Assembly: GCA_964443245.1 (NCBI GenBank) | Contig: CAYUEG010000001.1 | Span: 34,526 to 98,525 of the forward strand | DNA: 64,000 bases | Origin: an uncultured Burkholderiales bacterium | GTDB taxonomy: Bacteria > Pseudomonadota > Gammaproteobacteria > Burkholderiales > JAEUOS01 | Direction: 5' to 3' | Part shown: positions 1-64,000 of the stretch, one piece after another | Layout of the letters: every line of letters begins with the position of its first letter | Numbering within the stretch: the first letter of the stretch is position 1 | The notes under the pieces: model-generated | The model's input: the letters and a program-made list of their open reading frames with translations, nothing else | Databases searched by the model: none | Told to the model about the DNA's origin: nothing | Translations under genes and position numbers: made by a program

Positions 1-207
1 GCCGATGCCAAGCGCCGGCGCAAGCGGGTGCCACTGCTGGTAGCCAATCTGGCGCAGGCTGCGTTTGGCGCTGACGAAAACGAGATCGTGCTGCTTGACG
101 ACGCAGGGAACCACCCGCTGCCGCGCGCACCCAAGGGGCTGCTGGCCCGACAGATCGTGGCGGCCATCGCCCGTAGCCTCGCCCCTGCCGTGCCACGCAG
201 CGCATGA
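1..207 (+). CDS. coaBC: 3' end of phosphopantothenoylcysteine decarboxylase/phosphopantothenate-cysteine ligase (partial, runs off the window)
   Basis: Frame 1 is open from base 1 to TGA 205-207. The translation ...RVPLLVANLAQAAFGADENEIVLLDDAGNHPLPRAPKGLLARQIVAAIARSL resembles the CoaBC/Dfp C-terminus. ATGA overlap with the next gene. Confidence 0.55.
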   Translation, partial: ADAKRRRKRVPLLVANLAQAAFGADENEIVLLDDAGNHPLPRAPKGLLARQIVAAIARSLAPAVPRSA

Positions 208-1244
208 AGCTCTCGGTACTCGATCAGTCCCCCGTCATCAGTGGCAGCAGTGCTGCCGACGCAATTGCCGCCACGCTGGACCTGGCTCAGGCCGCGGAAA
301 CCCTTGGCTACCAACGCTTCTGGCTTGCCGAGCATCATGGGCTGCACAGCCTTGCCGACCCGTGCCCGGAGATTTTGCTCGCCCGCATCGGCAGCCTGAC
401 CAAGACGATCCGCATTGGCACCGGGGGCATTCTGCTGCCTTACTACGCGCCATTCAAGGTGGCCGAGCAGTTTCGCATGCTCGAAACGTTGTTTCCGAAC
501 CGGCTGGACCTGGGCGTAGGACGCGCTCCGGGTGGTGACCTGAAAACGGCCCGGGCCGTGAGCGGCTGGACAACCGGTGGCCAGTATGATGCCGCCGAAC
601 GGTTTGCCCAGCAGGTGGCCGAACTGGTTGGACTGCTGGACGGTGCCCTGCCCCCTGATCATCCATACGCCGAAGTGGCCTTGCAACCGGATGGCGCCAC
701 CGCACCGCAGATCTGGATTCTCGGCTCCTCCGACTATGGTGGGGCGCTGGCGGCGCACATGGGGTTGCGATTTGCCTTCGCCCATTTCATCAATGCCTTC
801 GGCGGACAACCCGTCGCCACAGCCTATCGCGAGCAGTTCCAGTCTGCACCGCACGCTGCCAACAGTCGCGGTGCCGTCACACCTGTGCCTCACCATGCGC
901 TTGCCGTATTCGCGATCTGCGCAGAAACCGAAGCCGAAGCGGAGGCCTATGCTAAGGCCGTTGACGTACGACGTCTGCAGATGGCGTATGGCCTGAATGC
1001 GCCGATTCCTTCGCTGGGTGATGCTGCCGCGCGCCTGGCGCATTTGTCGGAGCGGGATCGCGCCATCATCGAGGCGGAACGGCCGCGCTCCATCATCGGT
1101 ACTCCGGGCATGGTGGCCGATCGCATCAGCGAACTGGCCGAGCTGTTTGCTGCAGACGAAGTCGTGGTGTTGAGCGTCGCGCCCGATTACGGCGTGCGAC
1201 TCAAATCCTATGAACTGCTCGCCGAGGCCTTGGGCACCACTTGA
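204..1244 (+). CDS. LLM-class (luciferase-like) flavin-dependent oxidoreductase
   Basis: 346 aa. The N-terminus MKLSVLDQSPV...AETLGYQRFWLAEHH and overall layout are typical of the luciferase-like monooxygenase family. ATG at 204. Confidence 0.8.
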   Translation: MKLSVLDQSPVISGSSAADAIAATLDLAQAAETLGYQRFWLAEHHGLHSLADPCPEILLARIGSLTKTIRIGTGGILLPYYAPFKVAEQFRMLETLFPNRLDLGVGRAPGGDLKTARAVSGWTTGGQYDAAERFAQQVAELVGLLDGALPPDHPYAEVALQPDGATAPQIWILGSSDYGGALAAHMGLRFAFAHFINAFGGQPVATAYREQFQSAPHAANSRGAVTPVPHHALAVFAICAETEAEAEAYAKAVDVRRLQMAYGLNAPIPSLGDAAARLAHLSERDRAIIEAERPRSIIGTPGMVADRISELAELFAADEVVVLSVAPDYGVRLKSYELLAEALGTT

Positions 1245-1284
1245 AGCAGCAACCCTTTCAACCACTCGCCAAGCCGCCCGGACC

Positions 1285-2820
1285 ATGACAGCCGCCATTT
1301 GCTTCGGCAACAGAATCATTCCGCCTTCCGAAATCGAAGCAGGTGCTGAGCAGTGCGCTGGCGGCCTTGCTCAGTTGGGCGTTGGCACGGACGATGTGGT
1401 GGCCATCATGCTGCGCAACTCGCCCGCTTTTGTTCAATTGATGCTGGCGGCGCGGCGCATCGGGGCCTACCACTGCCCCATCAACTGGCACTTCAAGGCT
1501 GCTGAGGCCGCCCACATCCTGCGCGACTCGGGCGCCAAAGTCCTGTTCATTCATGCCGACTTGTTGCCACAGATCGAAGCCGGGTTGCCAGCAAGCTTGC
1601 CTGTTGTCCTTGTTCGACCGGACGACACGCTGATTCAGGCGTTCAATCTGGACTCTGCGGCCTGGTCCGCCGACGCAGTTTCCTGGGAGGCGTGGCTTGG
1701 AGCGCAGCCCCGCCACAGCGGCAGCCCCCAGATTCCGCGCGGCAACATGGCTTACACCTCCGGTACCACCGGCCTGCCAAAAGGCGTGCGACGTCTGCCG
1801 CCTCCTCCCGAAAAGGCGCCCGCGGCCGCGGCAGCACTGGCGGCGCTCAACCTGGAAATCAACGGGATCGGACCAGGGATGCGCACATTGGTCTCCGCAC
1901 CGCTGTACCACAGTGCTCCGAACGCCTATTCCCTGTTTTCGACAATTGCTGGCGAGCTGGTTGTGCTTGAACCGCGCTTCGACGCCGAACGCACATTGGC
2001 ACTCATTGAAGCGCATCAACTGGCCCAGGCGTATCTGGTTCCAACCATGTTTGTGCGCATGCTGCGGCTCCCCTCAGCGATCCGCAGCCGCCACAAACTC
2101 ACCTCGATGCGGTTTGTCGCCTCCACCGGATCACCCTGCGCACCAGACGTCAAACGCGCCATGATCGAATGGTGGGGACCGGTGATCCATGAGAGCTATG
2201 CCTCCAGCGAAGCCGGCTACATCACCCATATCTCTTCTGAAGAATGGCTGCGCAAGCCCGGCTCGGCCGGCCGGCCGGCTTCCGGCGCCATCGTGCGCAT
2301 CATGGACGAGAACGGCAATTCGCTCCCCAGCGGAGAGGTCGGACTGATCTATGTTCGCCAGCCCGCCTACTCGGATTTCTCCTACAACCACCAGGCCGAT
2401 GCGCGCAAGGCGCTGGAGCGCGACGGGCTCTGGAGTGTCGGCGACATGGGGTATCTGGATGCAGACGGCTACCTGTTCATCAGCGACCGCAAGTCCGACA
2501 TGGTGATTTCAGGCGGAGTCAACATCTATCCGGCCGAAATTGAAGCCACCCTGATCAACATGGAAGGCGTGGCCGATTGCGCCGTCTTCGGCATCCCTGA
2601 TGAGGAATTTGGCGAAGCGCTGGCTGCCGCAGTACAAGTGCATGACGGTGTCGCACTGGATCAATCAGCCGTACGACAGTTCATCGCCAGCCGCATGGCC
2701 AGTTACAAGGTGCCCAAGATTGTCACCTTTCATGCTGCCTTGCCGCGCGAAGAGAGTGGCAAGATTTTCAAACGACGTTTGCGTGCGCCCTACTGGGAGA
2801 ATACGCAACGCAAGATCTGA
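1285..2820 (+). CDS. AMP-dependent acyl-CoA synthetase/ligase
   Basis: AMP-binding signature YTSGTTGLPKGV, and GDMGYLDADGYLFISDRKSDMVISGGVNIYPAEIE. I chose the internal ATG at 1285; the ORF-track start at 1210 overlaps the upstream gene. Confidence 0.85.
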   Translation: MTAAICFGNRIIPPSEIEAGAEQCAGGLAQLGVGTDDVVAIMLRNSPAFVQLMLAARRIGAYHCPINWHFKAAEAAHILRDSGAKVLFIHADLLPQIEAGLPASLPVVLVRPDDTLIQAFNLDSAAWSADAVSWEAWLGAQPRHSGSPQIPRGNMAYTSGTTGLPKGVRRLPPPPEKAPAAAAALAALNLEINGIGPGMRTLVSAPLYHSAPNAYSLFSTIAGELVVLEPRFDAERTLALIEAHQLAQAYLVPTMFVRMLRLPSAIRSRHKLTSMRFVASTGSPCAPDVKRAMIEWWGPVIHESYASSEAGYITHISSEEWLRKPGSAGRPASGAIVRIMDENGNSLPSGEVGLIYVRQPAYSDFSYNHQADARKALERDGLWSVGDMGYLDADGYLFISDRKSDMVISGGVNIYPAEIEATLINMEGVADCAVFGIPDEEFGEALAAAVQVHDGVALDQSAVRQFIASRMASYKVPKIVTFHAALPREESGKIFKRRLRAPYWENTQRKI

Positions 2821-2941
2821 CGTTGGGGGCTTGGTGCACTCCTTTCACTGGCAGTTCCACAGCACTTTCTTCTCATTTCCATGATCAGAGAAGGCGAGCT
2901 CGCTCCCGTTTGATCAAAACCACCACAGGAACAGCATCGAC

Positions 2942-4714
2942 ATGCCAGCCGTCGACTCCACGATCACTTATCGTCTGTTTTGTAGCGATCCGCGCGCGCA
3001 TCTGTTTCGCGTCGTCCTCACCGTGCACCATCCGGACCCGGCCGGCTGCGTGCTGTCGCTCCCGGCCTGGATTCCGGGAAGCTACATGATTCGCGAATTC
3101 GCCCGCAACATCGGGCCCATTCGCGCACGAAGCGGGCGGCGCAGCGTCGCATTGACGAAGGTCGATAAGCACACTTGGCATGCCGCCGCGTGCGACGGCG
3201 CCCTGGAGGTGGAATACGAAGTCTATGCCTGGGACCTCTCCGTACGTTCCGCACACCTGGACGAGAGCCATGCATTCTTTAACGGTTCGAGTGTGTTTCT
3301 GAGCGTCCATGGCCATGAGCAGGCGCGCCACCTCGTGCAATTGGTACGGCCGGCCGGAAGACGGTATGCCAATTGGGCTGTCGCTACAACGCTTGCGAGA
3401 GCGCCGGCCACACGAGATCGCGGCTTTGGCAGCTATTACGCCAACAGCTACGATGAACTGATCGACCATCCGGTCGAAATGGGCCAGTTCACGTGGGCCA
3501 CGTTTGAAGCCTGTGGCGTGCCCCATGCCGTCGCCATCACCGGACTGCACGATTGCGATACCCAACGCCTGTGTGCCGATCTGAAAAAGGTGTGCGAAAC
3601 GCAGATCCGCTTCTTCCATGGGCCGCAAGCGTCACATCAATCCCCACCATTCTCGCGCTATCTGTTCCTCGTCATGGCGGTGGGCGAGGGGTATGGTGGG
3701 CTGGAACATCGCAGCTCGACGGCGCTCCTGTGCTCCCGCAATGATCTGCCTTTTCCCTCAATGGGCGCTGCAACGGAGGCCTATCGCGGTTTTCTCGGCT
3801 TATGCAGCCATGAGTATTTTCATGCGTGGAATGTCAAGCAACTGAAGCCGGCCGTCTTTGCGCCGTACGATCTGACGCGCGAGAACTACACGCGTCTGCT
3901 GTGGGCCTTTGAAGGCATTACCAGCTATTACGATGACGTCATGCTGTTACGGGCGGGGGTGATCTCCAGACAGGAATATCTGGACACGCTGGCGCGTGCG
4001 ATACGCGGGGTGCTACGCGGCGCTGGCAGACTCAAGCAATCGGTGGCCGAATCCAGTTTTGACGCCTGGATCAAGTACTACCGGCAGGACGAGAACGCTC
4101 CCAATTCGGTGGTGAGCTACTACACCAAGGGCGCATTGGTCGCCCTGTGCATCGACCTGATGCTGCGGCAGGCCTCGGATGGCAGGCGGTCACTGGATGA
4201 TGTGATGCGCAAGCTGTGGCGCGAGCATGGCGCAACTGGCCAGGGAGTGCCGGAAGCGGGCGTCGAATCAGCGGTACTGGACGTAGCGACTCCCGGGTTG
4301 CGCCGTCGCATGGCGCGGTTTCTCCGCGATGCCGTTCATGGCACGACCGAGTTGCCCCTCAAAGCGCTATTGAAAACGGCGGGTTTTGATCTGCGCGTCT
4401 CACCGGGGGTAGCAAATGCGCTCGGCGCGCGCACAGCCCGCAGTGCCGGCGGCGTCAAGCTGACCCACGTGCTTGACCAAGGTGCAGCGCAGCGCGCCGG
4501 CCTTTCGGCGGGCGACGAAGTCATTGCCTTGAATGGAATCCGGGTCAGCGCCGACACCTTCGAGGGCTTGCTCGCCCGTCTGCCGAAACAGGCTCGGATC
4601 GACGTGCACGCATTCCGGCGCGACGAACTCATCACGCGGGTGCTCACGCCAAGCGAAGGCGAAATCGAGGTCTCGCTGAAGCCTGTTGAGGCTGTGGGTA
4701 CCTCTAGAGATTGA
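2942..4714 (+). CDS. M61 family metallopeptidase with C-terminal PDZ domain
   Basis: 590 aa. HExxH zinc motif within CSHEYFHAWNVK, and a PDZ-like GLSAGDEVIALNG near the C-terminus. Confidence 0.8.
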   Translation: MPAVDSTITYRLFCSDPRAHLFRVVLTVHHPDPAGCVLSLPAWIPGSYMIREFARNIGPIRARSGRRSVALTKVDKHTWHAAACDGALEVEYEVYAWDLSVRSAHLDESHAFFNGSSVFLSVHGHEQARHLVQLVRPAGRRYANWAVATTLARAPATRDRGFGSYYANSYDELIDHPVEMGQFTWATFEACGVPHAVAITGLHDCDTQRLCADLKKVCETQIRFFHGPQASHQSPPFSRYLFLVMAVGEGYGGLEHRSSTALLCSRNDLPFPSMGAATEAYRGFLGLCSHEYFHAWNVKQLKPAVFAPYDLTRENYTRLLWAFEGITSYYDDVMLLRAGVISRQEYLDTLARAIRGVLRGAGRLKQSVAESSFDAWIKYYRQDENAPNSVVSYYTKGALVALCIDLMLRQASDGRRSLDDVMRKLWREHGATGQGVPEAGVESAVLDVATPGLRRRMARFLRDAVHGTTELPLKALLKTAGFDLRVSPGVANALGARTARSAGGVKLTHVLDQGAAQRAGLSAGDEVIALNGIRVSADTFEGLLARLPKQARIDVHAFRRDELITRVLTPSEGEIEVSLKPVEAVGTSRD

Positions 4715-6296
4715 CGCCCGGTATCCGCGACAGATCCACTTCGTCAATCTGCTCCGGGTTGAGAAACTCTTCGGCGTACTTGAGGTAAACCTTTTCCCGG
4801 ATGAACACATCGAAGAGATCCGGGTCCACATGGCCGTTGAGCTTGAACTTTCCGAGAATCTCGAGCGATTCGGTAAGCGTCTTGCCCTTCTTGTAGGGTC
4901 GATCGCGTGCAGTCAGGGCCTCAAAAATGTCCGCAATTCCCATGACCCGTGCCTGCACGCTCATCTGGTCGCGCTTCAAGCCCTTCGGATAACCCTTGCC
5001 ATCCATGCGCTCGTGGTGGCCTCCGGCATACTCCGGAACATTCTTCAGGTGCTTTGGCCAAGGCAGGGTCTCGAGCATCTTGATCGTGGCCACGATGTGG
5101 TTGTTGATCACTTCCCGTTCTTCTGCGGTGAGCGTACCTGCCCGTATCGTCAGGTTCTTCAGTTCGTCAGGTGAAAGAAAATCGCTCTCTGCGCCAGAAA
5201 CGTCGCGCCAGCGGTAGCCGGCAATGCGCTTGACGCGGGCAATGTCGTCTTCCTTCATGAACTCGCCACCGACATTGGCACGACGCAGGAACGCACGATC
5301 CTCCTCGATCAACTGCAGTTTTTCGTCAGCCGCCGCCCGGGTCATCTCGCCCTTGAGGACGGCAATTTCGATATCGCGCTTGAGCACTTCAAAACGCGTA
5401 TCGACCATATGTATCCGGTCGAATATGGTCTCCAGCTTGGTGGCCTTGTCAACCACATGCACCGGGGTCGTGACCTTGCCACAGTCGTGGAGCAGCCCGG
5501 CGATCTTGAGTTCGTAACGATCGCGGTCGGTCATCGTGAAGTCCTTGAGCGGACCCACGTCGGTATTGTTTACAGCCTCGGCCAGCATCATGGTCAGGCT
5601 GGGTACCCGCTGGCAATGCCCGCCGGTGTAGGGTGACTTCTCGTCAATGGCAGTGTTCATCACGTTGATGAACGACTCAAAGAGTTGCTCCAGCTGCAGA
5701 ATCAGGTTGCGATTGGTCAGTGCGATCGCCGCCTGCGAAGCCAGGCTCTCCGCCAATCGCTGATCAGCATCCGAAAAGGTCGTGACCTTGCCGGTCACCG
5801 GATCCAGACGGTTGAGTAACTGCAAAACACCGATGATCTCGTTCTCATGATCCCGCATGGGGATGGTGAGAAACGAAGTCGAGCGGTAGCCCGTCTTCTT
5901 GTCGAACGCGCGGGTGCCGGTGAAATCGAAGCCTTCCGCCGTATAGGCATCCGCAATGTTGACAGTATCACCCGTGAGGGCGGCATAGGCTGCCACCATG
6001 TTCCGGTTGGGCTTGCCATCATCCTCGTACAGCTTGATCGGATAAAACGTAATCGGACTTCCCGACGTGCCGCCGAGATGGATGTTCAACGAATCGTTGA
6101 GCAGGATTTCGAAGTTGAGTTTGTCACCATCGATGACCCGATACAGGGTACCGCCATCTGCCTGAGTGATGTGCTTCGCCGCTTGCAGAATCTTGTCAAG
6201 GAGCGCGTTGATATCACGCTCCTGCGACAGGGCCGCCCCCACCGCATTGAGTTGTTCAAGCCGCCTGAACAGCTCCTCGACTGAAACCGAAGTCAC
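4704..6296 (-). CDS. GAF domain-containing HD-GYP phosphodiesterase (predicted c-di-GMP hydrolase)
   Basis: N-terminal GAF (FDKKTGYRSTSFLTIPM...EIIGVLQLLN), an HD motif (LLHDCGK) and GGHHERMDGKGYPKG. GTG start at 6296 overlaps the upstream stop (GTGA). Confidence 0.85.
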   Translation of the reverse strand: MTSVSVEELFRRLEQLNAVGAALSQERDINALLDKILQAAKHITQADGGTLYRVIDGDKLNFEILLNDSLNIHLGGTSGSPITFYPIKLYEDDGKPNRNMVAAYAALTGDTVNIADAYTAEGFDFTGTRAFDKKTGYRSTSFLTIPMRDHENEIIGVLQLLNRLDPVTGKVTTFSDADQRLAESLASQAAIALTNRNLILQLEQLFESFINVMNTAIDEKSPYTGGHCQRVPSLTMMLAEAVNNTDVGPLKDFTMTDRDRYELKIAGLLHDCGKVTTPVHVVDKATKLETIFDRIHMVDTRFEVLKRDIEIAVLKGEMTRAAADEKLQLIEEDRAFLRRANVGGEFMKEDDIARVKRIAGYRWRDVSGAESDFLSPDELKNLTIRAGTLTAEEREVINNHIVATIKMLETLPWPKHLKNVPEYAGGHHERMDGKGYPKGLKRDQMSVQARVMGIADIFEALTARDRPYKKGKTLTESLEILGKFKLNGHVDPDLFDVFIREKVYLKYAEEFLNPEQIDEVDLSRIPGVNL

Positions 6297-8668
6297 TTGA
6301 TGCAGACTGCCCTAACTTGTTTGAGATCGGTCAGGCCCATCAGGACCTTCTCCATGCCATCCATCTTCAGCGTGTTCATGCCCTCTTCCACGGCAGCAGT
6401 GAACAAGGCGGCCACACGCGCCTTCTCCTGAATCATTTTCTTCAACACCTCGGTGGCGATCATCAACTCGTGCAAACCCGCGCGGCCGCGATACCCGGTG
6501 TTGGAGCACTTCTCGCAACCCTTGGGGCGATACAGGGTCAGCTTGCCATCCTTGCCGTACTCCTCAATCCAGCGATCGTAGAGCTTCTTGAATTGACCTT
6601 GGGGATCCGCTTTCCAGACCGGTGTCTTGACAAGTTCTTCCGCGTATTCGGTGATGAACTGCTTGAGTTCGGTTGCATCCGGATGGTAGGGCTCCTTGCA
6701 ATCCGAGCACAGGCGCTTGGCAAGACGCTGGGCCAGGATCCCCAGGAGCGCATCCCCGAAGTTGAAGGGGTCGCAGCCCATGTCGAGCAGGCGGATGACG
6801 GCCTCTGGCGCGCTGTTGGTGTGCAGCGTAGCGAACACCAGGTGGCCGGTGAGCGATGCTTCGATGCCGGTGTTGGTCGTCTCGGCATCGCGCATCTCAC
6901 CCACCATGATGATGTCCGGATCGGCGCGCAGGAAAGCCTTCATGACGACTGCGAAGTCGAGGCCTGCCTTCTTGTTTACCTGCACCTGGCGCAGGCCCTT
7001 TTGCGTAATCTCGACCGGATCCTCGGCAGTCCAGATCTTGGTGTCAACGGTGTTCAGAAAGCCGAGCACGGAGTGCAGTGTTGTGGTCTTGCCGGAACCG
7101 GTCGGGCCGCAAACAAAAAACAGCCCATACGGCTTGCTTACCGTCTTCTTGAGGTTCTCGCTGTTGTATTTGGTCAGCCCCAGCTTGTCGATCGGGATGG
7201 GTTCACCCGCGGCAAGGATACGCATGACCACGTCTTCGACACCACCCTGGGTCGGGATCGTCGCGACTCGCAGCTCGATATCGAGCGGGCCAAACTTCTT
7301 GAACTTGATCTTGCCGTCCTGCGGCTTGCGCTTTTCCGAAATGTCGAGATCGCACATGATCTTCAGACGTGCCGCAATGGCCGCACGATAGCTGGCGGGT
7401 ATCTCGATGTAGTTCATCAGAGAGCCGTCCTTGCGAAACCGGATCTCGGTCTTTGCCTTGCCAGGATAGGGCTCGATATGGATGTCCGACACACCCATGT
7501 TGTAGGCGTCGACAATGATCTTGTTGACCAGCTTGACGAGTTCATTGTCGGCCGCAGCATCGACGTCATCGGTGGAATTGCCGAGAGAATCCACCGCTTC
7601 ATCGTCCCCCATGCCAGACAGCAGGTCATCGATAGAGCTGGCATCCGCCACCTCGCCAAAGAAACTCGCGAGCGTCTGCTTGAACTCAATACGTGTCGTG
7701 ACGCGATAGGCAATCTTCATTGCCCGCGGAAACACGTTGTTGACGATGCGCGAACTCTTGACCCGCTCCGGATCAAGACACATCACCACAAGCCCTTCCT
7801 TGGCGTCGTCAATCGGAATCCATTCGCTGGACTCGACATAATCACGCTTCAGGTTCTTGAGCAGGTCCATCGGCTTGATGCGGTCTGCCTTGAACGGCTC
7901 ATAGGGCACACCAAAAAACTTTGACAGTCCTGCCCCGATGGCGGGAATCTTGACCTGAAATTCGGTGGTCAGTACCTCTTCGATATCGATGCCCTTGCGT
8001 CGTGCCGAACGCGTCGCCAGATCAAACTCCTGTGCCGACAGTACTGCATCCGCGACCAGATAGTCATACTTGGTTTTGACGGGCTGCGCCGATTTCTGCC
8101 GCTGACGAAAGGCAATCGCCAGAGTTTGGGTCAACCCGGCAACGCCCTCCTCTTCCAGTGCACTGAACGGCTGACCCGACTTGTTGTTGATGATCTGGAC
8201 AACACCAATCAATTCATTGGCCTGAGCGTCCACAATCGGTGCAACCAGCATCTGCTTGGTGCGGTAACCGGTTCGCTTGTCCACCTCCTGCAGAAAGCGC
8301 AAGTTTGGATTATGCGATTTCAGCTCTGCTTCGTCGTACACGTCCTTGATGTTGATGACTTTCTTGGACAAAGCCACATAACCGGCAATGCTCTGCTCGG
8401 CGATGGGCAGTTTCAAGTCCTTGAACGAATTCAGCCCCGTCTTGACCTTCGAAACAATCGAAGCCTTGTCCTCGCCCATCGAGTAGATTGTCAGGCGATC
8501 AGCATTGAACAGGGTGCAGATCTCCTGACTGACCTCCAACATGATCTCGTCGACGTTGTTGGTCGCATGGATCCGGTTGGTGACAGTCTGCAGGTTCTTC
8601 TGAAAATTCAGTTTCAGATTGACATCCGGCGCCTGCGCCGCCGGTTTCGGACTCAACACTGCGCTCAT
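6293..8668 (-). CDS. GspE/PilB-family secretion-type ATPase with N-terminal GAF domain
   Basis: Walker A GPTGSGKT (7085-7108), Walker B DPDIIMVGEMRD, His box GHLVFATLHTNSA, and a CSDC...CEKC zinc motif. T2SSE_N-like segment at aa ~200-310 and GAF at aa ~40-188 (VDKRTGYRTKQMLVAPI). ATG at 8668 preceded by GAGGTGG. Confidence 0.85.
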   Translation of the reverse strand: MSAVLSPKPAAQAPDVNLKLNFQKNLQTVTNRIHATNNVDEIMLEVSQEICTLFNADRLTIYSMGEDKASIVSKVKTGLNSFKDLKLPIAEQSIAGYVALSKKVINIKDVYDEAELKSHNPNLRFLQEVDKRTGYRTKQMLVAPIVDAQANELIGVVQIINNKSGQPFSALEEEGVAGLTQTLAIAFRQRQKSAQPVKTKYDYLVADAVLSAQEFDLATRSARRKGIDIEEVLTTEFQVKIPAIGAGLSKFFGVPYEPFKADRIKPMDLLKNLKRDYVESSEWIPIDDAKEGLVVMCLDPERVKSSRIVNNVFPRAMKIAYRVTTRIEFKQTLASFFGEVADASSIDDLLSGMGDDEAVDSLGNSTDDVDAAADNELVKLVNKIIVDAYNMGVSDIHIEPYPGKAKTEIRFRKDGSLMNYIEIPASYRAAIAARLKIMCDLDISEKRKPQDGKIKFKKFGPLDIELRVATIPTQGGVEDVVMRILAAGEPIPIDKLGLTKYNSENLKKTVSKPYGLFFVCGPTGSGKTTTLHSVLGFLNTVDTKIWTAEDPVEITQKGLRQVQVNKKAGLDFAVVMKAFLRADPDIIMVGEMRDAETTNTGIEASLTGHLVFATLHTNSAPEAVIRLLDMGCDPFNFGDALLGILAQRLAKRLCSDCKEPYHPDATELKQFITEYAEELVKTPVWKADPQGQFKKLYDRWIEEYGKDGKLTLYRPKGCEKCSNTGYRGRAGLHELMIATEVLKKMIQEKARVAALFTAAVEEGMNTLKMDGMEKVLMGLTDLKQVRAVCIK

Positions 8669-8708
8669 AACCACCTCACGCGATGACAGCTTTTCGTTTG
8701 ACCAAAAT

Positions 8709-9788
8709 TCATTGCGAAGGACCCCGTGAAGCCCAAAGTCCTCCCTCCAGAAGCGCTACCTTGAATCCACGATGCGCCAGCAAAAACGCTGCGGCCGCGC
8801 TTCGACGGCCGCTCTGGCAATACACCACATACTCCTTGCTCTTGTCCAGAACCGGAAACGCGTTGCGAATCTCTGCCAGCGGTACGTTGATTGCGGCCGA
8901 CAGGTGATCGTACTGGTATTCGGAAGGATAGCGGACGTCCAGCCACTGCGCACCCGCCGCCACTTTCTCTTTCCCCGCCTCCATGTGGACCCTGTTCAGC
9001 AATGGCTCCTTGAGCAGTGCAATGAAATCCTGTTTGGCGAGACGGAGCAGCACACCATCCAGCTTCATCGTCACCGTGGCATTGCGCTTCGCTTCGGACA
9101 CCAGTGCTTCCTCGCCAAACGCATCACCGCTCTTCAAATCCGCAAGGACTACCACGACACCGCCAACCAGACGCGTTACCTGCGCACGACCCGACTCGAT
9201 GACGTAATAATAGTCGCCTTCATCTCCCTCACGAATCACAACGTCGCCGGATTTGACCTCCACCCGAAAAAAACGATTCAGCAATTCGCCAATATGGGCC
9301 GATGGCAGGTTTCCGAACGCACCCGTCCTCAGGTTATTGACACTAAAGACCCCCGACATGACGTTCCAGGAGCTTGGCACCGGAGGTTCCGCAGCCGCGA
9401 GTGTCTTGAAACGGCCGGTTCGGGTAGCGTCAAACTTTGCCAGCTGATCCCAGGTCATCATGATGTCCAGCATGTCACTATCGATCCGGATCAATTCGAT
9501 CGCACTCAAAGCGCGGCCGCGCAAAATCGGTGTACTGCGGAACAAAGGATCACGCGCTGCCACGGAGCCCGCTTCAACAATCTCCTCTGATCCGTCTTCA
9601 AACACCAAAGCCACTTTGCCCGACAGGAGGTAGGAGACCTGATCCGCAGCAGATTTCATTCTGAAGGGATCTTGCCCTTCCGCCATGTTCTCGGTGTAAC
9701 ACAAGTCGGAGAATTCCTGAAGGCGAGCCTCCGACAACGCCGACAAGGGCTCAAATTGGCGGAGCAGCGCAGAAGAAATCGAGCTCAT
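8709..9788 (-). CDS. Cyclic nucleotide-binding domain protein with C-terminal rhodanese domain
   Basis: Canonical CNB segment GDYYYVIESG...GDAFGEEALVSEAKRNATV, preceded by a degenerate CNB-like N-terminus. The rhodanese domain has an intact active-site loop CQSGRRS (Cys codon 8817-8819). Confidence 0.8.
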   Translation of the reverse strand: MSSISSALLRQFEPLSALSEARLQEFSDLCYTENMAEGQDPFRMKSAADQVSYLLSGKVALVFEDGSEEIVEAGSVAARDPLFRSTPILRGRALSAIELIRIDSDMLDIMMTWDQLAKFDATRTGRFKTLAAAEPPVPSSWNVMSGVFSVNNLRTGAFGNLPSAHIGELLNRFFRVEVKSGDVVIREGDEGDYYYVIESGRAQVTRLVGGVVVVLADLKSGDAFGEEALVSEAKRNATVTMKLDGVLLRLAKQDFIALLKEPLLNRVHMEAGKEKVAAGAQWLDVRYPSEYQYDHLSAAINVPLAEIRNAFPVLDKSKEYVVYCQSGRRSAAAAFLLAHRGFKVALLEGGLWASRGPSQ

Positions 9789-9793
9789 GGCCG

Positions 9794-10561
9794 CTAGAAC
9801 TCGAAAATCTGGCCGTTTTGGAGCATGCGCGGTTTGTAGTCACCGGCAAACTCCTCGATCTCCTGCATCGTCAGTTCGATTTCACCCGGCTTCAAGTGGG
9901 TAATGAAGATTTCCGCACTGCGCTCCAGCTTTGCCAATTCCTCGGCGAGCAAGCTCGGGCACAGGTGCTTGGATGCAATCGCCAGTTGCTTCTCGCGATT
10001 GCAAAACGCGGTCTCAATGATCAAGTACTTCAAATTGGGAATCCGGTTGACCACTTTCCAGAGCGGATCGTTGGTAAAGGTATCCCCCGAAAACACCAGG
10101 CTATGCTTGCCGCTATTGATCTGGTAACCCACCGCGGGCACTGTGTGGTTCGCAGGAAGCACCGTCAGTTTGCGCCCATCAATGGCAAGGCTCTGGCCTT
10201 CCTTGATGGTCTGATAGCGCATGAACGGCTTTTCCGCTGTCGGAATGGCAGTGAAATCCGGCCAGACGTTCCAGTTGAAGATATGTTTCTTGAGCGTATC
10301 GAGCGTCTCCTCGATCGCATAGATCGTAAGAGGCTTGTCACGCATCGCGCCCACGGTATCGACAATAAACGGGATGGTCGCAATATGGTCCAGGTGCGAG
10401 TGCGTCAGAAAAATGTGGTCAATCATCGACATCTCCGTCAGGGAGAGGTCGGTAACACCGGTGCCTGCATCAATCAGGATGTCGTTGTCGATGCGCAATG
10501 AGGTCGTGCGGAGATGTTTGCCCCCGATCCCTCCGCTGCATCCAAGCACTTTGACCTTCAT
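9794..10561 (-). CDS. Class II 3',5'-cyclic-nucleotide phosphodiesterase (metallo-beta-lactamase fold)
   Basis: 255 aa. MKVKVLGCSGGIGG N-terminus and an HSHLDH (HxHxDH) metal motif, typical of the CpdP/PDE1-like class II cAMP phosphodiesterases. Confidence 0.75.
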   Translation of the reverse strand: MKVKVLGCSGGIGGKHLRTTSLRIDNDILIDAGTGVTDLSLTEMSMIDHIFLTHSHLDHIATIPFIVDTVGAMRDKPLTIYAIEETLDTLKKHIFNWNVWPDFTAIPTAEKPFMRYQTIKEGQSLAIDGRKLTVLPANHTVPAVGYQINSGKHSLVFSGDTFTNDPLWKVVNRIPNLKYLIIETAFCNREKQLAIASKHLCPSLLAEELAKLERSAEIFITHLKPGEIELTMQEIEEFAGDYKPRMLQNGQIFEF

Positions 10562-10583
10562 GTGCGAATCATCCCAGATTTCA

Positions 10584-12836
10584 TCACTTCTCGTCGAATG
10601 TGGTCACGCCGTCCCAATTCGCACCTGGCGGGTTCTTGCGGAACTGGGCCACGCGATCTGCATATTTCTGATACAGGTACGAATCCGGATTCATGCGCTG
10701 AAGGTTGAGCAGGTGCATGTCAAACTGATCCCAGGACTGGGCGCGGTAGGCCTTGAGGGCTTCACGCCAGATCTTGATCTCGTCCTTCAGTTCCTTGCTG
10801 GCTTCGGCCTCCAGGCAAAGGGGCTCGAAAATGGCCACAGGTTCGTTCTTCCCCTTCACCCGGATTCGATCCAGCTCACGATACAGCACATCGCGCACCA
10901 GCCTCTCGGTGTTCTCCCCCACCATGACGCCGACGCCGTACTCCTTGGTACGCCCCTCCAGTCGAGAAGCCAGATTAACGGCATCGCCCATTGCGGTGTA
11001 GGCCTTGCGTACTTTCGATCCCATGTCGCCGACGCGCACGACACCGGAGTTGAGGCCGATCCCGATCTTCAAATCCGGCCAACCCTTGGCGATGAACTTG
11101 GCACGCAGGTCCTCGCACGCCTTCTGCATTTCGAGCGCGCTCACAATGCCCTGCCGGGCATGCTCCGGGTCCGGAACCGGCGCACCCCAGAAAGCCATGA
11201 TGCAATCGCCTATGTACTTGTCCAGCGTGCCACGATGGCTCGAAATGATTGCCGACATGGTCGTCAGAAAATCATTGATGTAGAGCGCCAAGTCCGCCGC
11301 CGAAAGACTTTCGGAAATGGTCGTGAAGCCGCGTACATCCGAAAACAGGATCGTCAACTCGGCTTCTGCCGGCTGCATGCTGTACTTTTCGGGATCCTTG
11401 GCCATCTCGTCAACCAGTTCTGGAGGCACGTATTGGCCAAACAGCTCGGTAAACTGCCTCTTGCTGCGACTCTCCACGAAGTAGCCATAAGCCATATTCA
11501 ATGTGAATAACCCGGCAGTCATCAATAACGAGGCTGCAAGCGGAATCACAGTGTCTGCCTGGGTATAGATCACATAGTTGAGTGCAATGATCAACAGCAT
11601 AGCCACCACTGCCACCAGGGTTGCACGCAACGGGGACAGAAATGGCATGAGCATTGCCAGGGTAATGCCACCAATCAGGAGCAGTACCACCTCTGCTCCA
11701 ACGGTAAAGGCAGGCCGTTGTTTGAAGTTTTGGGACAACATGCCGGAGAGGAGGTTGGCGTGGATCTCTACCCCAGGATAGGCTTCACCCACAGGCGTGG
11801 AGCGCAAATCCAGCAGGCCTGGTGCGGTAGTGCCCCAAATGGCGATCTTCCCTCTCAGATCTTCCTTACGCGCCTTGCCTTCCCAAATGTCTCCCAATGA
11901 CACATAACGAAAGCTGTTGGCTGTGGGCCCACCGCGCCCCCGATAGGGCACCAGGGCACTCACGGTCTTGTCGACCGGTATCGTGAATGTCCGATTGGCA
12001 GCATTCAATTCCAGCCATTCCATCCCGCTGTAATTCTTGGATAGAAAGCGTTCCGGTGGATAACCCGGCTGCACCTTGGGCGATCCCAAGAGCGTGCGGA
12101 ACATGGCAAGGGAAAGGGACTCGTAGTACTCGCCGCGATACTCGGAGAGCATGGGAACCCTGCGCACCACGCCATCATGATCGACAATCGGGTTGAACAG
12201 GCCTGCAGAGTAAGCCGCCTTTTGCAGCGCCGGCAGGTTGCCGCCGTGCCCATTCCACTGGAACCAGTCAATGTTGCGTCCCTTGAAGGAACCGGCCGGC
12301 ATCACAGGGGCCGGGAGCGCGCCACTCTTTTCTGCATCCGCTTCACTCGACAAGTAATAGCCCAGCACCACAGGCTTGCCGGCAATCGATTTCGCAAACT
12401 GATCATCGAAATCCAGGCTGGGACGCAATTGCTGCAACTTGGCCTGGAACTCGGGCACACCTTGCAATTCGGTCTTTGCGAGCGCCTCGAGTGTTGCGAT
12501 GCCAGAACTGGTATCAGGTTCGGCAAATACGACGTCGAAGCCCACCATCGCAACGCCGTAATCGTCCTTGCCGTCACCCATGATCTTGTTCATGAGTTTG
12601 GCCATTTTGTCGCGATTCCACGGCCAACGGCCCAACTTACCCAAACTCTTCTCGTCAATATCAAGAATGACGATTCTGTCATCAAGCTTGGACGGCATCG
12701 TCAACTTCATGCGCGCATCGTAGATGATGGCGTCGAGCTGACTGATGAAGCGGATATTGAAAATCTCGGCTGCATGGGCGAGAAACACCAGCAGCACTGC
12801 AATCCCTAAGCTGATTCGGACGATGTGCTGCTTCAA
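10584..12836 (-). CDS. CHASE2 sensor-containing class III adenylate/guanylate cyclase (predicted adenylate cyclase)
   Basis: N-terminal TM helix, a CHASE2-like periplasmic region, then a TM bundle. Cyclase core FSDVRGFT...LDKYIGDCIMAFWG...YTAMGDAVNLASRLE. TTG start at 12836 preceded by GGGAGG 5 nt upstream. Confidence 0.85.
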   Translation of the reverse strand: MKQHIVRISLGIAVLLVFLAHAAEIFNIRFISQLDAIIYDARMKLTMPSKLDDRIVILDIDEKSLGKLGRWPWNRDKMAKLMNKIMGDGKDDYGVAMVGFDVVFAEPDTSSGIATLEALAKTELQGVPEFQAKLQQLRPSLDFDDQFAKSIAGKPVVLGYYLSSEADAEKSGALPAPVMPAGSFKGRNIDWFQWNGHGGNLPALQKAAYSAGLFNPIVDHDGVVRRVPMLSEYRGEYYESLSLAMFRTLLGSPKVQPGYPPERFLSKNYSGMEWLELNAANRTFTIPVDKTVSALVPYRGRGGPTANSFRYVSLGDIWEGKARKEDLRGKIAIWGTTAPGLLDLRSTPVGEAYPGVEIHANLLSGMLSQNFKQRPAFTVGAEVVLLLIGGITLAMLMPFLSPLRATLVAVVAMLLIIALNYVIYTQADTVIPLAASLLMTAGLFTLNMAYGYFVESRSKRQFTELFGQYVPPELVDEMAKDPEKYSMQPAEAELTILFSDVRGFTTISESLSAADLALYINDFLTTMSAIISSHRGTLDKYIGDCIMAFWGAPVPDPEHARQGIVSALEMQKACEDLRAKFIAKGWPDLKIGIGLNSGVVRVGDMGSKVRKAYTAMGDAVNLASRLEGRTKEYGVGVMVGENTERLVRDVLYRELDRIRVKGKNEPVAIFEPLCLEAEASKELKDEIKIWREALKAYRAQSWDQFDMHLLNLQRMNPDSYLYQKYADRVAQFRKNPPGANWDGVTTFDEK

Positions 12837-12894
12837 GCCTGCCTCCCGTCAAGGTCTCCCACGCTGCCCCTCCCGAGGCTCTGCGGACGGGAGT

Positions 12895-13635
12895 CTACTT
12901 GTAGAAAAACTCCATCTTGGTGCCCGCGATCTCGATCACGTCGTGGTCGTTCAGTGGATGCGCCTGGGCGTCAAGCGCCTTGCCATTGACGACCGGGAAG
13001 GTCGCACCTTCCACGTGGGTGATGAAAAAGCCCTGCGGGCGGCGAGTGATGACGGCCACTTGCACACCCGGTTTGCCCAAGGTTGTCAGTGCCTTGGTGA
13101 GCACAAGTTCCTTGCCCACATTTGCACCCGACAACAGCTGGATTGCCCCCTGTTTCGCGGGCGCAGCGGCCGGGGCCGGGGCAGCAGCTGCCGCCGGGGC
13201 AGCCGCTGCGGCAGCCGGGCCTTTGACCGTACGGTCGTCATCGGCCTTGGCAGCCACCGGCGCGGCAGCAGCTGGGGCCGGCTTCGGCATCGAACCAGGA
13301 CGCAACACCATCGTCTTTTCGAAATCGGCAGCAGCAGCAGCCTTTGGCGCCTCATTGATGTATTTGAGCTTGTATTTGCCCAACTCAATGACGTCATTGG
13401 GTTGCAGGAAATGCTTCTTGATCGGCTGGCCGTTAACCAATGTTCCATTGGTCGACCCCAAGTCCTCCAGGAATGAGTCGTTGAGGATCGTCACGATGAC
13501 CGCATGCTCGCCAGAGACAGCCAGATTGTCGATCTGGATGTCATTGTGCGGCTTGCGGCCGATCGTGGTGCGCTCCTTGCTCAGGGTAATTTCCTTGAGC
13601 ACCAAGCCATCCATGCTGAGAATTAGCTTTGCCAT
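12895..13635 (-). CDS. FHA domain protein (N-terminal canonical FHA, Ala/Pro-rich linker, C-terminal FHA-like domain)
   Basis: TIGRKPHNDIQIDNLAVSGEHAVI...GSTNGTLVNG is a canonical FHA core. The second beta-rich domain ends ...DHDVIEIAGTKMEFFYK. Confidence 0.8.
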   Translation of the reverse strand: MAKLILSMDGLVLKEITLSKERTTIGRKPHNDIQIDNLAVSGEHAVIVTILNDSFLEDLGSTNGTLVNGQPIKKHFLQPNDVIELGKYKLKYINEAPKAAAAADFEKTMVLRPGSMPKPAPAAAAPVAAKADDDRTVKGPAAAAAAPAAAAAPAPAAAPAKQGAIQLLSGANVGKELVLTKALTTLGKPGVQVAVITRRPQGFFITHVEGATFPVVNGKALDAQAHPLNDHDVIEIAGTKMEFFYK

Positions 13636-13685
13636 AGCCCGATCCTTTTCTCTTTCACTTGTTATTGCATTTTGTTACAGCCAGT

Positions 13686-14516
13686 TTACTTGAACCATCC
13701 CAAGAACTTGCCAAACATCCCTTTTGCAGCCGGGTATTCCTTCAAAATCTTGACGAGTAGCACGGATACGTTATCACGCCCGCCATTGTCGTTAGCCATC
13801 TGTACAAGCTGCTGCGCGGCCAGATTCAGATTTCCACCGAGCGACTCCAATGCCAGGCCGATTTCAGGGTCTTCCACCATGTCGGACAAGCCGTCCGAGC
13901 AGAGCAGATAGATATCCCCGGGTTGGGTGTCGTAGTCGTGAATTTCAGGTTCTACCGTCGGGTCAATGCCGAGGGCGCGCGTGACCAGATTCTTGTTCTG
14001 GGAATGCTTCGCCTCTTCTTCCGTGATCATGCCGCTGTCAATCTGCTCCTGCAGCAATGAATGGTCCCGTGTAACCTGCGAGAGGACACCATCACGCATT
14101 CGGTAAAGACGTGAATCGCCGATATGTGCAACCGTCATCCGGTTATCGTAAAAGACAGCCATCACCAGCGTGGTGCCCATCCCTGAGTATTGCGGTTGCG
14201 ACTGGGACGCTGAATAAATTGACGTATTCGCCTTGGTGATCTGCTCGCGCAACATCCGCGCCGCCATGGTTCCCGCCTCCGCCCCCTGAGGGTCGGGTTC
14301 AAAGGGTGCATGCTGCGCCATGGCGGCCTGCAGTTCCGTCATCAGCACTGTTGTTGCCATACCGCTGGCGACTTCACCAGCGTTGTAACCGCCCATGCCA
14401 TCGGCCAGAATCGCCAACCCGTGGCGTACATCGTTCGCTATCGAGTCCTCGTTATGAGACCGCACCATACCCGGATCGGTATGGCCGACGATCTCGATCG
14501 CGTCAGAAAGGCTCAT
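13686..14516 (-). CDS. PP2C-family Ser/Thr protein phosphatase (Stp1-like)
   Basis: Motifs RSHNEDS, ADGMGG, SDGLSD and GGRDNVSVLLV. Confidence 0.9.
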   Translation of the reverse strand: MSLSDAIEIVGHTDPGMVRSHNEDSIANDVRHGLAILADGMGGYNAGEVASGMATTVLMTELQAAMAQHAPFEPDPQGAEAGTMAARMLREQITKANTSIYSASQSQPQYSGMGTTLVMAVFYDNRMTVAHIGDSRLYRMRDGVLSQVTRDHSLLQEQIDSGMITEEEAKHSQNKNLVTRALGIDPTVEPEIHDYDTQPGDIYLLCSDGLSDMVEDPEIGLALESLGGNLNLAAQQLVQMANDNGGRDNVSVLLVKILKEYPAAKGMFGKFLGWFK

Positions 14517-14524
14517 GCTCGATC

Positions 14525-17341
14525 CTATAGGGAGATGTCTACGTCGTCATCCTTGCCAGCAGGTTTGGCACCTGCGGGTTTGGCGGCAGCACCACCCGCG
14601 GGAAGGATGACCGTCTTGTCGGCGTCTGACGTCGCGGCAGGCGCTGCCTGCATCTGCACGGTCCCGCCGGCGTGCGGATTCGGCGCAACCGGAGCCGCAG
14701 GAGCAGCAGGCTTGGGAGTCACGGGCCGCGCCGCCGGAATGTTCATGCCGGTTGACGATGCAGGATTCTCACCGAAGGGCCGGAGCGCGGCCGCGAACTC
14801 TTCGCCAGTCTGAAAGCGTTCATCGGCGTCCTTTGCCATGGCGCGCTTGAGCACCTCTGCAAGTCCTTCAGGCACGTCCGGATTCAACGTGCGAACGTCT
14901 GCAGGTTCTTCATTCGCAATCTTGAACATCAACTGGGCCATCGAATCGCCAACAAACGGCAACCTGCCGGTCAGCATCTGGTAAATGCTGACGGCAAGGG
15001 AGAACAAATCGGAACGCCCATCGACCTTCTTGCCCGAGAGTTGTTCGGGCGACATGTAAGACGGCGTACCGAGCACCATCCCGGTCTTGGTCTTGGACGA
15101 GTCTGTGACCCGTGCGATACCGAAATCAGCGACCTTCGGGTTATCGCCCTCAAGGTCATACATGATGTTCGCCGGCTTGATGTCGCGGTGCACGACATTC
15201 TGGCGATGTGCGTATCCGAGTGCATCAGCGACTCTCGCAAAGATCGAGACCACGCGCGGAATTGGCAACAGCGATTCCGGCTTGGTGTAGGGCACCAAAT
15301 CCTGCCCTTTGAGCAATTCCATGGCGATGTAGCACAGGTCGTGCTCGTCGCCAGTGTCGTAAATGGTGACAATGTTCTGGTGATTGAGGCGGCCGGCGGT
15401 CTCTGCCTCGCGGAAGAAGCGCTCCTTTGCTTCCGCCAGTTCGTCTGCTTCGAACTCCTGGGAGAGCGCCATCGTCTTGATGGCAACCGAGCGACCGATC
15501 TTCGGATCCTTGCCGAGATAGACCACGCCCATGGCACCCTTGCCGAGTTCCTTCTCGATCTGGTACCTGCCCAGCATGGGCTTCTCGCCCTGACCGGTCG
15601 CATCCAGGATGCTCGCATTGCTGCGACCGCTGGCACCGCCCAGAATCACCGTTTCAGAAAGGTTCTTGGCACGGGCGATCTTCTGCTCCAGATCCTTGTA
15701 CTTCGGATCGTAGCCGTGCATGTGTTCATACACGGCCTGAGCCTTGTTGAATTGCCGCTTCCGCTCGAAATCGAGCGCCAGGTTGTACAGGTTGTCCATC
15801 AAGGCGCCGTCAAATGGCACTTTGCGAAACTTGTCAAACGCAATATCAAGCTGACCCTGCCCCTGAAACGCCAGACCCAGCATGCGGTTTGACTCAGCAG
15901 ACTCAACATCGGACTTCTGCTTGCCGGCCTCCGTCACGATGAAGCGTTTGGTGGTGAGCAAAAGATGACCAACGAGCAACAGCGTGGCCGGCACCATCAG
16001 CTGGATCCACATGCCTGCGGACGTCATCAGCAGAAAATGGACTACGAGCAAACCCGCAAGCAATCCAAGCGTGATCAGTCCGGCAGGCTTGGCTTTCAGT
16101 TTTGGCAGCATCCCGATCAGGTAGGCAGCGATCAGAATGAATATCAGGAGCTCAACCCAGATCGCCCAGGTCGGCGCGACAAAAAAGTGCTCGGAAAGGA
16201 TACTGGACACGGAGTGTGCCATTTTCTCCACCGGGGTCATCGCGGCCGAGATCGGCGTCGGAAAACTGGTACCGACACCCGCCGCCGTGGGGCCGATCAG
16301 CACAATCTTGCCAGCGTAGTTCTCCGCCTTGATCTTCCCTGACAGCACGTCATAGAAGGAATCCAGCTGGAAGGCCTTTTTGCCGTCCCGATCCTTGTAG
16401 TAGTACGTGTACATCTGGTTCAGGGGATCTGTGGTAATGGCAAGCTTGCCGAGCTTGAGCTGCTCGCCCCAATTTACCTTGATGTCGGAAATACCGAGAT
16501 TGAGGCTCTTGGCAGCGATCATCACCGAGTAAGACGGGAAGTACCTGTCAAAGTACTGCACCACCAAGGGTTCGGTGCGTACGCCGCCATCGACGTCAGG
16601 CAAGTCGTTCAGATGTCCAAGACCCGCAGCTGCCGTACCCAATTGCTCAATCGGCAATTGAATGGCCGCAGAGGGAACCGCATTGCCCCCCTTGTCCTCA
16701 AACGAGCTCTTTTCGGTAAATTTCGGCAGGCTCTTGTCCGGCTTGCCGCGCGGGTCGCCCAGTGTAAACACCAGAGGCAACATGACATTGCCAGCCTTCG
16801 TGTAGCTTTCCGCAAGTCTGCGGTCGGTATTGAGCGCGACTTCGGCTTCCTTGAGCAAAGCACCGAATTGAGCCAGTTCCGCCGAACCCTGAACAGGTTG
16901 GGCCGCCGCTTCCACTGCAGGGGCCGACGTCACGGCCACTGCCCCGGGGACAGCGGGGGCCGCTTGGGCACCTGCCGGCTTTCCGCCGTACAGCTCGATC
17001 AACTTGTTGATGTAAACCAGACCGGGATCTTGCTGCGCTTCAAAGAAGAACACGGTGTTGCCGATAACCTTCACCTTTGCTCCGGCGAGCAAGTCGGTCA
17101 TTTTGGCGTGGATGTCACGACTCCAGGGCCAACGGCCAATATTGTTGATGCTCTGGTCGTCAATCGCGATGATCGCGATTTGCTTGTTCGGCTCCTTGGA
17201 AGAAGCCTTGACCCCAAGATCGTAGGCTTTGCGCTCAAGGCTTTGCAGCAGGTCACCACCGCGCAAGAACAAAAAAACGAGCGCGATGACCACCCCCAGA
17301 AACCAATCTGATTTCCAGAAATCCGACTTGATTTTCGCCAT
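14525..17341 (-). CDS. CHASE2 sensor-containing transmembrane Ser/Thr protein kinase
   Basis: N-terminal TM helix, CHASE2-like region, TM bundle and a TPR-like segment. C-terminal Hanks kinase: GKGAMGVVY, VAIK, HRDIKPAN, DFGIA, SPE. Pro/Ala-rich tail. ATG at 17341 preceded by GAGGAGGA; the ORF-track start at 17404 is less likely. Confidence 0.85.
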   Translation of the reverse strand: MAKIKSDFWKSDWFLGVVIALVFLFLRGGDLLQSLERKAYDLGVKASSKEPNKQIAIIAIDDQSINNIGRWPWSRDIHAKMTDLLAGAKVKVIGNTVFFFEAQQDPGLVYINKLIELYGGKPAGAQAAPAVPGAVAVTSAPAVEAAAQPVQGSAELAQFGALLKEAEVALNTDRRLAESYTKAGNVMLPLVFTLGDPRGKPDKSLPKFTEKSSFEDKGGNAVPSAAIQLPIEQLGTAAAGLGHLNDLPDVDGGVRTEPLVVQYFDRYFPSYSVMIAAKSLNLGISDIKVNWGEQLKLGKLAITTDPLNQMYTYYYKDRDGKKAFQLDSFYDVLSGKIKAENYAGKIVLIGPTAAGVGTSFPTPISAAMTPVEKMAHSVSSILSEHFFVAPTWAIWVELLIFILIAAYLIGMLPKLKAKPAGLITLGLLAGLLVVHFLLMTSAGMWIQLMVPATLLLVGHLLLTTKRFIVTEAGKQKSDVESAESNRMLGLAFQGQGQLDIAFDKFRKVPFDGALMDNLYNLALDFERKRQFNKAQAVYEHMHGYDPKYKDLEQKIARAKNLSETVILGGASGRSNASILDATGQGEKPMLGRYQIEKELGKGAMGVVYLGKDPKIGRSVAIKTMALSQEFEADELAEAKERFFREAETAGRLNHQNIVTIYDTGDEHDLCYIAMELLKGQDLVPYTKPESLLPIPRVVSIFARVADALGYAHRQNVVHRDIKPANIMYDLEGDNPKVADFGIARVTDSSKTKTGMVLGTPSYMSPEQLSGKKVDGRSDLFSLAVSIYQMLTGRLPFVGDSMAQLMFKIANEEPADVRTLNPDVPEGLAEVLKRAMAKDADERFQTGEEFAAALRPFGENPASSTGMNIPAARPVTPKPAAPAAPVAPNPHAGGTVQMQAAPAATSDADKTVILPAGGAAAKPAGAKPAGKDDDVDISL

Positions 17342-17517
17342 CGTGTCCTCCTCGCGCTTGTGTTTTTCTCGCGGAACGCGCCACTGCATCACTTCGGACT
17401 GCAACTACCTCGCCACGCCCTGATGAAGCCGCCAAACCGGCAAAGAGCAGGGCGTAACGCTCAAGATTCTACGGCAAAACTGGAAAAAAGAGGGAATTTC
17501 GCAAAATAAACAGCATG

Positions 17518-17547
17518 ATGATACGCATTCTTGTAGTTGACTATCAA
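17518..17547 (-). promoter_or_regulatory. Candidate sigma70 promoter for the eight-gene signalling operon
   Basis: On the minus strand: TTGATA (17542-17547), an 18-nt spacer, then TATCAT (17518-17523). It lies in the only AT-rich stretch between the terC terminator and the kinase start. Pattern match only. Confidence 0.3.
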
Positions 17548-17569
17548 GAGCGTTTTGCTGGCAAATGTG

Positions 17570-17613
17570 CAAAAACCCAACAAAATGGCGGTATCCGGCC
17601 AACCGATACCGCC
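17570..17613 (-). terminator. Rho-independent terminator downstream of terC
   Basis: 10-bp stem tggcggtatc/gataccgcca (17586-17613) with a 9-nt loop, followed on the minus strand by TTTTGTTGGGTTTTT. Confidence 0.7.
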
Positions 17614-17656
17614 ACAAAAGCAAATGCCCTGACCCTGCGACCCGGTGCCTGCAACC

Positions 17657-18343
17657 TTATGCCTTTTTGTGCGCCCGACCGGCAAGCCATTTGCCAACCA
17701 CCACCACCAGCACCGCGCAGCCGATTTTCAGGCCATAGGTGAGCACGTTATTGTCCTCAAAGTGCGCCTTGATTGCCACATCATGCGATATGGCGTCGCC
17801 CGCCACCCATCCAATCAGGGCCGCGCCAAGTGTGACAATCACCGGGAAACGCTCCATCAGCTTGATCATCAGCGTGCTGCCAAACACGACCAACGGGATG
17901 CTGATCCCCAGACCGATGATCAGTAACGTGAAATCTCCCTTGGCAGCCAGCGCCACGGCAATCACATTATCCAGACTCATCACAAGATCAGCGATCAGGA
18001 TGGTCCGGACGGCGACCATGAGGTTGCCGCCCTCCTTGGCATGGCCGTCGCCTTCCCCTTCGCCACCTTCCTCGCTGATAAGTTGGTAGCCGATCCATAG
18101 CAGCAGGAGACCACCGATGATCTGCAGGTAGGGCAACTTGAGCAGATAGGCTGCAATAAACGTGAGAACAATCCGCAGCACGACGGCAGCGCCGGATCCC
18201 CAGGCAATTGCCATTTTTTGCTGCTTGGGCGGCAGTGAGCGTGCCGCCAATGCGATGACGACGGCGTTGTCGCCAGAAAGAATGATGTTGATCCAGACAA
18301 TCTGACCCAGCGCGAGCCAGAATGCGGGGCTGTCAAAACTCAT
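17657..18343 (-). CDS. TerC-family integral membrane protein
   Basis: 228 aa, multi-TM. WINIILSGDNAVVIALAA and LVMSLDNVIAVALAA are the duplicated TerC-family signature. GGAGA SD. Confidence 0.8.
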   Translation of the reverse strand: MSFDSPAFWLALGQIVWINIILSGDNAVVIALAARSLPPKQQKMAIAWGSGAAVVLRIVLTFIAAYLLKLPYLQIIGGLLLLWIGYQLISEEGGEGEGDGHAKEGGNLMVAVRTILIADLVMSLDNVIAVALAAKGDFTLLIIGLGISIPLVVFGSTLMIKLMERFPVIVTLGAALIGWVAGDAISHDVAIKAHFEDNNVLTYGLKIGCAVLVVVVGKWLAGRAHKKA

Positions 18344-18370
18344 TTTTTTTCTCCGTTGTTTTTATGGAAA

Positions 18371-19267
18371 TCACTTCAGCGCCGCCAGCAGCAGTTTGCC
18401 CATTTCGGACGGGTTTTTGGTGGTCCGAATGCCACAGGCCTCCATGATGTCAAGCTTCGCCTGGGCCGTGTCGTCGCCCCCCGAAATCAACGCCCCCGCA
18501 TGGCCCATGCGCTTGCCTGGCGGGGCAGTGACACCGGCAATGAATCCGACCAGTGGCTTTTTCATGTTGTCCTTGGCCCAGCGCGCGGCGTTGACCTCAT
18601 CCGGGCCGCCGATCTCCCCGATCATGATGACCGCTTCGGTCTCCGGATCGTCGTTGAACAACTTGAGGACATCGATATGCTTCAAGCCGTTGATCGGATC
18701 GCCACCGATTCCCACAGCGCTTGACTGACCCAAACCCAAGCCGGTGACCTGGCCAACCGCCTCGTAGGTCAGCGTACCGGAGCGGCTGACGATGCCGATG
18801 CGCCCTTTACGGTGGATGTGGCCCGGCATGATGCCGATCTTGATCTCTTCGGGCGTAATCAAGCCTGGGCAATTCGGCCCAAGCAGGATGGTTTTCTTGC
18901 CACCCGCCGCTTCCTTGGCTTTCATGCGATTGCGAATCTCCAGCATGTCGCGCACCGGGATGCCTTCGGTGATGCAGATCGCGAGGTCAAGGTCTGCTTC
19001 ACAGGCTTCCCAGATGGCAGCCGCAGCCCCTGCCGGGGGTACATAAATCACACTTACCGTGGCACCGGTTGCAGCTTTGGCATCGCTGACCGTCGCGTAA
19101 ATCGGAATCCCCTCAAAGTCCTCACCCGCCTTTTTCGGATTGACGCCCGCTACAAAGCAATTCTTTCCGTTGGCGTAATCGCGGCAAGCACGGGTATGGA
19201 ACTGTCCGGTCTTGCCCGTTATCCCCTGGGTAATGACCTTGGTATCTTTGTTGATCAAAATGCTCAT
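18371..19267 (-). CDS. sucD: Succinyl-CoA synthetase alpha subunit
   Basis: MSILINKDTKVITQGITGKTGQFHT..., with the phosphohistidine loop SRSGTLTYE...GHAGA. Confidence 0.95.
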   Translation of the reverse strand: MSILINKDTKVITQGITGKTGQFHTRACRDYANGKNCFVAGVNPKKAGEDFEGIPIYATVSDAKAATGATVSVIYVPPAGAAAAIWEACEADLDLAICITEGIPVRDMLEIRNRMKAKEAAGGKKTILLGPNCPGLITPEEIKIGIMPGHIHRKGRIGIVSRSGTLTYEAVGQVTGLGLGQSSAVGIGGDPINGLKHIDVLKLFNDDPETEAVIMIGEIGGPDEVNAARWAKDNMKKPLVGFIAGVTAPPGKRMGHAGALISGGDDTAQAKLDIMEACGIRTTKNPSEMGKLLLAALK

Positions 19268-19304
19268 GATGGTTTCCTGTTAGGCCATGCTCACTGGGCG
19301 GGGA

Positions 19305-20465
19305 TCACTTGACGGCCGCAACCACTTTGGTCGCGGCTTCGGCCATGGTGTCAGCGCTGATGATGGGCAGACCTGAATCGGCCAGTATCTTCTTGCCCAA
19401 TTCCTCGTTGGTGCCCTTCATTCGGACAACCAGGGGAACAGACAGGCTCACCGCCTTGCAGGCTGCAACGACCCCTTCGGCAATCACGTCACAGCGCATG
19501 ATCCCACCGAAGATATTCACCAGAATTGCCTTCAGATTCGGGTTCTTGAGCATGATCTTGAACGCCTCGGTGACCTTTTCGGCCGTCGCCCCTCCTCCAA
19601 CGTCAAGAAAGTTCGCTGGCTCTCCACCAAACAACTTGATGGTGTCCATGGTTGCCATCGCCAATCCGGCACCATTGACCAGACAACCGATATTGCCATC
19701 GAGTTGAATGTAGGCAAGGTCAAACTTCGAAGCTTCAATCTCGGCCGGGTCTTCCTCATCCAGATCGCGATAGGCGGTGATTTCGGGGTGCCGAAACAAC
19801 GCGTTTGAATCAAAGTTGAACTTCGCATCCAGCGCCTTGATGCCGCCGTTGCCTTCCAGGATCAGGGGGTTGATCTCGGCCAGTGACGCGTCCGTGTCCA
19901 TGTAGGTCGCGTACAGCTTTTTGAGAACGTCCACCGCCTGCGCCTGAGAGCCTGGCGGAACGCCGATCCCCTTTGCCAGTTCACCGGCCTGGGAGTCCGT
20001 CAAGCCCGTAGCGGGATCCACAAACACCTTGATGATCTTCTCCGGCGTGTTGTGCGCCACTTCCTCAATGTCCATCCCGCCTTCACTGGAGGCCATCATC
20101 GCCACACGCTGCGTGCCGCGATCGGTGACCGCTGCGACGTAGTATTCCTTCTTGATGTCAGCGCCGTCTTCGATCAGGAGCCGCCTCACCTTCTGGCCCG
20201 AGGGCCCGGTCTGGTGAGTAACCAGTTGCATGCCAAGAATCTGGCTCGCTTTCTCCTTCACCTCCGCAATGGATTTGGCCACCTTGACGCCGCCGCCCTT
20301 GCCGCGTCCACCCGCGTGAATTTGCGCCTTGACCACCCAAACCGGCCCACCAAGCTGCTCCGCCGCCTTGACGGCCTCGTCAACCGAAAACGCCGGAATG
20401 CCTCGCGGCACCGGAACGCCGAACTTGCGCAAGATTTCCTTGCCTTGGTACTCGTGTATCTTCAA
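19305..20465 (-). CDS. sucC: Succinyl-CoA synthetase beta subunit
   Basis: (M)[21 protein letters not shown]... ATP-grasp N-terminus. TTG start codon with GAGGGGG 6 nt upstream. Confidence 0.95.
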
Positions 20466-20535
20466 AGCGACCCCCTCGTCTTCAACACGCCGGCACGAAG
20501 CATATCCGGCAACCCAGAAAAATCATTAGCAAAGA

Positions 20536-21120
20536 TCAACCTGCCACCGCTTGCTGCGGGCGGTACCAGAGCGGGTAAAACTGCCTCACACTGTCCCCAT
20601 CGCTTACGAGGGCGTGACAACGATCAAGCTGAAAAGGCTTTTCAGCCACGCCGTCCGTGCGAAGTGCGCTTACCCGTCCCGCAAACGCCTGAACTGCGGC
20701 AGTCGGCAAGATGGCAGCCAGTTCAGTCATGTGCGTGCATCCCCTGATCCCGCCAACCCGCTCCAGCGAGCGCTTGCGGAACCGATCAAGCAGATTCAGG
20801 CCGACCAACTGGGCATAACCCGACGAAGAACCTTCGCATGCACCAGGATAAGGCACCGCGCTGGTACCGGCAGCGACGGCGACAACATCCAGGTTCCGGT
20901 TGATGGTGAAACATAGCGTCATGTCATGGATCGGGCTGCCAGCCCTGCGCAAACCTGACACCAAATCCAGATCCTGATCCTTGACGTCCAGGAGGCGCGC
21001 CTCAAGATCAAACAGACCGTCGGTTCTTTCGAAGGCTTCAATCGTGATCGAGCGAGTATGCATCCGGCTGCGATGGGGCGGTGTGCTTTTCGCACCCGTC
21101 GTGGAGCTGACGGCGGTCAT
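20536..21120 (-). CDS. DUF2889-like conserved hypothetical protein
   Basis: HTRSITIEAFERTDGLFDLEARLLDVK and GCTHMTEL resemble my recollection of the DUF2889 family. The start is uncertain (ATG 21120, ATG 21063 or GTG 21159) and none has a convincing SD. Confidence 0.5.
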   Translation of the reverse strand: MTAVSSTTGAKSTPPHRSRMHTRSITIEAFERTDGLFDLEARLLDVKDQDLDLVSGLRRAGSPIHDMTLCFTINRNLDVVAVAAGTSAVPYPGACEGSSSGYAQLVGLNLLDRFRKRSLERVGGIRGCTHMTELAAILPTAAVQAFAGRVSALRTDGVAEKPFQLDRCHALVSDGDSVRQFYPLWYRPQQAVAG

Positions 21121-21225
21121 GATCGGAGAAATAGCGAGGCGGCGAGCTCCAGGAAGCACGCCCAGAGGCTATCGACAAAGACCTAAGATGTTAGCACAGG
21201 GGCTGTTTCGCCCTGCCCGCTCGGC

Positions 21226-21726
21226 TCAGCGACCGGTGGTCGGCTTGGCGCACGGGGGAACGACGGCGCGGATGGCGTCAGATCCAAATCCCCGGCTTTG
21301 CAGAAACCGCATTTGGCGGGCACGGCCAGCCGCGTCGCTGGCTGCTTCTCCGAACTTGCGGTTCCAAATCTCCCGGGCTCGGGCCACTTCGGAAGGACGC
21401 AACTGCGCCAGCACTGTGGACGCCAGTTCGCCATCAATACCTCTTGTGCGCAGTTCGCGTTCAACCGCCATGACGCCCATGCGCGCACCCTTCACGCGCG
21501 CCAAGCCGTGCGCCGTGCGCTCGTCGGAGAGCAGGTCGATGGAAGCCAGTTCGGCGAGGACTTCATCCACCATCTCGGTGTTCGGGCAGCGCCGCATCAA
21601 CTTGGCCCGCAATTCGGTCGTCGAGTGTTCACGCCGCGCCAGGTACGCCACGGCCTTCGCGCGGACATCGGCGGATGTCGTCAGCAATGGGGACGCGCCC
21701 TCGCGAGATGAGCGTCCCCATGCCAT
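21226..21726 (-). CDS. recX: Recombination regulator RecX
   Basis: VRAKAVAYLARREHSTTELRAKL...RFLQSRGF repeats typical of RecX, directly downstream of recA. I chose the internal ATG at 21726; the longer ORF would overlap recA. Confidence 0.85.
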   Translation of the reverse strand: MAWGRSSREGASPLLTTSADVRAKAVAYLARREHSTTELRAKLMRRCPNTEMVDEVLAELASIDLLSDERTAHGLARVKGARMGVMAVERELRTRGIDGELASTVLAQLRPSEVARAREIWNRKFGEAASDAAGRARQMRFLQSRGFGSDAIRAVVPPCAKPTTGR

Positions 21727-21755
21727 TCCGCTTGCCTCCAGGATAGACGGCGGAA

Positions 21756-22793
21756 CTACTCGTCTGACGCTGCACCTTGCGTCGAGATGCCGGCACGCAC
21801 ACCCAGTATCTCGCGTACCTTGGATTCGATCTCCGCCGCCACGACTGGATGCTCCTTGAGCCAATTGCGGGTATTGTCCTTGCCCTGGCCGATCCGCTCA
21901 CCGTTGTAGCTGTACCAGGCACCCGATTTTTCAACGACCTTGTGCTCCACGCCCAGCTCGATAATCTCCCCTTCGCGCGAGATGCCCTGTCCGTACAGGA
22001 TATCGAAATGCGCTTCACGGAAGGGTGGGGCCACCTTGTTCTTGACAACCTTCACTCGCGTCTCGTTGCCAACCACCTCTTCGCCATCCTTGATCGAACC
22101 GGTGCGACGGATGTCCAGGCGAACCGACGCATAGAACTTGAGCGCATTGCCGCCGGTGGTGGTTTCCGGATTGCCGAACATCACGCCAATCTTCATGCGA
22201 ATCTGGTTGATGAACACCACCAGGGTATTGGTGCGTTTGATATTTCCCGTCAACTTGCGCAGCGCCTGACTCATCAGGCGCGCCTGCAAACCCGGAAGCT
22301 GGTCGCCCATTTCCCCTTCGATTTCGGCCCGCGGGGTCAGCGCCGCGACCGAGTCGATGACAACCACGTCCACCGAGCCGGAGCGCACCAACATGTCGGC
22401 AATTTCCAGTGCTTGTTCGCCGGTGTCCGGCTGGGAAATGAGCAGATCACCCACGTTGACGCCCAGCTTCTGGGCGTAGGTCGGGTCCAGCGCGTGTTCG
22501 GCATCAATAAATGCGGCGGTGCCGCCCAGTTTCTGCATTTCGGCGATGACTTGCAGCGTCAGCGTGGTTTTTCCGGATGACTCTGGGCCGTAGATTTCCA
22601 CTACCCGGCCACGCGGCAACCCGCCAATGCCGAGTGCAATATCAAGCCCGAGCGACCCGGTGGAAACCACCTGGATGTCTTCCACGATGCCCTTGTCGCC
22701 GAGCTTCATGATGGACCCTTTGCCGAACTGCTTTTCGATCTGCGCCAGTGCTGCGCTCAAGGCCTTGGTTTTGTTTTCGTCCATTGCTTTCAT
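21756..22793 (-). CDS. recA: Recombinase RecA
   Basis: [15 protein letters not shown], Walker [13 protein letters not shown] at 22793 has AGGAGA 6 nt upstream; ATG at 22784 (MDENK...) is an alternative. Confidence 0.95.
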
Positions 22794-22935
22794 CCTGATT
22801 CTCCTGTGTAGACCCCGCTGCCGGGCAGATGCGCCACTCAAGTGACTGGTAGCTCTGGTTGGTTTGTCATCTCTGGTTGCCCCGAGCAGACGCGCCACTT
22901 CAACCGGCCAGAACTACTACTGTATCAATCATCAA

Positions 22936-22951
22936 GTGTACGTTTATACAG
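22936..22951 (-). promoter_or_regulatory. Candidate LexA (SOS) box upstream of recA
   Basis: The minus strand reads CTGTATAAACGTACAC, i.e. CTGT-N8-ACAG with one mismatch in the last base. It lies ~145 nt upstream of the recA start. Confidence 0.4.
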
Positions 22952-22955
22952 CACT

Positions 22956-23465
22956 CTATACAGGTTTTTTCAATTGCGCAAGCACTCCTTGCAAAGCATG
23001 CATCACGGAGGCCCTGCGCACAGCCTCGCGATCCCCTGAAAACCTTTTTGTTTCAACGGCTTGCGACAGATTGCCAGATGCCCACCCGAAGCACACCATG
23101 CCGACCGGCTTCTCGGCGGTCCCGCCGCTCGGGCCGGCAACCCCCGTAATCGAGAGGGCAATCTGCGCCCGGCTGTGACGCAAGGCACCGTCCGCCATCG
23201 CCCGCGCTACCTCTTCACTTACCGCGCCATGGCGCTCGATCAACTCTGCCGGTAAGCCCAGCATGTCGCGCTTGGCCTCGTTGGAATAGGTGACAAAGCC
23301 ACGCTCAAACCAGACGGAACTACCGGCAATGGCCGTCATGGTGGCAGCAACCCAGCCACCGGTACAGGATTCGGCCGTCGCCAGCATCCACTGGCGCTTT
23401 GCCAGCTGCGCACCGACCTCTGCGGCCAGGTTCTGCATTTGGTCGTCCCGCAGGTCATATTGCAT
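22956..23465 (-). CDS. pncC: CinA C-terminal domain protein / nicotinamide-nucleotide amidohydrolase
   Basis: 169 aa. LATAESCTGGW...GFVTYSNEAKRDMLGV is typical of the CinA/PncC domain. Confidence 0.85.
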   Translation of the reverse strand: MQYDLRDDQMQNLAAEVGAQLAKRQWMLATAESCTGGWVAATMTAIAGSSVWFERGFVTYSNEAKRDMLGLPAELIERHGAVSEEVARAMADGALRHSRAQIALSITGVAGPSGGTAEKPVGMVCFGWASGNLSQAVETKRFSGDREAVRRASVMHALQGVLAQLKKPV

Positions 23466-23474
23466 GCTGCCCCC

Positions 23475-23966
23475 TTACCATCCCGCGCTCAAACGCGCCC
23501 ACAGTGCCATCACCAACAGCGTATAGCCGGCTGCCAGAAGATCGTCAAACATCACGCCGAATCCTCCCTTCCATCGGGCATCAAAATGACGGATCGGCGC
23601 AGGCTTGATGATATCGAACGCGCGAAACAGCAGGAACCCCGCGAGCTGGCTGCTGAAGCTTGTGGGCGCAAAAGTGAGCACTAACCAAAAAGCCGCCACT
23701 TCGTCCCAGACAATGCCACCTGGATCTGCCACCCCCAGATGGCGGGAGGCCGCGTCACAAGCCCAGATGCCCAGCAAGAATGCCGCAGCCGGCAGCAGCA
23801 GTACGTTCACCCCGGACAAGCTCAGCGCACTCGTCAATGGCGCAAACGTTGCCCAGCCCAGCAACGTGCCCCACGTGCCGGGCGCAGGCCGGATAAGGCC
23901 GCTGCCCAAGCCAAACGCGATGATGCGCGCCGGGTGGCCCAGCATCCAGCGCACGGTCGGCTTCAT
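23475..23966 (-). CDS. pgpA: Phosphatidylglycerophosphatase A
   Basis: HPARIIAFGLGSGLIRPAPGTWGTL...DIIKPAPIR. ATG at 23966 overlaps the thiL stop (ATGA). Confidence 0.85.
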   Translation of the reverse strand: MKPTVRWMLGHPARIIAFGLGSGLIRPAPGTWGTLLGWATFAPLTSALSLSGVNVLLLPAAAFLLGIWACDAASRHLGVADPGGIVWDEVAAFWLVLTFAPTSFSSQLAGFLLFRAFDIIKPAPIRHFDARWKGGFGVMFDDLLAAGYTLLVMALWARLSAGW

Positions 23967-24976
23967 GGCGTGGCCCGAAAATGGTCGTACGCCAAAACCG
24001 TTGGTGCACAAGGCTTTCCATCGTTATCTACCACGAGAACCGCACCAGTAGCCGCTCTTGCGGCTGACATCCGGCCAATTCGGGTGACCCGTACTTGCGC
24101 AGCGTGGCCTGTGGCCAGCACGTCCGCTCGGCGATCGGGTGGCGCTGTAAAACACAACTCGTAGTCGTCCCCGCCGGCCAATGCACAGCGCCAACGCAAC
24201 GCTTCATCCTGTCGCGCCAACATGGGCTGGATCGGCACCGCATCCCGAATCAACTCGGCGTCCAGCCCACTGGCTACGGCAATGTGCGCCAGATCACCGA
24301 CCAGCCCGTCCGAGACATCCAGCATTGCCGTAGCGACCCCCCGCAAGGCGGCTCCCAGCGCCAGGCGCGGCAAGGGTTGCTCCAGACTTTGCACCGCTTC
24401 CCGCACTTCCTGCTCCGACAACGGTTGCGTTAGCGTCGACTCTCCCTTCAAGTGGGCAAGTCCGAGCGCGGCGCTACCGAGCTGGCCGGAAACCCAGATG
24501 TCATCGCCCGCATTCGCGCCATCACGGCGGATCGCCGTTCCTTGCGGAAGCTCACCAAAAACGGTCACGCACAGGGTCAAAGGTCCGCGCGTGGTGTCAC
24601 CGCCGATCAGTTCCACGCGGTGTTCGTCAGCGAGCCGAAAGAACCCCCGTGCAAACGACGCGATCCATGTCTCATCGGCATCCGGCATGGCCACGGCCAG
24701 GGTCGCGTAACGCGGCAGCGCACCCATGGCAGCCAGATCGGACAAATTCACCGCCAGGGTCTTGTGGCCCAACCGCTCCGGATCGGTATCAGGGAAGAAA
24801 TGCGTGCCTGAGACCAGCATGTCGGTCGATACCGCTAATTCCAGTCCCGGCGCCAACCCGATCAGCGCACAGTCATCGCCAATACCCAGTCGAGCACTCT
24901 GCGGACCGGGGCGAACCGCCCGTTTGAAGTACCGGGCAATGATGTCGAACTCGCCAGGCACTGATAGGTTCGACAA
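23963..24976 (-). CDS. thiL: Thiamine-monophosphate kinase
   Basis: GEFDIIARYF...GIGDDCAL...GGDTTRG AIR-synthase-like fold. The start is TTG 24976 or GTG 24961, unresolved. Confidence 0.85.
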   Translation of the reverse strand: MSNLSVPGEFDIIARYFKRAVRPGPQSARLGIGDDCALIGLAPGLELAVSTDMLVSGTHFFPDTDPERLGHKTLAVNLSDLAAMGALPRYATLAVAMPDADETWIASFARGFFRLADEHRVELIGGDTTRGPLTLCVTVFGELPQGTAIRRDGANAGDDIWVSGQLGSAALGLAHLKGESTLTQPLSEQEVREAVQSLEQPLPRLALGAALRGVATAMLDVSDGLVGDLAHIAVASGLDAELIRDAVPIQPMLARQDEALRWRCALAGGDDYELCFTAPPDRRADVLATGHAAQVRVTRIGRMSAARAATGAVLVVDNDGKPCAPTVLAYDHFRATP

Positions 24977-25007
24977 AAGCGGACTCGGCTACCAGGAGAG
25001 CGATTTG

Positions 25008-25457
25008 CTAGGCCCGCGCGGAGCGCTTGCCGCGATCATCGGCACCTTCGTGGGTGCGCAGCCCGGCCGCCAGCTTGTCGAGCACGCCGTTGACGAACTT
25101 GAACCCATCGGTACCGCCGAAGGTCTTGGCCAGCTCGACCGCCTCGTTGATCACAACCCTGTAGGGTATTTCGACATGATTCTTCAATTCATACGCAGCC
25201 AGCAAAAGGATGGCCCGTTCCACCGGGCTCAATCCCTCCACCGGCCGGTCCAGGCACGGACCAAGATCGGTGCGCAAGCTGGCAGCCTGCTCGATGGTTC
25301 CATGCAAGAGGGCGCGAAAATGCTTTTCGTCGGCCTGCTCAAAGCCCTTGGTCTGGGCCATGTCGTCGGCAATCAAGGTGGGGTCAGTGGCATTAATCTG
25401 CCACTGATACAGGCCCTGCATCGCGAACTCACGCGAGCGGCGTCGTGCACTTTTCAT
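25008..25457 (-). CDS. nusB: Transcription antitermination factor NusB
   Basis: [15 protein letters not shown]... NusB N-terminus. ATGA overlap with ribH. Confidence 0.9.
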
Positions 25458-25918
25458 TCGGCCAGATCATCCATCAACAGGGCCATTTCGACCGCGACGT
25501 TCGCAGCGTCCGCACCCTTGTCGAGCCGCGCGCGGGCCTGCGCTTCGTTTTCCACAGTCAGAATCGCATTGGCGATCGGAATGCGGTGCGCCAGTTGCAC
25601 TTGTGTGATGCCGCGCGCCGATTCGTTGCACACCAGTTCGAAATGGTAGGTCTCGCCGCGCATCACACAGCCAATCGCGACCAATGCGGAAAAATCTTCC
25701 GATTCGGCCAGCAGTTCCAGAGCCAGTGGCACTTCCAGCGCACCCGGCACCAAAACCACTTCGATGTCGTCTTCAGCGACGCCAAGAGCCTTCAATTGCG
25801 CCACGCAAGCCTCACGCAGCGCGTCACCGATGTGTGAATTGAAGCGGGCCTGGACAATGCCGATGCGCAGCCCCTCGCCCGAGAGCGCCTCATCGAACAT
25901 GGACTTTTCACCGCTCAT
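25454..25918 (-). CDS. ribH: 6,7-dimethyl-8-ribityllumazine synthase
   Basis: [10 protein letters not shown]...[10 protein letters not shown]...GETYHFELV. Confidence 0.9.
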
Positions 25919-27066
25919 GGCTGCTCCGGAGAAAGATAGCCTGTCACTTCCAGGTCAAACCCGGCCATGGAGGGCATTTTGCGCGGATTCGACAGAAGCC
26001 TCATGCGCCGCACACCGAGGTCACGCAGGATCTGGGCACCAATGCCATAGGTACGCAAATCCATCTTGACCTTGGGACGCACACCGGTATTCAAGTCCCG
26101 CATCTTTTCCACCAGGGCTTCGGCGGTCTCGCTGGTGTTCAGCAACACCAGTGCACCGCTGCCGTGCTTCTGCATCGTGTGCATCGCCGCATCCACGCTC
26201 CAGGAATGGGTGCCAGAACCGGTGTCGATCAAATCCATTACCGAAAGTGGCTCATGCACGCGTACCAGCGTTTCCGACTCGGGCGAAATCTTTCCGCAAA
26301 CCAGCGTCAGGTGCGATGCGCCGCTCGCGCGATCCCGATAGACGATCGCGCGGAACGGACCACGCGCGGTCACCACGTCACGTTCGCCGGCGCGCTCCAC
26401 CAGGCTTTCATTCTGGCTGCGATAGTGAATGAGGTCCGCGATGGTGCCCAGTTTCAAGCCATGCTCGCGTGAAAACTCCACCAGATCCGGCAGGCGTGCC
26501 ATGGTGCCGTCATCCTTGAGGATCTCGCAGATCACCGCCGCAGGCTCGGCCCCGGCAAGCTGTGCCAGGTCGCAGCCGGCCTCGGTATGGCCGGCGCGCA
26601 TCAGTACTCCCCCAGGCTGTGCCATCAGAGGGAAAATGTGGCCGGGCTGGACAATATCCTCAGCCTTCGCGCCGGGCGCCACGGCAGCCAGCACGGTGCG
26701 TGCGCGATCCGCCGCCGAGATGCCCGTGGTCACGCCCTCGGCCGCTTCAATCGACACTGTGAAATTGGTGCCGTGCTTGGTGCCGTTGTTCGACACCATC
26801 AAAGGCAGATTCAATTGCCGGCAGCGCGCTTCCGTCAGGGTAAGGCAGATCAGCCCGCGCCCAAACCTGGCCATGAAATTGATGGCTTCGGGCGTGGCGA
26901 ACTGCGCGGCCATCAACAGATCACCCTCGTTTTCGCGATCTTCATCGTCCACCACCACGACCATGCGCCCGGCAGCAAGCTCGGCGATGATCTCTGCACT
27001 GGAACTGATGGCCCCGGGCAAGTTGGAGGCGGACGGGCCTGACACCACCGCGAGACGCTGCGACAT
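25915..27066 (-). CDS. ribBA: Bifunctional 3,4-dihydroxy-2-butanone-4-phosphate synthase / GTP cyclohydrolase II
   Basis: [11 protein letters not shown]...HTEAGCDL (the DHBP synthase half) plus a C-terminal GCH-II-like half. ATGA overlap with ribH. Confidence 0.9.
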
Positions 27067-27369
27067 GGCGGTACCTTGGAGAAATCAAAGAGGGCGCAAG
27101 TTTACCGCAGTGCCCCCTCAACAATCGGACAGGCAGCTGGCTTTTGTCGGATGGTCTCGGGTTTCGAACCCGGAAGGCACATGTGTCCGGCAGGGTAGAT
27201 TCCCCTCCGCCAACCGGCCGGGCGGCCGACTCCGTTAAACTGCTGCCCTTGCCGTTGTTTATGCAGCACTCTTTCACTCGCACGACTTCGATTCTTTCCG
27301 CCACCCACTGAGTGCGCGGCAAGTACGGGACTGCATGGCGGAGTTGCCAGGCCCCACCATTTCGCTGCC

Positions 27370-28980
27370 ATGTCAGTCGCCACTGAAGTTGCCCGCCGCC
27401 GCACGTTTGCCATCATCTCCCATCCGGATGCCGGCAAAACCACATTGACAGAAAAGTTGCTGCTGTTTGGCGGCGCGATCTTCATCGCCGGCAGCGTAAA
27501 GGCGCGCAAGGCATCGCGCCATGCCACCTCCGACTGGATGGAGATCGAAAAGCAGCGCGGCATCTCGGTCGCTTCGTCGGTCATGCAGATTGAATACCGG
27601 GATTGCGTCATCAATCTGCTCGATACACCCGGCCACCAGGACTTCTCCGAAGACACCTATCGCGTGCTCACAGCCGTCGACGCCGCCTTGATGGTAATTG
27701 ATGCCGCCAACGGCGTCGAGGCACAGACCCTGCGCCTGATCGAGGTGTGCCGCGCGCGCAACACGCCGATCCTCACCTTCATCAACAAGATGGACCGCGA
27801 GGTCAAGGAACCGCTCGAACTGGTCGACGAAATCGAGAAGGTGCTGGGCATGCCCGCCTCCCCCTTCACCTGGCCGATCGGCATGGGCAAACGCTTTGGC
27901 GGCGTATTCGATCTCAAGCGGGATCGCATGCGTGTGTTCACCGCAGGCGAAGACCGCGTCGGGGATGACGACGGCGTGATCGAAGGCATCAACAATCCCG
28001 AGATCGCTGCACGCTACGGCGATGCCTTCGAGCAGGCCAAAAACGAGATCGAACTCATCACCGGCGCCTCGCCCGAGTTCGACCGCGAAGCGTTCGTTGC
28101 CGGCAAGCAGACGCCAGTGTTCTTCGGCTCGGCGATCAACAACTTCGGCGTGCGCGAAGTGCTCGACGCTCTGGTGGACCTCGCACCCGCGCCGATTGCG
28201 CGCACCGCGATTCAACGCAAGGTAGAGCCGACCGAGCCCAAATTCACCGGTGTGGTCTTCAAGATCCAGGCCAACATGGACCCGGCGCATCGTGACCGCA
28301 TTGCGTTTGTACGGATGTGTTCCGGCCGCTTCGAGCGCGGCATGAAACTGAAGATCTGCCGCACCGGCAAGGACATCCGGACCAATACGGTGGTCTCGTT
28401 CCTCTCGCAACGCCGTGAACTGGTGGAAGATGCCTATGCCGGAGACATCATCGGCATTCCCAACCATGGGCTATTGCAACTGGGCGATACGCTCACCGAG
28501 GGGGAGTTGCTGCAGTACACCGGCTTGCCATTCTTTGCCCCTGAATTGTTCCAGACGGTCGAGATGGTCGATCCGATGAAGAGCAAGCAGTTGCGCCAGG
28601 GGCTGGAGCAGCTGGGAGAAGAAGGCGCCATTCAGGTGTTTCGTCCGCTGGGTGGCGGCATGCTGTTGCTGGGCGCTGTTGGCACGCTGCAGTTCGAAGT
28701 CGTTGCGCATCGCCTGCAGCACGAATACGGTGCGGCGGCACGCATGGCGCCTTCCCGGTACCAGTTGGCGCGCTGGGTCACTGCGGATGATCCTGCCGAG
28801 CTCAAGCGCTTCATCGACGCGAATGCGCATCGCATTGCCTACGACGCTGTGGATGCCCCTACTTTGCTCGCCGCGCACCATACCGAGCTGAGGGCGGTCG
28901 AAGGCATGTGGGACAAGATCCACTTTCATGCCCTGCGTGAGCACGCCGGGCTGGTGTTCCAGAAACGCATTGACGGCTAA
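27370..28980 (+). CDS. prfC: Peptide chain release factor 3
   Basis: RRRTFAIISHPDAGKTTLTEKLL...DTPGHQDF GTPase motifs over the full 536 aa. Confidence 0.95.
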   Translation: MSVATEVARRRTFAIISHPDAGKTTLTEKLLLFGGAIFIAGSVKARKASRHATSDWMEIEKQRGISVASSVMQIEYRDCVINLLDTPGHQDFSEDTYRVLTAVDAALMVIDAANGVEAQTLRLIEVCRARNTPILTFINKMDREVKEPLELVDEIEKVLGMPASPFTWPIGMGKRFGGVFDLKRDRMRVFTAGEDRVGDDDGVIEGINNPEIAARYGDAFEQAKNEIELITGASPEFDREAFVAGKQTPVFFGSAINNFGVREVLDALVDLAPAPIARTAIQRKVEPTEPKFTGVVFKIQANMDPAHRDRIAFVRMCSGRFERGMKLKICRTGKDIRTNTVVSFLSQRRELVEDAYAGDIIGIPNHGLLQLGDTLTEGELLQYTGLPFFAPELFQTVEMVDPMKSKQLRQGLEQLGEEGAIQVFRPLGGGMLLLGAVGTLQFEVVAHRLQHEYGAAARMAPSRYQLARWVTADDPAELKRFIDANAHRIAYDAVDAPTLLAAHHTELRAVEGMWDKIHFHALREHAGLVFQKRIDG

Positions 28981-29055
28981 CCTCTCAACTTCAACCGCCG
29001 CGGAAAGAGCCTCCCTTAGACAGCAGAGACGAAGCCATACGCGATTGCGACAGAC

Positions 29056-29088
29056 GAAAAAAAGCCGGGCAATCTGCCCGGCTTTTTC
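29056..29088. terminator. Bidirectional rho-independent terminator (prfC and the convergent small gene)
   Basis: aaaaaaa-GCCGGGC-aatct-GCCCGGC-ttttt: a perfect 7-bp GC stem flanked by an A-run and a T-run. Confidence 0.8.
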
Positions 29089-29101
29089 ATGAAGGCCGAG
29101 A

Positions 29102-29455
29102 TTACTTCTTGGCGTCGGCTTTCGGTGCTTCGTCTTTCTTGGCTTCTGCTTTCGGTGCGTCTTTCTTCGCGTCCTTCTTAGCAGCCGCTTTCTCTTCTTT
29201 GGCTTTCTTGGCCGCAGCAGCCTTCTCTTCCTTGGCTTTCTTGGCGGCAGCAGCTTTCTCAGCCTTTTCCTTCTTCATTGCTTCAGCTTTGGCTTTTTTC
29301 TCTTCGGCCTTGGCATCGGCTTTCGGCGCGTCTTTCTTCGCTTCGGCTTTCGGGGCGTCAGCCTTGGGGGCATCGGCTTTTTTGTCTTGAGCGATGGCGG
29401 TGGTGCCAACAACGGCGAAGACGCCAGCGATCAGTACGGACAGGAGCTTGTTCAT
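29102..29455 (-). CDS. Small secreted Lys/Ala/Glu-rich low-complexity repeat protein (117 aa)
   Basis: Signal peptide MNKLLSVLIAGVFAVVGTTAIA|QD, followed by KADAP/KAEAKK/AAAAKKAKEEK repeats to the C-terminus. AAGGGA lies 6 nt upstream of ATG 29455. The 212-aa ORF-track version is an upstream extension. Confidence 0.65.
   Translation of the reverse strand: MNKLLSVLIAGVFAVVGTTAIAQDKKADAPKADAPKAEAKKDAPKADAKAEEKKAKAEAMKKEKAEKAAAAKKAKEEKAAAAKKAKEEKAAAKKDAKKDAPKAEAKKDEAPKADAKK
29159..29257 (-). repeat. Tandem ~33-nt coding repeat (AAAAKKAKEEK units) inside the small secreted gene
   Basis: The + strand shows gccgcagcagccttctcttccttggctttcttg repeated with minor variation. In frame, so a coding repeat. 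Confidence 0.7.
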
Positions 29456-29489
29456 GGTCATTCCCTTTAATGTGTTTGAAGATACTGCA

Positions 29490-29505
29490 TCAATTTGCAA
29501 ATTGA
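29490..29505. promoter_or_regulatory. Perfect 16-bp palindrome (candidate operator) upstream of the small secreted gene
   Basis: TCAATTTGCAAATTGA is its own reverse complement. It lies 35-50 nt upstream of ATG 29455 in an AT-rich stretch. Confidence 0.4.
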
Positions 29506-29651
29506 CCTCCTCGGTCATGTCAATTAACGCCGCCCGTGCTGGACGCGTTGACAGATTTTTTTCTTTTACTAAACAAACGGTTACACGAATTGGTCGGGGT
29601 TCGCACGAAATCCGGGTGCCCGAGCCGCAGAACGCACGAAGCCCTCGCAGG

Positions 29652-31895
29652 CTACCTCGTCGCCGTGGCAAGCCCGGGAGAGCGGATTTGTGCACCCCGC
29701 ACTTCAAATACGGCCTCATCCAGAACCTCGCCCGACGCACTCACCAGTCGCAGGCGATGCGTCCCGGGCATTGGAAACAATGAAACCGGGCGAGCGGAAT
29801 GGCCCACTGTCTTGCCATTGAGCTCCCAGATGCCGGCACTTTTTGTCGTGGCGCGCAGTTGCAGACGCTGATTGGCGGGAGGAATGTCCGGGTCCAGCGC
29901 AATCACTGAGCCGGGAACCGGCGCAACAATGCGAGCCTGGGCATTACCGGCCGGGCCCAACGCAGCGGAGCGAATCACCTCTCGTTCGGAGCCCGCGACG
30001 AACACCTCCCGACGCGCAGGCTCGATCGCCGGCTCATAGCGGATCTCCTGGGTGACCACGCCTGCGGGAATCGCCGGCGGCTCGCTGCGAATCCTTTTGT
30101 GCAGGTGGAGCATCACGTCCCGCCAGACCGGTGCCGCGCCCGATACGCCCGATACATCATGCATCGGGCTGCCGCTGGCGTTGCCGACCCACACACCCAC
30201 TGTATAGCGGCTCGAGTAGCCGATGGTCCAGTTGTCACGCATGTCCTTGCTGGTGCCGGTTTTCACCGCCGTCCAGAACGGCGTATCGAGCGCATTGCCC
30301 ATGCCGAATGCCACGCCGCGCGCCGCCTGATCGGCAAGAATGTCGCTCACCACATGGCTGGCTGCGGCCGACATCACACGGCGCGGCGCTCCCGCATGAC
30401 CTTGTCGCGTCAAGACGGGCGCCGACCATTGGCCGCCATTGGCCAGCACGCGATATGCGTTGGTGAGTGATAACAGGGTCACATCCGCACTCCCCAGCGC
30501 GAGACTGAAGCCGTAGTAATCACCGGACTCCTTGACACTCTCGAGACCCACAGCGCGCAGACGCTCGGTGAAGCGATCGGTCCCCACCATCACGAGCGTG
30601 CGCACGGCGGGAATGTTGAGCGAGCCGGCCAGGCTGGCGCGCACCGACACCGGGCCACGAAACGTCGCGGCGTAATTGCGCGGGATGTACAGGCCGTTAT
30701 CGGTTTTGAGCTGCACCGGCGAGTCATCCAGAATCGACGCGGCGGTCAGGCGCTGCTCTTCAATCGCCAGCGCATACAAGAACGGCTTCAGGGTCGAGCC
30801 GGCCTGGCGCAATGCCACGGCACCATCGACCGCCGCCGCCTGCGAAAGATCACCGCTTGAGCCGACGTAGGCGAGCACTTCACCGCTGGTGTTGTCGAGC
30901 ACCACGACGGCACCGTCTTCCACATTGCGGCCGGCCAGTTCCCCCAGGCGGGTACGCAGGGCGCGGCGTGCGACGGCCTGCACCGTCGCATCGAGCGAGC
31001 TGGGCACACGCTCGCCGGCACGGGTGAGGAGCTTGCGTGCAGCGTGCGGTGCCGCGTCGGTCGACGGAAAGCGCTCGTAGCCACGCGCCAGAATGCTCTT
31101 CACCTCGCCGGGCAACCCGTCGCACGAAGCGGCTGACGCGGGCCGCTTGCCGCCCATGCTGTCTTGCTGGGTCAGGAGCCAGCAGGCACGATCCGCGACG
31201 CGTTTGGCGTCCGCATTCGGCGCACGAATCAGCGTGGCGGCGATCGCCGCTTCGCGGCGGTCCAGCCCGTGCGGCGCCTTGCCGAACAATCCGTAGGACA
31301 TCGCCGATACGCCCTGCAGCTCCCCCCGAAACGCCACGAGATTAAGGTAGGCCTCGAGGATTTCACTTTTCTTCCAGGTCTTCTCGAGCGTCAGGGCGGC
31401 GCGCGCCTGCTGCACCTTTTGCGCAAAGCTGCGCCCCCCCTCGGCGCGTTTCAGCTCCGGGTCAATCAAGCCGGCAAGCTGCATGGTGAGCGTGCTCGCA
31501 CCGCGCATGTTGCGGTTGGCCACGTTGCCCACCGCTGCGTTCATGGCAGCAATCCAGTCCACGCCTTCGTGCTCGAAAAAGCGCTGATCTTCGGAGGCGA
31601 GCAACGCATCCTTGAGGGCTGGAGAGATGTCAGCCACCGCTGTCCATTCGAAGCGGCGCACGGTGTTGTCAAGGCGCACGCGCTGGAGCTCGCGGCCATT
31701 GCGGTCCAGCAGCCACGATTCAGACGAGCGCCATTCCTGTCTGACCTGCTTATAGGAGGGCAGATCCGCTGCAAGTGCTGCGCCTGAGAACAGCATCACG
31801 CCGAAAGCGGCTCCCACCAAGGCTTTCAGGCCGACATGCCGTGCAGAGGTCCGATTCATGGGCTTCTTCGGGCGAGTGACGTGCGGAATTCTCAT
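29652..31895 (-). CDS. pbpC: Penicillin-binding protein 1C
   Basis: Glycosyltransferase motif ASEDQRFFEHEGVD and transpeptidase motif AGSTLKP. ATG at 31895 overlaps the stop of the alpha-2-macroglobulin gene (ATGA). Confidence 0.85.
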   Translation of the reverse strand: MRIPHVTRPKKPMNRTSARHVGLKALVGAAFGVMLFSGAALAADLPSYKQVRQEWRSSESWLLDRNGRELQRVRLDNTVRRFEWTAVADISPALKDALLASEDQRFFEHEGVDWIAAMNAAVGNVANRNMRGASTLTMQLAGLIDPELKRAEGGRSFAQKVQQARAALTLEKTWKKSEILEAYLNLVAFRGELQGVSAMSYGLFGKAPHGLDRREAAIAATLIRAPNADAKRVADRACWLLTQQDSMGGKRPASAASCDGLPGEVKSILARGYERFPSTDAAPHAARKLLTRAGERVPSSLDATVQAVARRALRTRLGELAGRNVEDGAVVVLDNTSGEVLAYVGSSGDLSQAAAVDGAVALRQAGSTLKPFLYALAIEEQRLTAASILDDSPVQLKTDNGLYIPRNYAATFRGPVSVRASLAGSLNIPAVRTLVMVGTDRFTERLRAVGLESVKESGDYYGFSLALGSADVTLLSLTNAYRVLANGGQWSAPVLTRQGHAGAPRRVMSAAASHVVSDILADQAARGVAFGMGNALDTPFWTAVKTGTSKDMRDNWTIGYSSRYTVGVWVGNASGSPMHDVSGVSGAAPVWRDVMLHLHKRIRSEPPAIPAGVVTQEIRYEPAIEPARREVFVAGSEREVIRSAALGPAGNAQARIVAPVPGSVIALDPDIPPANQRLQLRATTKSAGIWELNGKTVGHSARPVSLFPMPGTHRLRLVSASGEVLDEAVFEVRGAQIRSPGLATATR

Positions 31896-34800
31896 GGCAG
31901 CACCTTCATCCTGGCGTTCGGCGTCACCCCAAACATCTCGGGGGCGTACATCGCTTCCACGCGGGTCGGCGGCAGCGAGAACTCGCCATCCTGGTTGAGG
32001 CGCATGGTGTACTCGACCATCCACTTGCCCTTGGGCGCGTATTCGTAATACGACCGGAACGCTTCAAAGCTGCGCTCTTCATAGGCAGGCCAGGCGTCAC
32101 CTGCCTTGCGCTCACCCTGCTGGGCGACTGCCGAATCGCGCGCAAATCCGGCACCCAGAATCGTGGCCCCGGCGGGAATCGGATCCGCGACTACAACCCA
32201 AGTCATGTCGGCCGATGAATCGACCTCAAGCTTGACGCGCAACACATCGCCACGCGTGAATGCCCCTTTGGTCTTTTGCTCGACAAAACTCACGCTCTTG
32301 TTGATGCGATAGCCGGCCGCAAAGGGCGCCTTGAGCGGGATCGCCGCGAGGCTCTGGATCGTGAGCCACGGCTTGCCTGCCCCTTCATGCGTGACCTTGA
32401 GGCTGCCCTCGGCGGTGTTGTTGGCGCGCGGCCACGGCAGGTTGAGCAACCCTCCCGCCGGCTGGCTGGCCCAAGCGAGGGACTGATTGGCCCGGGCTTC
32501 GCCCTTTTCTTCGGTGACGGCACGGGTGGTACCGGCAACGCGTTCGCTCTCGAACTTGGCCGCAAACTTGTCGAGCGCGAGACTACCCCACAGGTTGGCG
32601 GTGGTCGTCGCCCACGCACCCTTTTGCTGGCGCATCACCAGGCCGCTCACCAGGCGCGGCATGTCATCGCGCCACGACGGGCGATCCACCACGGCGGCAA
32701 TCAGTCGCGCGGCATTCACATCGCCTCCCACCATCAGCCACCACCAGTAGTCATCACGCTCGGTCGAGAACACCAGCTTGGTACCCTGCATCGAGAGGCG
32801 GGCGCGCAAAATTTGTTCGGCATTCGCCATGTGGTCATCGCGCTTCGGAATGCCGGGCACGCGTTGCAGGATTTGCAACCAGTCGATCACCGCATGGGTC
32901 GGCCAGAGATTGGGCTGGATGGTGAGTGACTCGGTCAGCTTGGGCGTGGCCTTGCCGGTGCGCGACAAGGCTTCAATGGCAGCGAGCTTGCGCGCATCAA
33001 GATCCTTGGTGGGCGACCAGAAATTGCGCTGGATGCGCCCTTCGACAAATGCCACCAGTGCGCCTTCCATACGCTGCCGTGCATTGTCGGGAATTGCGAA
33101 GCCAGCCTCGTGCGTCACCGCCAGCAGATACGCGGTCAAGGTGTCGCTGCCACGCCCCCCCGGGAAATAGGCTGCCAGACCGTCGTCATCCAGGTAGTTG
33201 GGCATGGCATTGGCCACCGGCTCCCACAGCGCCTTATCGCGCAGGCCGATTGACTTGGAGGTCTTTTGCTCCAGGCAGATGAACGGGTACTGCTCGAAGT
33301 AGCGGCGCACGCCGTCGAGCGAGCCCGACAGTTTCGGTTGCAGTGCCACGCGCAGGCCGCCGCGCAGCACGTCACCATCCTTGATCGCATCGGTCGGAGC
33401 CGCCACCTGCAACGCGAAAAGTTTGTCGAGTTGCAGCAACGTGGCCTGTTGCACCGTCACGGGAACAGCCGGCACCACTTTTTGTGCGGCCTTCATGGCG
33501 TCCCGTGCAGGTTTACCCGAGGCCTTTTCGATGGCTTCGATGGTCCAGGCGAGACCTGTGGCGTTGGCGGGGACCGTCACCGGCCAGAACACCTCTTGCG
33601 CGGCACCCGCGGGTACGCTGACTTCCTGTGCTGGTGGTGCGGCATCCAGCCCCTCAACCTTGGCGTTGACCATCACGCGCATCGGCCGCGTGGTGGTATT
33701 GCGCACGGTGACGCCGGCACGGAACTGGTCACCTTCGCGCACCAGCGGCGGCAGGCCGGGCAAGAGCTGCAGGTCTTTGGTGGCGCGCACGGTGACATCG
33801 CCGGTACCGAACAGACCGGGCTCGCCATCGGCCACCGCGACAATGCGGAAGCTGGTCAGTGCATCGTTGAGCGGTACATCAATGAGAGCTTCGCCTTTCT
33901 CATCCAGGCGCACATCGGGCTTCCACACCAGGAGGGTGTCGAACAGTTCACGTGTCGGGGCACGCCCGCCACCGCCGCCGGGCGCCACGGCCTTCTTGCC
34001 AAAGTGGCGCCGGCCGATCACCTGCATCTGCGCGGTCGCCGTATCGACAAAGTAGCTGCGCCGCTTGACCATGGCTTCAAGAATGTTCCAGCTACCGTTG
34101 GGCATGAGTTCCAACAGGGCCTGATCAACTGCAGCCAATGCGACTTCCGTGCCTTTGGGGGCTGGCTTGCCATCCGGCCCTTTGACACTGACCTTCACCT
34201 TGACTGTTTCGCGCGTCTGGTACACCGGCTTGTCGGCCGCTACGCTGACCTTGAGCTCATAAGCAGCCGTGCCCACCTGCACTTCGGCGATGCCGAACTT
34301 GAACGCCGGTTTGGCCAGGTCGACCAGCGCAGTCGGCTGGCCCTTGTTGTAAAGGTCGCTCCAATCTTTGCGCTCGTTCCACCAGTCGAGCGGCGAACGC
34401 CAACCCCATTGCAGGAAGGAATACCACGGCACATCGCGCACCCGGCCGCGCACCGCCAGCACCGAGATGAATGCATTGGGTGCGTAGCCAGCCTTGATCG
34501 GTACGCTGATGACCGGGTCCTTGCCGGATACCGGCACCACCAGCGTTTCGATCACGCCTTCCCGCTCGATGGCCACCCAGGCGGTGGCACTACGGAACGG
34601 CATGCGCACCTGAAATTTGGCGGTGTCGCCCGGGGCATAACGCTTCTTCTCGGGCAGTACATCCATGCGGTCGGCGTTCTCGCCGCCAAACCACCACTCA
34701 CTGCCCGACACCCAGATCGACGTCGATGCGCGCGACAAATTGCCGCCGGCATCTTCCGCTTGCGCGGTCAGGGTGACATTGCCGGATTCGGCCAGCGTGG

Positions 34801-37750
34801 CCTCGCACAACAGCAGGCCGCGCGCATCGCTCTTGCCGGAGCACAGCGTGCCGAGATCTTTTTCTTCGGTCTTGTTGTCGTAGGTATAGAAACCACCGAC
34901 GGTGCGCTTGCGCGTCGATATCGTGGTCCTGAGCGCGCCTGTCACCTTGACCGGTGCACCGGCTTTCGGCTTGCCGGCCAGATCGAGCACCAGTACCTGA
35001 AGCCGCGCCACCTTCTTGACCTGTACCCAGCTCTCCGACTTGATGCCGGCGATCACGGCCGAGGGCCACAGGGCAGCCGTGCCGCGCAGGGTCTGCTCCT
35101 CGCCGTTTGGATCGCGGTAAGTCATCTCGGTGAGGAGTTCGCGCGGGCGGTCGGATTTGGGCAGATTCTTGGCGACAAACTTCGCCGTGCCATCCGGACC
35201 CAGCTTGAGCTGGTTTTTGTCGGCCACCAGCTTGTCGGCGTCCGGTGTCTGCGGCGCATCGGTCGCCGCGTCGACCTCGGTCATCCCCTCCGCCCTGTCG
35301 CCGGCCAGACCAAAAGTGAACTCCTCGTAATCGGGAAAGTTCACCTCGCGCCCGCGCACCACTGCCGTCACTTTGACCGGGTGGCCGGGAGCCGGGCCGC
35401 CGGAGAGATACGAGAGCGCCAGATTGAATGGCACTTCGCTGGCTTTGACCTGCGGCTCCTTGGGCGGTGTCACCGCCCCCTGCATGACCGGCAGGCGAAA
35501 CTCGGCAACCCGGAAACTGCCGGTCTGCAACGATTGCCCGCCACGCTGGCCGCGCGCGCTGCTGGTCAGCGTGACGCTGTATTCGCCAAGCTTGGCATCC
35601 GCCGGGATTTTCCAGGCATGCGCCGCAGAGCCGCGCCCACCAAAGCTGAGCGGCAACTGGTAGTCCGTACCACTGCCCAGATGGGAAATGGTCACGCCGG
35701 TCGGCAAGCTGTCTGCCGGCACCGGCGCAAAGCCGGTCAGCGTTTCCGAACGCACGAAATGCTTCATCGACACCGTTTCACCGGCACGGAACAGCGGGCG
35801 GTCAAACACCGTGTGGGCGGCGATGCTCGACTGCCCGTCGTAGCCCTGGCTGACATTGAAGCGCCACGGCTCGATGCCGTTTTGCCAGTCGGACTGGGTG
35901 AACGAAAGATCCTCGCCCTTGCGGGCCGAGACAAACCAGGCGGGCGAGCCGTCGTTGCACGCGGCTTCGCGCCGCAGCGAGCGCGTCACCATGGCGACGC
36001 CGTTCTGGTCGGTCTTGCCTGACCACGCTTCGTTGCCGGCGCAATCGGAAATGCGCAAACGCGCATCAGCGACCGGTTTGGCGGTATCAAGGGCTGTCAC
36101 CCACACGGCACTGACGTCGCGCCCCATCTTGATGTGCACGGCCATGTTGGTCACCAGGGCGCCGGCCCTCACGTACATGGGTTTGGGTTTGCCAAGCAGG
36201 GCTGCGCCTAGGCGCTCGCTTTCCAGTTCCACCACGTGGAAGCCCGGTTCCGGCAGGGGAATGCCGATCACTTCAAACGCCTTGCCGCCGGCCGGAGCCG
36301 GCAAGGTTGTACTTTTGACGCCAGTCTCGCGCGTCAACAGCGGGGCTTCGCGAAACTTGTATTCGTCATTCGATCCCTGACGCAGACGCCGCATCCACGC
36401 AATGATTTGCGTGTCTTCGGTGATGCGCACGCGCTGCATCGGTGCACCGGGCTTTGCCGGCTTGGCTCCTGCAGGCCCGACCGCCGGGCTGTCCCCCGCC
36501 TTGACGCTCACCGTCGACTGCTTGAGCTGGGGTTCGACATTGCGGATCGTCACCGGCAGCACCGGCTGCGCCCATTCGATGATGCCGAAGTTGGCAGCAA
36601 ACTTCGCCAGCGGTGCGCCCTCGCCGGTGCGACTCTTGAGCGGGAAGCTCGATGCATTGACTGGCACACGTCCGGTGTCGTCCGTAAACTTCGCCGGCAG
36701 CACAACGGTAATCTCCGAAGACTCCGGAAAAGGCGCATTGAAGGTCACACGCTCGACGCCGGCCTCGTTATCGTCCTGTGACCAGGCCGGCTTCTTGTCG
36801 CCAGCGGCCGTCTTGATGCGAATGCCGTCCGCCAAACTGCGTGACACCGTCCCGACGAACTGCAAGCTCATGGCCTGGTAAGGCGAGCAGGCCGCATTGG
36901 CGTTGTCACGTGCGCAGGTGAACGTGACCTTGAACTCGGGCCGCACCTTGAACTTGAGCGGCTGGTCAAGGCTGGTGGCCACGCGTTGTTTGGGGTCGGC
37001 CGCACTGGTTGTGATCCCTTTGCCCCACACCAGCGTCACATTGGCGCCAGCGGGCAGGCGCTGTTTGCATTTGAGCAGGAGATTCCTGTCGTCCGCAGCC
37101 TCCTTCTCGCGCTTGAGCGCCTTGAAGAACGCCTGCCGCTCGCGGCCACCGGTGATGGCGACCGGAATCCGCTCGCCCACGCCTTCCGCCACGCACCAGA
37201 CCTTTTCCAGAACACTGGCCTCATTGGCAGCCCCGTTCAGGCGCAGGATGAAGGTCTGGTCTTCATCAATCGAAGGATGTCCCGAGTACGGCTGGCTGGA
37301 CAGCACCGCCGGGCCGCCGGTCGAAAACGTGAACTGCGCGTTCCCGGTCATCGCACCACCGGACAATGAACGCACTTCGGGCTTGAGCTTGAAGCTGCAT
37401 TTGACGCCGGGCGGCAGGTCACGCGAGAAATCGAACACCCAGGCCCGGCCGTCGAGCCAGCGTCCCTGTCCGGTCTCGCTGCATTCGATGGCAAAAGGCA
37501 CCGGCGCCGAATTCTTCAACCCGGGATCACCGAACTTGACCATCTCTTCCGAAAAGCGCACTGCCACCTGGCGTACCGAGCGAATTTCGCCTTGCGGGGA
37601 GAAACGCTCAACGGTTGCCGCGTGCACTGCAGTGCCTGGCACGGCCAGGTTGGCGCACAGGGAAATACCAAGGAGAATAGCTCCCACCAACAGTTTCCCG
37701 TGCCCTCTATCCACCACTTGCATACCCGCATCATCATGCACTGCTGCCAT
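31892..37750 (-). CDS. Bacterial alpha-2-macroglobulin family protein (YfhM-like, ~1952 aa)
   Basis: Thioester motif in YPFICLEQKTS, very large beta-rich repeats, and pairing with pbpC. ATG at 37750 has GGAGG 5 nt upstream. The N-terminal hydrophobic segment LLVGAILLGISLCANLAV is a signal or lipoprotein-like sequence with an atypical lipobox. Confidence 0.85.
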   Translation of the reverse strand: MAAVHDDAGMQVVDRGHGKLLVGAILLGISLCANLAVPGTAVHAATVERFSPQGEIRSVRQVAVRFSEEMVKFGDPGLKNSAPVPFAIECSETGQGRWLDGRAWVFDFSRDLPPGVKCSFKLKPEVRSLSGGAMTGNAQFTFSTGGPAVLSSQPYSGHPSIDEDQTFILRLNGAANEASVLEKVWCVAEGVGERIPVAITGGRERQAFFKALKREKEAADDRNLLLKCKQRLPAGANVTLVWGKGITTSAADPKQRVATSLDQPLKFKVRPEFKVTFTCARDNANAACSPYQAMSLQFVGTVSRSLADGIRIKTAAGDKKPAWSQDDNEAGVERVTFNAPFPESSEITVVLPAKFTDDTGRVPVNASSFPLKSRTGEGAPLAKFAANFGIIEWAQPVLPVTIRNVEPQLKQSTVSVKAGDSPAVGPAGAKPAKPGAPMQRVRITEDTQIIAWMRRLRQGSNDEYKFREAPLLTRETGVKSTTLPAPAGGKAFEVIGIPLPEPGFHVVELESERLGAALLGKPKPMYVRAGALVTNMAVHIKMGRDVSAVWVTALDTAKPVADARLRISDCAGNEAWSGKTDQNGVAMVTRSLRREAACNDGSPAWFVSARKGEDLSFTQSDWQNGIEPWRFNVSQGYDGQSSIAAHTVFDRPLFRAGETVSMKHFVRSETLTGFAPVPADSLPTGVTISHLGSGTDYQLPLSFGGRGSAAHAWKIPADAKLGEYSVTLTSSARGQRGGQSLQTGSFRVAEFRLPVMQGAVTPPKEPQVKASEVPFNLALSYLSGGPAPGHPVKVTAVVRGREVNFPDYEEFTFGLAGDRAEGMTEVDAATDAPQTPDADKLVADKNQLKLGPDGTAKFVAKNLPKSDRPRELLTEMTYRDPNGEEQTLRGTAALWPSAVIAGIKSESWVQVKKVARLQVLVLDLAGKPKAGAPVKVTGALRTTISTRKRTVGGFYTYDNKTEEKDLGTLCSGKSDARGLLLCEATLAESGNVTLTAQAEDAGGNLSRASTSIWVSGSEWWFGGENADRMDVLPEKKRYAPGDTAKFQVRMPFRSATAWVAIEREGVIETLVVPVSGKDPVISVPIKAGYAPNAFISVLAVRGRVRDVPWYSFLQWGWRSPLDWWNERKDWSDLYNKGQPTALVDLAKPAFKFGIAEVQVGTAAYELKVSVAADKPVYQTRETVKVKVSVKGPDGKPAPKGTEVALAAVDQALLELMPNGSWNILEAMVKRRSYFVDTATAQMQVIGRRHFGKKAVAPGGGGGRAPTRELFDTLLVWKPDVRLDEKGEALIDVPLNDALTSFRIVAVADGEPGLFGTGDVTVRATKDLQLLPGLPPLVREGDQFRAGVTVRNTTTRPMRVMVNAKVEGLDAAPPAQEVSVPAGAAQEVFWPVTVPANATGLAWTIEAIEKASGKPARDAMKAAQKVVPAVPVTVQQATLLQLDKLFALQVAAPTDAIKDGDVLRGGLRVALQPKLSGSLDGVRRYFEQYPFICLEQKTSKSIGLRDKALWEPVANAMPNYLDDDGLAAYFPGGRGSDTLTAYLLAVTHEAGFAIPDNARQRMEGALVAFVEGRIQRNFWSPTKDLDARKLAAIEALSRTGKATPKLTESLTIQPNLWPTHAVIDWLQILQRVPGIPKRDDHMANAEQILRARLSMQGTKLVFSTERDDYWWWLMVGGDVNAARLIAAVVDRPSWRDDMPRLVSGLVMRQQKGAWATTTANLWGSLALDKFAAKFESERVAGTTRAVTEEKGEARANQSLAWASQPAGGLLNLPWPRANNTAEGSLKVTHEGAGKPWLTIQSLAAIPLKAPFAAGYRINKSVSFVEQKTKGAFTRGDVLRVKLEVDSSADMTWVVVADPIPAGATILGAGFARDSAVAQQGERKAGDAWPAYEERSFEAFRSYYEYAPKGKWMVEYTMRLNQDGEFSLPPTRVEAMYAPEMFGVTPNARMKVLP

Positions 37751-37908
37751 GCCACCCTCCAGAAAGCCCTTCTTGCCGCGTGGTGCACATCGTGGCACAG
37801 GAAAGGCAGCCAGTACAGATTGGCCATGATGATCAATTCTGGCAACAATCGGGCAAGTGCCCTAGCTCGGCGATCAACTACGCCTCTTGTCGCTGCTAAA
37901 CTGGCAAC

Positions 37909-38490
37909 ATGATTGGCCGCCTCACCGGAACCCTCCTGGAGAAGAACCCGCCGCATGTGCTGGTTGATTGTGCCGGCGTCGGTTACGAGGTTGATGTGCC
38001 CATGTCCACACTCTACGGTTTGCCGGAAGCTGGCGCCAAAGTGATGCTGTTCACGCAGCTGATCGTGCGCGAGGATGCGCACCTGCTGTACGGCTTTGGC
38101 ACCACGCAGGAACGCGAAGCCTTCCGCCAGCTGACCAAGATTTCCGGCGTCGGCCCGCGTACGGCGCTGGCGGTGCTTTCGGGCATGTCAGTCGCGGAAC
38201 TCGCCCAAGCCATCACCATGCAGGAAGCCGGGCGCCTCACCAAGGTGCCAGGCATCGGCAAGAAAACCGCCGAGCGGCTTCTTCTGGAACTCAAAGGCAA
38301 GCTGGGCGCCGACCTGTCCAGCGTGATCGACGTGAACCGGCCCGCCCCGGCGGGCAACGATGTTCTCAATGCCCTGCTGGCGTTGGGCTACAGCGACAAG
38401 GAAGCCCTGCTGGCGATCAAGCAGATGCCGGAGGGGTTGTCTGTGTCCGAAGGCATTCGGCACGCGCTCAAATCCCTCTCGAAAGCATGA
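37909..38490 (+). CDS. ruvA: Holliday junction DNA helicase RuvA
   Basis: [28 protein letters not shown]...[14 protein letters not shown]. Confidence 0.95.
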
Positions 38491-38526
38491 GCGCCGGGCT
38501 CGCCCTTTGCGTAGCAGTCTTCCGCC

Positions 38527-39588
38527 ATGGCCATTGAACCCGACCGTCTCTCCACCGTGCCGGGCCCGGAGCGCGTGATTTCGGCCGCACCGGTATCGAA
38601 ACAGGAAGAAGCGTTCGAGCGTGCCTTGCGCCCCAAGGTGCTGGACGAGTACGTGGGCCAGGAGAAAGTCCGGGAGAAGCTCTCCATCTTCATTTCGGCT
38701 GCCCGCAAACGCCAGGAAGCGCTCGACCATGTGCTGCTGTTCGGCCCGCCCGGGCTGGGCAAGACAACCCTCGCGCACATCATTGCGCACGAAATGGGCG
38801 TCAACCTGCGGCAAACCTCAGGCCCGGTGCTGGAGCGTGCGGGCGACCTCGCTGCCCTCCTGACCAATCTGGAAGCCAACGACGTCCTGTTCATTGACGA
38901 GATCCACCGGCTCTCGCCGGTCGTCGAAGAGATCCTCTACCCGGCGCTGGAGGATTTCAAGATCGACATCATGATCGGCGAGGGGCCGGCGGCGCGCTCG
39001 GTCAAGCTGGATCTGCAACCGTTTACCCTGATCGGCGCGACCACCCGGGCCGGCATGCTGACCAACCCCCTGCGCGACCGCTTTGGCATCGTCGAGCGTC
39101 TGGAGTTTTACAGCCCCGAAGAGTTGTCGCGCATCGTCAAACGCTCTGCCAGCTTGCTCAATGTCGAAGCGGAAGCTTCCGGCACACTTGAAATCGCACG
39201 TCGTTCCCGCGGTACCCCGCGCATCGCCAATCGCCTGCTCCGGCGGGTACGCGATTACACCGAGGTCAAGGCGGACGGCAAGGTGAGCCGTGAAACCGCT
39301 GATCTGGCCTTGAAGATGCTCGACGTCGACGCGATCGGGCTGGACATGATGGACCGCAAACTCCTGATGGCGATCATCGACAAGTTTTCCGGTGGGCCGG
39401 TCGGATTGGATAACGTGGCTGCTGCGATCGGCGAAGAGGCGGATACCATTGAGGACGTCCTCGAGCCGTATCTGATCCAGCAAGGCTACCTGCAGCGCAC
39501 GCCACGAGGCCGGATGGCCACCACCCTCGCCTACCGCCATTTCGGCATCACTGCACCGGCCGCCACCCCGAATCAGGACTTGTTCTGA
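38527..39588 (+). CDS. ruvB: Holliday junction DNA helicase RuvB
   Basis: [15 protein letters not shown]...[11 protein letters not shown]...DEIHRL. Confidence 0.95.
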
Positions 39589-40772
39589 TGACCGGAGAGG
39601 GAGGCAGCTTCGAGCAGCCCGCCTTTGAGCAACCCTCTGCCGCTGCGCTGGCCGAACAGCGCTTCGCCCGGCAACTCTGGGCCGCCACGCCACGCACGCC
39701 GGTCACGTACTCCCTGGTCGCCATCAACATTGCCGTGTTCGTGGCCACGCTGATCTCCGGCGCCAGCCTGATGGGGGGAGGTTCCAGCGAGGTATTGCTC
39801 AAATGGGGCGCCAACTTCGGCCCCCTCACCAAAGATGGCGAATGGTGGCGCCTGGGCGCCGCGATGTTTCTGCACCTGGGCGTGTTTCATGTCGCACTCA
39901 ACATGTGGGCGCTGTGGGATGGCGGGCAGCTGACGGAGCGGCTGTACGGCAGCCTGCACTTCACCTGGCTGTACCTCGCTGCCGGCCTCGCGGGATCACT
40001 TGCCAGCCTGGCATGGCACGGCGACGACACCCTGAGCGTGGGCGCATCGGGAGCCGTATTCGGCGTCTATGGTGCGCTGCTGGCCTACGCGCTGCGCTTC
40101 AAGGGAGAACTGCCGGCGCGCACGCTCAAGGCCCTGGCCGTCAATGCCGGCATCATGATCGTGGTGAGCGTCGGCTATGGCTTTGCCAAATCAGGTATCG
40201 ACAATGCGGCCCACATGGGTGGCCTGGTAACTGGCTTGGTGGTCGGTCTGGCCAGCGCCCGGCCGCTGGAAGCCCAGCGCCGGAGCGCCGCGTGGTGGAG
40301 CCTGCCGCTCGGCTGCGTGGCTGCCGGACTCCTTGTCGGCGGATTGTTCTCGCAAGTCGGGCCCCCGCTCTACTCATACCGGCAGCAGGTTGAAGCGGAG
40401 GCTGCGCTGAAGCGCTTTTCCGCCAGTGAAGCTGCGCTCGTCAAGCAGGTCAACGACATTTTGAGTCAAACCCGTTCCACCACCAATGCCGAGGTGGCGC
40501 GCAGACTGAGGCTCGAAGCCTTGCCACGCTGGCAGGCCGCGGAAGCGGAGTTGGCCCAGCTGCGCCTGTCACCCAAAGCGCCTGCCGCAGTATCGCTGGA
40601 CTTGATGCAGCGCTACACCCGGGAGCGCCGGGCCTGGATCGAGGCAGTGGCCCGATACAGCGAAACCGGCGCTGCGGATGCGAAGGCCAGCATAGATCGC
40701 CTCAATCGCGAACTTGCCCAGACCCACGAGGATATTCGCCTGCTTGGTCAGGCCATCGCCAGAGGGAAGTAG
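39588..40772 (+). CDS. Rhomboid-family intramembrane serine protease with a helical C-terminal extension
   Basis: WWRLGAAMFLHLGVFHVALNM, catalytic GASGAVFG and AAHMGG. A ~130-aa helical tail. The start overlaps the ruvB stop (TGATG). Confidence 0.8.
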   Translation: MTGEGGSFEQPAFEQPSAAALAEQRFARQLWAATPRTPVTYSLVAINIAVFVATLISGASLMGGGSSEVLLKWGANFGPLTKDGEWWRLGAAMFLHLGVFHVALNMWALWDGGQLTERLYGSLHFTWLYLAAGLAGSLASLAWHGDDTLSVGASGAVFGVYGALLAYALRFKGELPARTLKALAVNAGIMIVVSVGYGFAKSGIDNAAHMGGLVTGLVVGLASARPLEAQRRSAAWWSLPLGCVAAGLLVGGLFSQVGPPLYSYRQQVEAEAALKRFSASEAALVKQVNDILSQTRSTTNAEVARRLRLEALPRWQAAEAELAQLRLSPKAPAAVSLDLMQRYTRERRAWIEAVARYSETGAADAKASIDRLNRELAQTHEDIRLLGQAIARGK

Positions 40773-40827
40773 GCGCGGTTGCAAGAGTGCGGTCGGATAA
40801 AATACGCGTTGCCGCACGGAGTACACG

Positions 40828-41274
40828 ATCATTCACAGCAAGCCCGAACCTGCCGTCTCCAGGCCTGCACCGCCAGGCCCGGCCTTCTCATGGCCGTGCC
40901 GCATCTACTATGAGGACACCGACATGTCCGGGGTTGTCTACCATGCGGGCTACCTGAGATTCTTCGAACGGGCGCGAACCGAATGGTTGCGCGCCATGGG
41001 CGGACAACAGGCAGCACTCAAGGACGAACTGGGCATCGTGTTTGCCGTGCGCCACATGAAGATCGATTTTGTCAAACCGGCACGGATTGATGATTTGATT
41101 GACGTGACGGTTGCGGTCGCCAATGCCGGGCGCGTGTCGTTTACACTTGACCAGTCTGCGTTGCGCGGCGGTGAATTAATCGCCGCCGCCAGCGTCAAGG
41201 TGGCTTGCCTCAACGCTGCGACCTTCACGCCCGTCCCCATTCCCGGACTTCTCCTCGAAAACATCCACGCATGA
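40828..41274 (+). CDS. ybgC: Tol-Pal-associated acyl-CoA thioesterase YbgC (start codon unresolved)
   Basis: FSWPCRIYYEDTDMSGVVYHAGYLRFFERARTEWLR matches the YbgC/4HBT N-terminus. The frame is open from 40801 but has no ATG, GTG or TTG before the YYEDTD motif. GGAG at 40818-40821 precedes ATC 40828 and ATT 40831. The first ATG (40924) would delete the catalytic Asp region. Confidence 0.7.
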   Translation: MIHSKPEPAVSRPAPPGPAFSWPCRIYYEDTDMSGVVYHAGYLRFFERARTEWLRAMGGQQAALKDELGIVFAVRHMKIDFVKPARIDDLIDVTVAVANAGRVSFTLDQSALRGGELIAAASVKVACLNAATFTPVPIPGLLLENIHA

Positions 41275-41948
41275 CCGTTACCCAAGACCTCTCGATCCTG
41301 TCGCTGATCACCAACGCCAGCGTACCGGTTCAGGCCGTCATGACACTGCTGCTGGTGGTGTCCCTGATGAGCTGGACCTACATCTTCAGGAAATGGTTCG
41401 TGCTCAAGAAAGCGGCACAGCAGACCGAGCAGTTTGAGCGGGACTTCTGGTCCGGCAATGATTTGAATGCGCTCTATCAGTCTGCGGCCAACGATCGCCA
41501 CGGCGCCGGCAGCCTGGAACGCATTTTCGAGGCTGGCATGCGCGAGTTCATGAAGCTCAAGGCATCGCAACGTGCCGACGCTGCCGTGCAACTGGAAGGG
41601 GCACGCCGCGCCATGCGGGCCGCTTACCAGCGCGAAATGGACTTCCTGGAATCCCATCTGGCGTTTCTCGCCTCGGCCGGATCGGTATCGCCCTACGTCG
41701 GCCTGTTCGGTACCGTGTGGGGCATCATGAATTCATTCCGTGGCCTGGCCAATGTGCAACAAGCCACGCTCGCCAGCGTAGCGCCCGGCATCGCCGAGGC
41801 GCTGGTGGCAACCGCGATTGGCCTGTTCGCCGCCATCCCGGCCGTCGTCGCCTACAACCGCTACTCGCACGACATTGACCGCCTCGCCAATCGCTTCGAG
41901 AGTTTCATCGAGGAATTCTCGAACATCCTGCAAAGGCAGACGCGCTAA
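41271..41948 (+). CDS. tolQ: Tol-Pal system protein TolQ
   Basis: MotA/TolQ/ExbB family: SVSPYVGLFGTVWGIM...GIAEALVATAIGL. ATGA overlap with ybgC. Confidence 0.9.
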   Translation: MTVTQDLSILSLITNASVPVQAVMTLLLVVSLMSWTYIFRKWFVLKKAAQQTEQFERDFWSGNDLNALYQSAANDRHGAGSLERIFEAGMREFMKLKASQRADAAVQLEGARRAMRAAYQREMDFLESHLAFLASAGSVSPYVGLFGTVWGIMNSFRGLANVQQATLASVAPGIAEALVATAIGLFAAIPAVVAYNRYSHDIDRLANRFESFIEEFSNILQRQTR

Positions 41949-41950
41949 CC

Positions 41951-42385
41951 ATGGCCGGTACCATGTCCCGTCGCGGCAGCCGTCGCCGCATGATGAACGA
42001 GATCAACGTCGTGCCTTACATCGATGTGATGCTGGTGCTGCTGGTGATCTTCATGGTGACGGCACCGCTCGTCACACCGGGGCAAATCGAGTTGCCGTCG
42101 GTGGCCAAGTCATCCAACGCGCCGACCCAGCCAGTCGAAGTGATCATCAACGCAGATGGCGAATTGCGTCTGCGCGAGCGTGGCGCCGCCCAGCTCGACA
42201 AGCCAGCCGATCGTGCAGAGATTGTCCGCTACGCACGTGCGCGCCAGACCGAAAAGCCCGACATTCCGATCGTGATATCGGCGGATCGCAATGTCAAGTA
42301 CGAAGCCGTGCTGGGCGTGATGGACGAACTGCAAAAGGCCGACGTCAAGCGCATCGGCCTTTCCGTCAAGCCCGCCACAAAGTAG
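41951..42385 (+). CDS. tolR: Tol-Pal system protein TolR
   Basis: ExbD/TolR: MNEINVVPYIDVMLVLLVIFMVTAP. Confidence 0.9.
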   Translation: MAGTMSRRGSRRRMMNEINVVPYIDVMLVLLVIFMVTAPLVTPGQIELPSVAKSSNAPTQPVEVIINADGELRLRERGAAQLDKPADRAEIVRYARARQTEKPDIPIVISADRNVKYEAVLGVMDELQKADVKRIGLSVKPATK

Positions 42386-42403
42386 TGTTTACATAGTATT
42401 TGC

Positions 42404-43141
42404 ATGACTGCCAGCGCTCTCCACCTGCCATACGCCCCTGGCGCCCAGGGTGCGGGCACGCTGCGCTCCTTTGCGTTGGCGCTGGCGGTGCACTGTGCGC
42501 TGTTCGCTTTTCTGTACTTCGGGGTACGCTGGCAAAGCCAGCCGCCGGAGAGCATTGCGGCCGAGCTCTGGGTGCCTGCACAAGTGGCGCCGGCACCCCG
42601 CATCGAAGCACCGAAAGTAGAGCCCGCCCCGGAGCCCAAACCGGTGCCGGTAGTCAAGGAGGAGCCCAAGGAAATCCCGAAGCCGGCGGCCAAGCCTGAC
42701 ATTGCCATCAAGGAGGAGAAAAAGAAACCCGAGCCCAAGAAGGAGGCCGTGCCCGCTGCGCCGGACCCGATCAAGGAAGCCCTGCAGCGCGAAGAGCTTC
42801 AGCGCAAGGCGCAACAGGACAGCCTGGCGCAAGCTGCGGCACGCGAGGCCTCTGCAGCCGCGGCCAAGTCGCGGCGCGACTGGGAAGCGCAGATTGCGGC
42901 CAAAGTTCGCTCGCGCGTTCGCCTACCCGATAATCTGACCGGCAATCCGGAGGCAGTATTCGAGGTGACGCTTCTCCCCAACATGGAGGTGTTGACCGTC
43001 AAGTTGGTGAGGCCCAGTGGCGTGCCGGCTTACGATGAAGCGGCCGAGCGCGCGATCAACGCAGCGTCGCCCTTTCCGCCCCCCCCTGCCGGCGTCGAGC
43101 CCGGACGTGTCCTGCGCCTGCCATTCCGTCCAAAGACTTAA
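42404..43141 (+). CDS. tolA: Tol-Pal system protein TolA
   Basis: N-terminal TM helix, a Lys/Glu/Pro/Ala-rich spacer and a TonB/TolA-like C-terminal domain, in the expected position within tolQRAB. Confidence 0.8.
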   Translation: MTASALHLPYAPGAQGAGTLRSFALALAVHCALFAFLYFGVRWQSQPPESIAAELWVPAQVAPAPRIEAPKVEPAPEPKPVPVVKEEPKEIPKPAAKPDIAIKEEKKKPEPKKEAVPAAPDPIKEALQREELQRKAQQDSLAQAAAREASAAAAKSRRDWEAQIAAKVRSRVRLPDNLTGNPEAVFEVTLLPNMEVLTVKLVRPSGVPAYDEAAERAINAASPFPPPPAGVEPGRVLRLPFRPKT

Positions 43142-43142
43142 A

Positions 43143-44435
43143 ATGCTGGCCATGACCCTCTTCCTTCGCCGTTTTCTTGCGGGTGCCCTCCTGACCCTGG
43201 CCTGGGCCGCATCTTCTTCGCACGCCCAGACCACGATTGAAATCATTGGCGGCGGCTCGCAGCAGTATCCGATCGCGGTCACCAATTTTCCCGGTGAGGC
43301 CGCGCTGCCTCACGTGGTTTCCCAGATCGTCCGTGATGACTTGAACCGCAGTGGGCTGTTCAAGCTGGTCGATGCCTCCAACCAGCCGGTACCGGCAGAC
43401 GCCACCCAGGTTCGATTTCCCGACTGGAAGGCACGCGGCGCCGAGTTTCTCGCCTTTGGCAGGATCGTCCCGGCCGCAGACGGCCGGATTGTGGCCCGTG
43501 TGCAATTGGTGGATGTCGCAAAGCAGCAGGAACTTGCCAATTTTTCCTACGCGCTCACGACCCAGCAGGCCCGCGCGACTGCCCACCGCATCGCCGATGA
43601 CATCTACGAGAAGATCACGGGCGAGAAGGGCTTCTTCAACACCAAGATTGCGTATGTCAAAAAAGCGGGAGCCCGCTTTGACCTGATCGTTGCCGACAGC
43701 GATGGCCAGAACGAGCAATCGGCACTGACCTCGCGTGAGCCGATCATTTCACCGCGCTGGTCGCCGGATGGCACGCGGCTGGCCTATGTGTCCTTCGAAA
43801 ACAAGAAGCCGCAGATATGGGTGCACGAGATCTATACCAGCAAACGCACGCTGGTGGCCAATTTCCGTGGCAGCAATAGTGCGCCGGCGTGGTCACCTGA
43901 CGGCTCCACCATCGCCATGGCACTGACACTGACCGGCGGCACACAGATTTACACGGTACCCGCCGCCGGGGGTGAGCCGCGTCGGTTGACCAACTCCAGC
44001 GGAATCGATACGGAACCGACTTACGCACCGGATGGCTCAATCTACTTTACTTCGGACCGTGGCGGCGGACCACAGATCTACCGCATGGCCGCTGGCGGTG
44101 GGGAGGCACGCCGCATTACCTTCAAGGGCAGCTACAACGTCAGCCCGCGAGTCAGCCCCGATGGCAAGACATTGGCCTATGTCACGCGAACCAGTGGCCA
44201 GTTCCAGGTAGCCACGCAAAGCCTCGAGACGCAGGGACAGGAAATCACCCTGACGGATACGGTAAAGGACGAAAGTCCGAGCTTTTCGCCGAATGGGCGC
44301 ATGATTCTTTACGCCACTGAAATTGGCGGACGCGGTGTACTCGCCACCGTATCCAAGGACGGCCTGGTCAAGCAGCGCATCTCGGTAACCGCCGCCGACG
44401 CGCGTGAGCCTGCCTGGGGTCCGTTTGCAAAGTAG
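43143..44435 (+). CDS. tolB: Tol-Pal system beta-propeller protein TolB
   Basis: Signal peptide ...AASSSHA|QT, and repeated SPxWSPDG / PxxSPDG propeller blades. Confidence 0.9.
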   Translation: MLAMTLFLRRFLAGALLTLAWAASSSHAQTTIEIIGGGSQQYPIAVTNFPGEAALPHVVSQIVRDDLNRSGLFKLVDASNQPVPADATQVRFPDWKARGAEFLAFGRIVPAADGRIVARVQLVDVAKQQELANFSYALTTQQARATAHRIADDIYEKITGEKGFFNTKIAYVKKAGARFDLIVADSDGQNEQSALTSREPIISPRWSPDGTRLAYVSFENKKPQIWVHEIYTSKRTLVANFRGSNSAPAWSPDGSTIAMALTLTGGTQIYTVPAAGGEPRRLTNSSGIDTEPTYAPDGSIYFTSDRGGGPQIYRMAAGGGEARRITFKGSYNVSPRVSPDGKTLAYVTRTSGQFQVATQSLETQGQEITLTDTVKDESPSFSPNGRMILYATEIGGRGVLATVSKDGLVKQRISVTAADAREPAWGPFAK

Positions 44436-44479
44436 TTGGTCCGACCGTTTCATCCACCAAGAACAACCAGGAGAACTCC

Positions 44480-45010
44480 ATGAAAAGCCCCTTGATTGCC
44501 GCGATTGTTGCAGCGTTGCTCGTCGCCGCCTGCTCATCCGCCCCGACGCAGCCCCCCGTCGAAATCAAGGACGCCGGGAGTGGCAGCACACCCACCCCGC
44601 CAAAGCCGGAAGCGCCGCCCGCCAGTACCGGCCAGATCAAGCCGGTCGATGCCACGGTGCGGGACGAGTTCAACCCGCTCAAGGAGTACAGCATCTACTT
44701 CGAGCTCGACAAGTACGATGTGTCGGACAAGTATCTGGCCACGGTACGCGCCCACGCCAACTACATGCAGAAGAATCCGGCGCAGCGTGCCTCAGTACAG
44801 GGCAACACGGACGAGCGCGGCAGCCGCGAGTACAACCTTTCACTCGGCCAAAAGCGGGCAGAGGCGGTCAAACGACTGCTCGTCACCATGGGAGCCAGGG
44901 AATCCCAGATTGAAGCGGTCAGTTTTGGCGAGGAAAAGCCCAAAGCGCCGGGCCGTGACGAAGCAGCGTGGGCAGAGAATCGCCGCGCTGACATCACTTA
45001 CTCGCGCTAA
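44480..45010 (+). CDS. pal: Peptidoglycan-associated lipoprotein Pal
   Basis: Lipobox LLVAAC and an OmpA-like domain (GNTDERGSREYNLSLGQKRAEAV). Confidence 0.9.
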   Translation: MKSPLIAAIVAALLVAACSSAPTQPPVEIKDAGSGSTPTPPKPEAPPASTGQIKPVDATVRDEFNPLKEYSIYFELDKYDVSDKYLATVRAHANYMQKNPAQRASVQGNTDERGSREYNLSLGQKRAEAVKRLLVTMGARESQIEAVSFGEEKPKAPGRDEAAWAENRRADITYSR

Positions 45011-45076
45011 CGCTTCATCTTCGATCACCTTCGTCGGGATTGTTTGCAGGATCCTTCCTCTACGAGATTCTTCCTT

Positions 45077-45916
45077 ATGGCACCACGATCCACCTTTCTC
45101 GCTCGCCCGCCGGCGCGCCCGTTTGGGGCATCGCTACCAGTTGTTTTGGCGATAGCTTGCCTTGCCGTCACACCGGCCCATGCCCAGCTGTTCAAGGATG
45201 ATGAACTTCACAAGAGAACCGGGCAGTTGGAAGCGCAGCGCAGCGCAGATCTGCGTCGGATCGAGGCGCAGGAGAATCGCGCGACCACGCTGGAAAATCG
45301 CGCCACGGCCCAAGAGGGACGCGCTGAGCAGCAGGCCAAGGTCTTGGTCGATCTGACGCAGCAGATCGAGGCCTTGCGCGGCGAGATTGCCAGATTGCGT
45401 GGGCAGATCGAGGTGCTCACCAACGACATCGAGAATGCCCAGAAACGGCAGCGGGACTTTTACACCGATCTGGATGCACGCTTGCGCAAGGTGGAGCCAC
45501 CGCCGCCGCCCACACCTGGCGAGAAGCCGAAGCCGCCGACGGCTGAAGAGCAGAAAAGTTACGACAACGGCCTCAACCTGGTCAAGACCAGCAATTTCAA
45601 GGCGGCGCTTGATGCCTTTGGCGCCTTCCTGCGCCTCTACCCCAACAGCCAGTTGACGCCTTCGGCGCAATACTGGATCGGCAATTCGCACTTTGCGCTG
45701 CGCGACTTCAAGGCCGCCATTGCTGCCCAGCAACGCGTGGTGGAACTCTGGCCCGATGACCCCAAAGCGCCGGATGCCCTGCTCAATATTTCCTCCGCCC
45801 ACACCGAAATGAAGGACATCAGATCGGCGCGTGCCGTGATTGAAGATCTGATCAAGCGCTATCCCCAGAGCGACGCCGCCAAGACCGGCGCCGATCGCCT
45901 CAAGCGCCTGCGGTAG
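45077..45916 (+). CDS. cpoB: Cell division coordinator CpoB (YbgF)
   Basis: Signal peptide, coiled-coil (RLRGQIEVLTNDIENAQKRQ) and a TPR-like C-terminus. Last gene of the tol-pal cluster. Confidence 0.85.
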   Translation: MAPRSTFLARPPARPFGASLPVVLAIACLAVTPAHAQLFKDDELHKRTGQLEAQRSADLRRIEAQENRATTLENRATAQEGRAEQQAKVLVDLTQQIEALRGEIARLRGQIEVLTNDIENAQKRQRDFYTDLDARLRKVEPPPPPTPGEKPKPPTAEEQKSYDNGLNLVKTSNFKAALDAFGAFLRLYPNSQLTPSAQYWIGNSHFALRDFKAAIAAQQRVVELWPDDPKAPDALLNISSAHTEMKDIRSARAVIEDLIKRYPQSDAAKTGADRLKRLR

Positions 45917-45926
45917 TCGTGCACAG

Positions 45927-47042
45927 ATGAACGAGGCTGCCGTCGCGACACTCGCCTCCACCGTCGTGTGGAGTGGTTTTGGTTTGGCATTCGTGTTTGG
46001 CGTGGTCGCCCAGCGTTCGAATTTCTGCACCATGGGCGCGGTGTCAGACATCGTCAACATGGGGGACTGGACCCGCATGCGCATGTGGCTGACAGCCATC
46101 GCGGTGGCGATTCTCGGCACTCACGCGCTGGCAGTGAGCGGCGCGATTGACCTTTCCAAATCCATTTACACCGGGCCCAACCTGAACTGGCTCTCCCACA
46201 TAGTCGGTGGGCTGGCATTTGGTTTTGGCATGACATTGGCCTCCGGCTGCGGCAGCAAGACATTGCTGCGTATCGGAGGCGGCAGCCTGAAATCGGTAGT
46301 CGTGTTTCTGGCGCTCGGTATTGCCGCCTACATGACGCTCAAAGGCTTGTTTGGCGTCTGGCGCGTAAGCATGCTTGATCCCGTGCGTATCACGCTTGCC
46401 GGATCGCAAGACCTTCCGGCGATCCTCGCGCGCGCCGGGCTCGGCGGCAAGGCCACGCTGCAGATGGTTGTACCAGCCCTGATCGGCGGTAGCCTGCTCG
46501 CATTCGCCCTGGCATCGCGCGAGTTCCGCACACTTGAATCGCTTGGCTCTGCACTGGTAGTTGGGCTGGTGATCGTGGGTGGTTGGTATGTGTCGGGCAA
46601 GATCGGGTACATCGCCGAAGACCCAAAGACACTAGAGGAGGCCTTTCTGGCCACTAATTCGGGGCGCATGGAATCACTTTCCTACGTAGCGCCGATCGCC
46701 TATACACTGGAATGGCTGATGCTTTACAGCGACAAGAGCAAGGTCGTCTCGTTCGGTATCGCTTCGGTGTTTGGTCTCATCGCCGGCTCGTTCGCCTATT
46801 CCATGCTCAGCAAAACCTTCCGCTGGGAGGGGTTCCGCGATGCCGAAGACACGGCGAATCACCTGGTTGGAGGCGCCTTGATGGGCTTTGGCGGTGTCAC
46901 TGCCCTGGGTTGTACCGTAGGGCAGGGACTAAGCGGCGTTTCGACCCTCGCGGTCGGCTCCGTGCTGACGCTTGCCGCGATCGTCGCCGGCTCCTGGGCG
47001 GCATTCCAGTACCAGATCTGGCGTCTCGAAAAAACAGGCTGA
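45927..47042 (+). CDS. YeeE/YedE family inner-membrane protein (putative thiosulfate/sulfur-compound transporter)
   Basis: 371 aa, polytopic, with two conserved Cys-containing half-repeats (QRSNFCTMGA; ALGCTVGQG). Confidence 0.75.
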   Translation: MNEAAVATLASTVVWSGFGLAFVFGVVAQRSNFCTMGAVSDIVNMGDWTRMRMWLTAIAVAILGTHALAVSGAIDLSKSIYTGPNLNWLSHIVGGLAFGFGMTLASGCGSKTLLRIGGGSLKSVVVFLALGIAAYMTLKGLFGVWRVSMLDPVRITLAGSQDLPAILARAGLGGKATLQMVVPALIGGSLLAFALASREFRTLESLGSALVVGLVIVGGWYVSGKIGYIAEDPKTLEEAFLATNSGRMESLSYVAPIAYTLEWLMLYSDKSKVVSFGIASVFGLIAGSFAYSMLSKTFRWEGFRDAEDTANHLVGGALMGFGGVTALGCTVGQGLSGVSTLAVGSVLTLAAIVAGSWAAFQYQIWRLEKTG

Positions 47043-47091
47043 TGGGCGCGGTTATTTCTCAGCGATTTTCAAGGCCAACCCTTCTCAGCCA

Positions 47092-47121
47092 TTGACTGGC
47101 GAGCCCGAACTACGATATAAT
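47092..47121 (+). promoter_or_regulatory. Sigma70-type promoter of tRNA-Lys
   Basis: TTGACT (47092-47097), an 18-nt spacer, then TATAAT (47116-47121), ending 12 nt before the mature tRNA 5' end. Confidence 0.65.
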
Positions 47122-47133
47122 TTTTGGCTCTTT

Positions 47134-47209
47134 GGGTCGTTAGCTCAGTTGGTAGAGCAGCGGACTTTTAATCCGTTGGTCGTTGGTTCGAATCCAACAC
47201 GGCCTACCA
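47134..47209 (+). tRNA. tRNA-Lys (anticodon TTT)
   Basis: 76 nt: GGGTCGTTAGCTCAGTTGGTAGAGC D-arm, anticodon loop cTTTTAa, T-arm GGTTCGAATCC, and an encoded CCA. Confidence 0.95.
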
Positions 47210-47230
47210 AGATTTCCCCTCTCGGGGAGC

Positions 47231-47262
47231 AAAAAGGGTCCAGGTTTCCTGGGCCCTTTTTG
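47231..47262. terminator. Bidirectional rho-independent terminator (tRNA-Lys and chpA)
   Basis: aaaaa-GGGTCCAGG-ttt-CCTGGGCCC-ttttt: a 9-bp stem with one G-T pair, flanked by an A-run and a T-run. Confidence 0.75.
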
Positions 47263-47368
47263 TTTGTCTTGGACCTTCCACCTTGATCACCGGGTCACCT
47301 CGTTACCGCCTCAGCCTCCACTCGCTAGGACGAAAGCGGGGCTCTCGACACCTTCAGCTTCGATGGGT

Positions 47369-50300
47369 TCAGGCGACCACGACGGTATCGTCAGCGCGGT
47401 TCTTGACCAGATACGCAATGTGCTCAAGCAACTCTTCCTCCTGATAAGGTTTGCCGAGGAACACGTTGACGCCAATTTCCATCGCGTAATTGCGATGCTT
47501 GTCCGCCGTGCGTGAGGTAATCATGATCACCGGGATACGCTTGAGCTTGTCATTGCCGCGCACATTGCGGGTCAGATCGAAACCGTCCATCCGTGGCATT
47601 TCAACATCAACCAGCATCACGTCGGGGCGCAACTCTTCCAGTTGTTCGAGCGCATCGATACCGTCCTTCGCAGTCAGCACCTGGTAATCCTCGCGCGCCA
47701 ACAGACGCGAAGTGATCTTGCGCACCGTCAGGGAGTCATCCACCACCATCACCGTCGGCCTCGTCGATACAGGCATTGGCGCGGCGATGGTCGGCGCAAC
47801 GGATGCGGGCGCAACCTCTGCGCCACCGGCATTGGCTGCATCCTGACTTGTCGCTGCAGATGCCGCAGACATGAGGGAAAGCGCAACCGGGTTCAGGATC
47901 AGGATGATCTGGCCGCTACCCAGAACCGTCGCCCCAGCTACGCCGGAAACGCGTGCCAGTTGCGGGCCGATATTCTTGACTACCGCCTCCTGGTTACCCA
48001 GCATCTCGTCGACGTGGATCGCCGCACGCTGGGTGCCCGAACGCAGCAACAGAATCGGCGTGAAGCGCTGCAACTCGGCTGCTTGTGCAGGATCCCCCAA
48101 CAAGCGCGGCAGATAATTGAGCGGGTAGGAACGCCCCAACCACTCGACATTCCCGGCAGCATAACTGCGTTCCAGCTCGTCGGCCTTGATTTGCCGAACC
48201 TGCTCGACCATTGCAGCGGGCACCGCAAACGTTCTGGATCCGGCACGAATCAGCACCACCTGGGTCACGGCCAACGTCAGCGGCAGGTAGATCGTGAAAC
48301 GTGACCCCTTGCCCGGGGTGAAATCCACCTCCACCCGGCCACCCAGGGCCGTGACCTCCGCCCTGACCACGTCCATGCCGACACCACGGCCCGCCACTTC
48401 ACTCACTTCAGCAGCCGTGGAAAAGCCGGCGGCAAAGATGAACTCGGCGATTTGCTGATCCGTCAGGGCATCACCTTCCTGCATCAGACCATTGGCGATC
48501 GCCTTGGCACGGATGCGTGCAACATTCAAGCCCTGGCCGTCATCTTCGAACACCAGCACGAACTCATTGCCTTCCTGCCGTGCCGACAGGCCGATCTGAC
48601 CAATCTCTTCCTTGCCGGCTGCGGTACGCGCCTGTGGCGTCTCCAGGCCGTGCGCAATCGCATTGCGCAACAGATGCTCAAAAGGCCCGGTCATCCGCTC
48701 AAGCACCGAGCGGTCAATTTCGGTCTGGGTCCCCTTGATATCCAGGTTGGCACGTTTGCCCAGTTCCTTGGCGGTTTGGCGCACCACCCGATACAGCCGC
48801 TCGGCAACGTTGTTGAACGGCACCATGCGCACGCGCATCAGGTCGTTCTGCAAGTCTCGCGACAACCGGCTCTGAGAGAGCAGCGCCGCATCGGCTTCGT
48901 CAAGGTTGCGCAGGAGATTTTGCTGCACCGTCGCCACATCGTTGACCGACTCGGCCATCGAACGGGTGATCTCCTGCAGGCGAGAAAAGCGGTCGAACTC
49001 AAGCGGATCAAAGGCGCCGTGCTTTTCCTCCACCTCCCGCTTGCGCGACTGCATCTGCGTCTCGGCCGCAATTTCCACCTCTCGCAATTGCGCGCGCAAC
49101 TTGATCAGGTTGTCTGTCAAGTCCTTGAGGCTGGTCTTGACCGCGCGCATCTCCCCCTCGATCCGGCTACGCGCAATCGCCACTTCACCTGCCTCGTTGA
49201 CCAGACGATCGATCACGTCTGCACGGACGCGCAACATCGCCTTCGCGTCTTCGGCCGCCTTGGCCGAAGCGGTCGCCGCATGCACCGGCGCCGCCGCAGC
49301 AGCTGCGGCGGCCTCGACGATGGGGGCAGCTGCGTCAAACGCACGCACCAGCTTGGAAGCATCATCTTCCGAAATGGCCTCGCGACTGGCCTGTGCCATG
49401 GTCGCCTTGTCCGCCGGATCGTAATTGCGCAACCGCTCCATCAGCATGGTGGTGCGGTCGTAAGACGAAAACAGTCCTTCAAAAATTGCGGGCGGAATCT
49501 GCGGCAGGCCCAGCGCATTCTCGACCCGCGTTTCCATGCTGTGGGTCAGCTGGCCCAAGGCCATTGCCCCAGCCATGCGCGCCGAGCCCTTGAGCGTGTG
49601 CAGGGAACGCTGCAATGCCTTGGCGTCGCCACCTTCGGCCCACGCCCTCAGCTCTTCGCCAATGCGCGGCATCAGCTCGTTCGCCTCTTCCATGAAAATG
49701 GGCAAAAGCTGCTCATCAATGTCGTCGTCAAGACGCTCCTGACGCCGCTCGCTGGTGTCAAAGCCACGCGCCTGCAACTCCTCGTCGGAAAGCGGCTGGT
49801 TGGCTGGCTGTTCCGCCGCTGCCGGTTCTCCCTGCGGGGGAGTATCGCGCCGCGCAAGCTGCTCGAAGGCAGCGGTGGCAAGTGCGCCGGTTGCGGCTGC
49901 CAGAATCGTGCGATCTCCCAACCCAGGCTCCGCCGCCACCGGAACCGCCGCCACCGGAGCCGCTGGCGCCACCGCGTCGATAAACGCCAATGGCGGAGGG
50001 GTGTCGTCGGGTGTTGCGTCCGGTATCGGTGCCGCCTCTGCCAGCGGCAGGGACAGGCTTTCAATGTGAAAGGAAGCATCGGTCTCGACCGGCTGATCCG
50101 CCACGGGTTCGGACGGCAACGCACTCGGCGCAGCAGCGAGCGCTCCCATGTCGAGGGTAAAGTCGTTCGACGGGGAGGGCAATACCGTCGGTTCAGCTTG
50201 CTGCTGTACCGTCTCAGCAAGCGCCCCAAAATCGATCTGCAGGCCTTCCGCACCCGAAGAGGGCGCCACCGAAGCCTCCGGGAGAGGAGGTTCGATCGGC

Positions 50301-53300
50301 GCCCCGGGAGCAGTGGCCATCGGCAACTCAAAGCTTGCCAATAGCGGCTCGGGAGCCTCTTCGGCCACACTCGACAACTCGGCACGACGCAGTTCAAGCA
50401 GCTTCTGCAGCTCGGGATGCGTCGGCGGCTCGCGCAACTCGCGCACTGCCTGCACCATGCTCTCAAGCGCATCAACGCTACGCCCTGCAAGCACGGAATC
50501 CGCCTCGGACAGCGCAAGCCTTGCGCCCTTGGCAGCCACCAGCATCAATTCGAATGCACGTCCAAGCTCGTTGAGTTTGGCGAAATTGACCGTGCCGGCA
50601 ATGCCGGCCAGCGTATGGGCAGCACGTACGAATTCATCACGTGGCGGCTGCGGCTCCTCTGCCAGTGAAGCCAGTTCCCGGCGCATGGTGGCGAGATGAG
50701 AGGCTGCCTCATCCACAAAGATGTTGTACAGCGCGGGACTGACACGAATGTCGCCGATCACGATGCTCTTGTCGAACGGCACCGCCGGCGCCGATGCCGG
50801 TTCTTCTGCAGCGCTCGTGCCCAATGTCAGCGCAGGCGCAGCGTCCTCAATCAGCAGGGTCATCGGTTGTGGCGCTTCCTCGATGACCGGGATTGCCACG
50901 TTCAGTGCAAGTTCTGGCTCCACCGGCGTTACCGGTTCCACCGGAAGCGCAGGCGCAACCGCTGGCGGGGCAGCGGGAGCTGCCGCGGCCGTCGGGGCCG
51001 CTCCCGACTGTACCTGCTGCGCAGCCGCGATCAGCTGGCGCCCGTCGATGCTGGAGGCACCCTTTGCCACCAGGTCACCCACCCAGCGAACGAACAGCGC
51101 ATGGGCCGATTCGATCAGATCAAGAAGCGTGGAGTTGACCGGCTTGGACTCCTGCAACCATTGATTCATGGTTTGCTCGATGCTCCAGGCCGCTTCGCCA
51201 AAACGCATCAGGCCGACCATGCGACCGCTTCCCTTGAGGGTATGGAAGCCACGCCGAACGGTGGTCAGATTTTCCTTGTGCCCCGGATCAGCCTTGACCT
51301 TGGCAACGTGGTCCGCGATGGTCTGCAGCACCTCCTCTGCTTCCTCGAGGAAAATGGCCAGCAACTCGGCGTCCACTGCCTCTTCGGGAAGCGGCGGTGG
51401 CTCTTCCGCTACGACAACGGGTGCGGCAACAGGCTCGACAGCCGGGGCGGCGGGAGCTGGCGCAAGTCGGGCGCCGGCCGGCGCGATCTTCGCCATCACC
51501 TGTTCCAGATCGGCCATCGCAGCTGCGTCCGCGCCTTGGCCCAAACTGCCAAGAGCCTGCGCAGCCAGTTTGCGCAGGGCAGGATCATCGACCAGATCGG
51601 CGTCGCTCTTTACCGCCTCGAGGCTCGCCTTCAGTTCGGCAGACAGCACCGCATCCTGAGGTTGCAGCCGCCAGGCATCAAAAATGGCGCGCGCGTCACG
51701 CTTTTCCTGCTCCAGCTCTGCTTCTACCGTCTGCGTTGGAGCTTCGCGCGGTTCAGCCGACTTTTTTTCCGGAGCGTCCGCCCCCTCCTCCAAACCTGCG
51801 ACAGAACCGGGTTCATGACCATCCTTGGCGTCACCATCTGAGCCGCTCCGCGACCCGGGCGCAGCAGGATGCATGATCTGATCGAAGTCCGGCGCACCGT
51901 GCTGCAAGGCTTCGACATAAAAGCCCAGTGCGCTCATGACCTGGGCAACTTTCTCGAAATCCTCTGCCGCCGGCGCGTAGTCGGCCTGAGCGAAGCGGGC
52001 TATGTCCGCCTGGCAGCCAGCCAGTGCAGCCACCGCCTTGTCCGACCCGAGGATTGTCAGCGCACCCAGTACCTGACGAATCTGGGTATCCAGCGCGGGA
52101 AGTTCGGTACGCTTGCCGGCGTCACGGAAAAATCCGTCGAGCGTCGTTTCGATGCTGCCCAGGTTGCTCTTGATCTCACTGACGACCTGCGCCATCAACA
52201 GGCGCTCCTGCGCCTTGCGCGTCATCTCGTCGAGCAGTGGAACAGCGGCGGCTTCGGACACCTGGCCCGCCAGGCTCGCCTTGAGCCGAGCCCCCATCGC
52301 CGCCACCTGGGCGGTGAATTCCTCATTGAGCCGCGAAAAGTTGTCGGCGGCATTCTCGGCCAGCAACAGTGCGGTAGCCGTTTCGAGCGCAATCGATTCG
52401 GTCACGCTGCCGGGATTTTCCGAAATCCAGACCGTGACAGTCGAAATGGCATTTGCCAGGCGGGCAAACTCGGGATGCCCCAGCGCAGCTGTCTTTTCCT
52501 TGAGCAAAGTGGCCTGATCGCGAAAGCCGGACAGCTCGTGCGTCTGGCCGGCAGAGAACTTGTTCCATTTGTCCTTCGCACCGGCGAGAATCTCGCGGAT
52601 GGTGCGCAAATGGATCTCCTTCGGATCTGACTGCGTTCTGTCCTGAATCTTTTCGGGTACGGCCCCTTCCAGGTGATAGAACTTGCGCAACTCCTTGACG
52701 GAGCCGGTGTCAGCCCTGCTCTTGGCGACAAAATACAGCGCATCGCGCATCAGTCGCTCGGCAACGTTCTGCGAGCCTTCCATCAGCCGCTTCATCTGCA
52801 GGTCGATCCGCGCGCAAAGACGCTTGGCCTCCAGCGGCGCCGCATCGCCGGCGTCCTGCAGTGTCTCGGTAAAACCGATGGTGATCCACCAGAAAGCGCG
52901 ATGCTGCGGCAGCGCCTGGGTGCGTTCGATCGCTCGCACCGACTCAAGCATGTCTTTCAGGGCTGCCGAATCGCCATGATTGCGCAGCCACCGCAACAAC
53001 CCGCCCTGGAAGCGACGGCGCTGCGACAGCACATGCTCCTTCATGTCCGCCGGCAGATCCGTGACCTCGCGTTTCGGTGGGCGCGCTGAAAGATCGGGGA
53101 AAAACAAATCCGACTCGGCGATCCGCTCGGCACCACTCACCTGCATGACACGACGGTAGGCCGGGAACAGGCGCACCGGCTGGTGCGGCGCACCCTCCAC
53201 CAGCTCGTTCAGATACTCGGTCAGCGCAACGAAAGCTTCCTTGAGGGCTCCTGCAGCGGCCTGGTCAAACACCACCTCACCTGATTCAAGCCGCAACAGC

Positions 53301-53524
53301 AACGCTTCGCTGTTCTCGGTAAGGCGCGTCAAGCCATCCAGGCCGACGATCTCCAGCGCGCCATGAGCCTGGTGCAAATGCGTGCGGCAAATCTTCAGGT
53401 GCGTCGATCCACCCGCCTCGGCCAGCTGGGCGTCAAGCGCCTCCGCGGCCTTCGCAAGCGCCTGCTCGATCTCACTCTTGACCCAGGTCAGCGGCCCTAT
53501 GTCGAATTCTGCGGCAGCACCCAT
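47369..53524 (-). CDS. chpA: ChpA/PilL-type multi-Hpt CheA hybrid histidine kinase with C-terminal receiver
   Basis: At least four Hpt-like motifs (THLHQAHGALEIVG, FHTLKGSGRMVG, AAHTLAGIAGTV, SLHTLKGSARMAG), a HATPase core (GRGVGMDVV), a CheW-like domain and a REC domain (VMVVDDSLTVR...DVEMPRMDG). ATG at 53524 has GAGGGA 7 nt upstream. Confidence 0.9.
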   Translation of the reverse strand: MGAAAEFDIGPLTWVKSEIEQALAKAAEALDAQLAEAGGSTHLKICRTHLHQAHGALEIVGLDGLTRLTENSEALLLRLESGEVVFDQAAAGALKEAFVALTEYLNELVEGAPHQPVRLFPAYRRVMQVSGAERIAESDLFFPDLSARPPKREVTDLPADMKEHVLSQRRRFQGGLLRWLRNHGDSAALKDMLESVRAIERTQALPQHRAFWWITIGFTETLQDAGDAAPLEAKRLCARIDLQMKRLMEGSQNVAERLMRDALYFVAKSRADTGSVKELRKFYHLEGAVPEKIQDRTQSDPKEIHLRTIREILAGAKDKWNKFSAGQTHELSGFRDQATLLKEKTAALGHPEFARLANAISTVTVWISENPGSVTESIALETATALLLAENAADNFSRLNEEFTAQVAAMGARLKASLAGQVSEAAAVPLLDEMTRKAQERLLMAQVVSEIKSNLGSIETTLDGFFRDAGKRTELPALDTQIRQVLGALTILGSDKAVAALAGCQADIARFAQADYAPAAEDFEKVAQVMSALGFYVEALQHGAPDFDQIMHPAAPGSRSGSDGDAKDGHEPGSVAGLEEGADAPEKKSAEPREAPTQTVEAELEQEKRDARAIFDAWRLQPQDAVLSAELKASLEAVKSDADLVDDPALRKLAAQALGSLGQGADAAAMADLEQVMAKIAPAGARLAPAPAAPAVEPVAAPVVVAEEPPPLPEEAVDAELLAIFLEEAEEVLQTIADHVAKVKADPGHKENLTTVRRGFHTLKGSGRMVGLMRFGEAAWSIEQTMNQWLQESKPVNSTLLDLIESAHALFVRWVGDLVAKGASSIDGRQLIAAAQQVQSGAAPTAAAAPAAPPAVAPALPVEPVTPVEPELALNVAIPVIEEAPQPMTLLIEDAAPALTLGTSAAEEPASAPAVPFDKSIVIGDIRVSPALYNIFVDEAASHLATMRRELASLAEEPQPPRDEFVRAAHTLAGIAGTVNFAKLNELGRAFELMLVAAKGARLALSEADSVLAGRSVDALESMVQAVRELREPPTHPELQKLLELRRAELSSVAEEAPEPLLASFELPMATAPGAPIEPPLPEASVAPSSGAEGLQIDFGALAETVQQQAEPTVLPSPSNDFTLDMGALAAAPSALPSEPVADQPVETDASFHIESLSLPLAEAAPIPDATPDDTPPPLAFIDAVAPAAPVAAVPVAAEPGLGDRTILAAATGALATAAFEQLARRDTPPQGEPAAAEQPANQPLSDEELQARGFDTSERRQERLDDDIDEQLLPIFMEEANELMPRIGEELRAWAEGGDAKALQRSLHTLKGSARMAGAMALGQLTHSMETRVENALGLPQIPPAIFEGLFSSYDRTTMLMERLRNYDPADKATMAQASREAISEDDASKLVRAFDAAAPIVEAAAAAAAAPVHAATASAKAAEDAKAMLRVRADVIDRLVNEAGEVAIARSRIEGEMRAVKTSLKDLTDNLIKLRAQLREVEIAAETQMQSRKREVEEKHGAFDPLEFDRFSRLQEITRSMAESVNDVATVQQNLLRNLDEADAALLSQSRLSRDLQNDLMRVRMVPFNNVAERLYRVVRQTAKELGKRANLDIKGTQTEIDRSVLERMTGPFEHLLRNAIAHGLETPQARTAAGKEEIGQIGLSARQEGNEFVLVFEDDGQGLNVARIRAKAIANGLMQEGDALTDQQIAEFIFAAGFSTAAEVSEVAGRGVGMDVVRAEVTALGGRVEVDFTPGKGSRFTIYLPLTLAVTQVVLIRAGSRTFAVPAAMVEQVRQIKADELERSYAAGNVEWLGRSYPLNYLPRLLGDPAQAAELQRFTPILLLRSGTQRAAIHVDEMLGNQEAVVKNIGPQLARVSGVAGATVLGSGQIILILNPVALSLMSAASAATSQDAANAGGAEVAPASVAPTIAAPMPVSTRPTVMVVDDSLTVRKITSRLLAREDYQVLTAKDGIDALEQLEELRPDVMLVDVEMPRMDGFDLTRNVRGNDKLKRIPVIMITSRTADKHRNYAMEIGVNVFLGKPYQEEELLEHIAYLVKNRADDTVVVA

Positions 53525-53570
53525 GCGACTTTCCCTCAATCGTTCCCGTGCGGTTTCCAGGCCCGGAGAA

Positions 53571-55736
53571 TCAGGCGACCTTGAAGCCGGCCACTGATTG
53601 CTTCAGTTCCTGGGCCAGTGCCGCCAGTTGTCGCACCGACTCTGCGGTCTGCTTGGTACCTGCCGCCGTCTGTTCGTTGATCTTCAGGATGCCTTCAATG
53701 TTCTTTGCCACCGTACCAGCCGATTGTGCCTGGGTGGAGGTGGTGGTCGAAATATTGTCAATCAGGCCGGAAAGCTGCCGCGACACATCACCGATCTCTG
53801 ACAGTGCCTGCCCGGCAGCATCAGAAAGCTTGGCTCCTTCGACCACACCCTGAGTCGACTTTTCCATCGCTGATACGGCATCCTGGGTATCCGTTTGAAT
53901 CGTCTTGACGATGGCGCCGATCTGTTTGGTCGCTTCCGCCGAGCGTTCTGCCAGCCGCTGCACCTCCTCGGCCACCACCGTGAAGCCCCGTCCCGCTTCA
54001 CCTGCGGACGCCGCCTGGATCGCCGCATTGAGCGCCAGCACGTTGGTTTGTTCCGTGATGTCCGAGATCAGTTCGACGATCTCGCCAATTTCCTGGGAGG
54101 ACTCGCCCAGGCGCTTGATGCGTTTGGAAGTTTCCTGGATCTGCTCGCGAATCTCGTTCATGCCGGAGATCGAGTTCTGCACCGCGGCCATGCCCTTCTC
54201 GGCGGCCATCAGCGATTGCCGCGCCACGTCGGCGGACTGCTTGGCGCCCAGGGAAACCTGGCCAATGTCGCCTGCCATCTTGAGGACCGATTCTCCCGTC
54301 TGGCGAATCTCGGTGGACTGCTGCTCCTGCGCTGCAAGCAGTTGTGCCGAGGTTTGCTGGGCGCTCTCCGATGCCGACGATACCTGCGCCGTCGCCTGGT
54401 TGATGCGCAACACCACGTTGCGCAACTCTTCAATCGTGAAGTTCACCGAGTCCGCAATGGCGCCGGTGATGTCTTCAGTCACCGTCGCCTGCACAGTGAG
54501 GTCGCCGTCGGCCACCTCGGCAAGTTCGTTCATCAGCCGCAAAATGGCGGCCTGGTTGGCGTTGTTCAGTTCCTTCGCCGCCTCTTCCTGGCGTTGCGCC
54601 GCCTCCCGCCGGCGCTCGGCCTCCTGCTCGCGTGAACGCTGGTCGGCCCGATACACCAGCAGCAGGAGATAAATCACCCCTGCAGCCAGCAAACCGAGTA
54701 CGATCATCGCGCCGAAGTTGAAACTGCGCCCGTCCAGCTGCGCCTGATAGGCAGCGCCCAGATCGGCCAGCGCATCCTTGAGCTTCTCGTTGTCATTGAA
54801 CACCGCCTGTGCCGACTGCTTGGCACTCACCAGACGCTGCATGTTGCCCAGGATGCCTGCCACCGCCGCCTGATAGCCGGCGAATGCCTTTTCCGCTTCG
54901 GCCAGACGCTCCTTGATTTCGCCGTCCGACGCTGCAGACAGGCGCATGGTCTCGCTGCCTTTGGTCAGACCGTTGAGCAGATCCCGGAAGGTATTGGTGT
55001 CCTTGCCCAAAAGAAACGCAACTTCGGGGTCAATCGTGTCGCCAGCCACCAGCGCATTGGCGTTCTTGGCCATGCGCTGAGTCAGCATCACCAACTGGCC
55101 CGAGGCGGAAAGCTCACGCGCACCCGCCCCTCCCTGCAACTTCAGCGCAGAGATCTGTTCGGCCAACTCCAGCAACTGGGGATTGTTCACATTGATCGCG
55201 CGGATCGATTGCGCCAGAAGCGTGACGTTGCGCTGTTGTTGCAACACGATCGAAGCGTTGGCTTCAGTGCGGGTCCATTCCGCCTTCACCTTGTCGAGTA
55301 CAGGCAGCACTGGGCCCGGGGTAGAGATCTTGTTGTCCCCCTCGCCGGAAAGCGCCTGCAGGTTCAGGGCGATCTTGTCGCGGCTTTCCTGCAACTGCTT
55401 GAAGCCGACAGGATTGCCCTGCAAGGCATTGGGCACCGCCTTGGCAAGGCGCTGCGAGTGCATCAGCGTGTCACCCGTGACCGACACGCCTGCCGTCAGC
55501 TGATTGGCTTGATTGATGTCGATCGCGATGATGGCACCGAGGATCAGAATCACCGCCATCAACAGCGTGACCAGCGCAGCATATTGCTGCGCCAGCGGAA
55601 GCTTTCCGATGACTGGCACGCCCGTGCCACCCCCAGCCGCGCCCGCAGAGGCGCCCATGGTTGTGGTGGCTGCAGCAGCCGACTCTTTCGATTGCGAAGC
55701 CTTTTTGCCGAACGGTAACTTGAGATTCAACGCCAT
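53571..55736 (-). CDS. pilJ: PilJ-type methyl-accepting chemotaxis protein
   Basis: Large periplasmic domain between two TM helices, and the MCP signalling hairpin ([38 protein letters not shown]). Confidence 0.9.
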
Positions 55737-55762
55737 GATTCCTCCAACGCACGCGCAGTGCG

Positions 55763-56290
55763 CTAATTCCCAACATTCAAAAACTGCGAATCTTCGACCA
55801 GCCGCTCAAAATGCAATTCCTGCCACAGGCGCTCTTCACCGCCGGATGCGCCGGCCGCCTCTTTCCAGCGTTTGCCCGCCCACGCAGGCGCGTCGGCTTC
55901 CACCGCCTCGCTTTGCCCGGATGGGTTGCGCAGACCATGCATGCGGCCCACCAACAGCGCCGCATTGATTCCCAAGCGACTACCCGCCAGAACCAGGCGA
56001 TTGTCAGTACTGCGAGCGGTGGGTTCGCCGCCTGAAAATGCAGAAAAATCGACCACGCTGAACAAGCTGCCCCGAATATTGGCAACCCCAAGAAACCAGG
56101 GCTTTGTCAGCGGCACCGGCAACATTTCCGGTACAGGCAGGATCTCGCCCGCATCCTCCAGACCAATCAGCCAGAACCGCGACCCGCACTGCACCCCCAG
56201 CCGTGACGCACTTCCACCCTCGGTCCGCGCAGCAGAGATGCGCTGGGCGAGATCCTGCTGGAATTGCCTCAGGCTGAGCTTCGTTGCCAT
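55763..56290 (-). CDS. pilI: PilI, CheW-like coupling protein
   Basis: 175 aa CheW-fold protein between pilH and pilJ ([15 protein letters not shown]). Confidence 0.8.
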
Positions 56291-56319
56291 CGCGGACTGG
56301 GGTTCAGTATCTGCAGGAA

Positions 56320-56685
56320 TCAGCCAAGAGTCGCGATCTTGGCGAACAGCTCATCCGGATTGACGGGCTTGACCAGATAAGCCTTGGCGCCCTGGCGCTC
56401 ACCCCAGACCTTGTCGGTTTCCTGGTCCTTGGTGGTGCACATGAAAATCGGGATATGTGCCGTCTCGGCTGCCTTCGTGATCTGGCGCGTCGCCTGAAAG
56501 CCATTCAGACCCGGCATCACGACGTCCATCAGGATCAGATCCGGCAATTCCTTGGCAGCTTTGGCGACGCCTTCTTCACCATTCTCAGCCGTGATCACCG
56601 TGTAACCCTTCTTGGTCAGCACGTCTTGCAGAAAAAACCGTTCGGTGGGGGAGTCATCGACCACCATGACTTTCTTGATTGGCAT
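56320..56685 (-). CDS. pilH: PilH response regulator (single REC domain)
   Basis: VMVVDDSPTE...MDVVMPGLNGFQATRQITK...TTKDQETDKVWGERQGAKAYLVKP closely parallels Pseudomonas PilH. Confidence 0.9.
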   Translation of the reverse strand: MPIKKVMVVDDSPTERFFLQDVLTKKGYTVITAENGEEGVAKAAKELPDLILMDVVMPGLNGFQATRQITKAAETAHIPIFMCTTKDQETDKVWGERQGAKAYLVKPVNPDELFAKIATLG

Positions 56686-56742
56686 GATTCGTTCCTGTCT
56701 TATGGATCAAGTTGGTGAACTGTGTTGGAGAATCCGTGAAGG

Positions 56743-57141
56743 CTACTTCGCCGGCGCGTGCGCGCCCACTGTCTTGAGCAAGCTGTCTTTGGTGAACGGC
56801 TTGGTAAGGTATTCGTCGGAACCGACCATGCGGCCGCGGGCCCGGTCGAACAAACCATCCTTGGAGGAAAGCATGATCACCGGGGTGCCCGCGAAACGGG
56901 CGTTCTTCTTGATCAGTGCGCAAGTCTGGTAACCGTCCAGACGCGGCATCATGATGTCGCAGAAGACCACGTCAGGGGCGTGGTCCGCAATCTTGGAGAG
57001 GGCATCAAACCCGTCCTCGGCCAGAATGACCTGGCATCCGGCCTGCAGCAAGAATATCTCGGCGCTGCGCCGAATGGTGTTCGAATCATCGATCACCATG
57101 ACCTTCACACCCGCCAGATTCGCCCCGTCCGCCATCCCCAT
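56743..57141 (-). CDS. pilG: PilG response regulator (single REC domain)
   Basis: VKVMVIDDSNTIRRSAE...CDIMMPRLDGYQTCALIKKN...VIMLSSKDGLFD...GSDEYLTKPF closely parallels Pseudomonas PilG. The start is ATG 57141 or 57135; the ORF-track GTG at 57168 is less likely. Confidence 0.9.
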   Translation of the reverse strand: MGMADGANLAGVKVMVIDDSNTIRRSAEIFLLQAGCQVILAEDGFDALSKIADHAPDVVFCDIMMPRLDGYQTCALIKKNARFAGTPVIMLSSKDGLFDRARGRMVGSDEYLTKPFTKDSLLKTVGAHAPAK

Positions 57142-57221
57142 CGTCTCCGAATCTTCCGGCCGGCTCACCCACCTGGTCCAGCTGGGCCAGCGTAGCCGCA
57201 GTCTTAGATTTCTTTCGCCAA

Positions 57222-57249
57222 ATTATACGCCGTGATATGAATATGTCAT
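57222..57249 (-). promoter_or_regulatory. Candidate sigma70 promoter for pilG
   Basis: On the minus strand: ATGACA (57244-57249, overlapping the rubredoxin stop), a 16-nt spacer, then TATAAT (57222-57227). Confidence 0.45.
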
Positions 57250-57422
57250 ATCTCGGTCATTTCAAAATCTTCCTTGCGCGCACCGCATTCCGGGCAGGTC
57301 CAGTTGATGGGCACATCCTGCCACCGGGTACCGGGCGCCAAGCCCTCATCGGGCGCTCCCTGTTCCTCGTCGTAGACCCAGCCGCAAATCAGGCACATCC
57401 AGGTTTTATAGCCGTTATCCAT
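57246..57422 (-). CDS. Rubredoxin
   Basis: 58 aa with two CxxC pairs: WMCLICGWVYDE...WTCPECGARKEDFE. I chose the internal ATG at 57422. Confidence 0.9.
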   Translation of the reverse strand: MDNGYKTWMCLICGWVYDEEQGAPDEGLAPGTRWQDVPINWTCPECGARKEDFEMTEI

Positions 57423-57598
57423 ATTTTTTCGATTTTCGCTCTGAAAAACACTAATTTTCGATAGAATGTACATCATAGCATCGGTTTTGGTCTCCTGTTT
57501 TTGCCTCGCATGCGGCCCTTTTCAGCCAAACCGTTTCTGTTTTTCCTCTACCCGGCTGCTGCCATTCCGGCCATGCCGCAGACCCCTAGAATGCATTC

Positions 57599-58483
57599 AT
57601 GACCTCCGGCCCTCCCGGCGCCATCGCGTCCCCTCCGATTGTGCTGGTGTTCGCCGGTTCCGACCCAACTGGCGGCGCCGGTTTGCAGGCGGATCTGCTG
57701 ACGCTGGCCAGCCTGGGCTGCCATGCGCTGACCGTGGTCACCACCATCACCGTGCAGGATTCCGAGCGCGTTGCAGCGGCGGACCCCGTCGACGCCGCGT
57801 GGGTCGAGGATCAGGCGCGGCAAGTGCTGGAAGACATGCGCGTCGACGCCTTCAAGATTGGCCTGATCGGCAGCCCCGAAAACGCTGCCACGATCGCCGA
57901 GATCGTCTCGGACTACCCAGATATCCCACTGATCCTCGATCCGGTTCTGGCGGCCGGCAATGGCGACGAACTGGCTGGCCAGGAATTGATCACCGTGATG
58001 CGCGAACTGTTGCTGCCGCAAACCACGATCCTGACCCCCAACAGCCTCGAAGCGCGGCGTCTGGTTGCGCCCGACACCGAGGATGAAGCCCCTGAGCTGG
58101 ATGCCTGCGCTGAACGCCTCTTGCAGCTGGGCAGCGAGTTTGTGCTCATCACCGGCACCCACGAGAATACCTCGCAGGTGGTCAACAATCTGTATGGCCC
58201 CGTTCCGGGCGCGGACGGCGAAGACGCCGAATCGGCTGGCACCGTCGGCCTCGTACGCAGCGATGCATGGACCCGCCTGCCCGGCAGCTACCATGGCTCC
58301 GGGTGCACCTTGGCCTCCGCCATTGCCGCGCTCATCGCCAATGGGCAAGACGTGCCCGATGCCGTTCGCGAAGCACAGGAATACACCTGGAACGCGCTCA
58401 AGCATGGCTTTCGCCCTGGCATGGGCCAATACATTCCGGACCGCTTCTTCTGGGCCCGGCTCAAAGCCGGCGAGGAAGAATGA
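57599..58483 (+). CDS. thiD: Hydroxymethylpyrimidine/phosphomethylpyrimidine kinase
   Basis: IVLVFAGSDPTGGAGLQADLLT...GSGCTLASAIAA. Confidence 0.9.
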   Translation: MTSGPPGAIASPPIVLVFAGSDPTGGAGLQADLLTLASLGCHALTVVTTITVQDSERVAAADPVDAAWVEDQARQVLEDMRVDAFKIGLIGSPENAATIAEIVSDYPDIPLILDPVLAAGNGDELAGQELITVMRELLLPQTTILTPNSLEARRLVAPDTEDEAPELDACAERLLQLGSEFVLITGTHENTSQVVNNLYGPVPGADGEDAESAGTVGLVRSDAWTRLPGSYHGSGCTLASAIAALIANGQDVPDAVREAQEYTWNALKHGFRPGMGQYIPDRFFWARLKAGEEE

Positions 58484-59121
58484 TGTCATCCGCGCGCACG
58501 CGCATCGCCGGGCTATACGCGATCACGCCGGAAATCGACGATACCGGTGCCCTGTTATCGCTGGTGCGCGCAGCGCTTGAGGGTGGCGCCCGCATCGTCC
58601 AGTATCGCAACAAGCAGTCGAACGGCGCGCGCAGACTGGAGCATGCGCTCGGCCTTTCCGCGTTATGCGCGCACCTGGGTGCCACGTTCATCATCAATGA
58701 CGACGTCGCACTGGCACGGGAAGTCGATGCCGACGGCGTGCACCTGGGCAAGACGGACGGTGACCTCAGGGCCGCACGCAAACAACTCGGCCCGCGCAAA
58801 TTGCTGGGCGCCTCCTGCTACAACCAGGTTGAGCTGGCCCGCGATGCCGTGGCGCAAGGCGCAGACCATATCGCCTTCGGCAGCGTATTCGTCTCCTCCA
58901 CCAAACCAGGGGCCGTGCGCGCCGAACTGGCGCTCTTCGCACAAGCACGCGCATTGGGTGTGCCGATGGTGGCCATCGGCGGCATCACGCATGACAATGC
59001 GTCTGCCGTCGTGGCGGCGGGTGCCGATGCAGTTGCCGTCATTTCCGATTTGTTCAGCGCACCCGATGTCCGCGTGCGCGCCAAGCAATTTTCCTCCCTG
59101 TTTTTGCCCCGAACCCCATGA
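58480..59121 (+). CDS. thiE: Thiamine-phosphate synthase
   Basis: GLYAITPE...VQYRNK...GADGVHLG...IGGI. ATGA overlaps with thiD and with hemL. Confidence 0.9.
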
Positions 59122-60407
59122 CCACCCAAAAGACCAACGAAACCCTGTTTGCACGTGCCCAGAACATTGTTCCCGGCGGCGTCAACTCCCCCGTGCGCGC
59201 CTTCCGCTCGGTCGGCGGCACGCCGCGCTTCATCACCAGAGGAGCGGGCGCCTACGTGTGGGATGTCACCGGCAAGCGCTATATCGACTACGTTGGCTCG
59301 TGGGGGCCGCTGATTCTCGGCCATGCCCATCCCGCCGTGGTCAGGGCTGTGCAGGAGGCGGCAGTCAACGGCCTCTCCTACGGCATGCCCACCGAAGCGG
59401 AGATCGAGATCGCCGAGCTGGTGTGCAAGCTGGTGCCTTCGATGGAGCGCGTACGTTTTGTCAGTTCCGGAACCGAGGCCGCGATGACGGCCATCCGGCT
59501 GGCGCGCGGCGCCACTGGCCGTTCCAAGATCATCAAGTTTGAAGGCTGCTACCACGGCCACGCCGATTCGCTTCTGGTCAAGGCCGGCTCGGGTCTGCTC
59601 ACCTTCGGCAATCCCAGTTCCGCCGGCGTGCCGCCGGAAGTCACCCAGCACACGCTGGTGCTCGATTTCAACAACCCGCAGCAGCTGATCGACGCTTTCA
59701 AAACCCATGGCAAGGACATTGCATGCGTGATCGTCGAACCGGTGGCCGGCAACATGAACCTGGTGCCCGGCACGGCCGAGTTTCTCAACACCATGCGCTC
59801 GCTGTGCACACAGTACGGCGCCATGTGCGTATTCGACGAAGTGATGACCGGCTTTCGCGTGGCCTTGAACGGCGCGCAATCCCTGTACGGCATCACGCCC
59901 GATGTGACCGTGCTGGGCAAAGTGATTGGTGGCGGCATGCCGGTGGCGGCGCTGGGTGGTCGGCGTGAAGTCATGGAGCATCTCTCGCCATTGGGCAATG
60001 TCTACCAGGCCGGCACGCTTTCGGGCAATCCGGTTTCGGTGGCCGCCGGATTGGCGACGTTGAAGGAAATCCAGAAGCCCGGCTTTTACGAAGCGCTGTC
60101 GGCGCGCACCGCCGCTTTCGCGGAAGGGATCAATCAGGCTGCGAAGCGCACCCACCAAGGGTTTTCGGCCGCCGCCGTGGGCGGCATGTTCGGCATCTTT
60201 GCCAGCCCCAGGCCCCCGGCCAGCTACGCCGAGGTGATGCAGGCAGACAAGGAACGCTTCAACCGCTGGTTCCACCACATGCTGGACGCGGGGGTGCATC
60301 TGGCGCCATCCGCCTACGAAGCCGGTTTCGTCTCGGCCGCCCACACGGAAGAGGACATTGCCGCCACCCTCAAGGCGGCCGAGGCAGGATTCGCCGCACT
60401 TGGCTGA
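59118..60407 (+). CDS. hemL: Glutamate-1-semialdehyde 2,1-aminomutase
   Basis: [20 protein letters not shown]...[10 protein letters not shown]...LGKVIGGG. Confidence 0.95.
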
Positions 60408-60489
60408 GCATGCCTGACCGGAGCCGGGGCGGCTGCTGCCACGCCGCCCGTCGCTGCGGCGCGGGCGCGAGCCGTCCGCTTTCCGCCTC

Positions 60490-61998
60490 CTATACCAGGA
60501 ACAGCGTGGCCAGCCCGAGAAAAATGAAGAATCCCATGGTGTCGGTGGCGAAGGTCAGCAGCACCGACGAGCCAACCGCCGGGTCACGACCCATGCGATG
60601 CCGGATCAGCGGCACCACCATGCCGATGGTAGCGCCCACCAGCAGATTGAGCACCATCGCCGCCATCATCACCAGCCCCAGACTCAAGCGCATTGAAATC
60701 GCATAGGCAAAGAGGCCGGCAATCAGGCCCCCGCCGATGCCAATCAGGCAGGCTGTCGCCAGCTCCTTGGTCACCAGCCGGCGTACATTCGCACGGGTGA
60801 TCTGGCCCAGCGCCAGGGCGCGAATGATCAGCGTCATCGTCTGATTGCCGGAATTGCCGGCAATCCCCGCCACGATCGACATCAGGAAGGCCAGCATCAC
60901 GATCTGGCTTACCGTGCCTTCGAAGCGCGAGGCCACGTAGGAGGCCACGGCCGCCGTGATCAGGTTGAGGAACAGCCAGGGCGCGCGGTTCTTCACCGAC
61001 CGGCTGATCGGCGCAAAAATATCTTCTTCTTCCTTCAAGCCCGCCTGCGAGAGGGCTGCCTCGTCCTGGGATTCGCGGATGAAGTCCATCACTTCGTTCA
61101 CCGTCACCCGGCCGATCAGCTTGTTGTCGGCATCCACCACAGGCGCCGACACCAGGTCATACCGCTCGAACGCCTGTGCGGCCTCGTCCGCCTTGTCCCA
61201 CGGATTCAAGGTCAGCATGTCCGAGGTCATCACCTCGCTGACCAGGGTGTCTGCATCCGTGACGAGGAGCTTGTTGATCGGCAACGCGCCCTTCAGGGTC
61301 GCGTCGCGCCCGACCACGAACACCTGGTCAGTCAGGTCCGGCAGCTCATCAAGGCGCCGCAGGTAACGCAGCACCACTTCGAGCGTGACATCCTCGCGCA
61401 CCTCGACCATCTCGAAATCCATCAGCGCGCCCACCGCATCGTCCGGGTAGGACATCGCCGCGCGTAGTTGCTCGCGCTCTTCCTGGGAAAGGCCTTCGCG
61501 CACCTCCTCAATCACCTCGCGCGGCAGGTCCTCGGCAATATCTGCCAATTCGTCGGCATCGAGGGTCTCGGCCGCCGCCACCAGGTCTTCGCGATCCATC
61601 GAGTCGATCAGCGTCTCGCGCACCGAATCGGATACCTCGACCAGGATGTCGCCGTCGCGTTCGGCCGTCTTGATCAGACTCCACAGCACCAGCCGGTCGT
61701 CAAGCGGCAGGCCTTCGAGCACATAGGCGATGTCGGCCGGGTGGAGTTCCTCCAGCCGGCGGCTCAGTTCGTCCAGAATCGGCTGCACGGCCGGGTTGGG
61801 TGCCGCGTGTTCGATGCCCGCTTCCGCATCGCTTTCGGCCGCCGTGATCTCAATCAGCCGGTAGCGCGCCAACAGGCCCTGTGCCTCCTCAAGCGCTTCC
61901 TGCGCCTGGTCGGCTTCCATGGGCTCGGCCTTCGGCTCCACCCTGGATTCCGACAGGTCGGCAGCTTTGCTGGGTTCGAGGAGCTTGGGATCGGTCAT
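60490..61998 (-). CDS. mgtE: Magnesium transporter MgtE
   Basis: MgtE N-domain, tandem CBS domains and the TM domain (GNSGNQTMTL...ATDTMGFFIFLGLA). Confidence 0.9.
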   Translation of the reverse strand: MTDPKLLEPSKAADLSESRVEPKAEPMEADQAQEALEEAQGLLARYRLIEITAAESDAEAGIEHAAPNPAVQPILDELSRRLEELHPADIAYVLEGLPLDDRLVLWSLIKTAERDGDILVEVSDSVRETLIDSMDREDLVAAAETLDADELADIAEDLPREVIEEVREGLSQEEREQLRAAMSYPDDAVGALMDFEMVEVREDVTLEVVLRYLRRLDELPDLTDQVFVVGRDATLKGALPINKLLVTDADTLVSEVMTSDMLTLNPWDKADEAAQAFERYDLVSAPVVDADNKLIGRVTVNEVMDFIRESQDEAALSQAGLKEEEDIFAPISRSVKNRAPWLFLNLITAAVASYVASRFEGTVSQIVMLAFLMSIVAGIAGNSGNQTMTLIIRALALGQITRANVRRLVTKELATACLIGIGGGLIAGLFAYAISMRLSLGLVMMAAMVLNLLVGATIGMVVPLIRHRMGRDPAVGSSVLLTFATDTMGFFIFLGLATLFLV

Positions 61999-62082
61999 GG
62001 CGAGCGGGATTTTAGGCGCTTGCCCCCAGCCTGACCAATGAATTTTTCGTGACGCGCCCCGGAGTGGAAGCGTAATGGCAGT

Positions 62083-62802
62083 TCAGGGCGCCTCTACCTG
62101 GGCCATACGCTGCAGGATCACCGGGATGCGTTTGGCCAGGTAAGCCGAGTTGCGATTGCGATCATAAAACTGCGGGCGCGGCAGCATCGCTGCCAGTCGG
62201 GCCGCCTGTTCCGGCGACAACTGGGCCGCGCTGATGCCAAAGTAATGGCGCGATGCTGCTTCGGCGCCGAACACGCCAACTCCCCATTCGACCACGTTGA
62301 GGTAAATCTCGAGGATGCGATCCTTCTCCATCTGTGATTCGATCATCCAGGTGATGACGGCTTCCTGACCCTTGCGCAGGTAGCTGCGCTCCCCGGAAAG
62401 AAACAGGTTCTTGGCCAGCTGCTGGGTGATGGTCGATCCGCCCGCGACGACCTTGCCTTTCTTCTGGTTCTTCTTCAGCGCCTCTTCAATGCCTTTCCAG
62501 TCGAAACCCTCGTGGTCGACAAACGACGTGTCCTCGGCGGCAATCACGGCGAGCTTCAGGTGTTTCGAAATGCCGCGGTAGGGCACCCACTGGTGCTTCA
62601 GGCGCGCCGAAGCATCCTTCTGCCGCAATGCGGACAGGCGCTGCTCCATGAAGCTGGTCGAGGCCGGATTGTGGTCAATCCACCACCAGATGCGACCGTA
62701 CAGCGAAGCCTGCCAGACACAAAAGAGCAACAGGATCGCAAGCAGGCTCCAGAGCATGAAGCGCACCAGGCGTTGCCACCAGGTGCGGCGTGGTGCCTTC
62801 AT
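62083..62802 (-). CDS. mtgA: Monofunctional biosynthetic peptidoglycan transglycosylase
   Basis: N-terminal TM helix and GT51 motifs AAEDTSFVDHEGFD and GGSTITQQLAKN. Confidence 0.9.
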   Translation of the reverse strand: MKAPRRTWWQRLVRFMLWSLLAILLLFCVWQASLYGRIWWWIDHNPASTSFMEQRLSALRQKDASARLKHQWVPYRGISKHLKLAVIAAEDTSFVDHEGFDWKGIEEALKKNQKKGKVVAGGSTITQQLAKNLFLSGERSYLRKGQEAVITWMIESQMEKDRILEIYLNVVEWGVGVFGAEAASRHYFGISAAQLSPEQAARLAAMLPRPQFYDRNRNSAYLAKRIPVILQRMAQVEAP

Positions 62803-62869
62803 GCGTCCAAGCCAGGGCCGGAGTCGGGAAACGGCCGCAAAGCGTTGTGTCCCAACGGTTCTGGCATGG

Positions 62870-64000
62870 TCAGCCAGTCAGGGCGCGCATGCGCTTGGTG
62901 ATCGCCAGGTCGTCTGCCGGGTAGCGGCTGATGACTTCGGCCACCGCCTCGGCCGTGAGCGGCTCGGACACCAGGTAACCCTGAAACTCGTCGCAACCGT
63001 GCTCGCGCAGCGTCCTGAACTGCTCTTGCGTCTCGACACCTTCGGCCAGCACGGTCAGGTTCAAGGTCCTGCCCATTTGCACAATCGCATGCGCGATCGC
63101 CACATCATCGGCATCATGCTGGATGTCTCGGATGAACGTGCGATCGATCTTCAGCTTGTCGATGTGATAGCGCTTCAGGTAGCTGAGTGAGGAATAGCCG
63201 GTGCCGAAATCGTCGATCGACAGCTTGACGCCCATGGCGCGCAGCTTTTCGAACTTCTCACTGACCTGTGCGCTGCCCGAGAGCAGCACACCTTCGGTCA
63301 GCTCCACTTCCAGATACTTTCCTTCCAGACCACTCTGCCGCAATACCCGCTCCACATCGGCCACGATGTTGCCGTTCCTGAACTGCATCGGCGATACATT
63401 CACCGCCACCGGCAAGGGTGGCATGCCGGCGTCTTGCCAGGTCTTGTTCTGACGGCAGGCTTCGGCCAGCACCCAGCGGCCGATCGAGGCAATCAGGCCA
63501 CGTTCTTCGGCAAAACCGATGAAGTCATTGGGTGACGTCAGGCTGCCGTCCTCCCGGCGCCAGCGCACCAGGGCTTCCACACCGGTGAGCTGATTGGTGG
63601 CCATGCTGATTTGCGGCTGGTAATGGAGCACGAAATCGCCGCGGCGCACCGCCTCGCGCAACGCCGCCTCCTTCTCCAGGGCCTCGAACGCCGCCGTCGA
63701 AAGGGCCTCGGTAAAAAACTGATACTGCCCGCGTCCGCTCTGCTTGGCCAGGTACATCGCGCTGTCGGCATGGCGGATCAGCTCGCCCGGCGCTTCACCA
63801 TCGCGCGGGAAGATGCTGATGCCAAGTGAAGGAGATACCGCAACTTCATGCCCGTCGATCTGCAGCGGTTGCGCCACCGCAGCCAGGATCTTGGCAGCCA
63901 CCGCAGCCGCCGCATGGGGATCGTCCAGGCCCCCCAGCACCACGATGAACTCATCGCCGCCCTGCCGCGCCACCAGGTCCGAATCGCGCACCGAGGCTGC
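62870..64000 (-). CDS. GGDEF-EAL domain protein (C-terminal part; the gene continues beyond the window)
   Basis: RQGGDEFIVVL at the end of a GGDEF domain, followed by a complete EAL domain (EALVRW...DDFGTGYSSLSYLK). There is no in-frame stop up to base 64000. Confidence 0.85.
   Translation of the reverse strand, partial: AASVRDSDLVARQGGDEFIVVLGGLDDPHAAAAVAAKILAAVAQPLQIDGHEVAVSPSLGISIFPRDGEAPGELIRHADSAMYLAKQSGRGQYQFFTEALSTAAFEALEKEAALREAVRRGDFVLHYQPQISMATNQLTGVEALVRWRREDGSLTSPNDFIGFAEERGLIASIGRWVLAEACRQNKTWQDAGMPPLPVAVNVSPMQFRNGNIVADVERVLRQSGLEGKYLEVELTEGVLLSGSAQVSEKFEKLRAMGVKLSIDDFGTGYSSLSYLKRYHIDKLKIDRTFIRDIQHDADDVAIAHAIVQMGRTLNLTVLAEGVETQEQFRTLREHGCDEFQGYLVSEPLTAEAVAEVISRYPADDLAITKRMRALTG

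Follow-up and report, generated by a model that had tools for sequence, protein, structure and literature searches.

A conserved betaproteobacterial operon that may place a PilB-like ATPase and an HD-GYP phosphodiesterase under cAMP and threonine-phosphorylation control

Why would a bacterium keep a Ser/Thr kinase and its phosphatase, a nucleotide cyclase and a phosphodiesterase (PDE), a secretion-type ATPase and an HD-GYP protein side by side? In the 64-kb window analyzed here (the whole stretch of DNA examined), the ORF listing places eight genes on the minus strand between positions 4704 and 17341, in the order kinase, PP2C, FHA protein, cyclase, PDE, CNB-rhodanese, GAF-ATPase and GAF-HD-GYP. 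The gaps between them are 8, 50, 58, 22, 5, 40 and −4 bp, in exact agreement with a first-pass annotation of this DNA, and Pfam confirmed the domain calls of all eight genes. We propose, with a probability of about 0.55, that cAMP and a threonine-phosphorylation switch directly control two products of the operon, a pilus-type motor ATPase and an enzyme that degrades c-di-GMP.

The boundaries of the unit are as first described. Upstream, an intrinsic-terminator-like hairpin with a T-run lies 3′ of terC (approximately 17571 to 17613, minus strand; GGCGGUAUCGG-UUGG-CCGGAUACCGCC, then AUUUUGUUGGGUUUUU). The AT-richer leader of the kinase gene holds TTGATA-18-TATCAT (17518 to 17547, minus strand), at 10/12 positions the best sigma-70-like match between 4000 and 18500, although a consensus match only; the lowest GC content of the region, 0.533, falls in 17001 to 18000. 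Promoter-like and terminator-like matches in the region are no more numerous than expected from shuffled sequence, and the scan of the region found no intergenic terminator-like match on the operon strand, which, with the single promoter-like site upstream, speaks for one operon. The kinase ATG at 17341 follows GAGGAG, while the mechanical ORF extends to a TTG at 17404; the ATPase ATG at 8668 coincides with the start of 791-residue homologues. The start of the GAF-HD-GYP gene overlaps the ATPase stop by 4 bp, and its 3′ end is overlapped by 11 bp by an M61 peptidase gene on the plus strand (2942 to 4714).

The operon is real, tightly packed and kept in hundreds of betaproteobacterial species. 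Other betaproteobacterial species supplied 43 fully covered loci, and gene order and orientation are identical in all of them (43/43); the intergenic gaps are short there as well. Carriers include Burkholderiales MAGs, Rhodocyclaceae (Azospira, Methyloversatilis, Sulfuritalea, Sterolibacterium and Sulfurisoma) and Gallionellaceae (Gallionella, Ferrigenium and Sideroxydans), and the ATPase gene is present in at least 517 species representatives. The block is thus conserved, but not as the eight-gene unit that had been proposed: the core consists of PP2C, the FHA protein, the GAF-ATPase and the GAF-HD-GYP protein (each 43/43), and all eight genes occur together in 24/43 loci. Dispensability then rises from the cyclase (41 loci) through the PDE (38) and the kinase (35) to the CNB-rhodanese (31). 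Neither input is required in cis, since 8/43 loci lack the kinase and 2/43 the cyclase, and the sulfurtransferase branch, given its 31/43 loci, is accessory. The effectors evolve most slowly and the sensors fastest: median identity is 73% for the ATPase (80 species), the most conserved gene of the cluster, 71% for HD-GYP, 58% for the cyclase and 53% for the CNB-rhodanese, the least conserved. ATPase identity across relatives is 69 to 91%, and the window's own clade keeps the operon at 84 to 91% identity. The flanks vary, with frc/formyltransferase genes, sucCD or terC upstream and a pilin gene, the M61 peptidase gene or others downstream; the upstream synteny of recA, recX, sucCD and terC is also kept in relatives.

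Which messenger does the operon make? The cyclase (10584 to 12836, minus strand; 750 residues) combines a CHASE2 domain (Pfam, 1.3e−53), three transmembrane helices and a class IIIb catalytic domain (Guanylate_cyc, 9.8e−22). Its FSD, LDKYIGD and YTAMGDAVNLASRLE motifs are conserved and supply the Lys/Thr specificity residues, and its best solved relative is the catalytic domain of Pseudomonas aeruginosa CyaB (3r5g, 1.4e−32). Because this pair is that of class IIIb adenylyl cyclases and CyaB is closest, the product is probably cAMP. The cyclic mononucleotide of the first-pass annotation stands, but its choice of cAMP or cGMP would narrow to cAMP alone. The adjacent MBL-fold hydrolase (9794 to 10561, minus strand; 255 residues; Lactamase_B_2, 4e−19) is a candidate class II-like cyclic-nucleotide phosphodiesterase. 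It was called a class II HxHxDH enzyme, and Pfam PDEase_II does match around HxHxDH (59.3 bits; cutoff, 23.7), but only over model positions 83 to 145 of 340; its score against the NCBIfam cyclic-nucleotide PDE model is 34.7 (cutoff, 400), and its best PDB match is yeast PDE1 (4ojv, 2e−8). The accessory CNB-rhodanese (8709 to 9788, minus strand; 359 residues) has the two domains that its name implies (cNMP_binding, 6e−24; Rhodanese, 1.8e−15), with an intact, conserved phosphate-binding cassette, FGEEAL..RNAT, and a conserved CQSGRRS active-site loop; a degenerate N-terminal CNB-like region, a weak match (E = 5.7e−4), had gone unmentioned.

The first putative output is the 530-residue GAF-HD-GYP protein (4704 to 6296, minus strand; HD_5, 1.8e−43; GAF, 3.4e−15). 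It retains the conserved HD and HHExxDGxGYP motifs, as well as conserved HDCGK and GGHHERMDGKGYP, and its best PDB matches are PmGH, itself a GAF-HD-GYP protein (4mcw, 7.5e−32), and then V-cGAP3 (5z7c). HD-GYP enzymes can also hydrolyze 3′3′-cGAMP, which together with the second rank of V-cGAP3 counts against the c-di-GMP reading. The GAF domain matches those of PDE5, PDE2 and CyaB2 as well as that of PmGH. An insertion of about 95 residues within the HD-GYP domain (residues 288 to 383; 5148 to 5435, minus strand), where the PmGH alignment skips from 288 to 383, is partly conserved in 70 orthologues. An HD-GYP insertion associated with GAF has been described (PMC12943098) and is a candidate counterpart of the one seen here.

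The second putative output is a 791-residue ATPase with the architecture GAF-N1 (GSPII/MshEN-like)-N2-CTD (6293 to 8668, minus strand; T2SSE, 8.1e−113; GAF, 1.2e−10; MshEN, 22.3 bits). It had been taken for a GspE-type enzyme with a T2SSE_N domain; the T2SSE family holds, but the nearest family is PilB. PilB is the highest-scoring family model, although the NCBIfam scores stay below the family cutoffs for PilB (482 versus 675.65), GspE (436 versus 630.25) and also TfpB. The best PDB match is Myxococcus xanthus PilB (3jc8, 7.8e−108), aligned over the full PilB length. The catalytic boxes, with Walker A and B, and the zinc motif of two CxxC pairs are strictly conserved; such a tetracysteine motif is typical of extension ATPases. 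By these sequence features the protein is a full-length PilB-like extension ATPase. Its N1 region, a helical part followed by a T2SSE_N/MshEN fold (7652 to 8077, minus strand), aligns with residues 8 to 109 of M. xanthus PilB but lacks the c-di-GMP-binding MshEN motifs: R33, G35, G42 and Q56 of PilB motif II correspond to D230, E232, F239 and F253. Moreover, N1 matched no MshEN structure even at E ≤ 10. Lacking these motifs, the ATPase would not obviously be acted on by the HD-GYP protein via c-di-GMP.

Both outputs carry a GAF domain that, judged by sequence, belongs to the cyclic-mononucleotide-binding subfamily; among solved structures, both lie closest to the GAFs of Anabaena CyaB2, which bind cAMP, of PDE2/5/6/10 and of PmGH. 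The ATPase GAF (8111 to 8554, minus strand) matches both CyaB2 GAFs (1ykd, 5.9e−29 overall) and also the cGMP-binding GAF-B of PDE2A (4e−13); its signature RFLQEVDKRTGYRTKQML is invariant in the family and recurs in 12/17 distant full-length relatives. At only 35% identity over 68 residues for the two GAFs, called "sister" domains in the earlier description, and 25% for the CHASE2 domains of kinase and cyclase, neither pair is a recent duplication.

What does the ATPase drive? The circuit had been called self-contained, which does not hold: the cluster has no platform, pilC, pilM, pilin or secretin gene. Of 46 loci in relatives, 35 have a type IV pilin gene (Pfam N_methyl plus Pilin) within 6.5 kb downstream, 3′ of the HD-GYP gene; in 19/65 loci it follows immediately on the operon strand, and it never lies upstream. 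No pilin gene adjoins the cluster in the window or in its closest relatives (L001, L003, L004, L006 and L056), and no pilin motif occurs anywhere in the window, which does contain a Pil-Chp cluster about 30 kb from the operon. Betaproteobacteria typically carry a recA-recX-sucCD-terC-pilA block, and the pilin adjacency could be inherited synteny. Since the cluster lacks partner genes, PilB is the nearest family and most relatives have a pilin gene downstream, a type IV pilus machine with genes outside the cluster is the likely output.

The remaining genes form a putative phosphothreonine arm. The kinase (14525 to 17341, minus strand; 938 residues) has a CHASE2 domain (1.5e−49), three transmembrane helices, a juxtamembrane segment and a Hanks Ser/Thr kinase domain (Pkinase, 1.8e−52) with intact VAIK, HRD and DFG motifs, as first described, and an SPE motif, all kept in 43 orthologues. 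Equally kept in these orthologues is SETVILGG, a TxxL motif between the last transmembrane helix and the kinase domain (15635 to 15658, minus strand), a candidate autophosphorylation and FHA-docking site. The 276-residue PP2C phosphatase (13686 to 14516, minus strand; PP2C_2) passes the NCBIfam Stp1/IreP cutoff (257.5 bits versus 230). The 246-residue adaptor (12895 to 13635, minus strand) was described as a double-FHA protein, of which one canonical FHA domain stands (residues 23 to 86; 2.5e−22), followed by an Ala/Pro-rich linker. The C-terminal 84 residues match FHA at E = 0.14 and the YscD type at E = 0.015; in an AF2 model of moderate confidence (pLDDT, 63.5) the top 20 or so PDB matches are all FHA domains (probability about 1 and TMq about 0.55, with weak E-values of 0.09 to 1), and the pThr-binding residues GR, SxxH and STNG are missing. 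The second domain is thus modeled as a degenerate pseudo-FHA with an FHA-like fold. The sole conserved stretch in the otherwise variable linker, DFEKTMVLRP (TxxL; 13297 to 13326, minus strand), is kept in 55 sequences, is invariant in A2 and is a candidate phospho-acceptor.

Motifs, family assignments, gene content, the conservation of the block and its link to pilin genes in relatives are observations; ligands, phosphorylation events, gating and a pilus output are what we infer, as follows. In this vertically inherited signaling operon, a periplasmic or membrane cue would act through CHASE2 on the adenylyl cyclase to raise cAMP, which the MBL-type phosphodiesterase would reset. cAMP would bind the N-terminal GAF domains of both outputs, switching on c-di-GMP hydrolysis by the HD-GYP protein, an effect established by biochemistry for Tlr0485, also a GAF-HD-GYP protein, and releasing or promoting the activity of the hexameric PilB-type ATPase paralogue. 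Where present, the CNB-rhodanese would be a third, accessory cAMP receiver. In parallel, the second CHASE2 sensor would drive the kinase, opposed by PP2C, to phosphorylate the TxxL threonines in its own SETVILGG and in the adaptor's DFEKTMVLRP; the canonical FHA domain would read pThr, and the ATPase/HD-GYP pair would be recruited or released through the non-pThr-binding pseudo-FHA. Such logic is that of the PpkA-PppA-Fha1 pathway of the T6SS and of the GarA/OdhI switch.

How well does this model fare against other readings of the same genes? The cAMP/pThr unit could be real and the ATPase nonetheless not a pilus extension motor, instead powering another type IV filament or secretion system or acting as a stand-alone signaling ATPase, with the neighboring pilin gene a relic of synteny. 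The scores below the PilB, GspE and TfpB cutoffs agree with this, as do the absence of platform, pilin and secretin genes from cluster and window, the window's own clade, which dropped the pilin adjacency while keeping the operon at 84 to 91% identity, and more distant GAF-ATPases that are orphans beside acyl-CoA dehydrogenase, GST and pyrimidine genes; M. xanthus PilB has also been reported to serve as a signaling protein for EPS (PMC5544727). We nevertheless consider this reading rather unlikely, given the complete N1, N2 and CTD, the strictly conserved catalytic and zinc motifs, the top rank of PilB among models and structures, and the pilin gene, which lies within 6.5 kb in 35/46 loci and immediately downstream on the operon strand in 19. 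Less probable still is that the GAFs ignore the product of the neighboring cyclase, binding cGMP or a non-cyclic-nucleotide ligand or serving as structural dimerization modules, and that cAMP is read by the CNB protein alone, in loci that have it. GAF domains take many different ligands, and their specificity is not reliably readable from sequence, which counts against the cAMP-GAF reading; the PmGH GAF has no established ligand, the ATPase GAF also matches PDE2A, and both GAFs stay where the cyclase (2/43) or PDE (5/43) is absent. Set against this are the far better match to the CyaB2 GAFs (5.9e−29 versus 4e−13), the invariant pocket signature F..(E/x)VD..TGY.T, the adenylyl-type residues of the cyclase, the direct precedent of Tlr0485 for the HD-GYP half, and the co-occurrence of cyclase (41/43) and PDE (38/43) with the GAF proteins.

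That the genes are neighbors by descent only, belonging to unrelated pathways, seems very improbable: the conserved recA, recX, sucCD and terC do indicate a generally stable gene order, but the single strand, the gaps of −4 to 58 bp with no intergenic terminator, the presence in one block of matching writers, erasers and readers for both pThr and cAMP, and the retention of that block across three families with differing flanks argue otherwise. Hardly credible is an antiphage defense island of the Pycsar or kinase type, in which infection would raise a cyclic nucleotide that acts on CNB/GAF effectors. PADLOC gave domain-level matches to PycC (100 bits, cyclase domain), PycTIR (28 bits, CNB region) and PD-T4-6 kinase models, but these span generic catalytic or binding domains only; there is no toxic effector domain (TIR, transmembrane pore or nuclease), the CHASE2 sensors face the periplasm, the cyclase has adenylyl-type specificity residues, and the locus is chromosomal, syntenic and vertically inherited class-wide, with ATPase identities of 69 to 91%.

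We found no literature description of this operon or its composition, as the first-pass annotation had surmised, and no paper on a GAF-fused PilB/GspE ATPase. A cAMP-activated GAF-HD-GYP protein, Tlr0485, is already on record, and the operon itself has apparently never been studied. In the cAMP and phosphothreonine model that we favor, a joint trigger would make pili extend, or let the ATPase engage a type IV pilus platform whose genes lie elsewhere, and would lower c-di-GMP as well; the two combined would amount to a switch in surface behavior.

The eight minus-strand genes between 4704 and 17341 form a conserved block around a core of four invariant genes. ORF analysis bore out the layout given by the first-pass annotation, including its gaps of 8, 50, 58, 22, 5, 40 and −4 bp, which are reproduced if translation begins at ATG 17341 for the kinase, just after GAGGAG, and at ATG 8668 for the ATPase, as in its 791-aa homologues. 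The last gene does overlap the convergent M61 peptidase gene (2942-4714) by 11 bp, and all domain names that had been assigned were matched in Pfam. Upstream of the operon lies terC (17657-18343), with a GC-rich hairpin followed by a T-run at its end (about 17571-17613), and among the sigma-70-like matches between 4 and 18.5 kb the best is at 17518-17547; on the operon strand of this region, no terminator-like match is intergenic. Because the total of signal matches in the region equals the level given by shuffled sequence, these signals fit one transcription unit without proving it. The genes further upstream, recA, recX, a DUF2889 gene, sucC, sucD and terC (17657-22898), are partly common to L002, L004, L039, L041, L056, L066 and other loci that carry relatives of the operon in other genomes, and related loci often have terC and/or sucCD upstream of the kinase gene. 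Since many relatives share part of this synteny, the operon occupies a fixed chromosomal position across the class.

Close homologues of the ATPase number in the thousands, and every labelled one belongs to the Betaproteobacteria or Burkholderiales. A scan of one genome per GTDB species identified at least 517 loci encoding the ATPase, and the best 80 of these at least 517 loci, which we retrieved, come from Burkholderiales MAGs, Azospira, Methyloversatilis, Sulfuritalea, Sulfurisoma, Sterolibacterium, “Ca. Nitricoxidireducens,” Gallionella, Sideroxydans and “Ca. Ferrigenium.” Gene order and orientation are identical in all 43 loci that cover the whole region. The genes for the PP2C phosphatase, the FHA protein, the GAF-ATPase and the GAF-HD-GYP protein are present in 43/43 of these loci, those for the cyclase in 41, the phosphodiesterase candidate (PDE) in 38, the kinase in 35 and the CNB-rhodanese in 31, and 24 of the 43 have all eight together. 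The relatives, too, have short intergenic gaps. Conservation is highest for the output proteins (median identity of 73% for the ATPase and 71% for the HD-GYP protein) and lowest for the sensors (58% for the cyclase and 53% for the CNB-rhodanese). The eight genes, proposed from the sequence to form a single circuit, are co-conserved as a block with constant order, and the invariant unit is a four-gene core to which the other four genes contribute accessory inputs. Absence of co-conservation, the outcome that would have counted against the proposal, was thus not seen. We put at roughly 0.8 the probability that the operon functions as a single cAMP/pThr signalling unit whose targets are the ATPase and the HD-GYP protein.

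The kinase gene is missing, with the PP2C and FHA genes kept, at 8 of the 43 fully covered loci (L010, L011, L015, L034, L036, L058, L075 and L080). At L011 and L036, the PP2C gene borders on genes for a CoA-transferase and a formyltransferase; at L058, L075 and L080, it borders on sucCD, either directly or with terC in between. L075 and L080 lack the cyclase gene, too.

The ATPase consists of a GAF domain joined to a complete PilB-like protein, which aligns to residues 8-461 and 478-557 of Myxococcus xanthus PilB (7.8e−108). It has the full PilB architecture of N1 (GSPII), N2 and C-terminal domains, Walker A and B motifs, Asp and His boxes and a tetracysteine Zn motif; GPTGSGKTTT, DPDIIMVGEMRD, ATLHTNSA and the Zn-site cysteines C656, C659, C720 and C723 are invariant. 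Of the models searched, the PilB model TIGR02538 scored best, yet its 482.3 bits fall short of the equivalog cut-off of 675.65, and we do not regard the protein as a bona fide PilB. Neither is it a GspE (435.8 bits on TIGR02533 against a cut-off of 630.25, with gspF, gspL, gspD and pseudopilin genes absent nearby) or a TfpB (386 against 850). Scoring below all three cut-offs, the ATPase represents a distinct subfamily. Between the CxxC pairs of its Zn module (window 6518-6685, about aa 663-718) it has some 28 residues more than M. xanthus PilB, positions 663 to 708 being aligned to PilB 461 to 478; this segment varies among orthologues.

The N1 fold is retained (22 to 25 bits on Pfam MshEN), but the residues for c-di-GMP are not. 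Binding by MshEN domains is defined by two motifs of 24 residues each, RLGxx(L/V/I)(L/V/I)xxG(L/V/I)(L/V/I)xxxxLxxxLxxQ. PilB R33, G35, G42 and Q56 correspond to D230, E232, F239 and F253 in the ATPase, replacements that are conserved in the family, and motif I is likewise replaced, with KTKYD preceding YLVADAVLS. The N1 region matched no MshEN structure. Sensing of c-di-GMP by this region was rejected because other conserved residues take the place of both binding motifs.

Both GAF domains belong, on the evidence of their sequences, to the subfamily that binds cyclic mononucleotides (PDE2/5/6/10 and CyaB1/2), and their pocket signature F..D..TG(Y/F).T is invariant. The GAF domain of the ATPase matches both cAMP-binding GAF domains of Anabaena CyaB2 (1ykd; 5.9e−29) ahead of PDE2A GAF-B (4e−13), and that of the HD-GYP protein matches PDE5 (1.5e−16), CyaB2 (1ykd; 1.2e−9) and PDE2. 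The two GAF domains had been described as sisters; the members of this pair, like those of the CHASE2 pair, are related, and at 35% identity over 68 residues (GAF) and 25% (CHASE2) we rejected recent duplication for either.

An exhaustive search with the GAF and N1 regions returned 281 clusters (50% identity) at E < 1e−30, among them full-length proteins of 746 to 808 aa at 30 to 50% identity and tandem-GAF versions of about 940 to 1018 aa. The pocket signature is kept in 12/17 distant GAF-PilB-like proteins. The four distant GAF-ATPases whose surroundings we looked up are encoded by orphan genes: their contexts are unrelated, and none has neighbours with a role in pili, secretion or signalling. 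With 281 clusters and orphan distant members, the GAF-fused PilB-like ATPases are a broad family of which the signalling operon is the betaproteobacterial elaboration. Examples of distant forms, with 30 to 50% identity over the N-terminal part, and of tandem-GAF forms are encoded at loci L082, L083, L084 and L085, and further ones are the proteins P0168, P0171, P0174, P0187 and P0195. One of the four that were looked up, P0131, has directly upstream of its gene an MBL gene whose product is just 28% identical to the PDE of the operon.

The HD-GYP protein has the GAF-HD-GYP architecture of PmGH (4mcw, 7.5e−32) with the HD and HHExxDGxGYP motifs; HDCGK and GGHHERMDGKGYP are conserved in 70 orthologues. 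A match to 5z7c suggests cGAMP as an alternative substrate of the predicted enzyme. Its catalytic domain is split, relative to PmGH, by an insertion of about 95 aa (window 5148-5435, aa 288-383) that is partly conserved. A GAF-associated HD-GYP insertion, present in Paraburkholderia too and a possible counterpart, was described in recent work on Leptospira (PMC12943098).

The closest solved relative of the cyclase catalytic domain is Pseudomonas aeruginosa CyaB (3r5g, 1.4e−32), to which its FSD, LDKYIGD and YTAMGDAVNLASRLE segments align; these are conserved in 64 orthologues, which keep the metal aspartates together with Lys in LDKYIGD and Thr in YTAMGDAVN. Two metal Asp residues, the substrate-defining Lys and Thr and the transition-state Asn and Arg are present, and metal aspartates combined with the Lys/Thr pair are the pattern of class IIIb adenylyl cyclases, so that cAMP is the likely product. 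The operon had been read as one of cAMP/cGMP turnover; the Lys/Thr residues and the CyaB-like catalytic domain favour the cAMP half of that reading and not the cGMP half. The PDE is an MBL-fold protein that carries HSHLDH, with flanking residues that, as we read them, deviate from the PROSITE pattern. Its score on Pfam PDEase_II is 59.3 (cut-off, 23.7), covering just 63 of 340 model positions; it matches yeast PDE1 at 2e−8 over 65 residues and reaches 34.7 against a cut-off of 400 on the NCBIfam cyclic-nucleotide phosphodiesterase model. As judged from these matches, its resemblance to class II phosphodiesterases is real but partial. The CNB-rhodanese protein comprises a weak N-terminal CNB-like region, a CNB domain with an intact FGEEAL..RNAT cassette and a rhodanese domain with the catalytic Cys loop.

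In the kinase (938 aa), one TM helix and a CHASE2 domain precede three more TM helices, which a conserved juxtamembrane segment connects to a Hanks kinase domain (Pkinase, 1.8e−52). The Lys of the VAIK motif, HRD, DFG and SPE, the hallmarks of Hanks-type Ser/Thr kinases, are all present, and SVAIKTM, HRDIKPAN, ADFGIA and MSPEQ are conserved in ≥95% of 43 orthologues. This juxtamembrane segment (ESNRMLGLAFQGQGQLDIAFDKFRKVP...LYNLALDFERKRQFNKAQ; kinase aa ~475-548, window 15700-15920), which lies on the cytoplasmic side, after the last TM helix and before the kinase domain, is strongly conserved and looks TPR-like or helical; it matched no Pfam family. The phosphatase scored 257.5 bits on the Stp1/IreP model NF033484, above the cut-off of 230. 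The N-terminal domain of the FHA protein is a canonical pThr reader in which R27, S41/H44 and S61-T62-N63-G64 (the GR, SxxH and STNG motifs) are invariant. It is followed by a variable Ala/Pro linker, whose sole conserved stretch is DFEKTMVLRP, and by 84 highly conserved C-terminal residues with faint Pfam matches (FHA, E = 0.14; YscD-type, E = 0.015). Because the linker is disordered, the AF2 model of the whole protein has low confidence (pLDDT, 59.5); we then modelled the C-terminal domain alone (pLDDT, 63.5), and its top ~20 PDB matches were all FHA domains (GarA, Rv1747 FHA-2, Ki67, OdhI and DgcB among them), with probability of ~1 and weak E-values. The residues that bind pThr are absent from this domain, which we read, on the strength of the model, as a pseudo-FHA interaction domain. 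The designation “double FHA” thus holds for the fold but not for the function.

In the relatives, a type IV pilin gene (Pfam N_methyl and Pilin) follows the HD-GYP gene within 6.5 kb in 35 of the 46 loci whose downstream sequence reaches far enough. In 19/65 loci the pilin gene is directly downstream on the same strand (<500 bp), and in none is it upstream. In most related genomes (at L067, 14274-16466, L051, 14081-14581, and many other loci) the HD-GYP gene has one or two type IVa pilin genes directly after it, and next after the pilin there are often TPR-containing genes (L067) or glycosyltransferase-like genes, which may be pilin modification genes. In other Betaproteobacteria, however, pilA typically follows the recA-recX-sucCD-terC block; given this position, the adjacency of pilin and operon may be inherited rather than functional. 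No pilin gene was found beside the operon in the window or in its nearest relatives, L001, L003, L004, L006 and L056, and in this clade the convergent M61 peptidase gene takes its place. The pilin motif G(F/Y/M)(T/S)LIE was not found in six frames of the whole 64 kb, and pilC, pilD and pilMNOPQ were found neither in the cluster nor in the window.

About 30 kb from the operon, the window does contain a minus-strand Pil-Chp cluster (47369-57168) with homologues of pilG, pilH, pilI and pilJ and a ChpA-like gene, from which it follows that the organism has type IV pili. The cluster encodes two single-domain response regulators (56743-57168 and 56320-56685), a CheW-like protein (55763-56290), PilJ (53571-55736) and a ChpA-like CheA of 2056 aa with several Hpt domains (47369-53539). 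In P. aeruginosa, Pil-Chp drives CyaB and cAMP. Near this cluster, at the window edge, a minus-strand GGDEF-EAL gene (62870-63991, cut by the window end) specifies another c-di-GMP enzyme. Some relatives have further genes linked to cyclic nucleotides or polyphosphate close to the cluster. At the Azospira locus L051, a Crp-family regulator and a CYTH-CHAD protein are encoded 1 to 3 kb downstream of the pilin (15196-17576), and at L036 a stand-alone CNB protein is encoded upstream of the cluster (345-995). Elsewhere on the minus strand of the window (29652-37798), the gene for an alpha-2-macroglobulin (1968 aa, 31892-37798) adjoins one for a PBP1C-type penicillin-binding protein (29652-32024), a classic gene pair.

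How might such a unit work? We hypothesize that the CHASE2 cyclase sets a cAMP pool that the MBL phosphodiesterase resets. Binding of cAMP to the GAF domain of the HD-GYP protein would switch on c-di-GMP hydrolysis, for which the cAMP-activated GAF-HD-GYP protein Tlr0485 is a precedent (2020 work as cited in PMC10124867 and bioRxiv 10.1101/2021.11.05.467447). The GAF domain of the PilB-like ATPase would bind cAMP as well and control either the activity of the ATPase or how it engages a pilus platform whose genes lie elsewhere. Two conserved TxxL motifs, SETVILGG of the juxtamembrane segment of the kinase and DFEKTMVLRP of the adaptor, would be phosphorylated on threonine by the kinase and dephosphorylated by the PP2C phosphatase. 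The FHA domain of the adaptor would read pThr while its pseudo-FHA domain held or released a partner, most plausibly the ATPase/HD-GYP pair, which is invariably encoded with the adaptor. The predicted net effect is an increase in pilus activity coupled with a decrease in c-di-GMP. We consider the odds to lie slightly in favour of this picture as a whole, and to be even for the pilus as its output. More tentatively, and at somewhat less than even odds, we propose that GAF-fused PilB-like ATPases are direct cAMP receptors and constitute an unrecognised class of second-messenger-gated type IV filament motors that extends, through the 281 clusters and their tandem-GAF forms, well beyond the Betaproteobacteria. 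In the Betaproteobacteria, these ATPases, a translationally linked, cAMP-gated HD-GYP protein and a kinase/PP2C/FHA-pseudo-FHA gate would together form a post-translational switch that couples pilus extension to c-di-GMP removal without a transcription factor.

The ATPase could instead serve something other than a type IVa pilus or be a purely signalling ATPase. Its failure to reach the PilB cut-off, its orphan status in distant lineages and the loss of pilin adjacency in the window's own clade all point this way; weighing these against its complete PilB architecture, we find this reading unlikely, if worth keeping in mind. That the GAF domains bind another ligand we hold to be distinctly improbable for domains with an invariant cyclic-nucleotide pocket signature. 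Mere co-location of the genes would be at odds with their tight packing and with the retention of the block while its flanks change, and it seems to us very improbable. A defence system of the Pycsar or kinase type is least credible of all. PADLOC did return hits, at the generic domain level only, but inheritance is vertical and syntenic and a toxic effector is absent. Pycsar systems pair a PycC cyclase with a toxic effector, TIR or TM, that is fused to a CNB domain, and they sit in mobile defence islands; here the partner domain of the CNB is a rhodanese and the context is conserved and syntenic, and we rejected membership.

P. aeruginosa controls its type IV pili by cAMP via Pil-Chp, CyaB, CpdA and Vfr (PMC11656802). 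The operon resembles that system in having a membrane cyclase with a related catalytic domain (3r5g), a dedicated phosphodiesterase candidate, a Pil-Chp cluster in the same window and, as we propose, type IV pili as output. However, the sensor of P. aeruginosa CyaB is a MASE2 domain with PilG input, whereas that of the operon cyclase is CHASE2. Moreover, cAMP acts in P. aeruginosa through the transcription factor Vfr; a Crp/Vfr gene is absent from the operon, whose putative receptor domains are built into the motor ATPase itself and into the HD-GYP enzyme. As in MshE, PilB and PilF, which respond to c-di-GMP via MshEN, an N-terminal extension of a PilB/GspE-type ATPase is the putative second-messenger reader; here the c-di-GMP motifs are not conserved, and an additional cNMP-type GAF domain precedes N1. 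The HD-GYP protein shares its two-domain architecture and its HD and GYP motifs with PmGH of Persephonella marina and Tlr0485 of Thermosynechococcus, but differs from them in its catalytic-domain insertion and in that the gene for the predicted enzyme lies 3′ of, and overlaps, the GAF-ATPase gene in a cAMP/pThr operon. Acinetobacter baylyi has two extension motors, PilB and TfpB (PMC11656802). Like TfpB, the operon ATPase would be a second PilB-like enzyme that is phylogenetically distinct, has its gene apart from pilC and probably acts on the same pilus machine; unlike it, TfpB has neither a GAF domain nor a signalling operon.

The phosphorylation branch has parallels as well. The H1 T6SS of P. 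aeruginosa is gated post-translationally by the threonine phosphorylation pathway of PpkA, PppA and Fha1. There, as here, the gene for a nanomachine ATPase is accompanied by those for an FHA adaptor, a PP2C phosphatase and a membrane-bound Hanks kinase that has an extracytoplasmic sensor. In the operon, by contrast, the sensor is CHASE2, the adaptor combines FHA with pseudo-FHA, and the partner ATPase is PilB-like instead of ClpV. No Tss gene was found in the window; the operon does not encode a T6SS pathway, which serves as a working analogy only. GarA and OdhI are FHA phospho-switches of Actinobacteria under a Hanks kinase/PP2C pair, and the adaptor likewise is a small FHA protein with a conserved phospho-acceptor Thr motif of its own (a candidate here) next to such a pair. 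It differs from GarA and OdhI in that the motif lies in the linker between FHA and pseudo-FHA and that its targets are probably not metabolic enzymes.

That no characterised system has this composition, as the first-pass annotation had suspected, agrees with our search of the full-text literature, in which we found no description of the operon or of GAF-fused PilB/GspE ATPases; this is no proof, because most subscription journals lie outside the coverage. Genome papers on Ramlibacter and Dechloromonas do not mention the operon. Among the controls of PilB, a 2024 review on its regulation names c-di-GMP/MshEN, PilZ-FimX and proteins that act as inhibitors; the review poses the role of multiple PilB homologues as a question and never uses the term GAF.

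In summary, the first-pass observation holds, its interpretation is supported in part, and the comparative evidence for a real, important and unstudied module is strong. Its parts and regulatory logic are known, and the individual mechanisms will not surprise a specialist; what is new, widespread and uncharacterised is the wiring, in which a second-messenger sensor is placed on the motor itself. The operon bears on the open question of how the extension motors of type IV pili are switched on and off post-translationally. A PilB-like family with a cyclic-nucleotide-type GAF domain would offer a directly testable example of a motor protein that itself responds to cAMP, and in the operon this family adjoins its own cyclase and phosphodiesterase, a cAMP-type HD-GYP protein and a threonine phosphorylation module. 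It would thereby provide a compact, natural example of crosstalk among the three signalling currencies cAMP, c-di-GMP and pThr. Among the carriers are the environmentally important iron oxidisers Gallionella, Sideroxydans and Ferrigenium and denitrifying or perchlorate-reducing Rhodocyclaceae, bacteria for whose lifestyles attachment and biofilm formation are relevant.

Follow-up and report, generated by a model that had tools for sequence, protein, structure and literature searches.

Introduction

Direct cAMP-to-c-di-GMP cross-talk has been established in single proteins: Lcd1 (GAF-GGDEF) is activated by cAMP, and Bd1971 (cNMP_binding-EAL) by cAMP or cGMP (PMC8846402, PMC6717892). According to the accounts in 10.1101/2021.11.05.467447 and PMC8846402, the cyanobacterial GAF-HD-GYP protein Tlr0485 was reported in 2020 to be cAMP-activated; the link through a GAF-HD-GYP enzyme is already known, with experimental precedent. 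The GAF-HD-GYP protein PmGH of Persephonella marina (PDB 4mcw) has a GAF ligand that is unknown (10.1101/2021.11.05.467447). MshE/PilB-type assembly ATPases are gated by c-di-GMP via an N-terminal MshEN domain. In GAF-B of the tandem cAMP-binding GAFs of the Anabaena adenylyl cyclase CyaB2, cAMP is contacted by R291, T293, I308, D356 and N359 (PMC4411481); since the isolated domain also binds cGMP (PMC4411481), ligand specificity is not reliably read from a GAF sequence. The NKFDE motif is located downstream of the pocket helix and makes no ligand contact (PMC11977230).

The window studied here, the whole stretch of 64,000 nucleotides from an uncultured Burkholderiales bacterium, encodes a GAF-HD-GYP protein and, beside it, a GAF-bearing PilB/GspE-like ATPase. 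In the literature consulted, no account of a PilB/GspE-like ATPase gated by a GAF was found, and this half of the pair is what would be new.

Gene pair and overlap

6293..8668, minus strand: GAF-PilB/GspE-like ATPase gene; start ATG 8668, 791 aa (the ORF track reaches GTG 8674)
4704..6296, minus strand: GAF-HD-GYP gene, 530 aa, GTG start 6296; Pfam GAF 28-193, HD/HD_5 225-494
6293..6296, minus strand: GTGA start/stop overlap of the two genes (TCAC on the plus strand)

Both minus-strand ORFs contain a D-K-[KR]-T-G-Y-R-[TS] segment, as the first-pass annotation had reported. ORF 6293..8674 (793 aa from GTG 8674) has VDKRTGYRTK at residues 131-140 and further on ELIGVVQIINN; ORF 4704..6296 (530 aa from GTG 6296) has FDKKTGYRST at 131-140 and further on EIIGVLQLLN. 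The identical residue numbers, correct in ORF numbering, are an accident of that numbering, since the most likely start of the ATPase is ATG 8668, just downstream of an SD-like GAGGTGG; counted from there, its motif lies at 129-138. Homologues of the ATPase are 749-795 aa long, mostly 786-791 (120, among the matches listed). Chance does not account for the shared motif, because the two GAF domains are homologous (family-to-family hhalign probability 98.7%, E 2.5e-16, 26% identity, 169 columns). CyaB2 (QEKITGYRT, IDQQNGYRT), PDE2A (VDDSTGFRT) and PDE5A (VDQITGYKT) have this segment as well.

The reported overlap was confirmed from the sequence, the HD-GYP GTG start and the ATPase TGA stop having TG in common. 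It is real in this genome, because GTG 6296 is the sole start codon ahead of residue 19, and a homologue with 97% identity was likewise called at 530 aa. Only a weak SD-like AGGG is located 13 nt upstream of the GTG start.

GAF domains

8111..8554, minus strand: GAF domain of the ATPase, aa 41-188 (ORF numbering); Pfam GAF 42.5 bits
8255..8284, minus strand: VDKRTGYRTK segment, aa 131-140 (ORF numbering), invariant in 22 homologues
5718..6215, minus strand: GAF domain of the HD-GYP protein, aa 28-193; Pfam GAF 57 bits
5877..5906, minus strand: FDKKTGYRST segment, aa 131-140, part of predicted helix alpha4 in the wall of the nucleotide pocket

By their relatives and pocket positions, both GAF domains are assigned to the cNMP-binding clade, in agreement with the earlier claim, and their closest solved relatives are CyaB2 (1ykd), PDE2A GAF-B and PDE5A GAF-A. 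The ATPase GAF matched best the CyaB2 tandem GAF 1ykd (7.6e-29), followed by PDE2A GAF-B (5e-13) and PDE6. The HD-GYP GAF matched best PDE5A GAF-A (4e-18), followed by CyaB2 (6e-12) and PmGH (8e-12), and its structural neighbours (AF2 model, Foldseek) include the PDE5, PDE2, CyaB2 and Lcd1-cAMP GAF domains. The Lcd1 GAF-cAMP structure 5w10 came up as a neighbour both by sequence and by fold; non-cNMP GAFs (DevS, PtsP, phytochrome-type) matched either domain at E ≥ 0.01 only. The two window GAFs have the ADRxT and GV.Q..N strands, the IAG turn and the D-x-x-T/N-G-Y-R-T helix in common with the CyaB2 and PDE domains, and they differ in being single instead of tandem, in their non-cNMP outputs and in a degenerate NKFDE motif.

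The CyaB2 GAF-B contacts listed above correspond to R, T, V, D and T in the ATPase GAF; in the HD-GYP GAF the Arg position is Gly, followed by T, D and T, with the I308 position unassigned. FDKKTGYRST aligns with CyaB2 D356/N359 and PDE2A D485/T488/T492; in 21 homologues, F131, D132, Y137, R138 and S139 do not vary, while K134, T135 and G136 are at least 90% kept. Pocket positions are kept at 95% or more in 81 ATPase and 75 HD-GYP orthologues. They can still be recognised in the consensus built from GAF relatives whose whole-protein identity to the top hit is only 18-44%; VDKRTGYRTK, too, is retained in the consensus of diverged GAF relatives. The "NKFDE-type pocket" of the first-pass annotation conflates two elements: the D-x-x-T-G-Y-x-T helix lines the pocket, and NKFDE, downstream of it, is partly kept (N-N-K...F...E-E in the ATPase, N-R...F...D-Q in the HD-GYP protein).

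The Arg that contacts adenine N1 is present in CyaB2, the ATPase GAF and PDE5A; as PDE5A itself has it, this residue is not a simple specificity code. A common ligand for both domains, as had been claimed, is not established by these data: with Gly in place of the Arg of CyaB2 and the ATPase GAF, and with cGMP-specific PDE5A GAF-A as its closest relative, the HD-GYP sensor may not share its ligand with the ATPase sensor.

The two GAFs had also been called sisters. In the pairwise and reference comparison suggested with that claim, each gave a better score with its best-matching PDE or cyclase references than with the other: the ATPase GAF gave 53 bits against CyaB2 GAF-A/B, 48-50 against PDE2A GAF-B and 28-29 against the HD-GYP GAF, which in turn gave 42 bits against PDE5A GAF-A. 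The ATPase family HMM placed the HD-GYP GAF under all four reference GAFs. Among the closest 67 GAF-bearing representatives (at least 300 aa), T2SSE was found in 20 and HD_5 in only one. On these scores neither GAF is the nearest relative of the other; "sister copies" were rejected, the closest relatives of the ATPase GAF sitting on other PilB/GspE-like ATPases.

Output domains

7652..7915, minus strand: T2SSE_N/MshEN-like N1 domain of the ATPase, aa 254-341; a helical segment lies ahead of it at aa ~200-250
6314..7555, minus strand: T2SSE ATPase core, aa 374-787; Pfam T2SSE 377 bits
4815..5624, minus strand: HD-GYP catalytic domain, aa 225-494; Pfam HD 225-311 and HD_5 376-494

The T2SSE core matched PilB 3jc8 (1e-100) and GspE 4pht (9e-99), and its Walker A, catalytic Glu, His box and four Cys are all invariant in 22 homologues; the output is predicted to be an intact PilB/GspE-type ATPase. 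The protein scored under the NCBIfam equivalog cut-offs of both PilB and GspE, and its AF2 model was unusable (pLDDT 46). Neither the cluster nor the further neighbourhoods inspected contained a platform, pilin or secretin gene or genes for a machine driven by this motor; because no pilus or secretion genes adjoin it there, its motor role is only putative.

With the MshE/PilB ATPases, members of the same family, it would share the principle of placing a second-messenger sensor at the N-terminus of a hexameric PilB/GspE-type motor; unlike them, it has a cNMP-type GAF as sensor. The N1 region reached 22.3 bits with Pfam MshEN, under the 23.1 cut-off, and matched the N-terminus of Myxococcus xanthus PilB weakly (E 0.014); no further solved chain of this family matched at E ≤ 10. 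On visual inspection, other residues stand at the Arg/Gly/Gly/Gln positions of the c-di-GMP motif, and the ATPase is judged to be without a c-di-GMP-binding MshEN motif.

In the HD-GYP protein, no variation was seen among 21 homologues at HD, HHE..DG.GYP or the metal-ligand His/Asp, and an intact HD-GYP output is predicted. The domain is interrupted by an insertion of ~100 aa (approximately aa 278-375), which forms two long helices and a beta-hairpin in the AF2 model and resembles that of LIC_11189 (PMC12943098). Over the full length, PmGH matched the model best (502 columns, Foldseek E 6e-14); both proteins have a GAF, a long connecting helix and an HD-GYP domain, with HD and GYP motifs kept, and PmGH has no insertion. 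At the site of the PmGH third-iron ligand Glu185, four residues ahead of the first metal-binding His, the window protein appears by eye to have Tyr. The best sequence matches of the catalytic part were V-cGAP3 5z7c (9.7e-22) and then PmGH 4mcw (5e-16).

Gene cluster

The pair closes a conserved cluster of eight genes on the minus strand at 4704-17404 (~12.7 kb), with gaps of -4 to 58 nt. The GAF-ATPase and GAF-HD-GYP genes are preceded, in this order, by:

14525..17404, minus strand: CHASE2 + Ser/Thr protein kinase (Pfam), first cluster gene; 49/80 loci, many loci stopping at contig ends
13686..14516, minus strand: PP2C Ser/Thr phosphatase (Pfam; NCBIfam Stp1_PP2C 257 bits, over cut-off); 64/80 loci
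12895..13635, minus strand: FHA-domain protein (Pfam FHA); N-terminal FHA part in most loci
10584..12836, minus strand: CHASE2 + class III nucleotidyl cyclase, adenylyl type (Pfam)
9794..10561, minus strand: MBL-fold class-II-like cyclic-nucleotide phosphodiesterase (Pfam Lactamase_B_2, PDEase_II); 72/80 loci
8709..9788, minus strand: cNMP_binding x2 + rhodanese protein (Pfam), optional member; 45/80 loci

A CAP-type cNMP-binding protein, an adenylyl-type class III cyclase and a class-II-like phosphodiesterase are encoded in the same operon-like cluster. This context, which the first-pass annotation did not mention, lends its reading strong support. The best solved relative of the cyclase is Pseudomonas aeruginosa CyaB 3r5g (2.7e-33); its substrate residues, Lys (DKYIGD) and Thr (AYTAMG), are those typical of adenylyl cyclases of class IIIb, and 64 of 65 orthologues have the same Lys. 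The phosphodiesterase is closest to yeast PDE1 4ojv (class II). A promoter-like site precedes the kinase gene (17547-17518, minus strand), the overall count of such sites being no better than chance. A GGDEF-EAL gene, also present in the window, shows use of c-di-GMP by the organism.

The same gene order was found in 80 betaproteobacterial genomes (Burkholderiales, Rhodocyclaceae, Gallionellaceae, Nitrosomonadales), often with shared flanks (TerC, sucCD) and with identities of roughly 45-90% across betaproteobacterial orders. The HD-GYP gene lies directly downstream of the ATPase gene in 74 of 78 informative loci; it is missing in three genomes, and distant lineages have the GAF-ATPase without it. 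Six or seven loci are without both CHASE2 genes, cyclase included, and keep the receptors. In a Giesbergeria-like genome, where the rest of the cluster is absent, the phosphodiesterase gene is directly upstream of a diverged GAF-ATPase gene. The overlap is not conserved and conserved translational coupling is not supported, as the orthologous junctions are mostly spacers (median 22 nt) and only 3 of 73 are ≤ 0 nt; these junctions and the three genomes lacking the HD-GYP gene likewise speak against "fixed stoichiometry" as a design.

Proposed function and alternatives

We lean towards reading the cluster as a cAMP signalling module that is complete in itself and linked to Ser/Thr phospho-signalling. 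The membrane CHASE2 cyclase would make cAMP, the MBL-type class-II-like phosphodiesterase would remove it, and up to three cytoplasmic receptors may bind it: the cNMP-binding/rhodanese protein, the GAF-ATPase and the GAF-HD-GYP enzyme. In the latter, cAMP in the GAF pocket would signal along the long helix that joins GAF and HD-GYP in a PmGH-like dimer and switch on c-di-GMP hydrolysis, as shown biochemically for Tlr0485 in the accounts cited above. In the ATPase, cAMP at the GAF, ahead of N1, would gate the hexameric motor; cAMP instead of c-di-GMP is proposed because N1 has lost the c-di-GMP-binding MshEN motif. We infer cAMP as ligand, its binding by both GAFs, the direction of regulation, co-transcription, and translational coupling in this genome. 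The cAMP/cGMP-to-c-di-GMP cross-talk node of the first-pass annotation is plausible, because both genes, with cNMP-type GAFs, close a cluster that would make and destroy cAMP; its sister and coupling parts are not supported.

As described, Tlr0485 has the same two-domain layout and the same proposed logic, with cAMP at the GAF leading to c-di-GMP hydrolysis. The window enzyme, compared by description only, belongs to another phylum, has the HD-GYP insertion and lies in an operon with its own cyclase, phosphodiesterase and second GAF effector. Lcd1 and Bd1971 have other output domains, and neither has a second cAMP effector in its operon.

That the GAFs belong to the clade by descent only, binding another ligand or none and serving as dimerisation or regulatory modules without cAMP read-out, is held to be unlikely. 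PDE2A GAF-A and PDE5 GAF-B are clade members without cNMP binding, NKFDE is incomplete in both window GAFs, the cyclase is missing from some loci, and all this would suit such a role. So would the PmGH GAF, which is of the same clade and has no known ligand (10.1101/2021.11.05.467447). However, the pocket-lining positions are the most conserved GAF part, in orthologues and in far more diverged relatives, even a distant lineage has a cNMP phosphodiesterase gene joined to that of the ATPase, and cyclase, phosphodiesterase and CAP-type receptor share one operon. It seems quite unlikely that the pair integrates two signals, e.g. cAMP at the ATPase and cGMP or another ligand at the HD-GYP protein. 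The 26% identity of the GAFs, neither nearest to the other, their respective proximity to cAMP-specific CyaB2 and cGMP-specific PDE5A GAF-A, and Arg versus Gly at the adenine-N1 position point in that direction; but the sole cyclase of the cluster is of adenylyl type, PDE5A has Arg too, and Tlr0485, as described, indicates that a GAF-HD-GYP protein can be cAMP-specific.

Hydrolysis of 3'3'-cGAMP or another cyclic dinucleotide, with cross-talk to a different messenger than c-di-GMP, is very improbable. The closest solved catalytic relative is indeed Vibrio cholerae V-cGAP3, ahead of PmGH, but some V-cGAPs also cleave c-di-GMP, the GGDEF-EAL gene indicates c-di-GMP use, and no cGAMP synthase was seen. 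As a rule, HD-GYP proteins are c-di-GMP phosphodiesterases (10.1101/2021.11.05.467447). A Pycsar-like or kinase-based anti-phage defence island, instead of housekeeping signalling, is scarcely credible. PADLOC gave domain-level matches of the cyclase to PycC (100 bits), of the cNMP-binding domain to PycTIR and of the kinase to PD-T4-6, and the orthologous phosphodiesterase of the Giesbergeria-like genome matches the Anti-Pycsar Apyc1 Pfam family. These matches, however, span only shared catalytic or binding domains; TIR, pore and nuclease effectors are all absent from the cluster, its order and often its flanks are maintained across several betaproteobacterial orders, and the cyclase carries the Lys/Thr adenylyl signature.

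Gene content of the cluster

The GAF-PilB/GspE-like protein (hereafter ATPase) and the GAF-HD-GYP protein (hereafter HD-GYP) were encoded by the last two of eight minus-strand genes, which span 17404-4704 and are separated from one another by -4 to 58 nt.

Genes of the cluster and domains of the two focal proteins
Gene 1: CHASE2 and Ser/Thr kinase
Gene 2: PP2C phosphatase
Gene 3: FHA protein
Gene 4: CHASE2 and class III cyclase
Gene 5: MBL-fold protein matching class II cAMP phosphodiesterases (PDE)
Gene 6: two cNMP_binding domains and rhodanese
Gene 7: 6293..8674, minus, GAF-ATPase, 793 aa in ORF-track numbering
Gene 7, GAF: aa 41-188, Pfam, above cut-off
Gene 7, MshEN/T2SSE_N: aa 254-341, weak Pfam match, 22.3 bits vs cut-off 23.1
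Gene 7, T2SSE: aa 374-787, Pfam, 377 bits
Gene 8: 4704..6296, minus, GAF-HD-GYP, 530 aa
Gene 8, GAF: aa 28-193, Pfam, above cut-off
Gene 8, HD-GYP: aa 225-494, Pfam, split HD/HD_5

The catalytic domain of the cyclase was nearest to P. aeruginosa CyaB (3r5g, 2.7e-33) and showed the Lys (DKYIGD) and Thr (AYTAMG) residues by which class IIIb cyclases select ATP; the guanylyl cyclase Cya2 (2w01), aligned alongside, had Glu and Gly at these positions. The Lys was present in 64/65 orthologues and the Thr in 39/39 of those captured by the search pattern. The best solved relative of the PDE was yeast PDE1, a class II cNMP phosphodiesterase, and the match spanned the HxHLDH signature. Since the cyclase, the PDE and the cNMP_binding and GAF proteins occur together, the cluster is predicted to hold one maker, one breaker and up to three readers of cAMP. 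This gene content, not used in the first-pass annotation, is the strongest indirect support for cAMP as the ligand. A reading of the cluster as a defence system was discarded, PADLOC matches being confined to the domain level.

The FHA protein (12895-13635, minus) showed an Ala/Pro-rich linker followed by a C-terminal segment (approximately aa 165-246) that resembles a degenerate second FHA-like domain; in many loci its N-terminal half alone was matched by tblastn. Predicted promoters and terminators were no more numerous than in shuffled sequence. The cNMP-binding/rhodanese gene held, inside its 3' end and some 120 nt before the ATPase start, a strong terminator-like hairpin (8791-8812, minus; 8 pairs, 7 of them G-C, then a T-run), which could dampen read-through to the ATPase and HD-GYP genes that follow; the terminator count of the region was at chance level.

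Start codons and gene junction

The GTG start of HD-GYP and the TGA stop of the ATPase have two bases in common in the GTGA at 6296-6293 (minus strand), as the first-pass annotation had described. Apart from GTG 6296, HD-GYP showed no possible start before residue 19, and a homologue 97% identical to it was likewise called at 530 aa. The ATPase probably starts at ATG 8668, two codons downstream of the ORF-track start; a Shine-Dalgarno-like GAGGTGG lies just upstream of this ATG, and the lengths of the 120 ATPase homologues listed were 749-795 aa, most of them 786-791 aa. The motif of both GAFs, VDKRTGYRTK in the ATPase and FDKKTGYRST in HD-GYP, was recovered at residues 131-140 of each protein in ORF-track numbering. 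Because the ATPase ORF start is probably two codons too far upstream, the equal residue numbers are a coincidence of the ORF track and were ruled out as meaningful.

Over 73 orthologous junctions, the ATPase stop and the nearest plausible start of HD-GYP were separated by a median of 22 nt (≤0 in 3/73, ≤30 nt in 42/73, >100 nt in 6/73), and the closest relatives of the window showed +53, +20 and +28 nt. Conserved translational coupling was thus ruled out, most orthologous junctions being spacers. Termination-reinitiation is a reasonable inference for this genome, because only AGGG, 13 nt away, precedes the GTG start. Of the translational coupling first proposed, the local case remains plausible and its conservation does not hold; the fixed stoichiometry derived from it falls, the overlap being a local state among the 73 junctions that is no property of the system as a whole and sets no stoichiometry.

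Affiliation of the GAF domains

Both GAFs belong to the cNMP-binding clade, as had been proposed: their top PDB matches (1e-8 to 1e-29) were all CyaB2, PDE2A, PDE5, PDE6 or PDE10. The ATPase GAF matched first the cAMP-bound tandem GAFs of Anabaena CyaB2 (1ykd, 7.6e-29), followed by PDE2A GAF-B, PDE6, PmGH (the Persephonella marina GAF-HD-GYP, 4mcw), PDE10A and PDE5. The HD-GYP GAF matched first PDE5A GAF-A (4.4e-18), then CyaB2, PmGH and PDE2A. GAFs with other ligands (DevS, PtsP, cyanobacteriochrome-type) appeared only at E≥0.01 against either domain, and the fold neighbours of the HD-GYP protein model agreed with this placement. Both GAFs are, to the extent that sequence shows it, of the cyclic-mononucleotide type.

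Pocket positions were placed by local-pair MAFFT alignment. PDE2A reportedly contacts its nucleotide through S424, D485, T488 and T492, a set attributed to Martinez and colleagues (2002), whose numbering was cross-checked against the 1mc0 alignment. In CyaB2 GAF-B the cAMP contacts are R291, T293, I308, T309, D356 and N359 (PMC4411481). At the CyaB2 contacts the ATPase GAF showed R-x-T (ADRLT), V, D and T, and the HD-GYP GAF G-x-T (ADGGT), D and T, the counterpart of I308 not being assigned in the alignment. Combining CyaB2 and PDE2A positions, the ATPase GAF reads R, T, V, D, T, T and the HD-GYP GAF G, T, D, T, S. The ligand-contacting positions are thus largely kept in both GAFs; one contact, the Arg, is lost in HD-GYP, where it is Gly. 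Conservation of the pocket positions reached ≥95% among orthologues (81 for the ATPase, 75 for HD-GYP) and was complete in the curated homologue sets; the consensus of much more distant relatives kept them too.

The first-pass annotation had equated the motif with an NKFDE-type pocket. The D-x-x-T-G-Y-R-T segment is the helix with D356 and N359 and therefore does line the pocket; NKFDE is a separate element located downstream, makes no ligand contact (PMC11977230) and is partly kept here. Scored as N-K-Xn-F-X3-D-E, it reads IINNK...PFSALEEE in the ATPase (N, K, F and E kept, D to E) and LLNR...TFSDADQ in HD-GYP (N, F and D kept, K to R, E to Q), the K position of the latter being Ala in many orthologues.

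Relationship between the two GAF domains

The two GAFs had been described as sisters, which would imply a recent duplication. With phmmer, the ATPase GAF scored 28-29 bits against the HD-GYP GAF, below its scores against CyaB2 GAF-A and GAF-B (53 and 53 bits), PDE2A GAF-B (48-50 bits) and PDE5A GAF-A (36-38 bits); the HD-GYP GAF scored 42 bits against PDE5A GAF-A and 34 bits against PDE2A GAF-B. A profile of 81 ATPase GAFs ranked the HD-GYP GAF under all four reference GAFs, and in a profile of 75 HD-GYP GAFs the ATPase GAF had rank 4/5. Family-against-family hhalign gave 98.7% probability, yet 26% identity, and BLASTP aligned 68 residues at 35% identity. With the ATPase GAF as query, phmmer was run exhaustively against 1.84 billion cluster representatives and retrieved 4,694 matches, of which 158 were below 1e-30; when the 67 top matches of ≥300 aa were scanned with Pfam, T2SSE was found on 20, MshEN on 23, class I PDE on 2 and HD_5 on 1. 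Recent duplication was ruled out by all these analyses (all-against-all phmmer, HMM cross-scoring, hhalign, and the representatives search with its Pfam scan), and on these comparisons the two GAFs are old, independent fusions; the motif is common to both because they belong to one clade.

Some lineages carried tandem GAF-GAF-HD-GYP proteins in which both GAFs were of the HD-GYP type, so that duplication took place within each lineage and not between them. Three tandem homologues of the protein encoded at 4704-6296 (P0140, P0146 and P0148) were 722-759 aa long. In the pocket helix of some tandem variants N-Y replaced G-Y (DQKINYRSQ or DQKNNYRSQ).

Output domains

In 21 HD-GYP homologues H227, H270-D271, H400, H427-H428-E429, D432-G433, G435-Y436-P437 and D456 were invariant. 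The HD dyad, the HHExxDGxGYP motif and the metal-binding His/Asp set were all present and aligned to PmGH and V-cGAP3, the nearest sequence matches (5e-16 and 9.7e-22, respectively). V-cGAP3, the best match, is a 3'3'-cGAMP phosphodiesterase; going by sequence, the substrate of HD-GYP may be c-di-GMP or 3'3'-cGAMP. The AF2 model (pLDDT 69.5, moderate, used for domain-level matches only) showed the GAF, a single long helix (176-220) and the HD-GYP domain, the latter interrupted at approximately 278-375 by two long helices and a hairpin. It superposed on PmGH over 502 columns (E 6e-14), followed by the GAFs of PDE5, PDE2, CyaB2 and cAMP-bound Lcd1. The insertion resembles that of LIC_11189, which is linked to the preceding GAF (PMC12943098).

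In the ATPase, the Walker A motif (GPTGSGKTT), the catalytic E591, the His box H609/H616 and C654/C657/C718/C721 were invariant among homologues, the four Cys forming a Zn-binding tetracysteine motif. Matches to PilB and GspE structures in the PDB reached approximately 1e-100. NCBIfam equivalog scores fell below the cut-offs for PilB (482 vs 676), GspE (436 vs 630) and TfpB (386 vs 850), and on these scores the ATPase is a subfamily apart from all three equivalogs. For the full-length ATPase, AlphaFold gave an unusable model (mean pLDDT 46).

The CxxC pairs of the Zn motif are 60 residues apart (6506-6709, minus; aa 654-721 in 791-aa numbering). In V. cholerae EpsE they are about 30 residues apart, and this difference in spacing suggests a subfamily-specific insertion in the Zn-binding subdomain.

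Sensing of c-di-GMP by the N1 domain of the ATPase was also considered; had it held, HD-GYP would be a local regulator of the ATPase. The MshEN motif is reportedly RLGxx(L/V/I)(L/V/I)xxG(L/V/I)(L/V/I)xxxxLxxxLxxQ, a tandem 24-residue element attributed to Wang and colleagues (2016), and the domain is an arrangement of two motifs (PMC12943098). At E≤10 only the M. xanthus PilB N-terminus matched the MshEN region, weakly (E 0.014), and no other solved chain of the PilB/GspE-type family matched the N1 region at that threshold. In this weak alignment the R/G/G/Q of the second motif read D/E/F/F. With the Pfam match under its cut-off and the motif residues replaced, sensing of c-di-GMP by N1 was not supported. 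We conclude that the ATPase lies outside the c-di-GMP-binding MshEN group, and that it would work like a second-messenger-gated assembly ATPase with a different sensor. Genes for a platform protein (PilC/GspF), pilins or pseudopilins, or a secretin were absent from the eight-gene cluster and its flanks, and no pilus or secretion genes were found beside diverged GAF-ATPases in three other genomes.

Distribution and conservation of the cluster

When GTDB was scanned with a single genome for each species, at least 589 ATPase relatives were recovered, and the best 80 of these loci were compared by tblastn with the eight cluster proteins. They belonged to Burkholderiales MAGs, Rhodocyclaceae (Azospira sp. 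I13, Sulfuritalea, Propionivibrio, Methyloversatilis), Sulfurisoma, Gallionella/Sideroxydans, Nitrosomonadales and Nitrotoga, and gene order was alike almost everywhere among them.

Presence of cluster genes in the best 80 of at least 589 loci (match covering more than half the protein)
HD-GYP: 74/80
PDE: 72/80
Cyclase: 65/80
PP2C: 64/80
Kinase: 49/80, many loci ending at a contig edge
cNMP/rhodanese protein: 45/80, optional

HD-GYP was directly downstream of the ATPase on the same strand in 74/78 informative loci, elsewhere in the cluster in one (L070), and absent from L045, L047 and L053 with 10 kb of flank examined. A Giesbergeria-like genome encoded a diverged 801-aa GAF-ATPase with no HD-GYP; of the cluster genes only the PDE preceded it, 4 nt upstream, and this PDE also matched the Pfam family of the Anti-Pycsar protein Apyc1. 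A 779-aa GAF-ATPase from another lineage was wholly orphan. Given the PDE-ATPase pair of the Giesbergeria-like genome and the gaps in HD-GYP, the PDE and the GAF-ATPase are therefore the most persistent pair, HD-GYP being frequent and dispensable.

The CHASE2 genes (kinase and cyclase) were missing together from six or seven loci (L040, L043, L046, L054, L069, L075 and probably L078); these reduced clusters keep PP2C, FHA, PDE, ATPase and HD-GYP, and that of L046 begins right after sucCD and a TerC-size ORF. Diverged GAF-ATPases outside the cluster were located at 9217-12406 in L081, 6527-8866 in L083 and 10001-12340 in L084.

At least several hundred betaproteobacterial species carry the cluster, among them iron oxidisers (Gallionella, Sideroxydans), lineages of the order Nitrosomonadales, Candidatus Nitrotoga, denitrifying Rhodocyclaceae and many soil Burkholderiales; cultured carriers include Azospira sp. 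I13 and Sulfurisoma sediminicola.

Proposed cross-talk between cAMP and c-di-GMP

To our knowledge, direct cAMP/c-di-GMP links are known from few proteins only (Lcd1, Bd1971 and Tlr0485), and the gating shown so far for PilB/GspE-type assembly ATPases is that by c-di-GMP via MshEN. Hydrolysis of c-di-GMP by the GAF-HD-GYP protein Tlr0485 is activated by cAMP; cAMP activates the synthesis of c-di-GMP by the GAF-GGDEF protein Lcd1, and cNMP activates hydrolysis by the cNMP_binding-EAL protein Bd1971 (10.1101/2021.11.05.467447, PMC8846402, PMC6717892). With these precedents the principle behind the HD-GYP half is already known. Neither a GAF-fused PilB/GspE-like ATPase nor the cluster itself turned up in full-text literature searches, and the novelty sits in the GAF-ATPase half and the operon as a whole, not in the cross-talk principle.

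The sequence features first described were thus confirmed; the interpretation offered with them is supported in part, keeping its cNMP-type GAFs and losing the sister origin and the conserved coupling. On balance, the most likely reading is that of a conserved cAMP module in which the messenger would have two targets, a c-di-GMP hydrolase and an orphan PilB/GspE-like motor. The cluster would then give a two-output link between cAMP and c-di-GMP, and an ATPase gated by a cAMP-binding GAF, with no machinery encoded beside it, would represent a new form of regulation, raising the question of what the motor powers. A bolder proposal, which we advance only tentatively, is that the GAF-PilB/GspE-like protein represents a class of second-messenger effector not described before: a hexameric ATPase gated by cAMP that no longer senses c-di-GMP and has a cNMP phosphodiesterase as core partner, with no pilus or secretion genes alongside in the neighbourhoods examined and HD-GYP as a frequent add-on to the ATPase-PDE core. 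If this were true, the CHASE2 cyclase would, via cAMP, drive a motor directly and simultaneously lower c-di-GMP in many Betaproteobacteria, which would hard-wire the change between surface-associated and free-living states.

Other features of the window

47369-55736, minus: Pil-Chp-type chemosensory pair, a 2056-aa ChpA-like protein (several Hpt, HATPase, CheW, REC) and a PilJ-type MCP
62870-63991, minus: GGDEF-EAL protein at the window edge, GGDEF part cut in the ORF
29652-37798, minus: PBP1C-type penicillin-binding protein (790 aa) adjoining a 1968-aa bacterial alpha-2-macroglobulin

The Pil-Chp-type pair indicates that the organism has type IV pilus signalling; its genes are approximately 40 kb from the cluster and not linked to it. 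The Pil-Chp system of P. aeruginosa controls the cyclase CyaB, and, CyaB being the nearest solved relative of the cluster cyclase, a functional tie between the pair and the cAMP cluster is possible by analogy. The GGDEF-EAL protein shows that this genome encodes c-di-GMP metabolism. The PBP1C-type protein and the alpha-2-macroglobulin are the classic pbpC-A2M pair, unrelated to the cAMP cluster.

Follow-up and report, generated by a model that had tools for sequence, protein, structure and literature searches.

The window, which is the whole 64,000-nucleotide stretch of DNA analyzed here, encodes a GAF-containing ATPase on its minus strand. The reading frame at 6293-8668 is uninterrupted in translation and encodes 791 residues. 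It starts with an ATG at 8668, and a GAGGTGG Shine-Dalgarno sequence is located 6 nt 5' of this codon. The gene is the seventh of eight in a tight operon, which is colinear across Betaproteobacteria. The intergenic gaps are, in order, 8, 50, 58, 22, 5, 40 and -4 nt. The genes and the promoter candidate are as follows, with the number of loci in which each neighboring gene is found.

17518..17547, minus strand: weak sigma-70-like promoter candidate 5' of the operon (TTGATA-18-TATCAT, 10/12 matches)
14525..17404, minus strand: CHASE2-Ser/Thr protein kinase gene, the first in the operon (Pfam; 52/59 loci)
13686..14516, minus strand: PP2C Ser/Thr phosphatase gene (Pfam; 62/63 loci)
12895..13635, minus strand: FHA-domain protein gene (Pfam FHA, E 2.5e-22; translation; 62/65 loci)
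10584..12836, minus strand: CHASE2-class III adenylate cyclase gene (Pfam; 62/70 loci)
9794..10561, minus strand: metallo-beta-lactamase-fold, class-II cyclic-nucleotide phosphodiesterase-like gene (Pfam Lactamase_B_2 and PDEase_II; 70/74 loci)
8709..9788, minus strand: cNMP-binding (CAP-type) and rhodanese protein gene (Pfam; 44/75 loci)
6293..8668, minus strand: GAF-N1E-T2SSE ATPase gene, 791 aa (translation, Pfam, 80 orthologues, Shine-Dalgarno sequence and ATG)
4704..6296, minus strand: GAF-HD-GYP phosphodiesterase gene (Pfam GAF, HD and HD_5; 68/73 loci)

Sigma-70-like sites in the region are no more numerous than expected from shuffled sequence. The FHA gene fills an apparent gap at 12895-13635, and the plus-strand reading frame at 12917-13693 is its shadow. 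Apart from the cNMP-binding/rhodanese gene, each operon gene is present in 88-98% of the loci with enough flanking sequence. The most conserved protein in the operon is the ATPase, with a mean identity of 72%. The sucCD and TerC genes upstream are an example of inherited synteny around the operon loci.

The original prediction described the ATPase as an orphan. Machinery partners are indeed absent within 64 kb, but the gene is not isolated: it is fixed in the eight-gene operon, and its stop codon overlaps the start of the GAF-HD-GYP gene (GTGA). Pfam searches covering practically every reading frame of 70 aa or more in the window gave no match to T2SSF, N_methyl pilin, secretin or peptidase A24. 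No tblastn match in the window was found for A. baumannii PilC and PilD or P. aeruginosa XcpS, XcpQ and XcpT, and a relaxed scan of it found no prepilin motif. This agrees with the claim that the window has no gene for a GspF/PilC platform, a pilin or pseudopilin, a secretin or a prepilin peptidase. The Pil-Chp chemosensory genes ChpA, PilJ and PilI are located at 47369-56290, about 39 kb from the ATPase, the distance originally given.

The protein contains the following domains and motifs.

8111..8554, minus strand: GAF domain of the cNMP-binding type, Pfam aa 39-186, modelled fold aa 13-194 (Pfam E 1.2e-10; PDB and Foldseek matches)
7649..8062, minus strand: N1E/MshEN-like domain, aa 203-340 (Pfam MshEN; alignment with the N-terminal region of M. 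xanthus PilB)
6314..7555, minus strand: T2SSE ATPase core, N2E and CTE, aa 372-785 (Pfam E 8e-113; PDB matches PilB, GspE and PilF)
7310..7312, minus strand: codon for K453 in PQDGK, which marks the clade; PilB and GspE have R here (K in 80/80 orthologues)
7085..7108, minus strand: Walker A GPTGSGKT, aa 521-528 (sequence reading; invariant in 80/80)
6506..6709, minus strand: tetracysteine zinc motif C654, C657, C718 and C721, with a long insert (cysteines invariant)

Walker A, the Asp box, Walker B, the His box and the four cysteines are all invariant among 80 orthologues that are 67-87% identical to the protein. These features are best explained if it forms a hexameric motor of the PilB/GspE 'extension' type that is competent for catalysis, as judged from its motifs. 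Walker A is exactly where it had been placed. Of the hallmarks of secretion ATPases, all said to be present, Walker A, Walker B, the His box and the zinc motif are found, whereas the near-universal PQDGR is replaced by PQDGK. Of the 146 representatives in the core-tree alignment, 124 have lysine at this position; arginine is present in M. xanthus PilB, V. vulnificus GspE, A. baumannii PilB and P. aeruginosa XcpR. The anticipated T2SSE_N-like domain corresponds to a Pfam MshEN/N1E match at aa 252-339 (E 1.3e-4), whose 22.3 bits are just under the gathering score of 23.1. The domain is modelled at a pLDDT of about 90.

By its core, the protein is a member of a third lineage, the PQDGK clade, and falls short of the thresholds for PilB, GspE and TfpB; the cores compared were those of PilB, GspE and TfpB. 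Its scores are 482 bits for TIGR02538 (PilB; cut-off 675.65, compared to 862 for a real PilB), 436 bits for TIGR02533 (GspE; cut-off 630.25) and 386 bits for the TfpB model (cut-off 850). Comparison of the cores indicated that PilB and GspE are closer to one another than either is to the clade, and that TfpB is nearer to PilB than the clade is. A phylogeny, as proposed in the original prediction, places the core in a clade distinct from both PilB and GspE. This distance and the substitution of arginine by lysine at K453 suggest that the mechanics of the clade could differ. The clade is a large, unstudied branch of motors, and a platform gene is absent in 167 of 167 loci; in the control, PilC detected XcpS with an E value of 1e-62.

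Alternatively, the protein could be a GspE paralogue that drives a type II secretion machine whose genes are at another site. It is annotated in public databases as a 'GspE/PulE family protein', scores 436 bits against TIGR02533 and shares its fold, motifs, zinc site and N1E domain with GspE (V. vulnificus 4pht, V. cholerae EpsE, P. aeruginosa XcpR). XcpR is about 40% identical over a 379-aa alignment. However, its score against the GspE model is below the cut-off and lower than that against PilB. No GspF, GspL, secretin or pseudopilin operon is found in the 167 loci, nor are gsp genes near the ATPase in any locus examined. The filament genes near its relatives are of type IVa: pilA with a sigma-54 promoter, FimU, PilV, PilW, PilX and PilY1. 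We consider this alternative very improbable.

Among labelled proteins, PilB (M. xanthus 3jc8, G. metallireducens 5tsg, A. baumannii) matches best, with 365 bits to 3jc8 in addition to the TIGR02538 score. Both proteins contain N1E followed by N2E and CTE, the same boxes and the tetracysteine motif. A. baumannii PilB is about 41% identical over a 416-aa alignment. Unlike PilB, the ATPase has an extra N-terminal GAF domain and PQDGK, and the clade lacks platform genes of the pilC/pilD type in the 167 loci.

The GAF domain was predicted to cover the first ~190 residues (nt ~8111-8557), which the Pfam match bears out. Its closest solved relative by sequence is CyaB2 (1ykd, E 6.5e-29), followed by PDE2A, PDE6, PDE10 and PDE5. 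Except for the GAF-like domain of the PmGH HD-GYP protein, the closest sequence matches among solved structures are of cNMP-bound types. An AF2 model of aa 1-375 has a pLDDT of 82. A Foldseek search with this model ranked PmGH first and then cNMP GAFs, including the Leptospira Lcd1 GAF-cAMP complex. In CyaB2 GAFb, cAMP is contacted by R291, T293, I308, D356 and N359 (PMC4411481). The equivalents here are R58, T60, V75, D130 and T133; in the 80 orthologues these positions either do not vary or show conservative replacements. R58, T60, D130, T133 and a phosphate-binding helix motif are invariant. R58 and T60 correspond to the adenine-reading residues of CyaB2. These sequence and model data support assignment of the domain to the cyclic-nucleotide-binding subfamily. 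A relaxed pattern for the MshEN c-di-GMP motif matched none of the 80 orthologues, while its positive control matched. Both results are consistent with the earlier proposal of a ligand other than c-di-GMP.

The cyclase is three genes upstream of the ATPase, as had been noted, and the two are co-inherited in 62 of 70 related loci with sufficient flank. Among PDB structures it matches P. aeruginosa CyaB (3r5g) best. Like CyaB, it has Lys/Thr as substrate residues, compared to Glu/Gly in the guanylate cyclase Cya2, which supports its classification as an adenylate-type class III enzyme. It is unlikely, in our estimate, that the GAF domain is not a cAMP sensor but binds cGMP or an unrelated ligand, or serves as a dimerisation module, while the cyclase acts through the CAP-type cNMP-binding protein. 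That separate receptor is encoded in the operon, CyaB2 N359 is replaced by threonine, and all five pocket positions are kept in only 24 of 62 GAF-bearing cluster representatives. GAF ligands are varied and specificity is hard to infer from sequence (PMC4411481). The invariant pocket residues, the cNMP-type structural relatives (second to PmGH by predicted fold) and co-inheritance with an adenylate-type cyclase and a phosphodiesterase argue for a cAMP sensor.

The GAF-HD-GYP gene is immediately 3' of the ATPase gene in 68 of 73 beta-proteobacterial loci. Its product matches PmGH (4mcw) and a cGAMP phosphodiesterase (5z7c), and contains the HD and HHERMDGKGYP motifs. Its own GAF domain lacks an arginine equivalent to CyaB2 R291 and is closer to PDE5 GAF-A, suggesting that its ligand may differ.

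Among 66 related loci, 32 have a type IVa major pilin gene of the same orientation no more than 1 kb downstream; with the distance extended to 10 kb, the number is 51. This favors type IV pili over type II secretion. Where adjacent, pilA often has its own sigma-54 promoter (27/62), so the adjacency may be inherited synteny like that of sucCD and TerC. There is no adjacent pilin gene in the window or in its three closest relatives (L001, L002, L029). In L097, a distant locus with a GC content of 42%, a 40%-identical homologue of the ATPase is directly 3' of FimU-, PilV- and PilX-like minor pilin genes and is flanked by a GAF-HD-GYP protein 56% identical to that in the window. PilD is encoded in 14 of 57 other clade loci, and in L144 the ATPase is located among PilD, FimU, PilV, PilW, PilX and PilY1 genes.

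Other neighborhoods would fit a signalling ATPase independent of any filament, which cAMP would operate as a switch and which would control a partner through its nucleotide state. The partner would most plausibly be the GAF-HD-GYP protein of the overlapping gene, with c-di-GMP levels or exopolysaccharide output as the target. Individual look-ups of the seven distant members L081-L087 placed their ATPases amid housekeeping genes, with no pilus genes within 8-10 kb, as far as each contig allows (that of L081 is 6 kb). In L086, the ATPase/GAF-HD-GYP pair is inside a cellulose-synthase cluster (BcsA-PilZ, BcsG); with the beta-proteobacterial loci and L097, this makes three lineages in which the pairing recurs. 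Sensor domains at the N-terminus are diverse in the clade (GAF, tandem GAF, DUF6982 or unknown), pseudo-ATPase relatives keep the GAF domain and have lost Walker A, and the missing platform gene fits this reading as well. A signalling role in EPS regulation has been reported for M. xanthus PilB and provides a precedent (PMC5544727). On the other hand, the catalytic apparatus, zinc motif and N1E domain are strictly conserved, as would be expected of a working motor. In both PilB and GspE, it is N1E that makes contact with the machine (PMC11656802). In addition, clade members repeatedly adjoin pilin, minor-pilin, PilY1 and PilD genes. We regard the signalling role, the chief rival of the pilus model below, as possible, though only tentatively.

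We give about an even chance to a model in which the protein is an accessory ATPase of type IV pili that is gated by cAMP and coupled to the hydrolysis of c-di-GMP. The model draws on the observed domain content, the conservation of motifs, pocket and operon, the separation of the clade and its neighborhoods. The CHASE2-adenylate cyclase would supply cAMP and the class-II phosphodiesterase would degrade it; by binding the N-terminal GAF domain, cAMP would turn the motor on. The CHASE2-kinase, PP2C and FHA proteins may provide a phosphorylation input. The ATPase would dock on the PilC/PilM base of a type IVa pilus machine presumably encoded elsewhere, and would serve there as an additional motor for extension or priming under signal control, much as TfpB does in Acinetobacter baylyi. 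The GAF-HD-GYP protein would lower c-di-GMP in parallel. A single extracellular cue could then raise cAMP and pilus activity and decrease c-di-GMP. The parts of the original inference that computation could address were all supported, and its two options, a distal T4P or T2SS machine and a stand-alone motor, are both still live. From a GAF-fused motor in a conserved signalling operon, belonging to a clade that lacks platform genes, we predict that a second messenger directly switches a pilus motor. If true, a switch of the cAMP type would be previously undescribed; our literature search found no published description of the GAF-ATPase.

MshE, the motor of the V. cholerae MSHA pilus, is encoded beside its platform MshG, unlike the ATPases of the PQDGK clade. 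MshE is a c-di-GMP receptor (PMC5013675), and the shared principle is N-terminal second-messenger gating of an extension ATPase. Both proteins show an MshEN-like match in Pfam. However, the two 24-residue c-di-GMP motifs of MshE are absent from all 80 orthologues, and the messenger predicted here is cAMP, through a separate GAF domain.

In Acinetobacter baylyi, TfpB is described as a second motor for extension, with a proposed role in the priming of assembly (PMC8213720; PMC11656802). Both it and the proposed accessory motor are extension-type ATPases additional to PilB. Clade members are encoded with minor pilins and PilY1, the components of the priming complex. No sensor domain is reported for TfpB in those two papers, in contrast to the GAF domain here.

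The GAF domains of Anabaena CyaB2, PDE2/5/6/10 and Lcd1 are the closest to that of the ATPase by sequence, and by fold after PmGH. Elsewhere, cNMP GAFs drive a cyclase, phosphodiesterase or diguanylate cyclase; this one is joined to a predicted hexameric motor ATPase. It is single, whereas the CyaB2 GAFs are in tandem, an arrangement that sharpens specificity (PMC4411481).

The P. aeruginosa Pil-Chp/CyaB/Vfr circuit also links a CyaB-like cyclase and cAMP to type IV pili, and its chemosensory components have counterparts in the window. There, cAMP works on transcription through Vfr (PMC11656802), whereas the predicted receptor here is the motor itself. The cyclase also differs in having a CHASE2 sensor and in sharing its operon with a kinase, a phosphatase and an FHA protein.

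The gene under study (6293-8668, minus strand) gives a stop-free translation of 791 aa. Its ATG at 8668 is preceded, at a distance of 6 nt, by a good Shine-Dalgarno sequence (GAGGTGG). The following elements are found in it.

aa 39-186, minus strand, GAF domain (Pfam, E 1.2e-10)
aa 252-339, minus strand, MshEN/N1E domain (Pfam, 22.3 bits, just below the gathering score of 23.1)
aa 372-785, minus strand, T2SSE core (Pfam PF00437, E 8e-113)
nt 7085-7108, minus strand, Walker A GPTGSGKT (read from the sequence)

The Walker A motif, the Asp box, Walker B with its catalytic Glu and the His box are all present, which places the protein in the T2SSE/PilT-like superfamily (PF00437). GPTGSGKT, TAEDPVE, DPDIIMVGEMRD and TGHLVFATLHTN are invariant in 80 of 80 aligned orthologues, and so are C654, C657, C718 and C721 of the tetracysteine zinc motif. 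This C-terminal zinc motif and the N1E/GSPII N-terminal domain are features of extension-type (PilB/GspE-like) ATPases. The N1E region aligns with the PilB N-terminus and is modelled at a pLDDT of about 90. The original prediction of a secretion ATPase with an N-terminal GAF domain was borne out by the Pfam matches and the invariant motifs, and its position for Walker A is exact. Its list of hallmarks needs one correction, as the near-universal PQDGR motif reads PQDGK (K453) in this protein.

Comparison with NCBIfam models placed the core outside the named equivalogs. The ATPase scored 482.3 bits against the PilB model (TIGR02538, cut-off 675.65), 435.8 bits against the GspE model (TIGR02533, cut-off 630.25) and 385.6 bits against the TfpB model (NF053534, cut-off 850). 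A. baumannii PilB, used as a control, reached 862.5 bits against the PilB model. Scores against other models were 236 bits for ComGA, 159 for PilT and 39 for the TadA type. Judged from these scores, the ATPase is of the extension type and belongs to no named equivalog. When 1.84 billion cluster representatives were searched exhaustively, 52,688 matches were obtained, and the best 150 of them include dozens of full-length GAF-N1E-T2SSE proteins with 34-58% identity. In the core alignment, which retained 146 representatives, 124 have PQDGK. PQDGR occurs in M. xanthus PilB, V. vulnificus GspE, A. baumannii PilB and P. aeruginosa XcpR. A rough neighbor-joining tree of the core, which covers the PilB and GspE part of the phylogeny that had been proposed, separated the ATPase from both. 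These two group together, apart from the proteins with Lys (K-type). The core distances are 0.50 between the window protein and PilB, 0.55 between it and GspE, and 0.42 between PilB and GspE. Against the PilB model, five other K-type proteins gave 470-505 bits and genuine PilB 862; against the GspE model, the values were 440-475 and 535, respectively. The lower scores indicate that the PQDGK clade is farther from PilB and GspE than these are from each other. N-termini differ within the clade, being GAF, tandem GAF, DUF6982 or nothing recognizable. No solved structure was found in the clade; the best PDB match to the ATPase is at 365 bits. Five cluster representatives (P0145, P0148, P0169, P0170 and P0270) keep GAF motifs of the cyclic nucleotide type, with Walker A destroyed (TPTGTGNT, APPASGTT, GPPDCGKT, APAGNGRT and GPAASGKR, respectively). 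From their sequences, they may be pseudo-ATPase paralogues that serve purely as sensors or regulators.

To classify the GAF domain, the N-terminal 202 aa were compared with all PDB sequences by phmmer. The top match is the tandem GAF of Anabaena CyaB2 (1ykd, E 6.5e-29, about 1e-12 per domain), and the next are 1mc0, 6mzb, 2zmf and 3lfv. By name, CyaB2 is followed by PDE2A GAF-B, PDE6, PDE10A GAF-B, PDE5 GAF-A and the GAF of the HD-GYP protein PmGH. Matches to PtsP- and phytochrome-type GAFs are far weaker. In CyaB2 GAFb, cAMP is contacted by R291 (adenine N1), T293 (N6/N7) and I308 (stacking), and D356 and N359 make a water-mediated contact to N3 (PMC4411481). Through the printed alignment, with a construct offset of 57, these residues correspond to R58, T60, V75, D130 and T133 of the ATPase. 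R58, D130 and T133 are invariant in the 80 orthologues, T60 is kept in 79 and V75 in 74. The FLQEVDKRTGYRT and GV(V/I)QIINN motifs are likewise conserved over their full length. The Thr at the N359 position is shared with CyaB2 GAFa and PDE2A.

A structure prediction of the pocket, also proposed originally, agreed with this assignment. A whole-protein AF2 model was discarded (pLDDT 42; shallow alignment of 33 sequences with at least 77% identity). Residues 1-375 modelled with a deeper, more diverse alignment reached a pLDDT of 82. Foldseek matched this model to 4mcw (PmGH) first, then to 1ykd, 3ibj, 3lfv, 2zmf and 5w10, which after PmGH are GAFs of the cyclic nucleotide type; the proteins matched are PmGH, CyaB2, PDE2A, PDE5A, PDE10A, PDE6 and the Lcd1 GAF-cAMP complex. 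In its closest sequences, predicted fold and ligand-contact residues, the domain thus reads as a cyclic nucleotide-type GAF. A ligand other than cAMP, which would be compatible with the other readings of the protein, appears unlikely; of the CyaB2 GAFb contacts, N359 is replaced by Thr (T133), and R58 and T60 preserve those to N1 and N6/N7.

The N1E domain was compared with the c-di-GMP receptor of the MshE type, which has two tandem 24-residue motifs, [RKPN]hGxxhhxx[GAS]hhxxxxhxxxhxx[QNKRYWST] (PMC5013675). None of the 80 orthologues matches even one relaxed motif, and the best windows agree at 7 of 11 positions; an M. xanthus PilB fragment, the positive control, agrees at 11 of 11. An MshE-type receptor was therefore rejected for the ATPase, and its N1E domain is without this c-di-GMP site.

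The ATPase gene is the seventh of eight minus-strand genes, spaced 8, 50, 58, 22, 5, 40 and -4 nt, in which its stop overlaps the start of the HD-GYP gene (GTGA). Counts below are loci with the gene among those with enough flank.

14525-17404, minus strand, CHASE2-Ser/Thr kinase, first (52/59 loci)
13686-14516, minus strand, PP2C, second (62/63 loci)
12895-13635, minus strand, FHA protein, third (62/65 loci)
10584-12836, minus strand, CHASE2-class III cyclase, fourth (62/70 loci)
9794-10561, minus strand, MBL-fold class-II cNMP phosphodiesterase, fifth (70/74 loci)
8709-9788, minus strand, CAP-type cNMP-binding and rhodanese protein, sixth (44/75 loci)
6293-8668, minus strand, GAF-ATPase, seventh
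4704-6296, minus strand, GAF-HD-GYP, eighth (directly downstream of the ATPase in 68/73 loci)

Related loci were searched by tblastn and motif scans, as longest-ORF calling gives many shadow ORFs in GC-rich loci. In the window, the FHA gene is masked by such a shadow, an Ala-rich ORF of 258 aa on the plus strand (12917-13693). This ORF is longer than the opposing FHA gene and still yields tblastn 'conservation'; it was rejected as a gene. A promoter and terminator scan of the region gave counts not above those of shuffles, so its support is limited to one candidate promoter.

The ATPase is the best-conserved protein of the operon, with a mean identity of 72%. With each GTDB species represented by one genome, at least 589 relatives were found. 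The best 80 of them all belong to genomes of the Betaproteobacteria type, namely Burkholderiales MAGs, Gallionella, Sideroxydans, Sulfuritalea, Sulfurisoma sediminicola, Azospira sp. I13, Propionivibrio, Methyloversatilis and Nitrotoga. A defense-system reading was set aside, since in many species the locus lies beside sucCD and TerC, as a conserved chromosomal neighborhood and not a mobile island.

The cyclase domain most closely resembles that of P. aeruginosa CyaB (3r5g) and has the same substrate residues, Lys (LDKYIGD) and Thr (AYTAMGD), whereas the guanylate cyclase Cya2 (2w01) has Glu and Gly at these positions. The two metal-binding Asp residues and the Lys plus Asp/Thr pair of class III adenylate cyclases are in place, and FSDVRGF is also present. 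From these residues, the messenger of the operon is most likely cAMP. The HD-GYP protein contains LLHDCGK and GGHHERMDGKGYP; its HD dyad and HHERMDGKGYP identify an HD-GYP phosphodiesterase (Pfam HD_5, E 1.8e-43; PmGH 4mcw, E 7.5e-32). Its own GAF has FDKKTGYRS and GVLQLLN motifs. This GAF has Gly at the CyaB2 R291 equivalent and is closest to PDE5 GAF-A, so its ligand is less certain. Compared to PmGH (4mcw), an insertion of about 95 aa (aa 288-383) separates the HD and GYP halves. A GAF-associated 'HD-GYP insertion' was described in Leptospira LIC_11189 and other bacteria (PMC12943098).

The original prediction that the 64-kb window lacks a platform, pilin, secretin or prepilin peptidase gene was confirmed by Pfam, tblastn and prepilin-motif scans. 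Among essentially all ORFs of at least 70 aa, Pfam identified no T2SSF or A24 gene. No tblastn matches to A. baumannii PilC or PilD, or to P. aeruginosa XcpS, XcpQ or XcpT, were found in the window, and a relaxed prepilin-motif scan found no pilin. Across 167 clade loci (80 genomic, seven looked up individually and 80 metagenomic), tblastn found no match to PilC, XcpS or XcpQ even at E 1e-2; as a control, PilC matched XcpS at E 1e-62. A PilB with its own PilC and PilD was rejected, as T2SSF and A24 are missing from the window and T2SSF from the 167 loci. A GspE in a gsp operon was also rejected, as the searches gave no homologue of GspF, GspD or a pseudopilin. A T2SS motor role, consistent with the extension-type features of the core, is highly improbable.

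Links to type IV pili were found in related loci. With the prepilin N-terminal pattern GFTLIELMIVVAIIGILAA, a type IVa major pilin gene was identified in 54 of 80, on the strand of the cassette in nearly all. In the 66 loci that have HD-GYP and a downstream flank of 800 nt or more, it is located less than 1 kb away on the same strand in 32, at 1-10 kb in 19 and on the other strand in one; 14 have none. No adjacent pilin was found in the window or its closest relatives (L001, L002 and L029). A sigma-54 -24/-12 element of their own is found for 27 of 62 pilin genes near the cassette, indicating a separate transcription unit. Some of this linkage may reflect inherited synteny, like that of the upstream sucCD and TerC. 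In seven Rhodocyclales-type loci (L030, L031, L033, L034, L035, L052 and L059, from Sulfurisoma, Sulfuritalea and others) the downstream pilin is very short. It ends about 54 aa past GFTLIE, has the N-terminus FTLIELMIVVAIIGILAAIAIPQFSEYTK (for example, from about 16430 in L033 and about 14309 in L034) and resembles the truncated Geobacter PilA-N type.

More distant loci gave a mixed picture. In a metagenomic locus with a GC content of 42% (L097), a GAF-ATPase 40% identical to that of the window is located directly 3' of FimU-like, PilX-like and three other N-methyl pilin-like genes, and faces a GAF-HD-GYP gene whose product is 56% identical to the window's. PilD is found in 14 and pilin motifs in 18 of 57 other K-type loci. 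Another locus (L144, 5445-19668) encodes a 602-aa PQDGK-type ATPase without GAF, and its cluster has no platform gene. This ATPase gene is flanked by PilD and FimU-like genes on one side and FimU, PilV, PilW, PilX and PilY1 on the other. Seven distant clade members looked up individually lie among unrelated genes. In one of these loci, L086 (1-9824), a PQDGK-type MshEN-ATPase is found beside BcsG, a GDPD protein, a GAF-HD-GYP and a BcsA-like cellulose synthase with PilZ, which hints that the clade is tied to exopolysaccharide control.

The analysis shows the domain makeup, the conservation of catalytic and pocket residues, the operon, the clade separation and the neighborhoods. For the function, we propose a cAMP-gated accessory type IV pilus motor, a model that we regard, as a whole, as evenly balanced. 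Cues sensed by CHASE2 would raise cAMP, which would bind the GAF of the ATPase and release or assemble the hexamer. The hexamer, docked on a PilC/PilM base whose genes lie elsewhere, would serve as an accessory motor for extension or priming. In parallel, the GAF-HD-GYP would lower c-di-GMP, and the kinase, PP2C and FHA module would add a phosphorylation layer. TfpB of A. baylyi provides a precedent for such a motor (PMC8213720; PMC11656802). The main rival, a signaling ATPase that is independent of filaments and works with the HD-GYP, would fit the HD-GYP gene directly downstream and the clade members among unrelated genes, and the pilin and minor pilin neighbors would fit the pilus motor; we consider the filament-independent role possible but doubtful. 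For the clade, we tentatively suggest a third uncharacterized extension-type lineage of sensor-fused, platform-less 'plug-in' motors, which second messengers would recruit to the bases of type IV pili. The cAMP-GAF gate would be wired to c-di-GMP breakdown by the co-evolving GAF-HD-GYP and to eukaryote-like Ser/Thr kinase/PP2C/FHA signaling.

The known post-translational gates of type IV pilus extension are c-di-GMP, which acts via MshEN or via FimX and PilZ, and protein inhibitors. To our knowledge, cAMP acts on pili only at transcription, via Vfr. If the proposed motor is correct, its GAF would represent the first case of direct gating by a cyclic mononucleotide in the PilT/VirB11 ATPase family. 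With a cAMP sensor on the motor itself, the response to cAMP would be fast and direct, and comparing the ATPase in the presence and absence of cAMP would give a simple in vitro system for the control of hexamers by N-terminal sensors. The operon predicts hard-wired cross-talk from cAMP to c-di-GMP in Betaproteobacteria of environmental importance, among them Gallionella, Sideroxydans, Sulfuritalea and Accumulibacter relatives. A large clade without a platform gene, apparently in several phyla and marked by one Arg-to-Lys change, may matter as much. Its existence suggests that accessory or regulatory motors stand behind many annotations as 'GspE/PulE family protein'. The GAF-N1E-T2SSE architecture is abundant in databases as generic 'GspE/PulE family protein' and is therefore not new as sequence. 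We found no description of a GAF-fused PilB or GspE, or of the operon, in the literature. GAF is absent from a 2024 review of PilB regulation, in which cAMP is covered only via Vfr (PMC11656802).

Several other genes are found in the window. The Pil-Chp chemosensory genes that had been noted are present, with ChpA, PilJ and PilI at 47369-56290. In the whole cluster (47369-57195), ChpA is a 2056-aa protein with multiple Hpt domains. Two plus-strand ORFs at 56284-57195 have no Pfam match and are probably shadows of minus-strand PilH and PilG response-regulator genes. Three consecutive minus-strand ORFs of 313, 112 and 508 aa (57548-60344) match no Pfam family at E <=1e-4, and lie upstream of a rubredoxin gene on the same strand. 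A bacterial alpha-2-macroglobulin gene at 31892-37798 encodes 1968 aa with MG domains and a bait region. A GGDEF-EAL protein gene at 62870-63991 reaches the edge of the window and adds a further c-di-GMP enzyme to the same chromosome segment.
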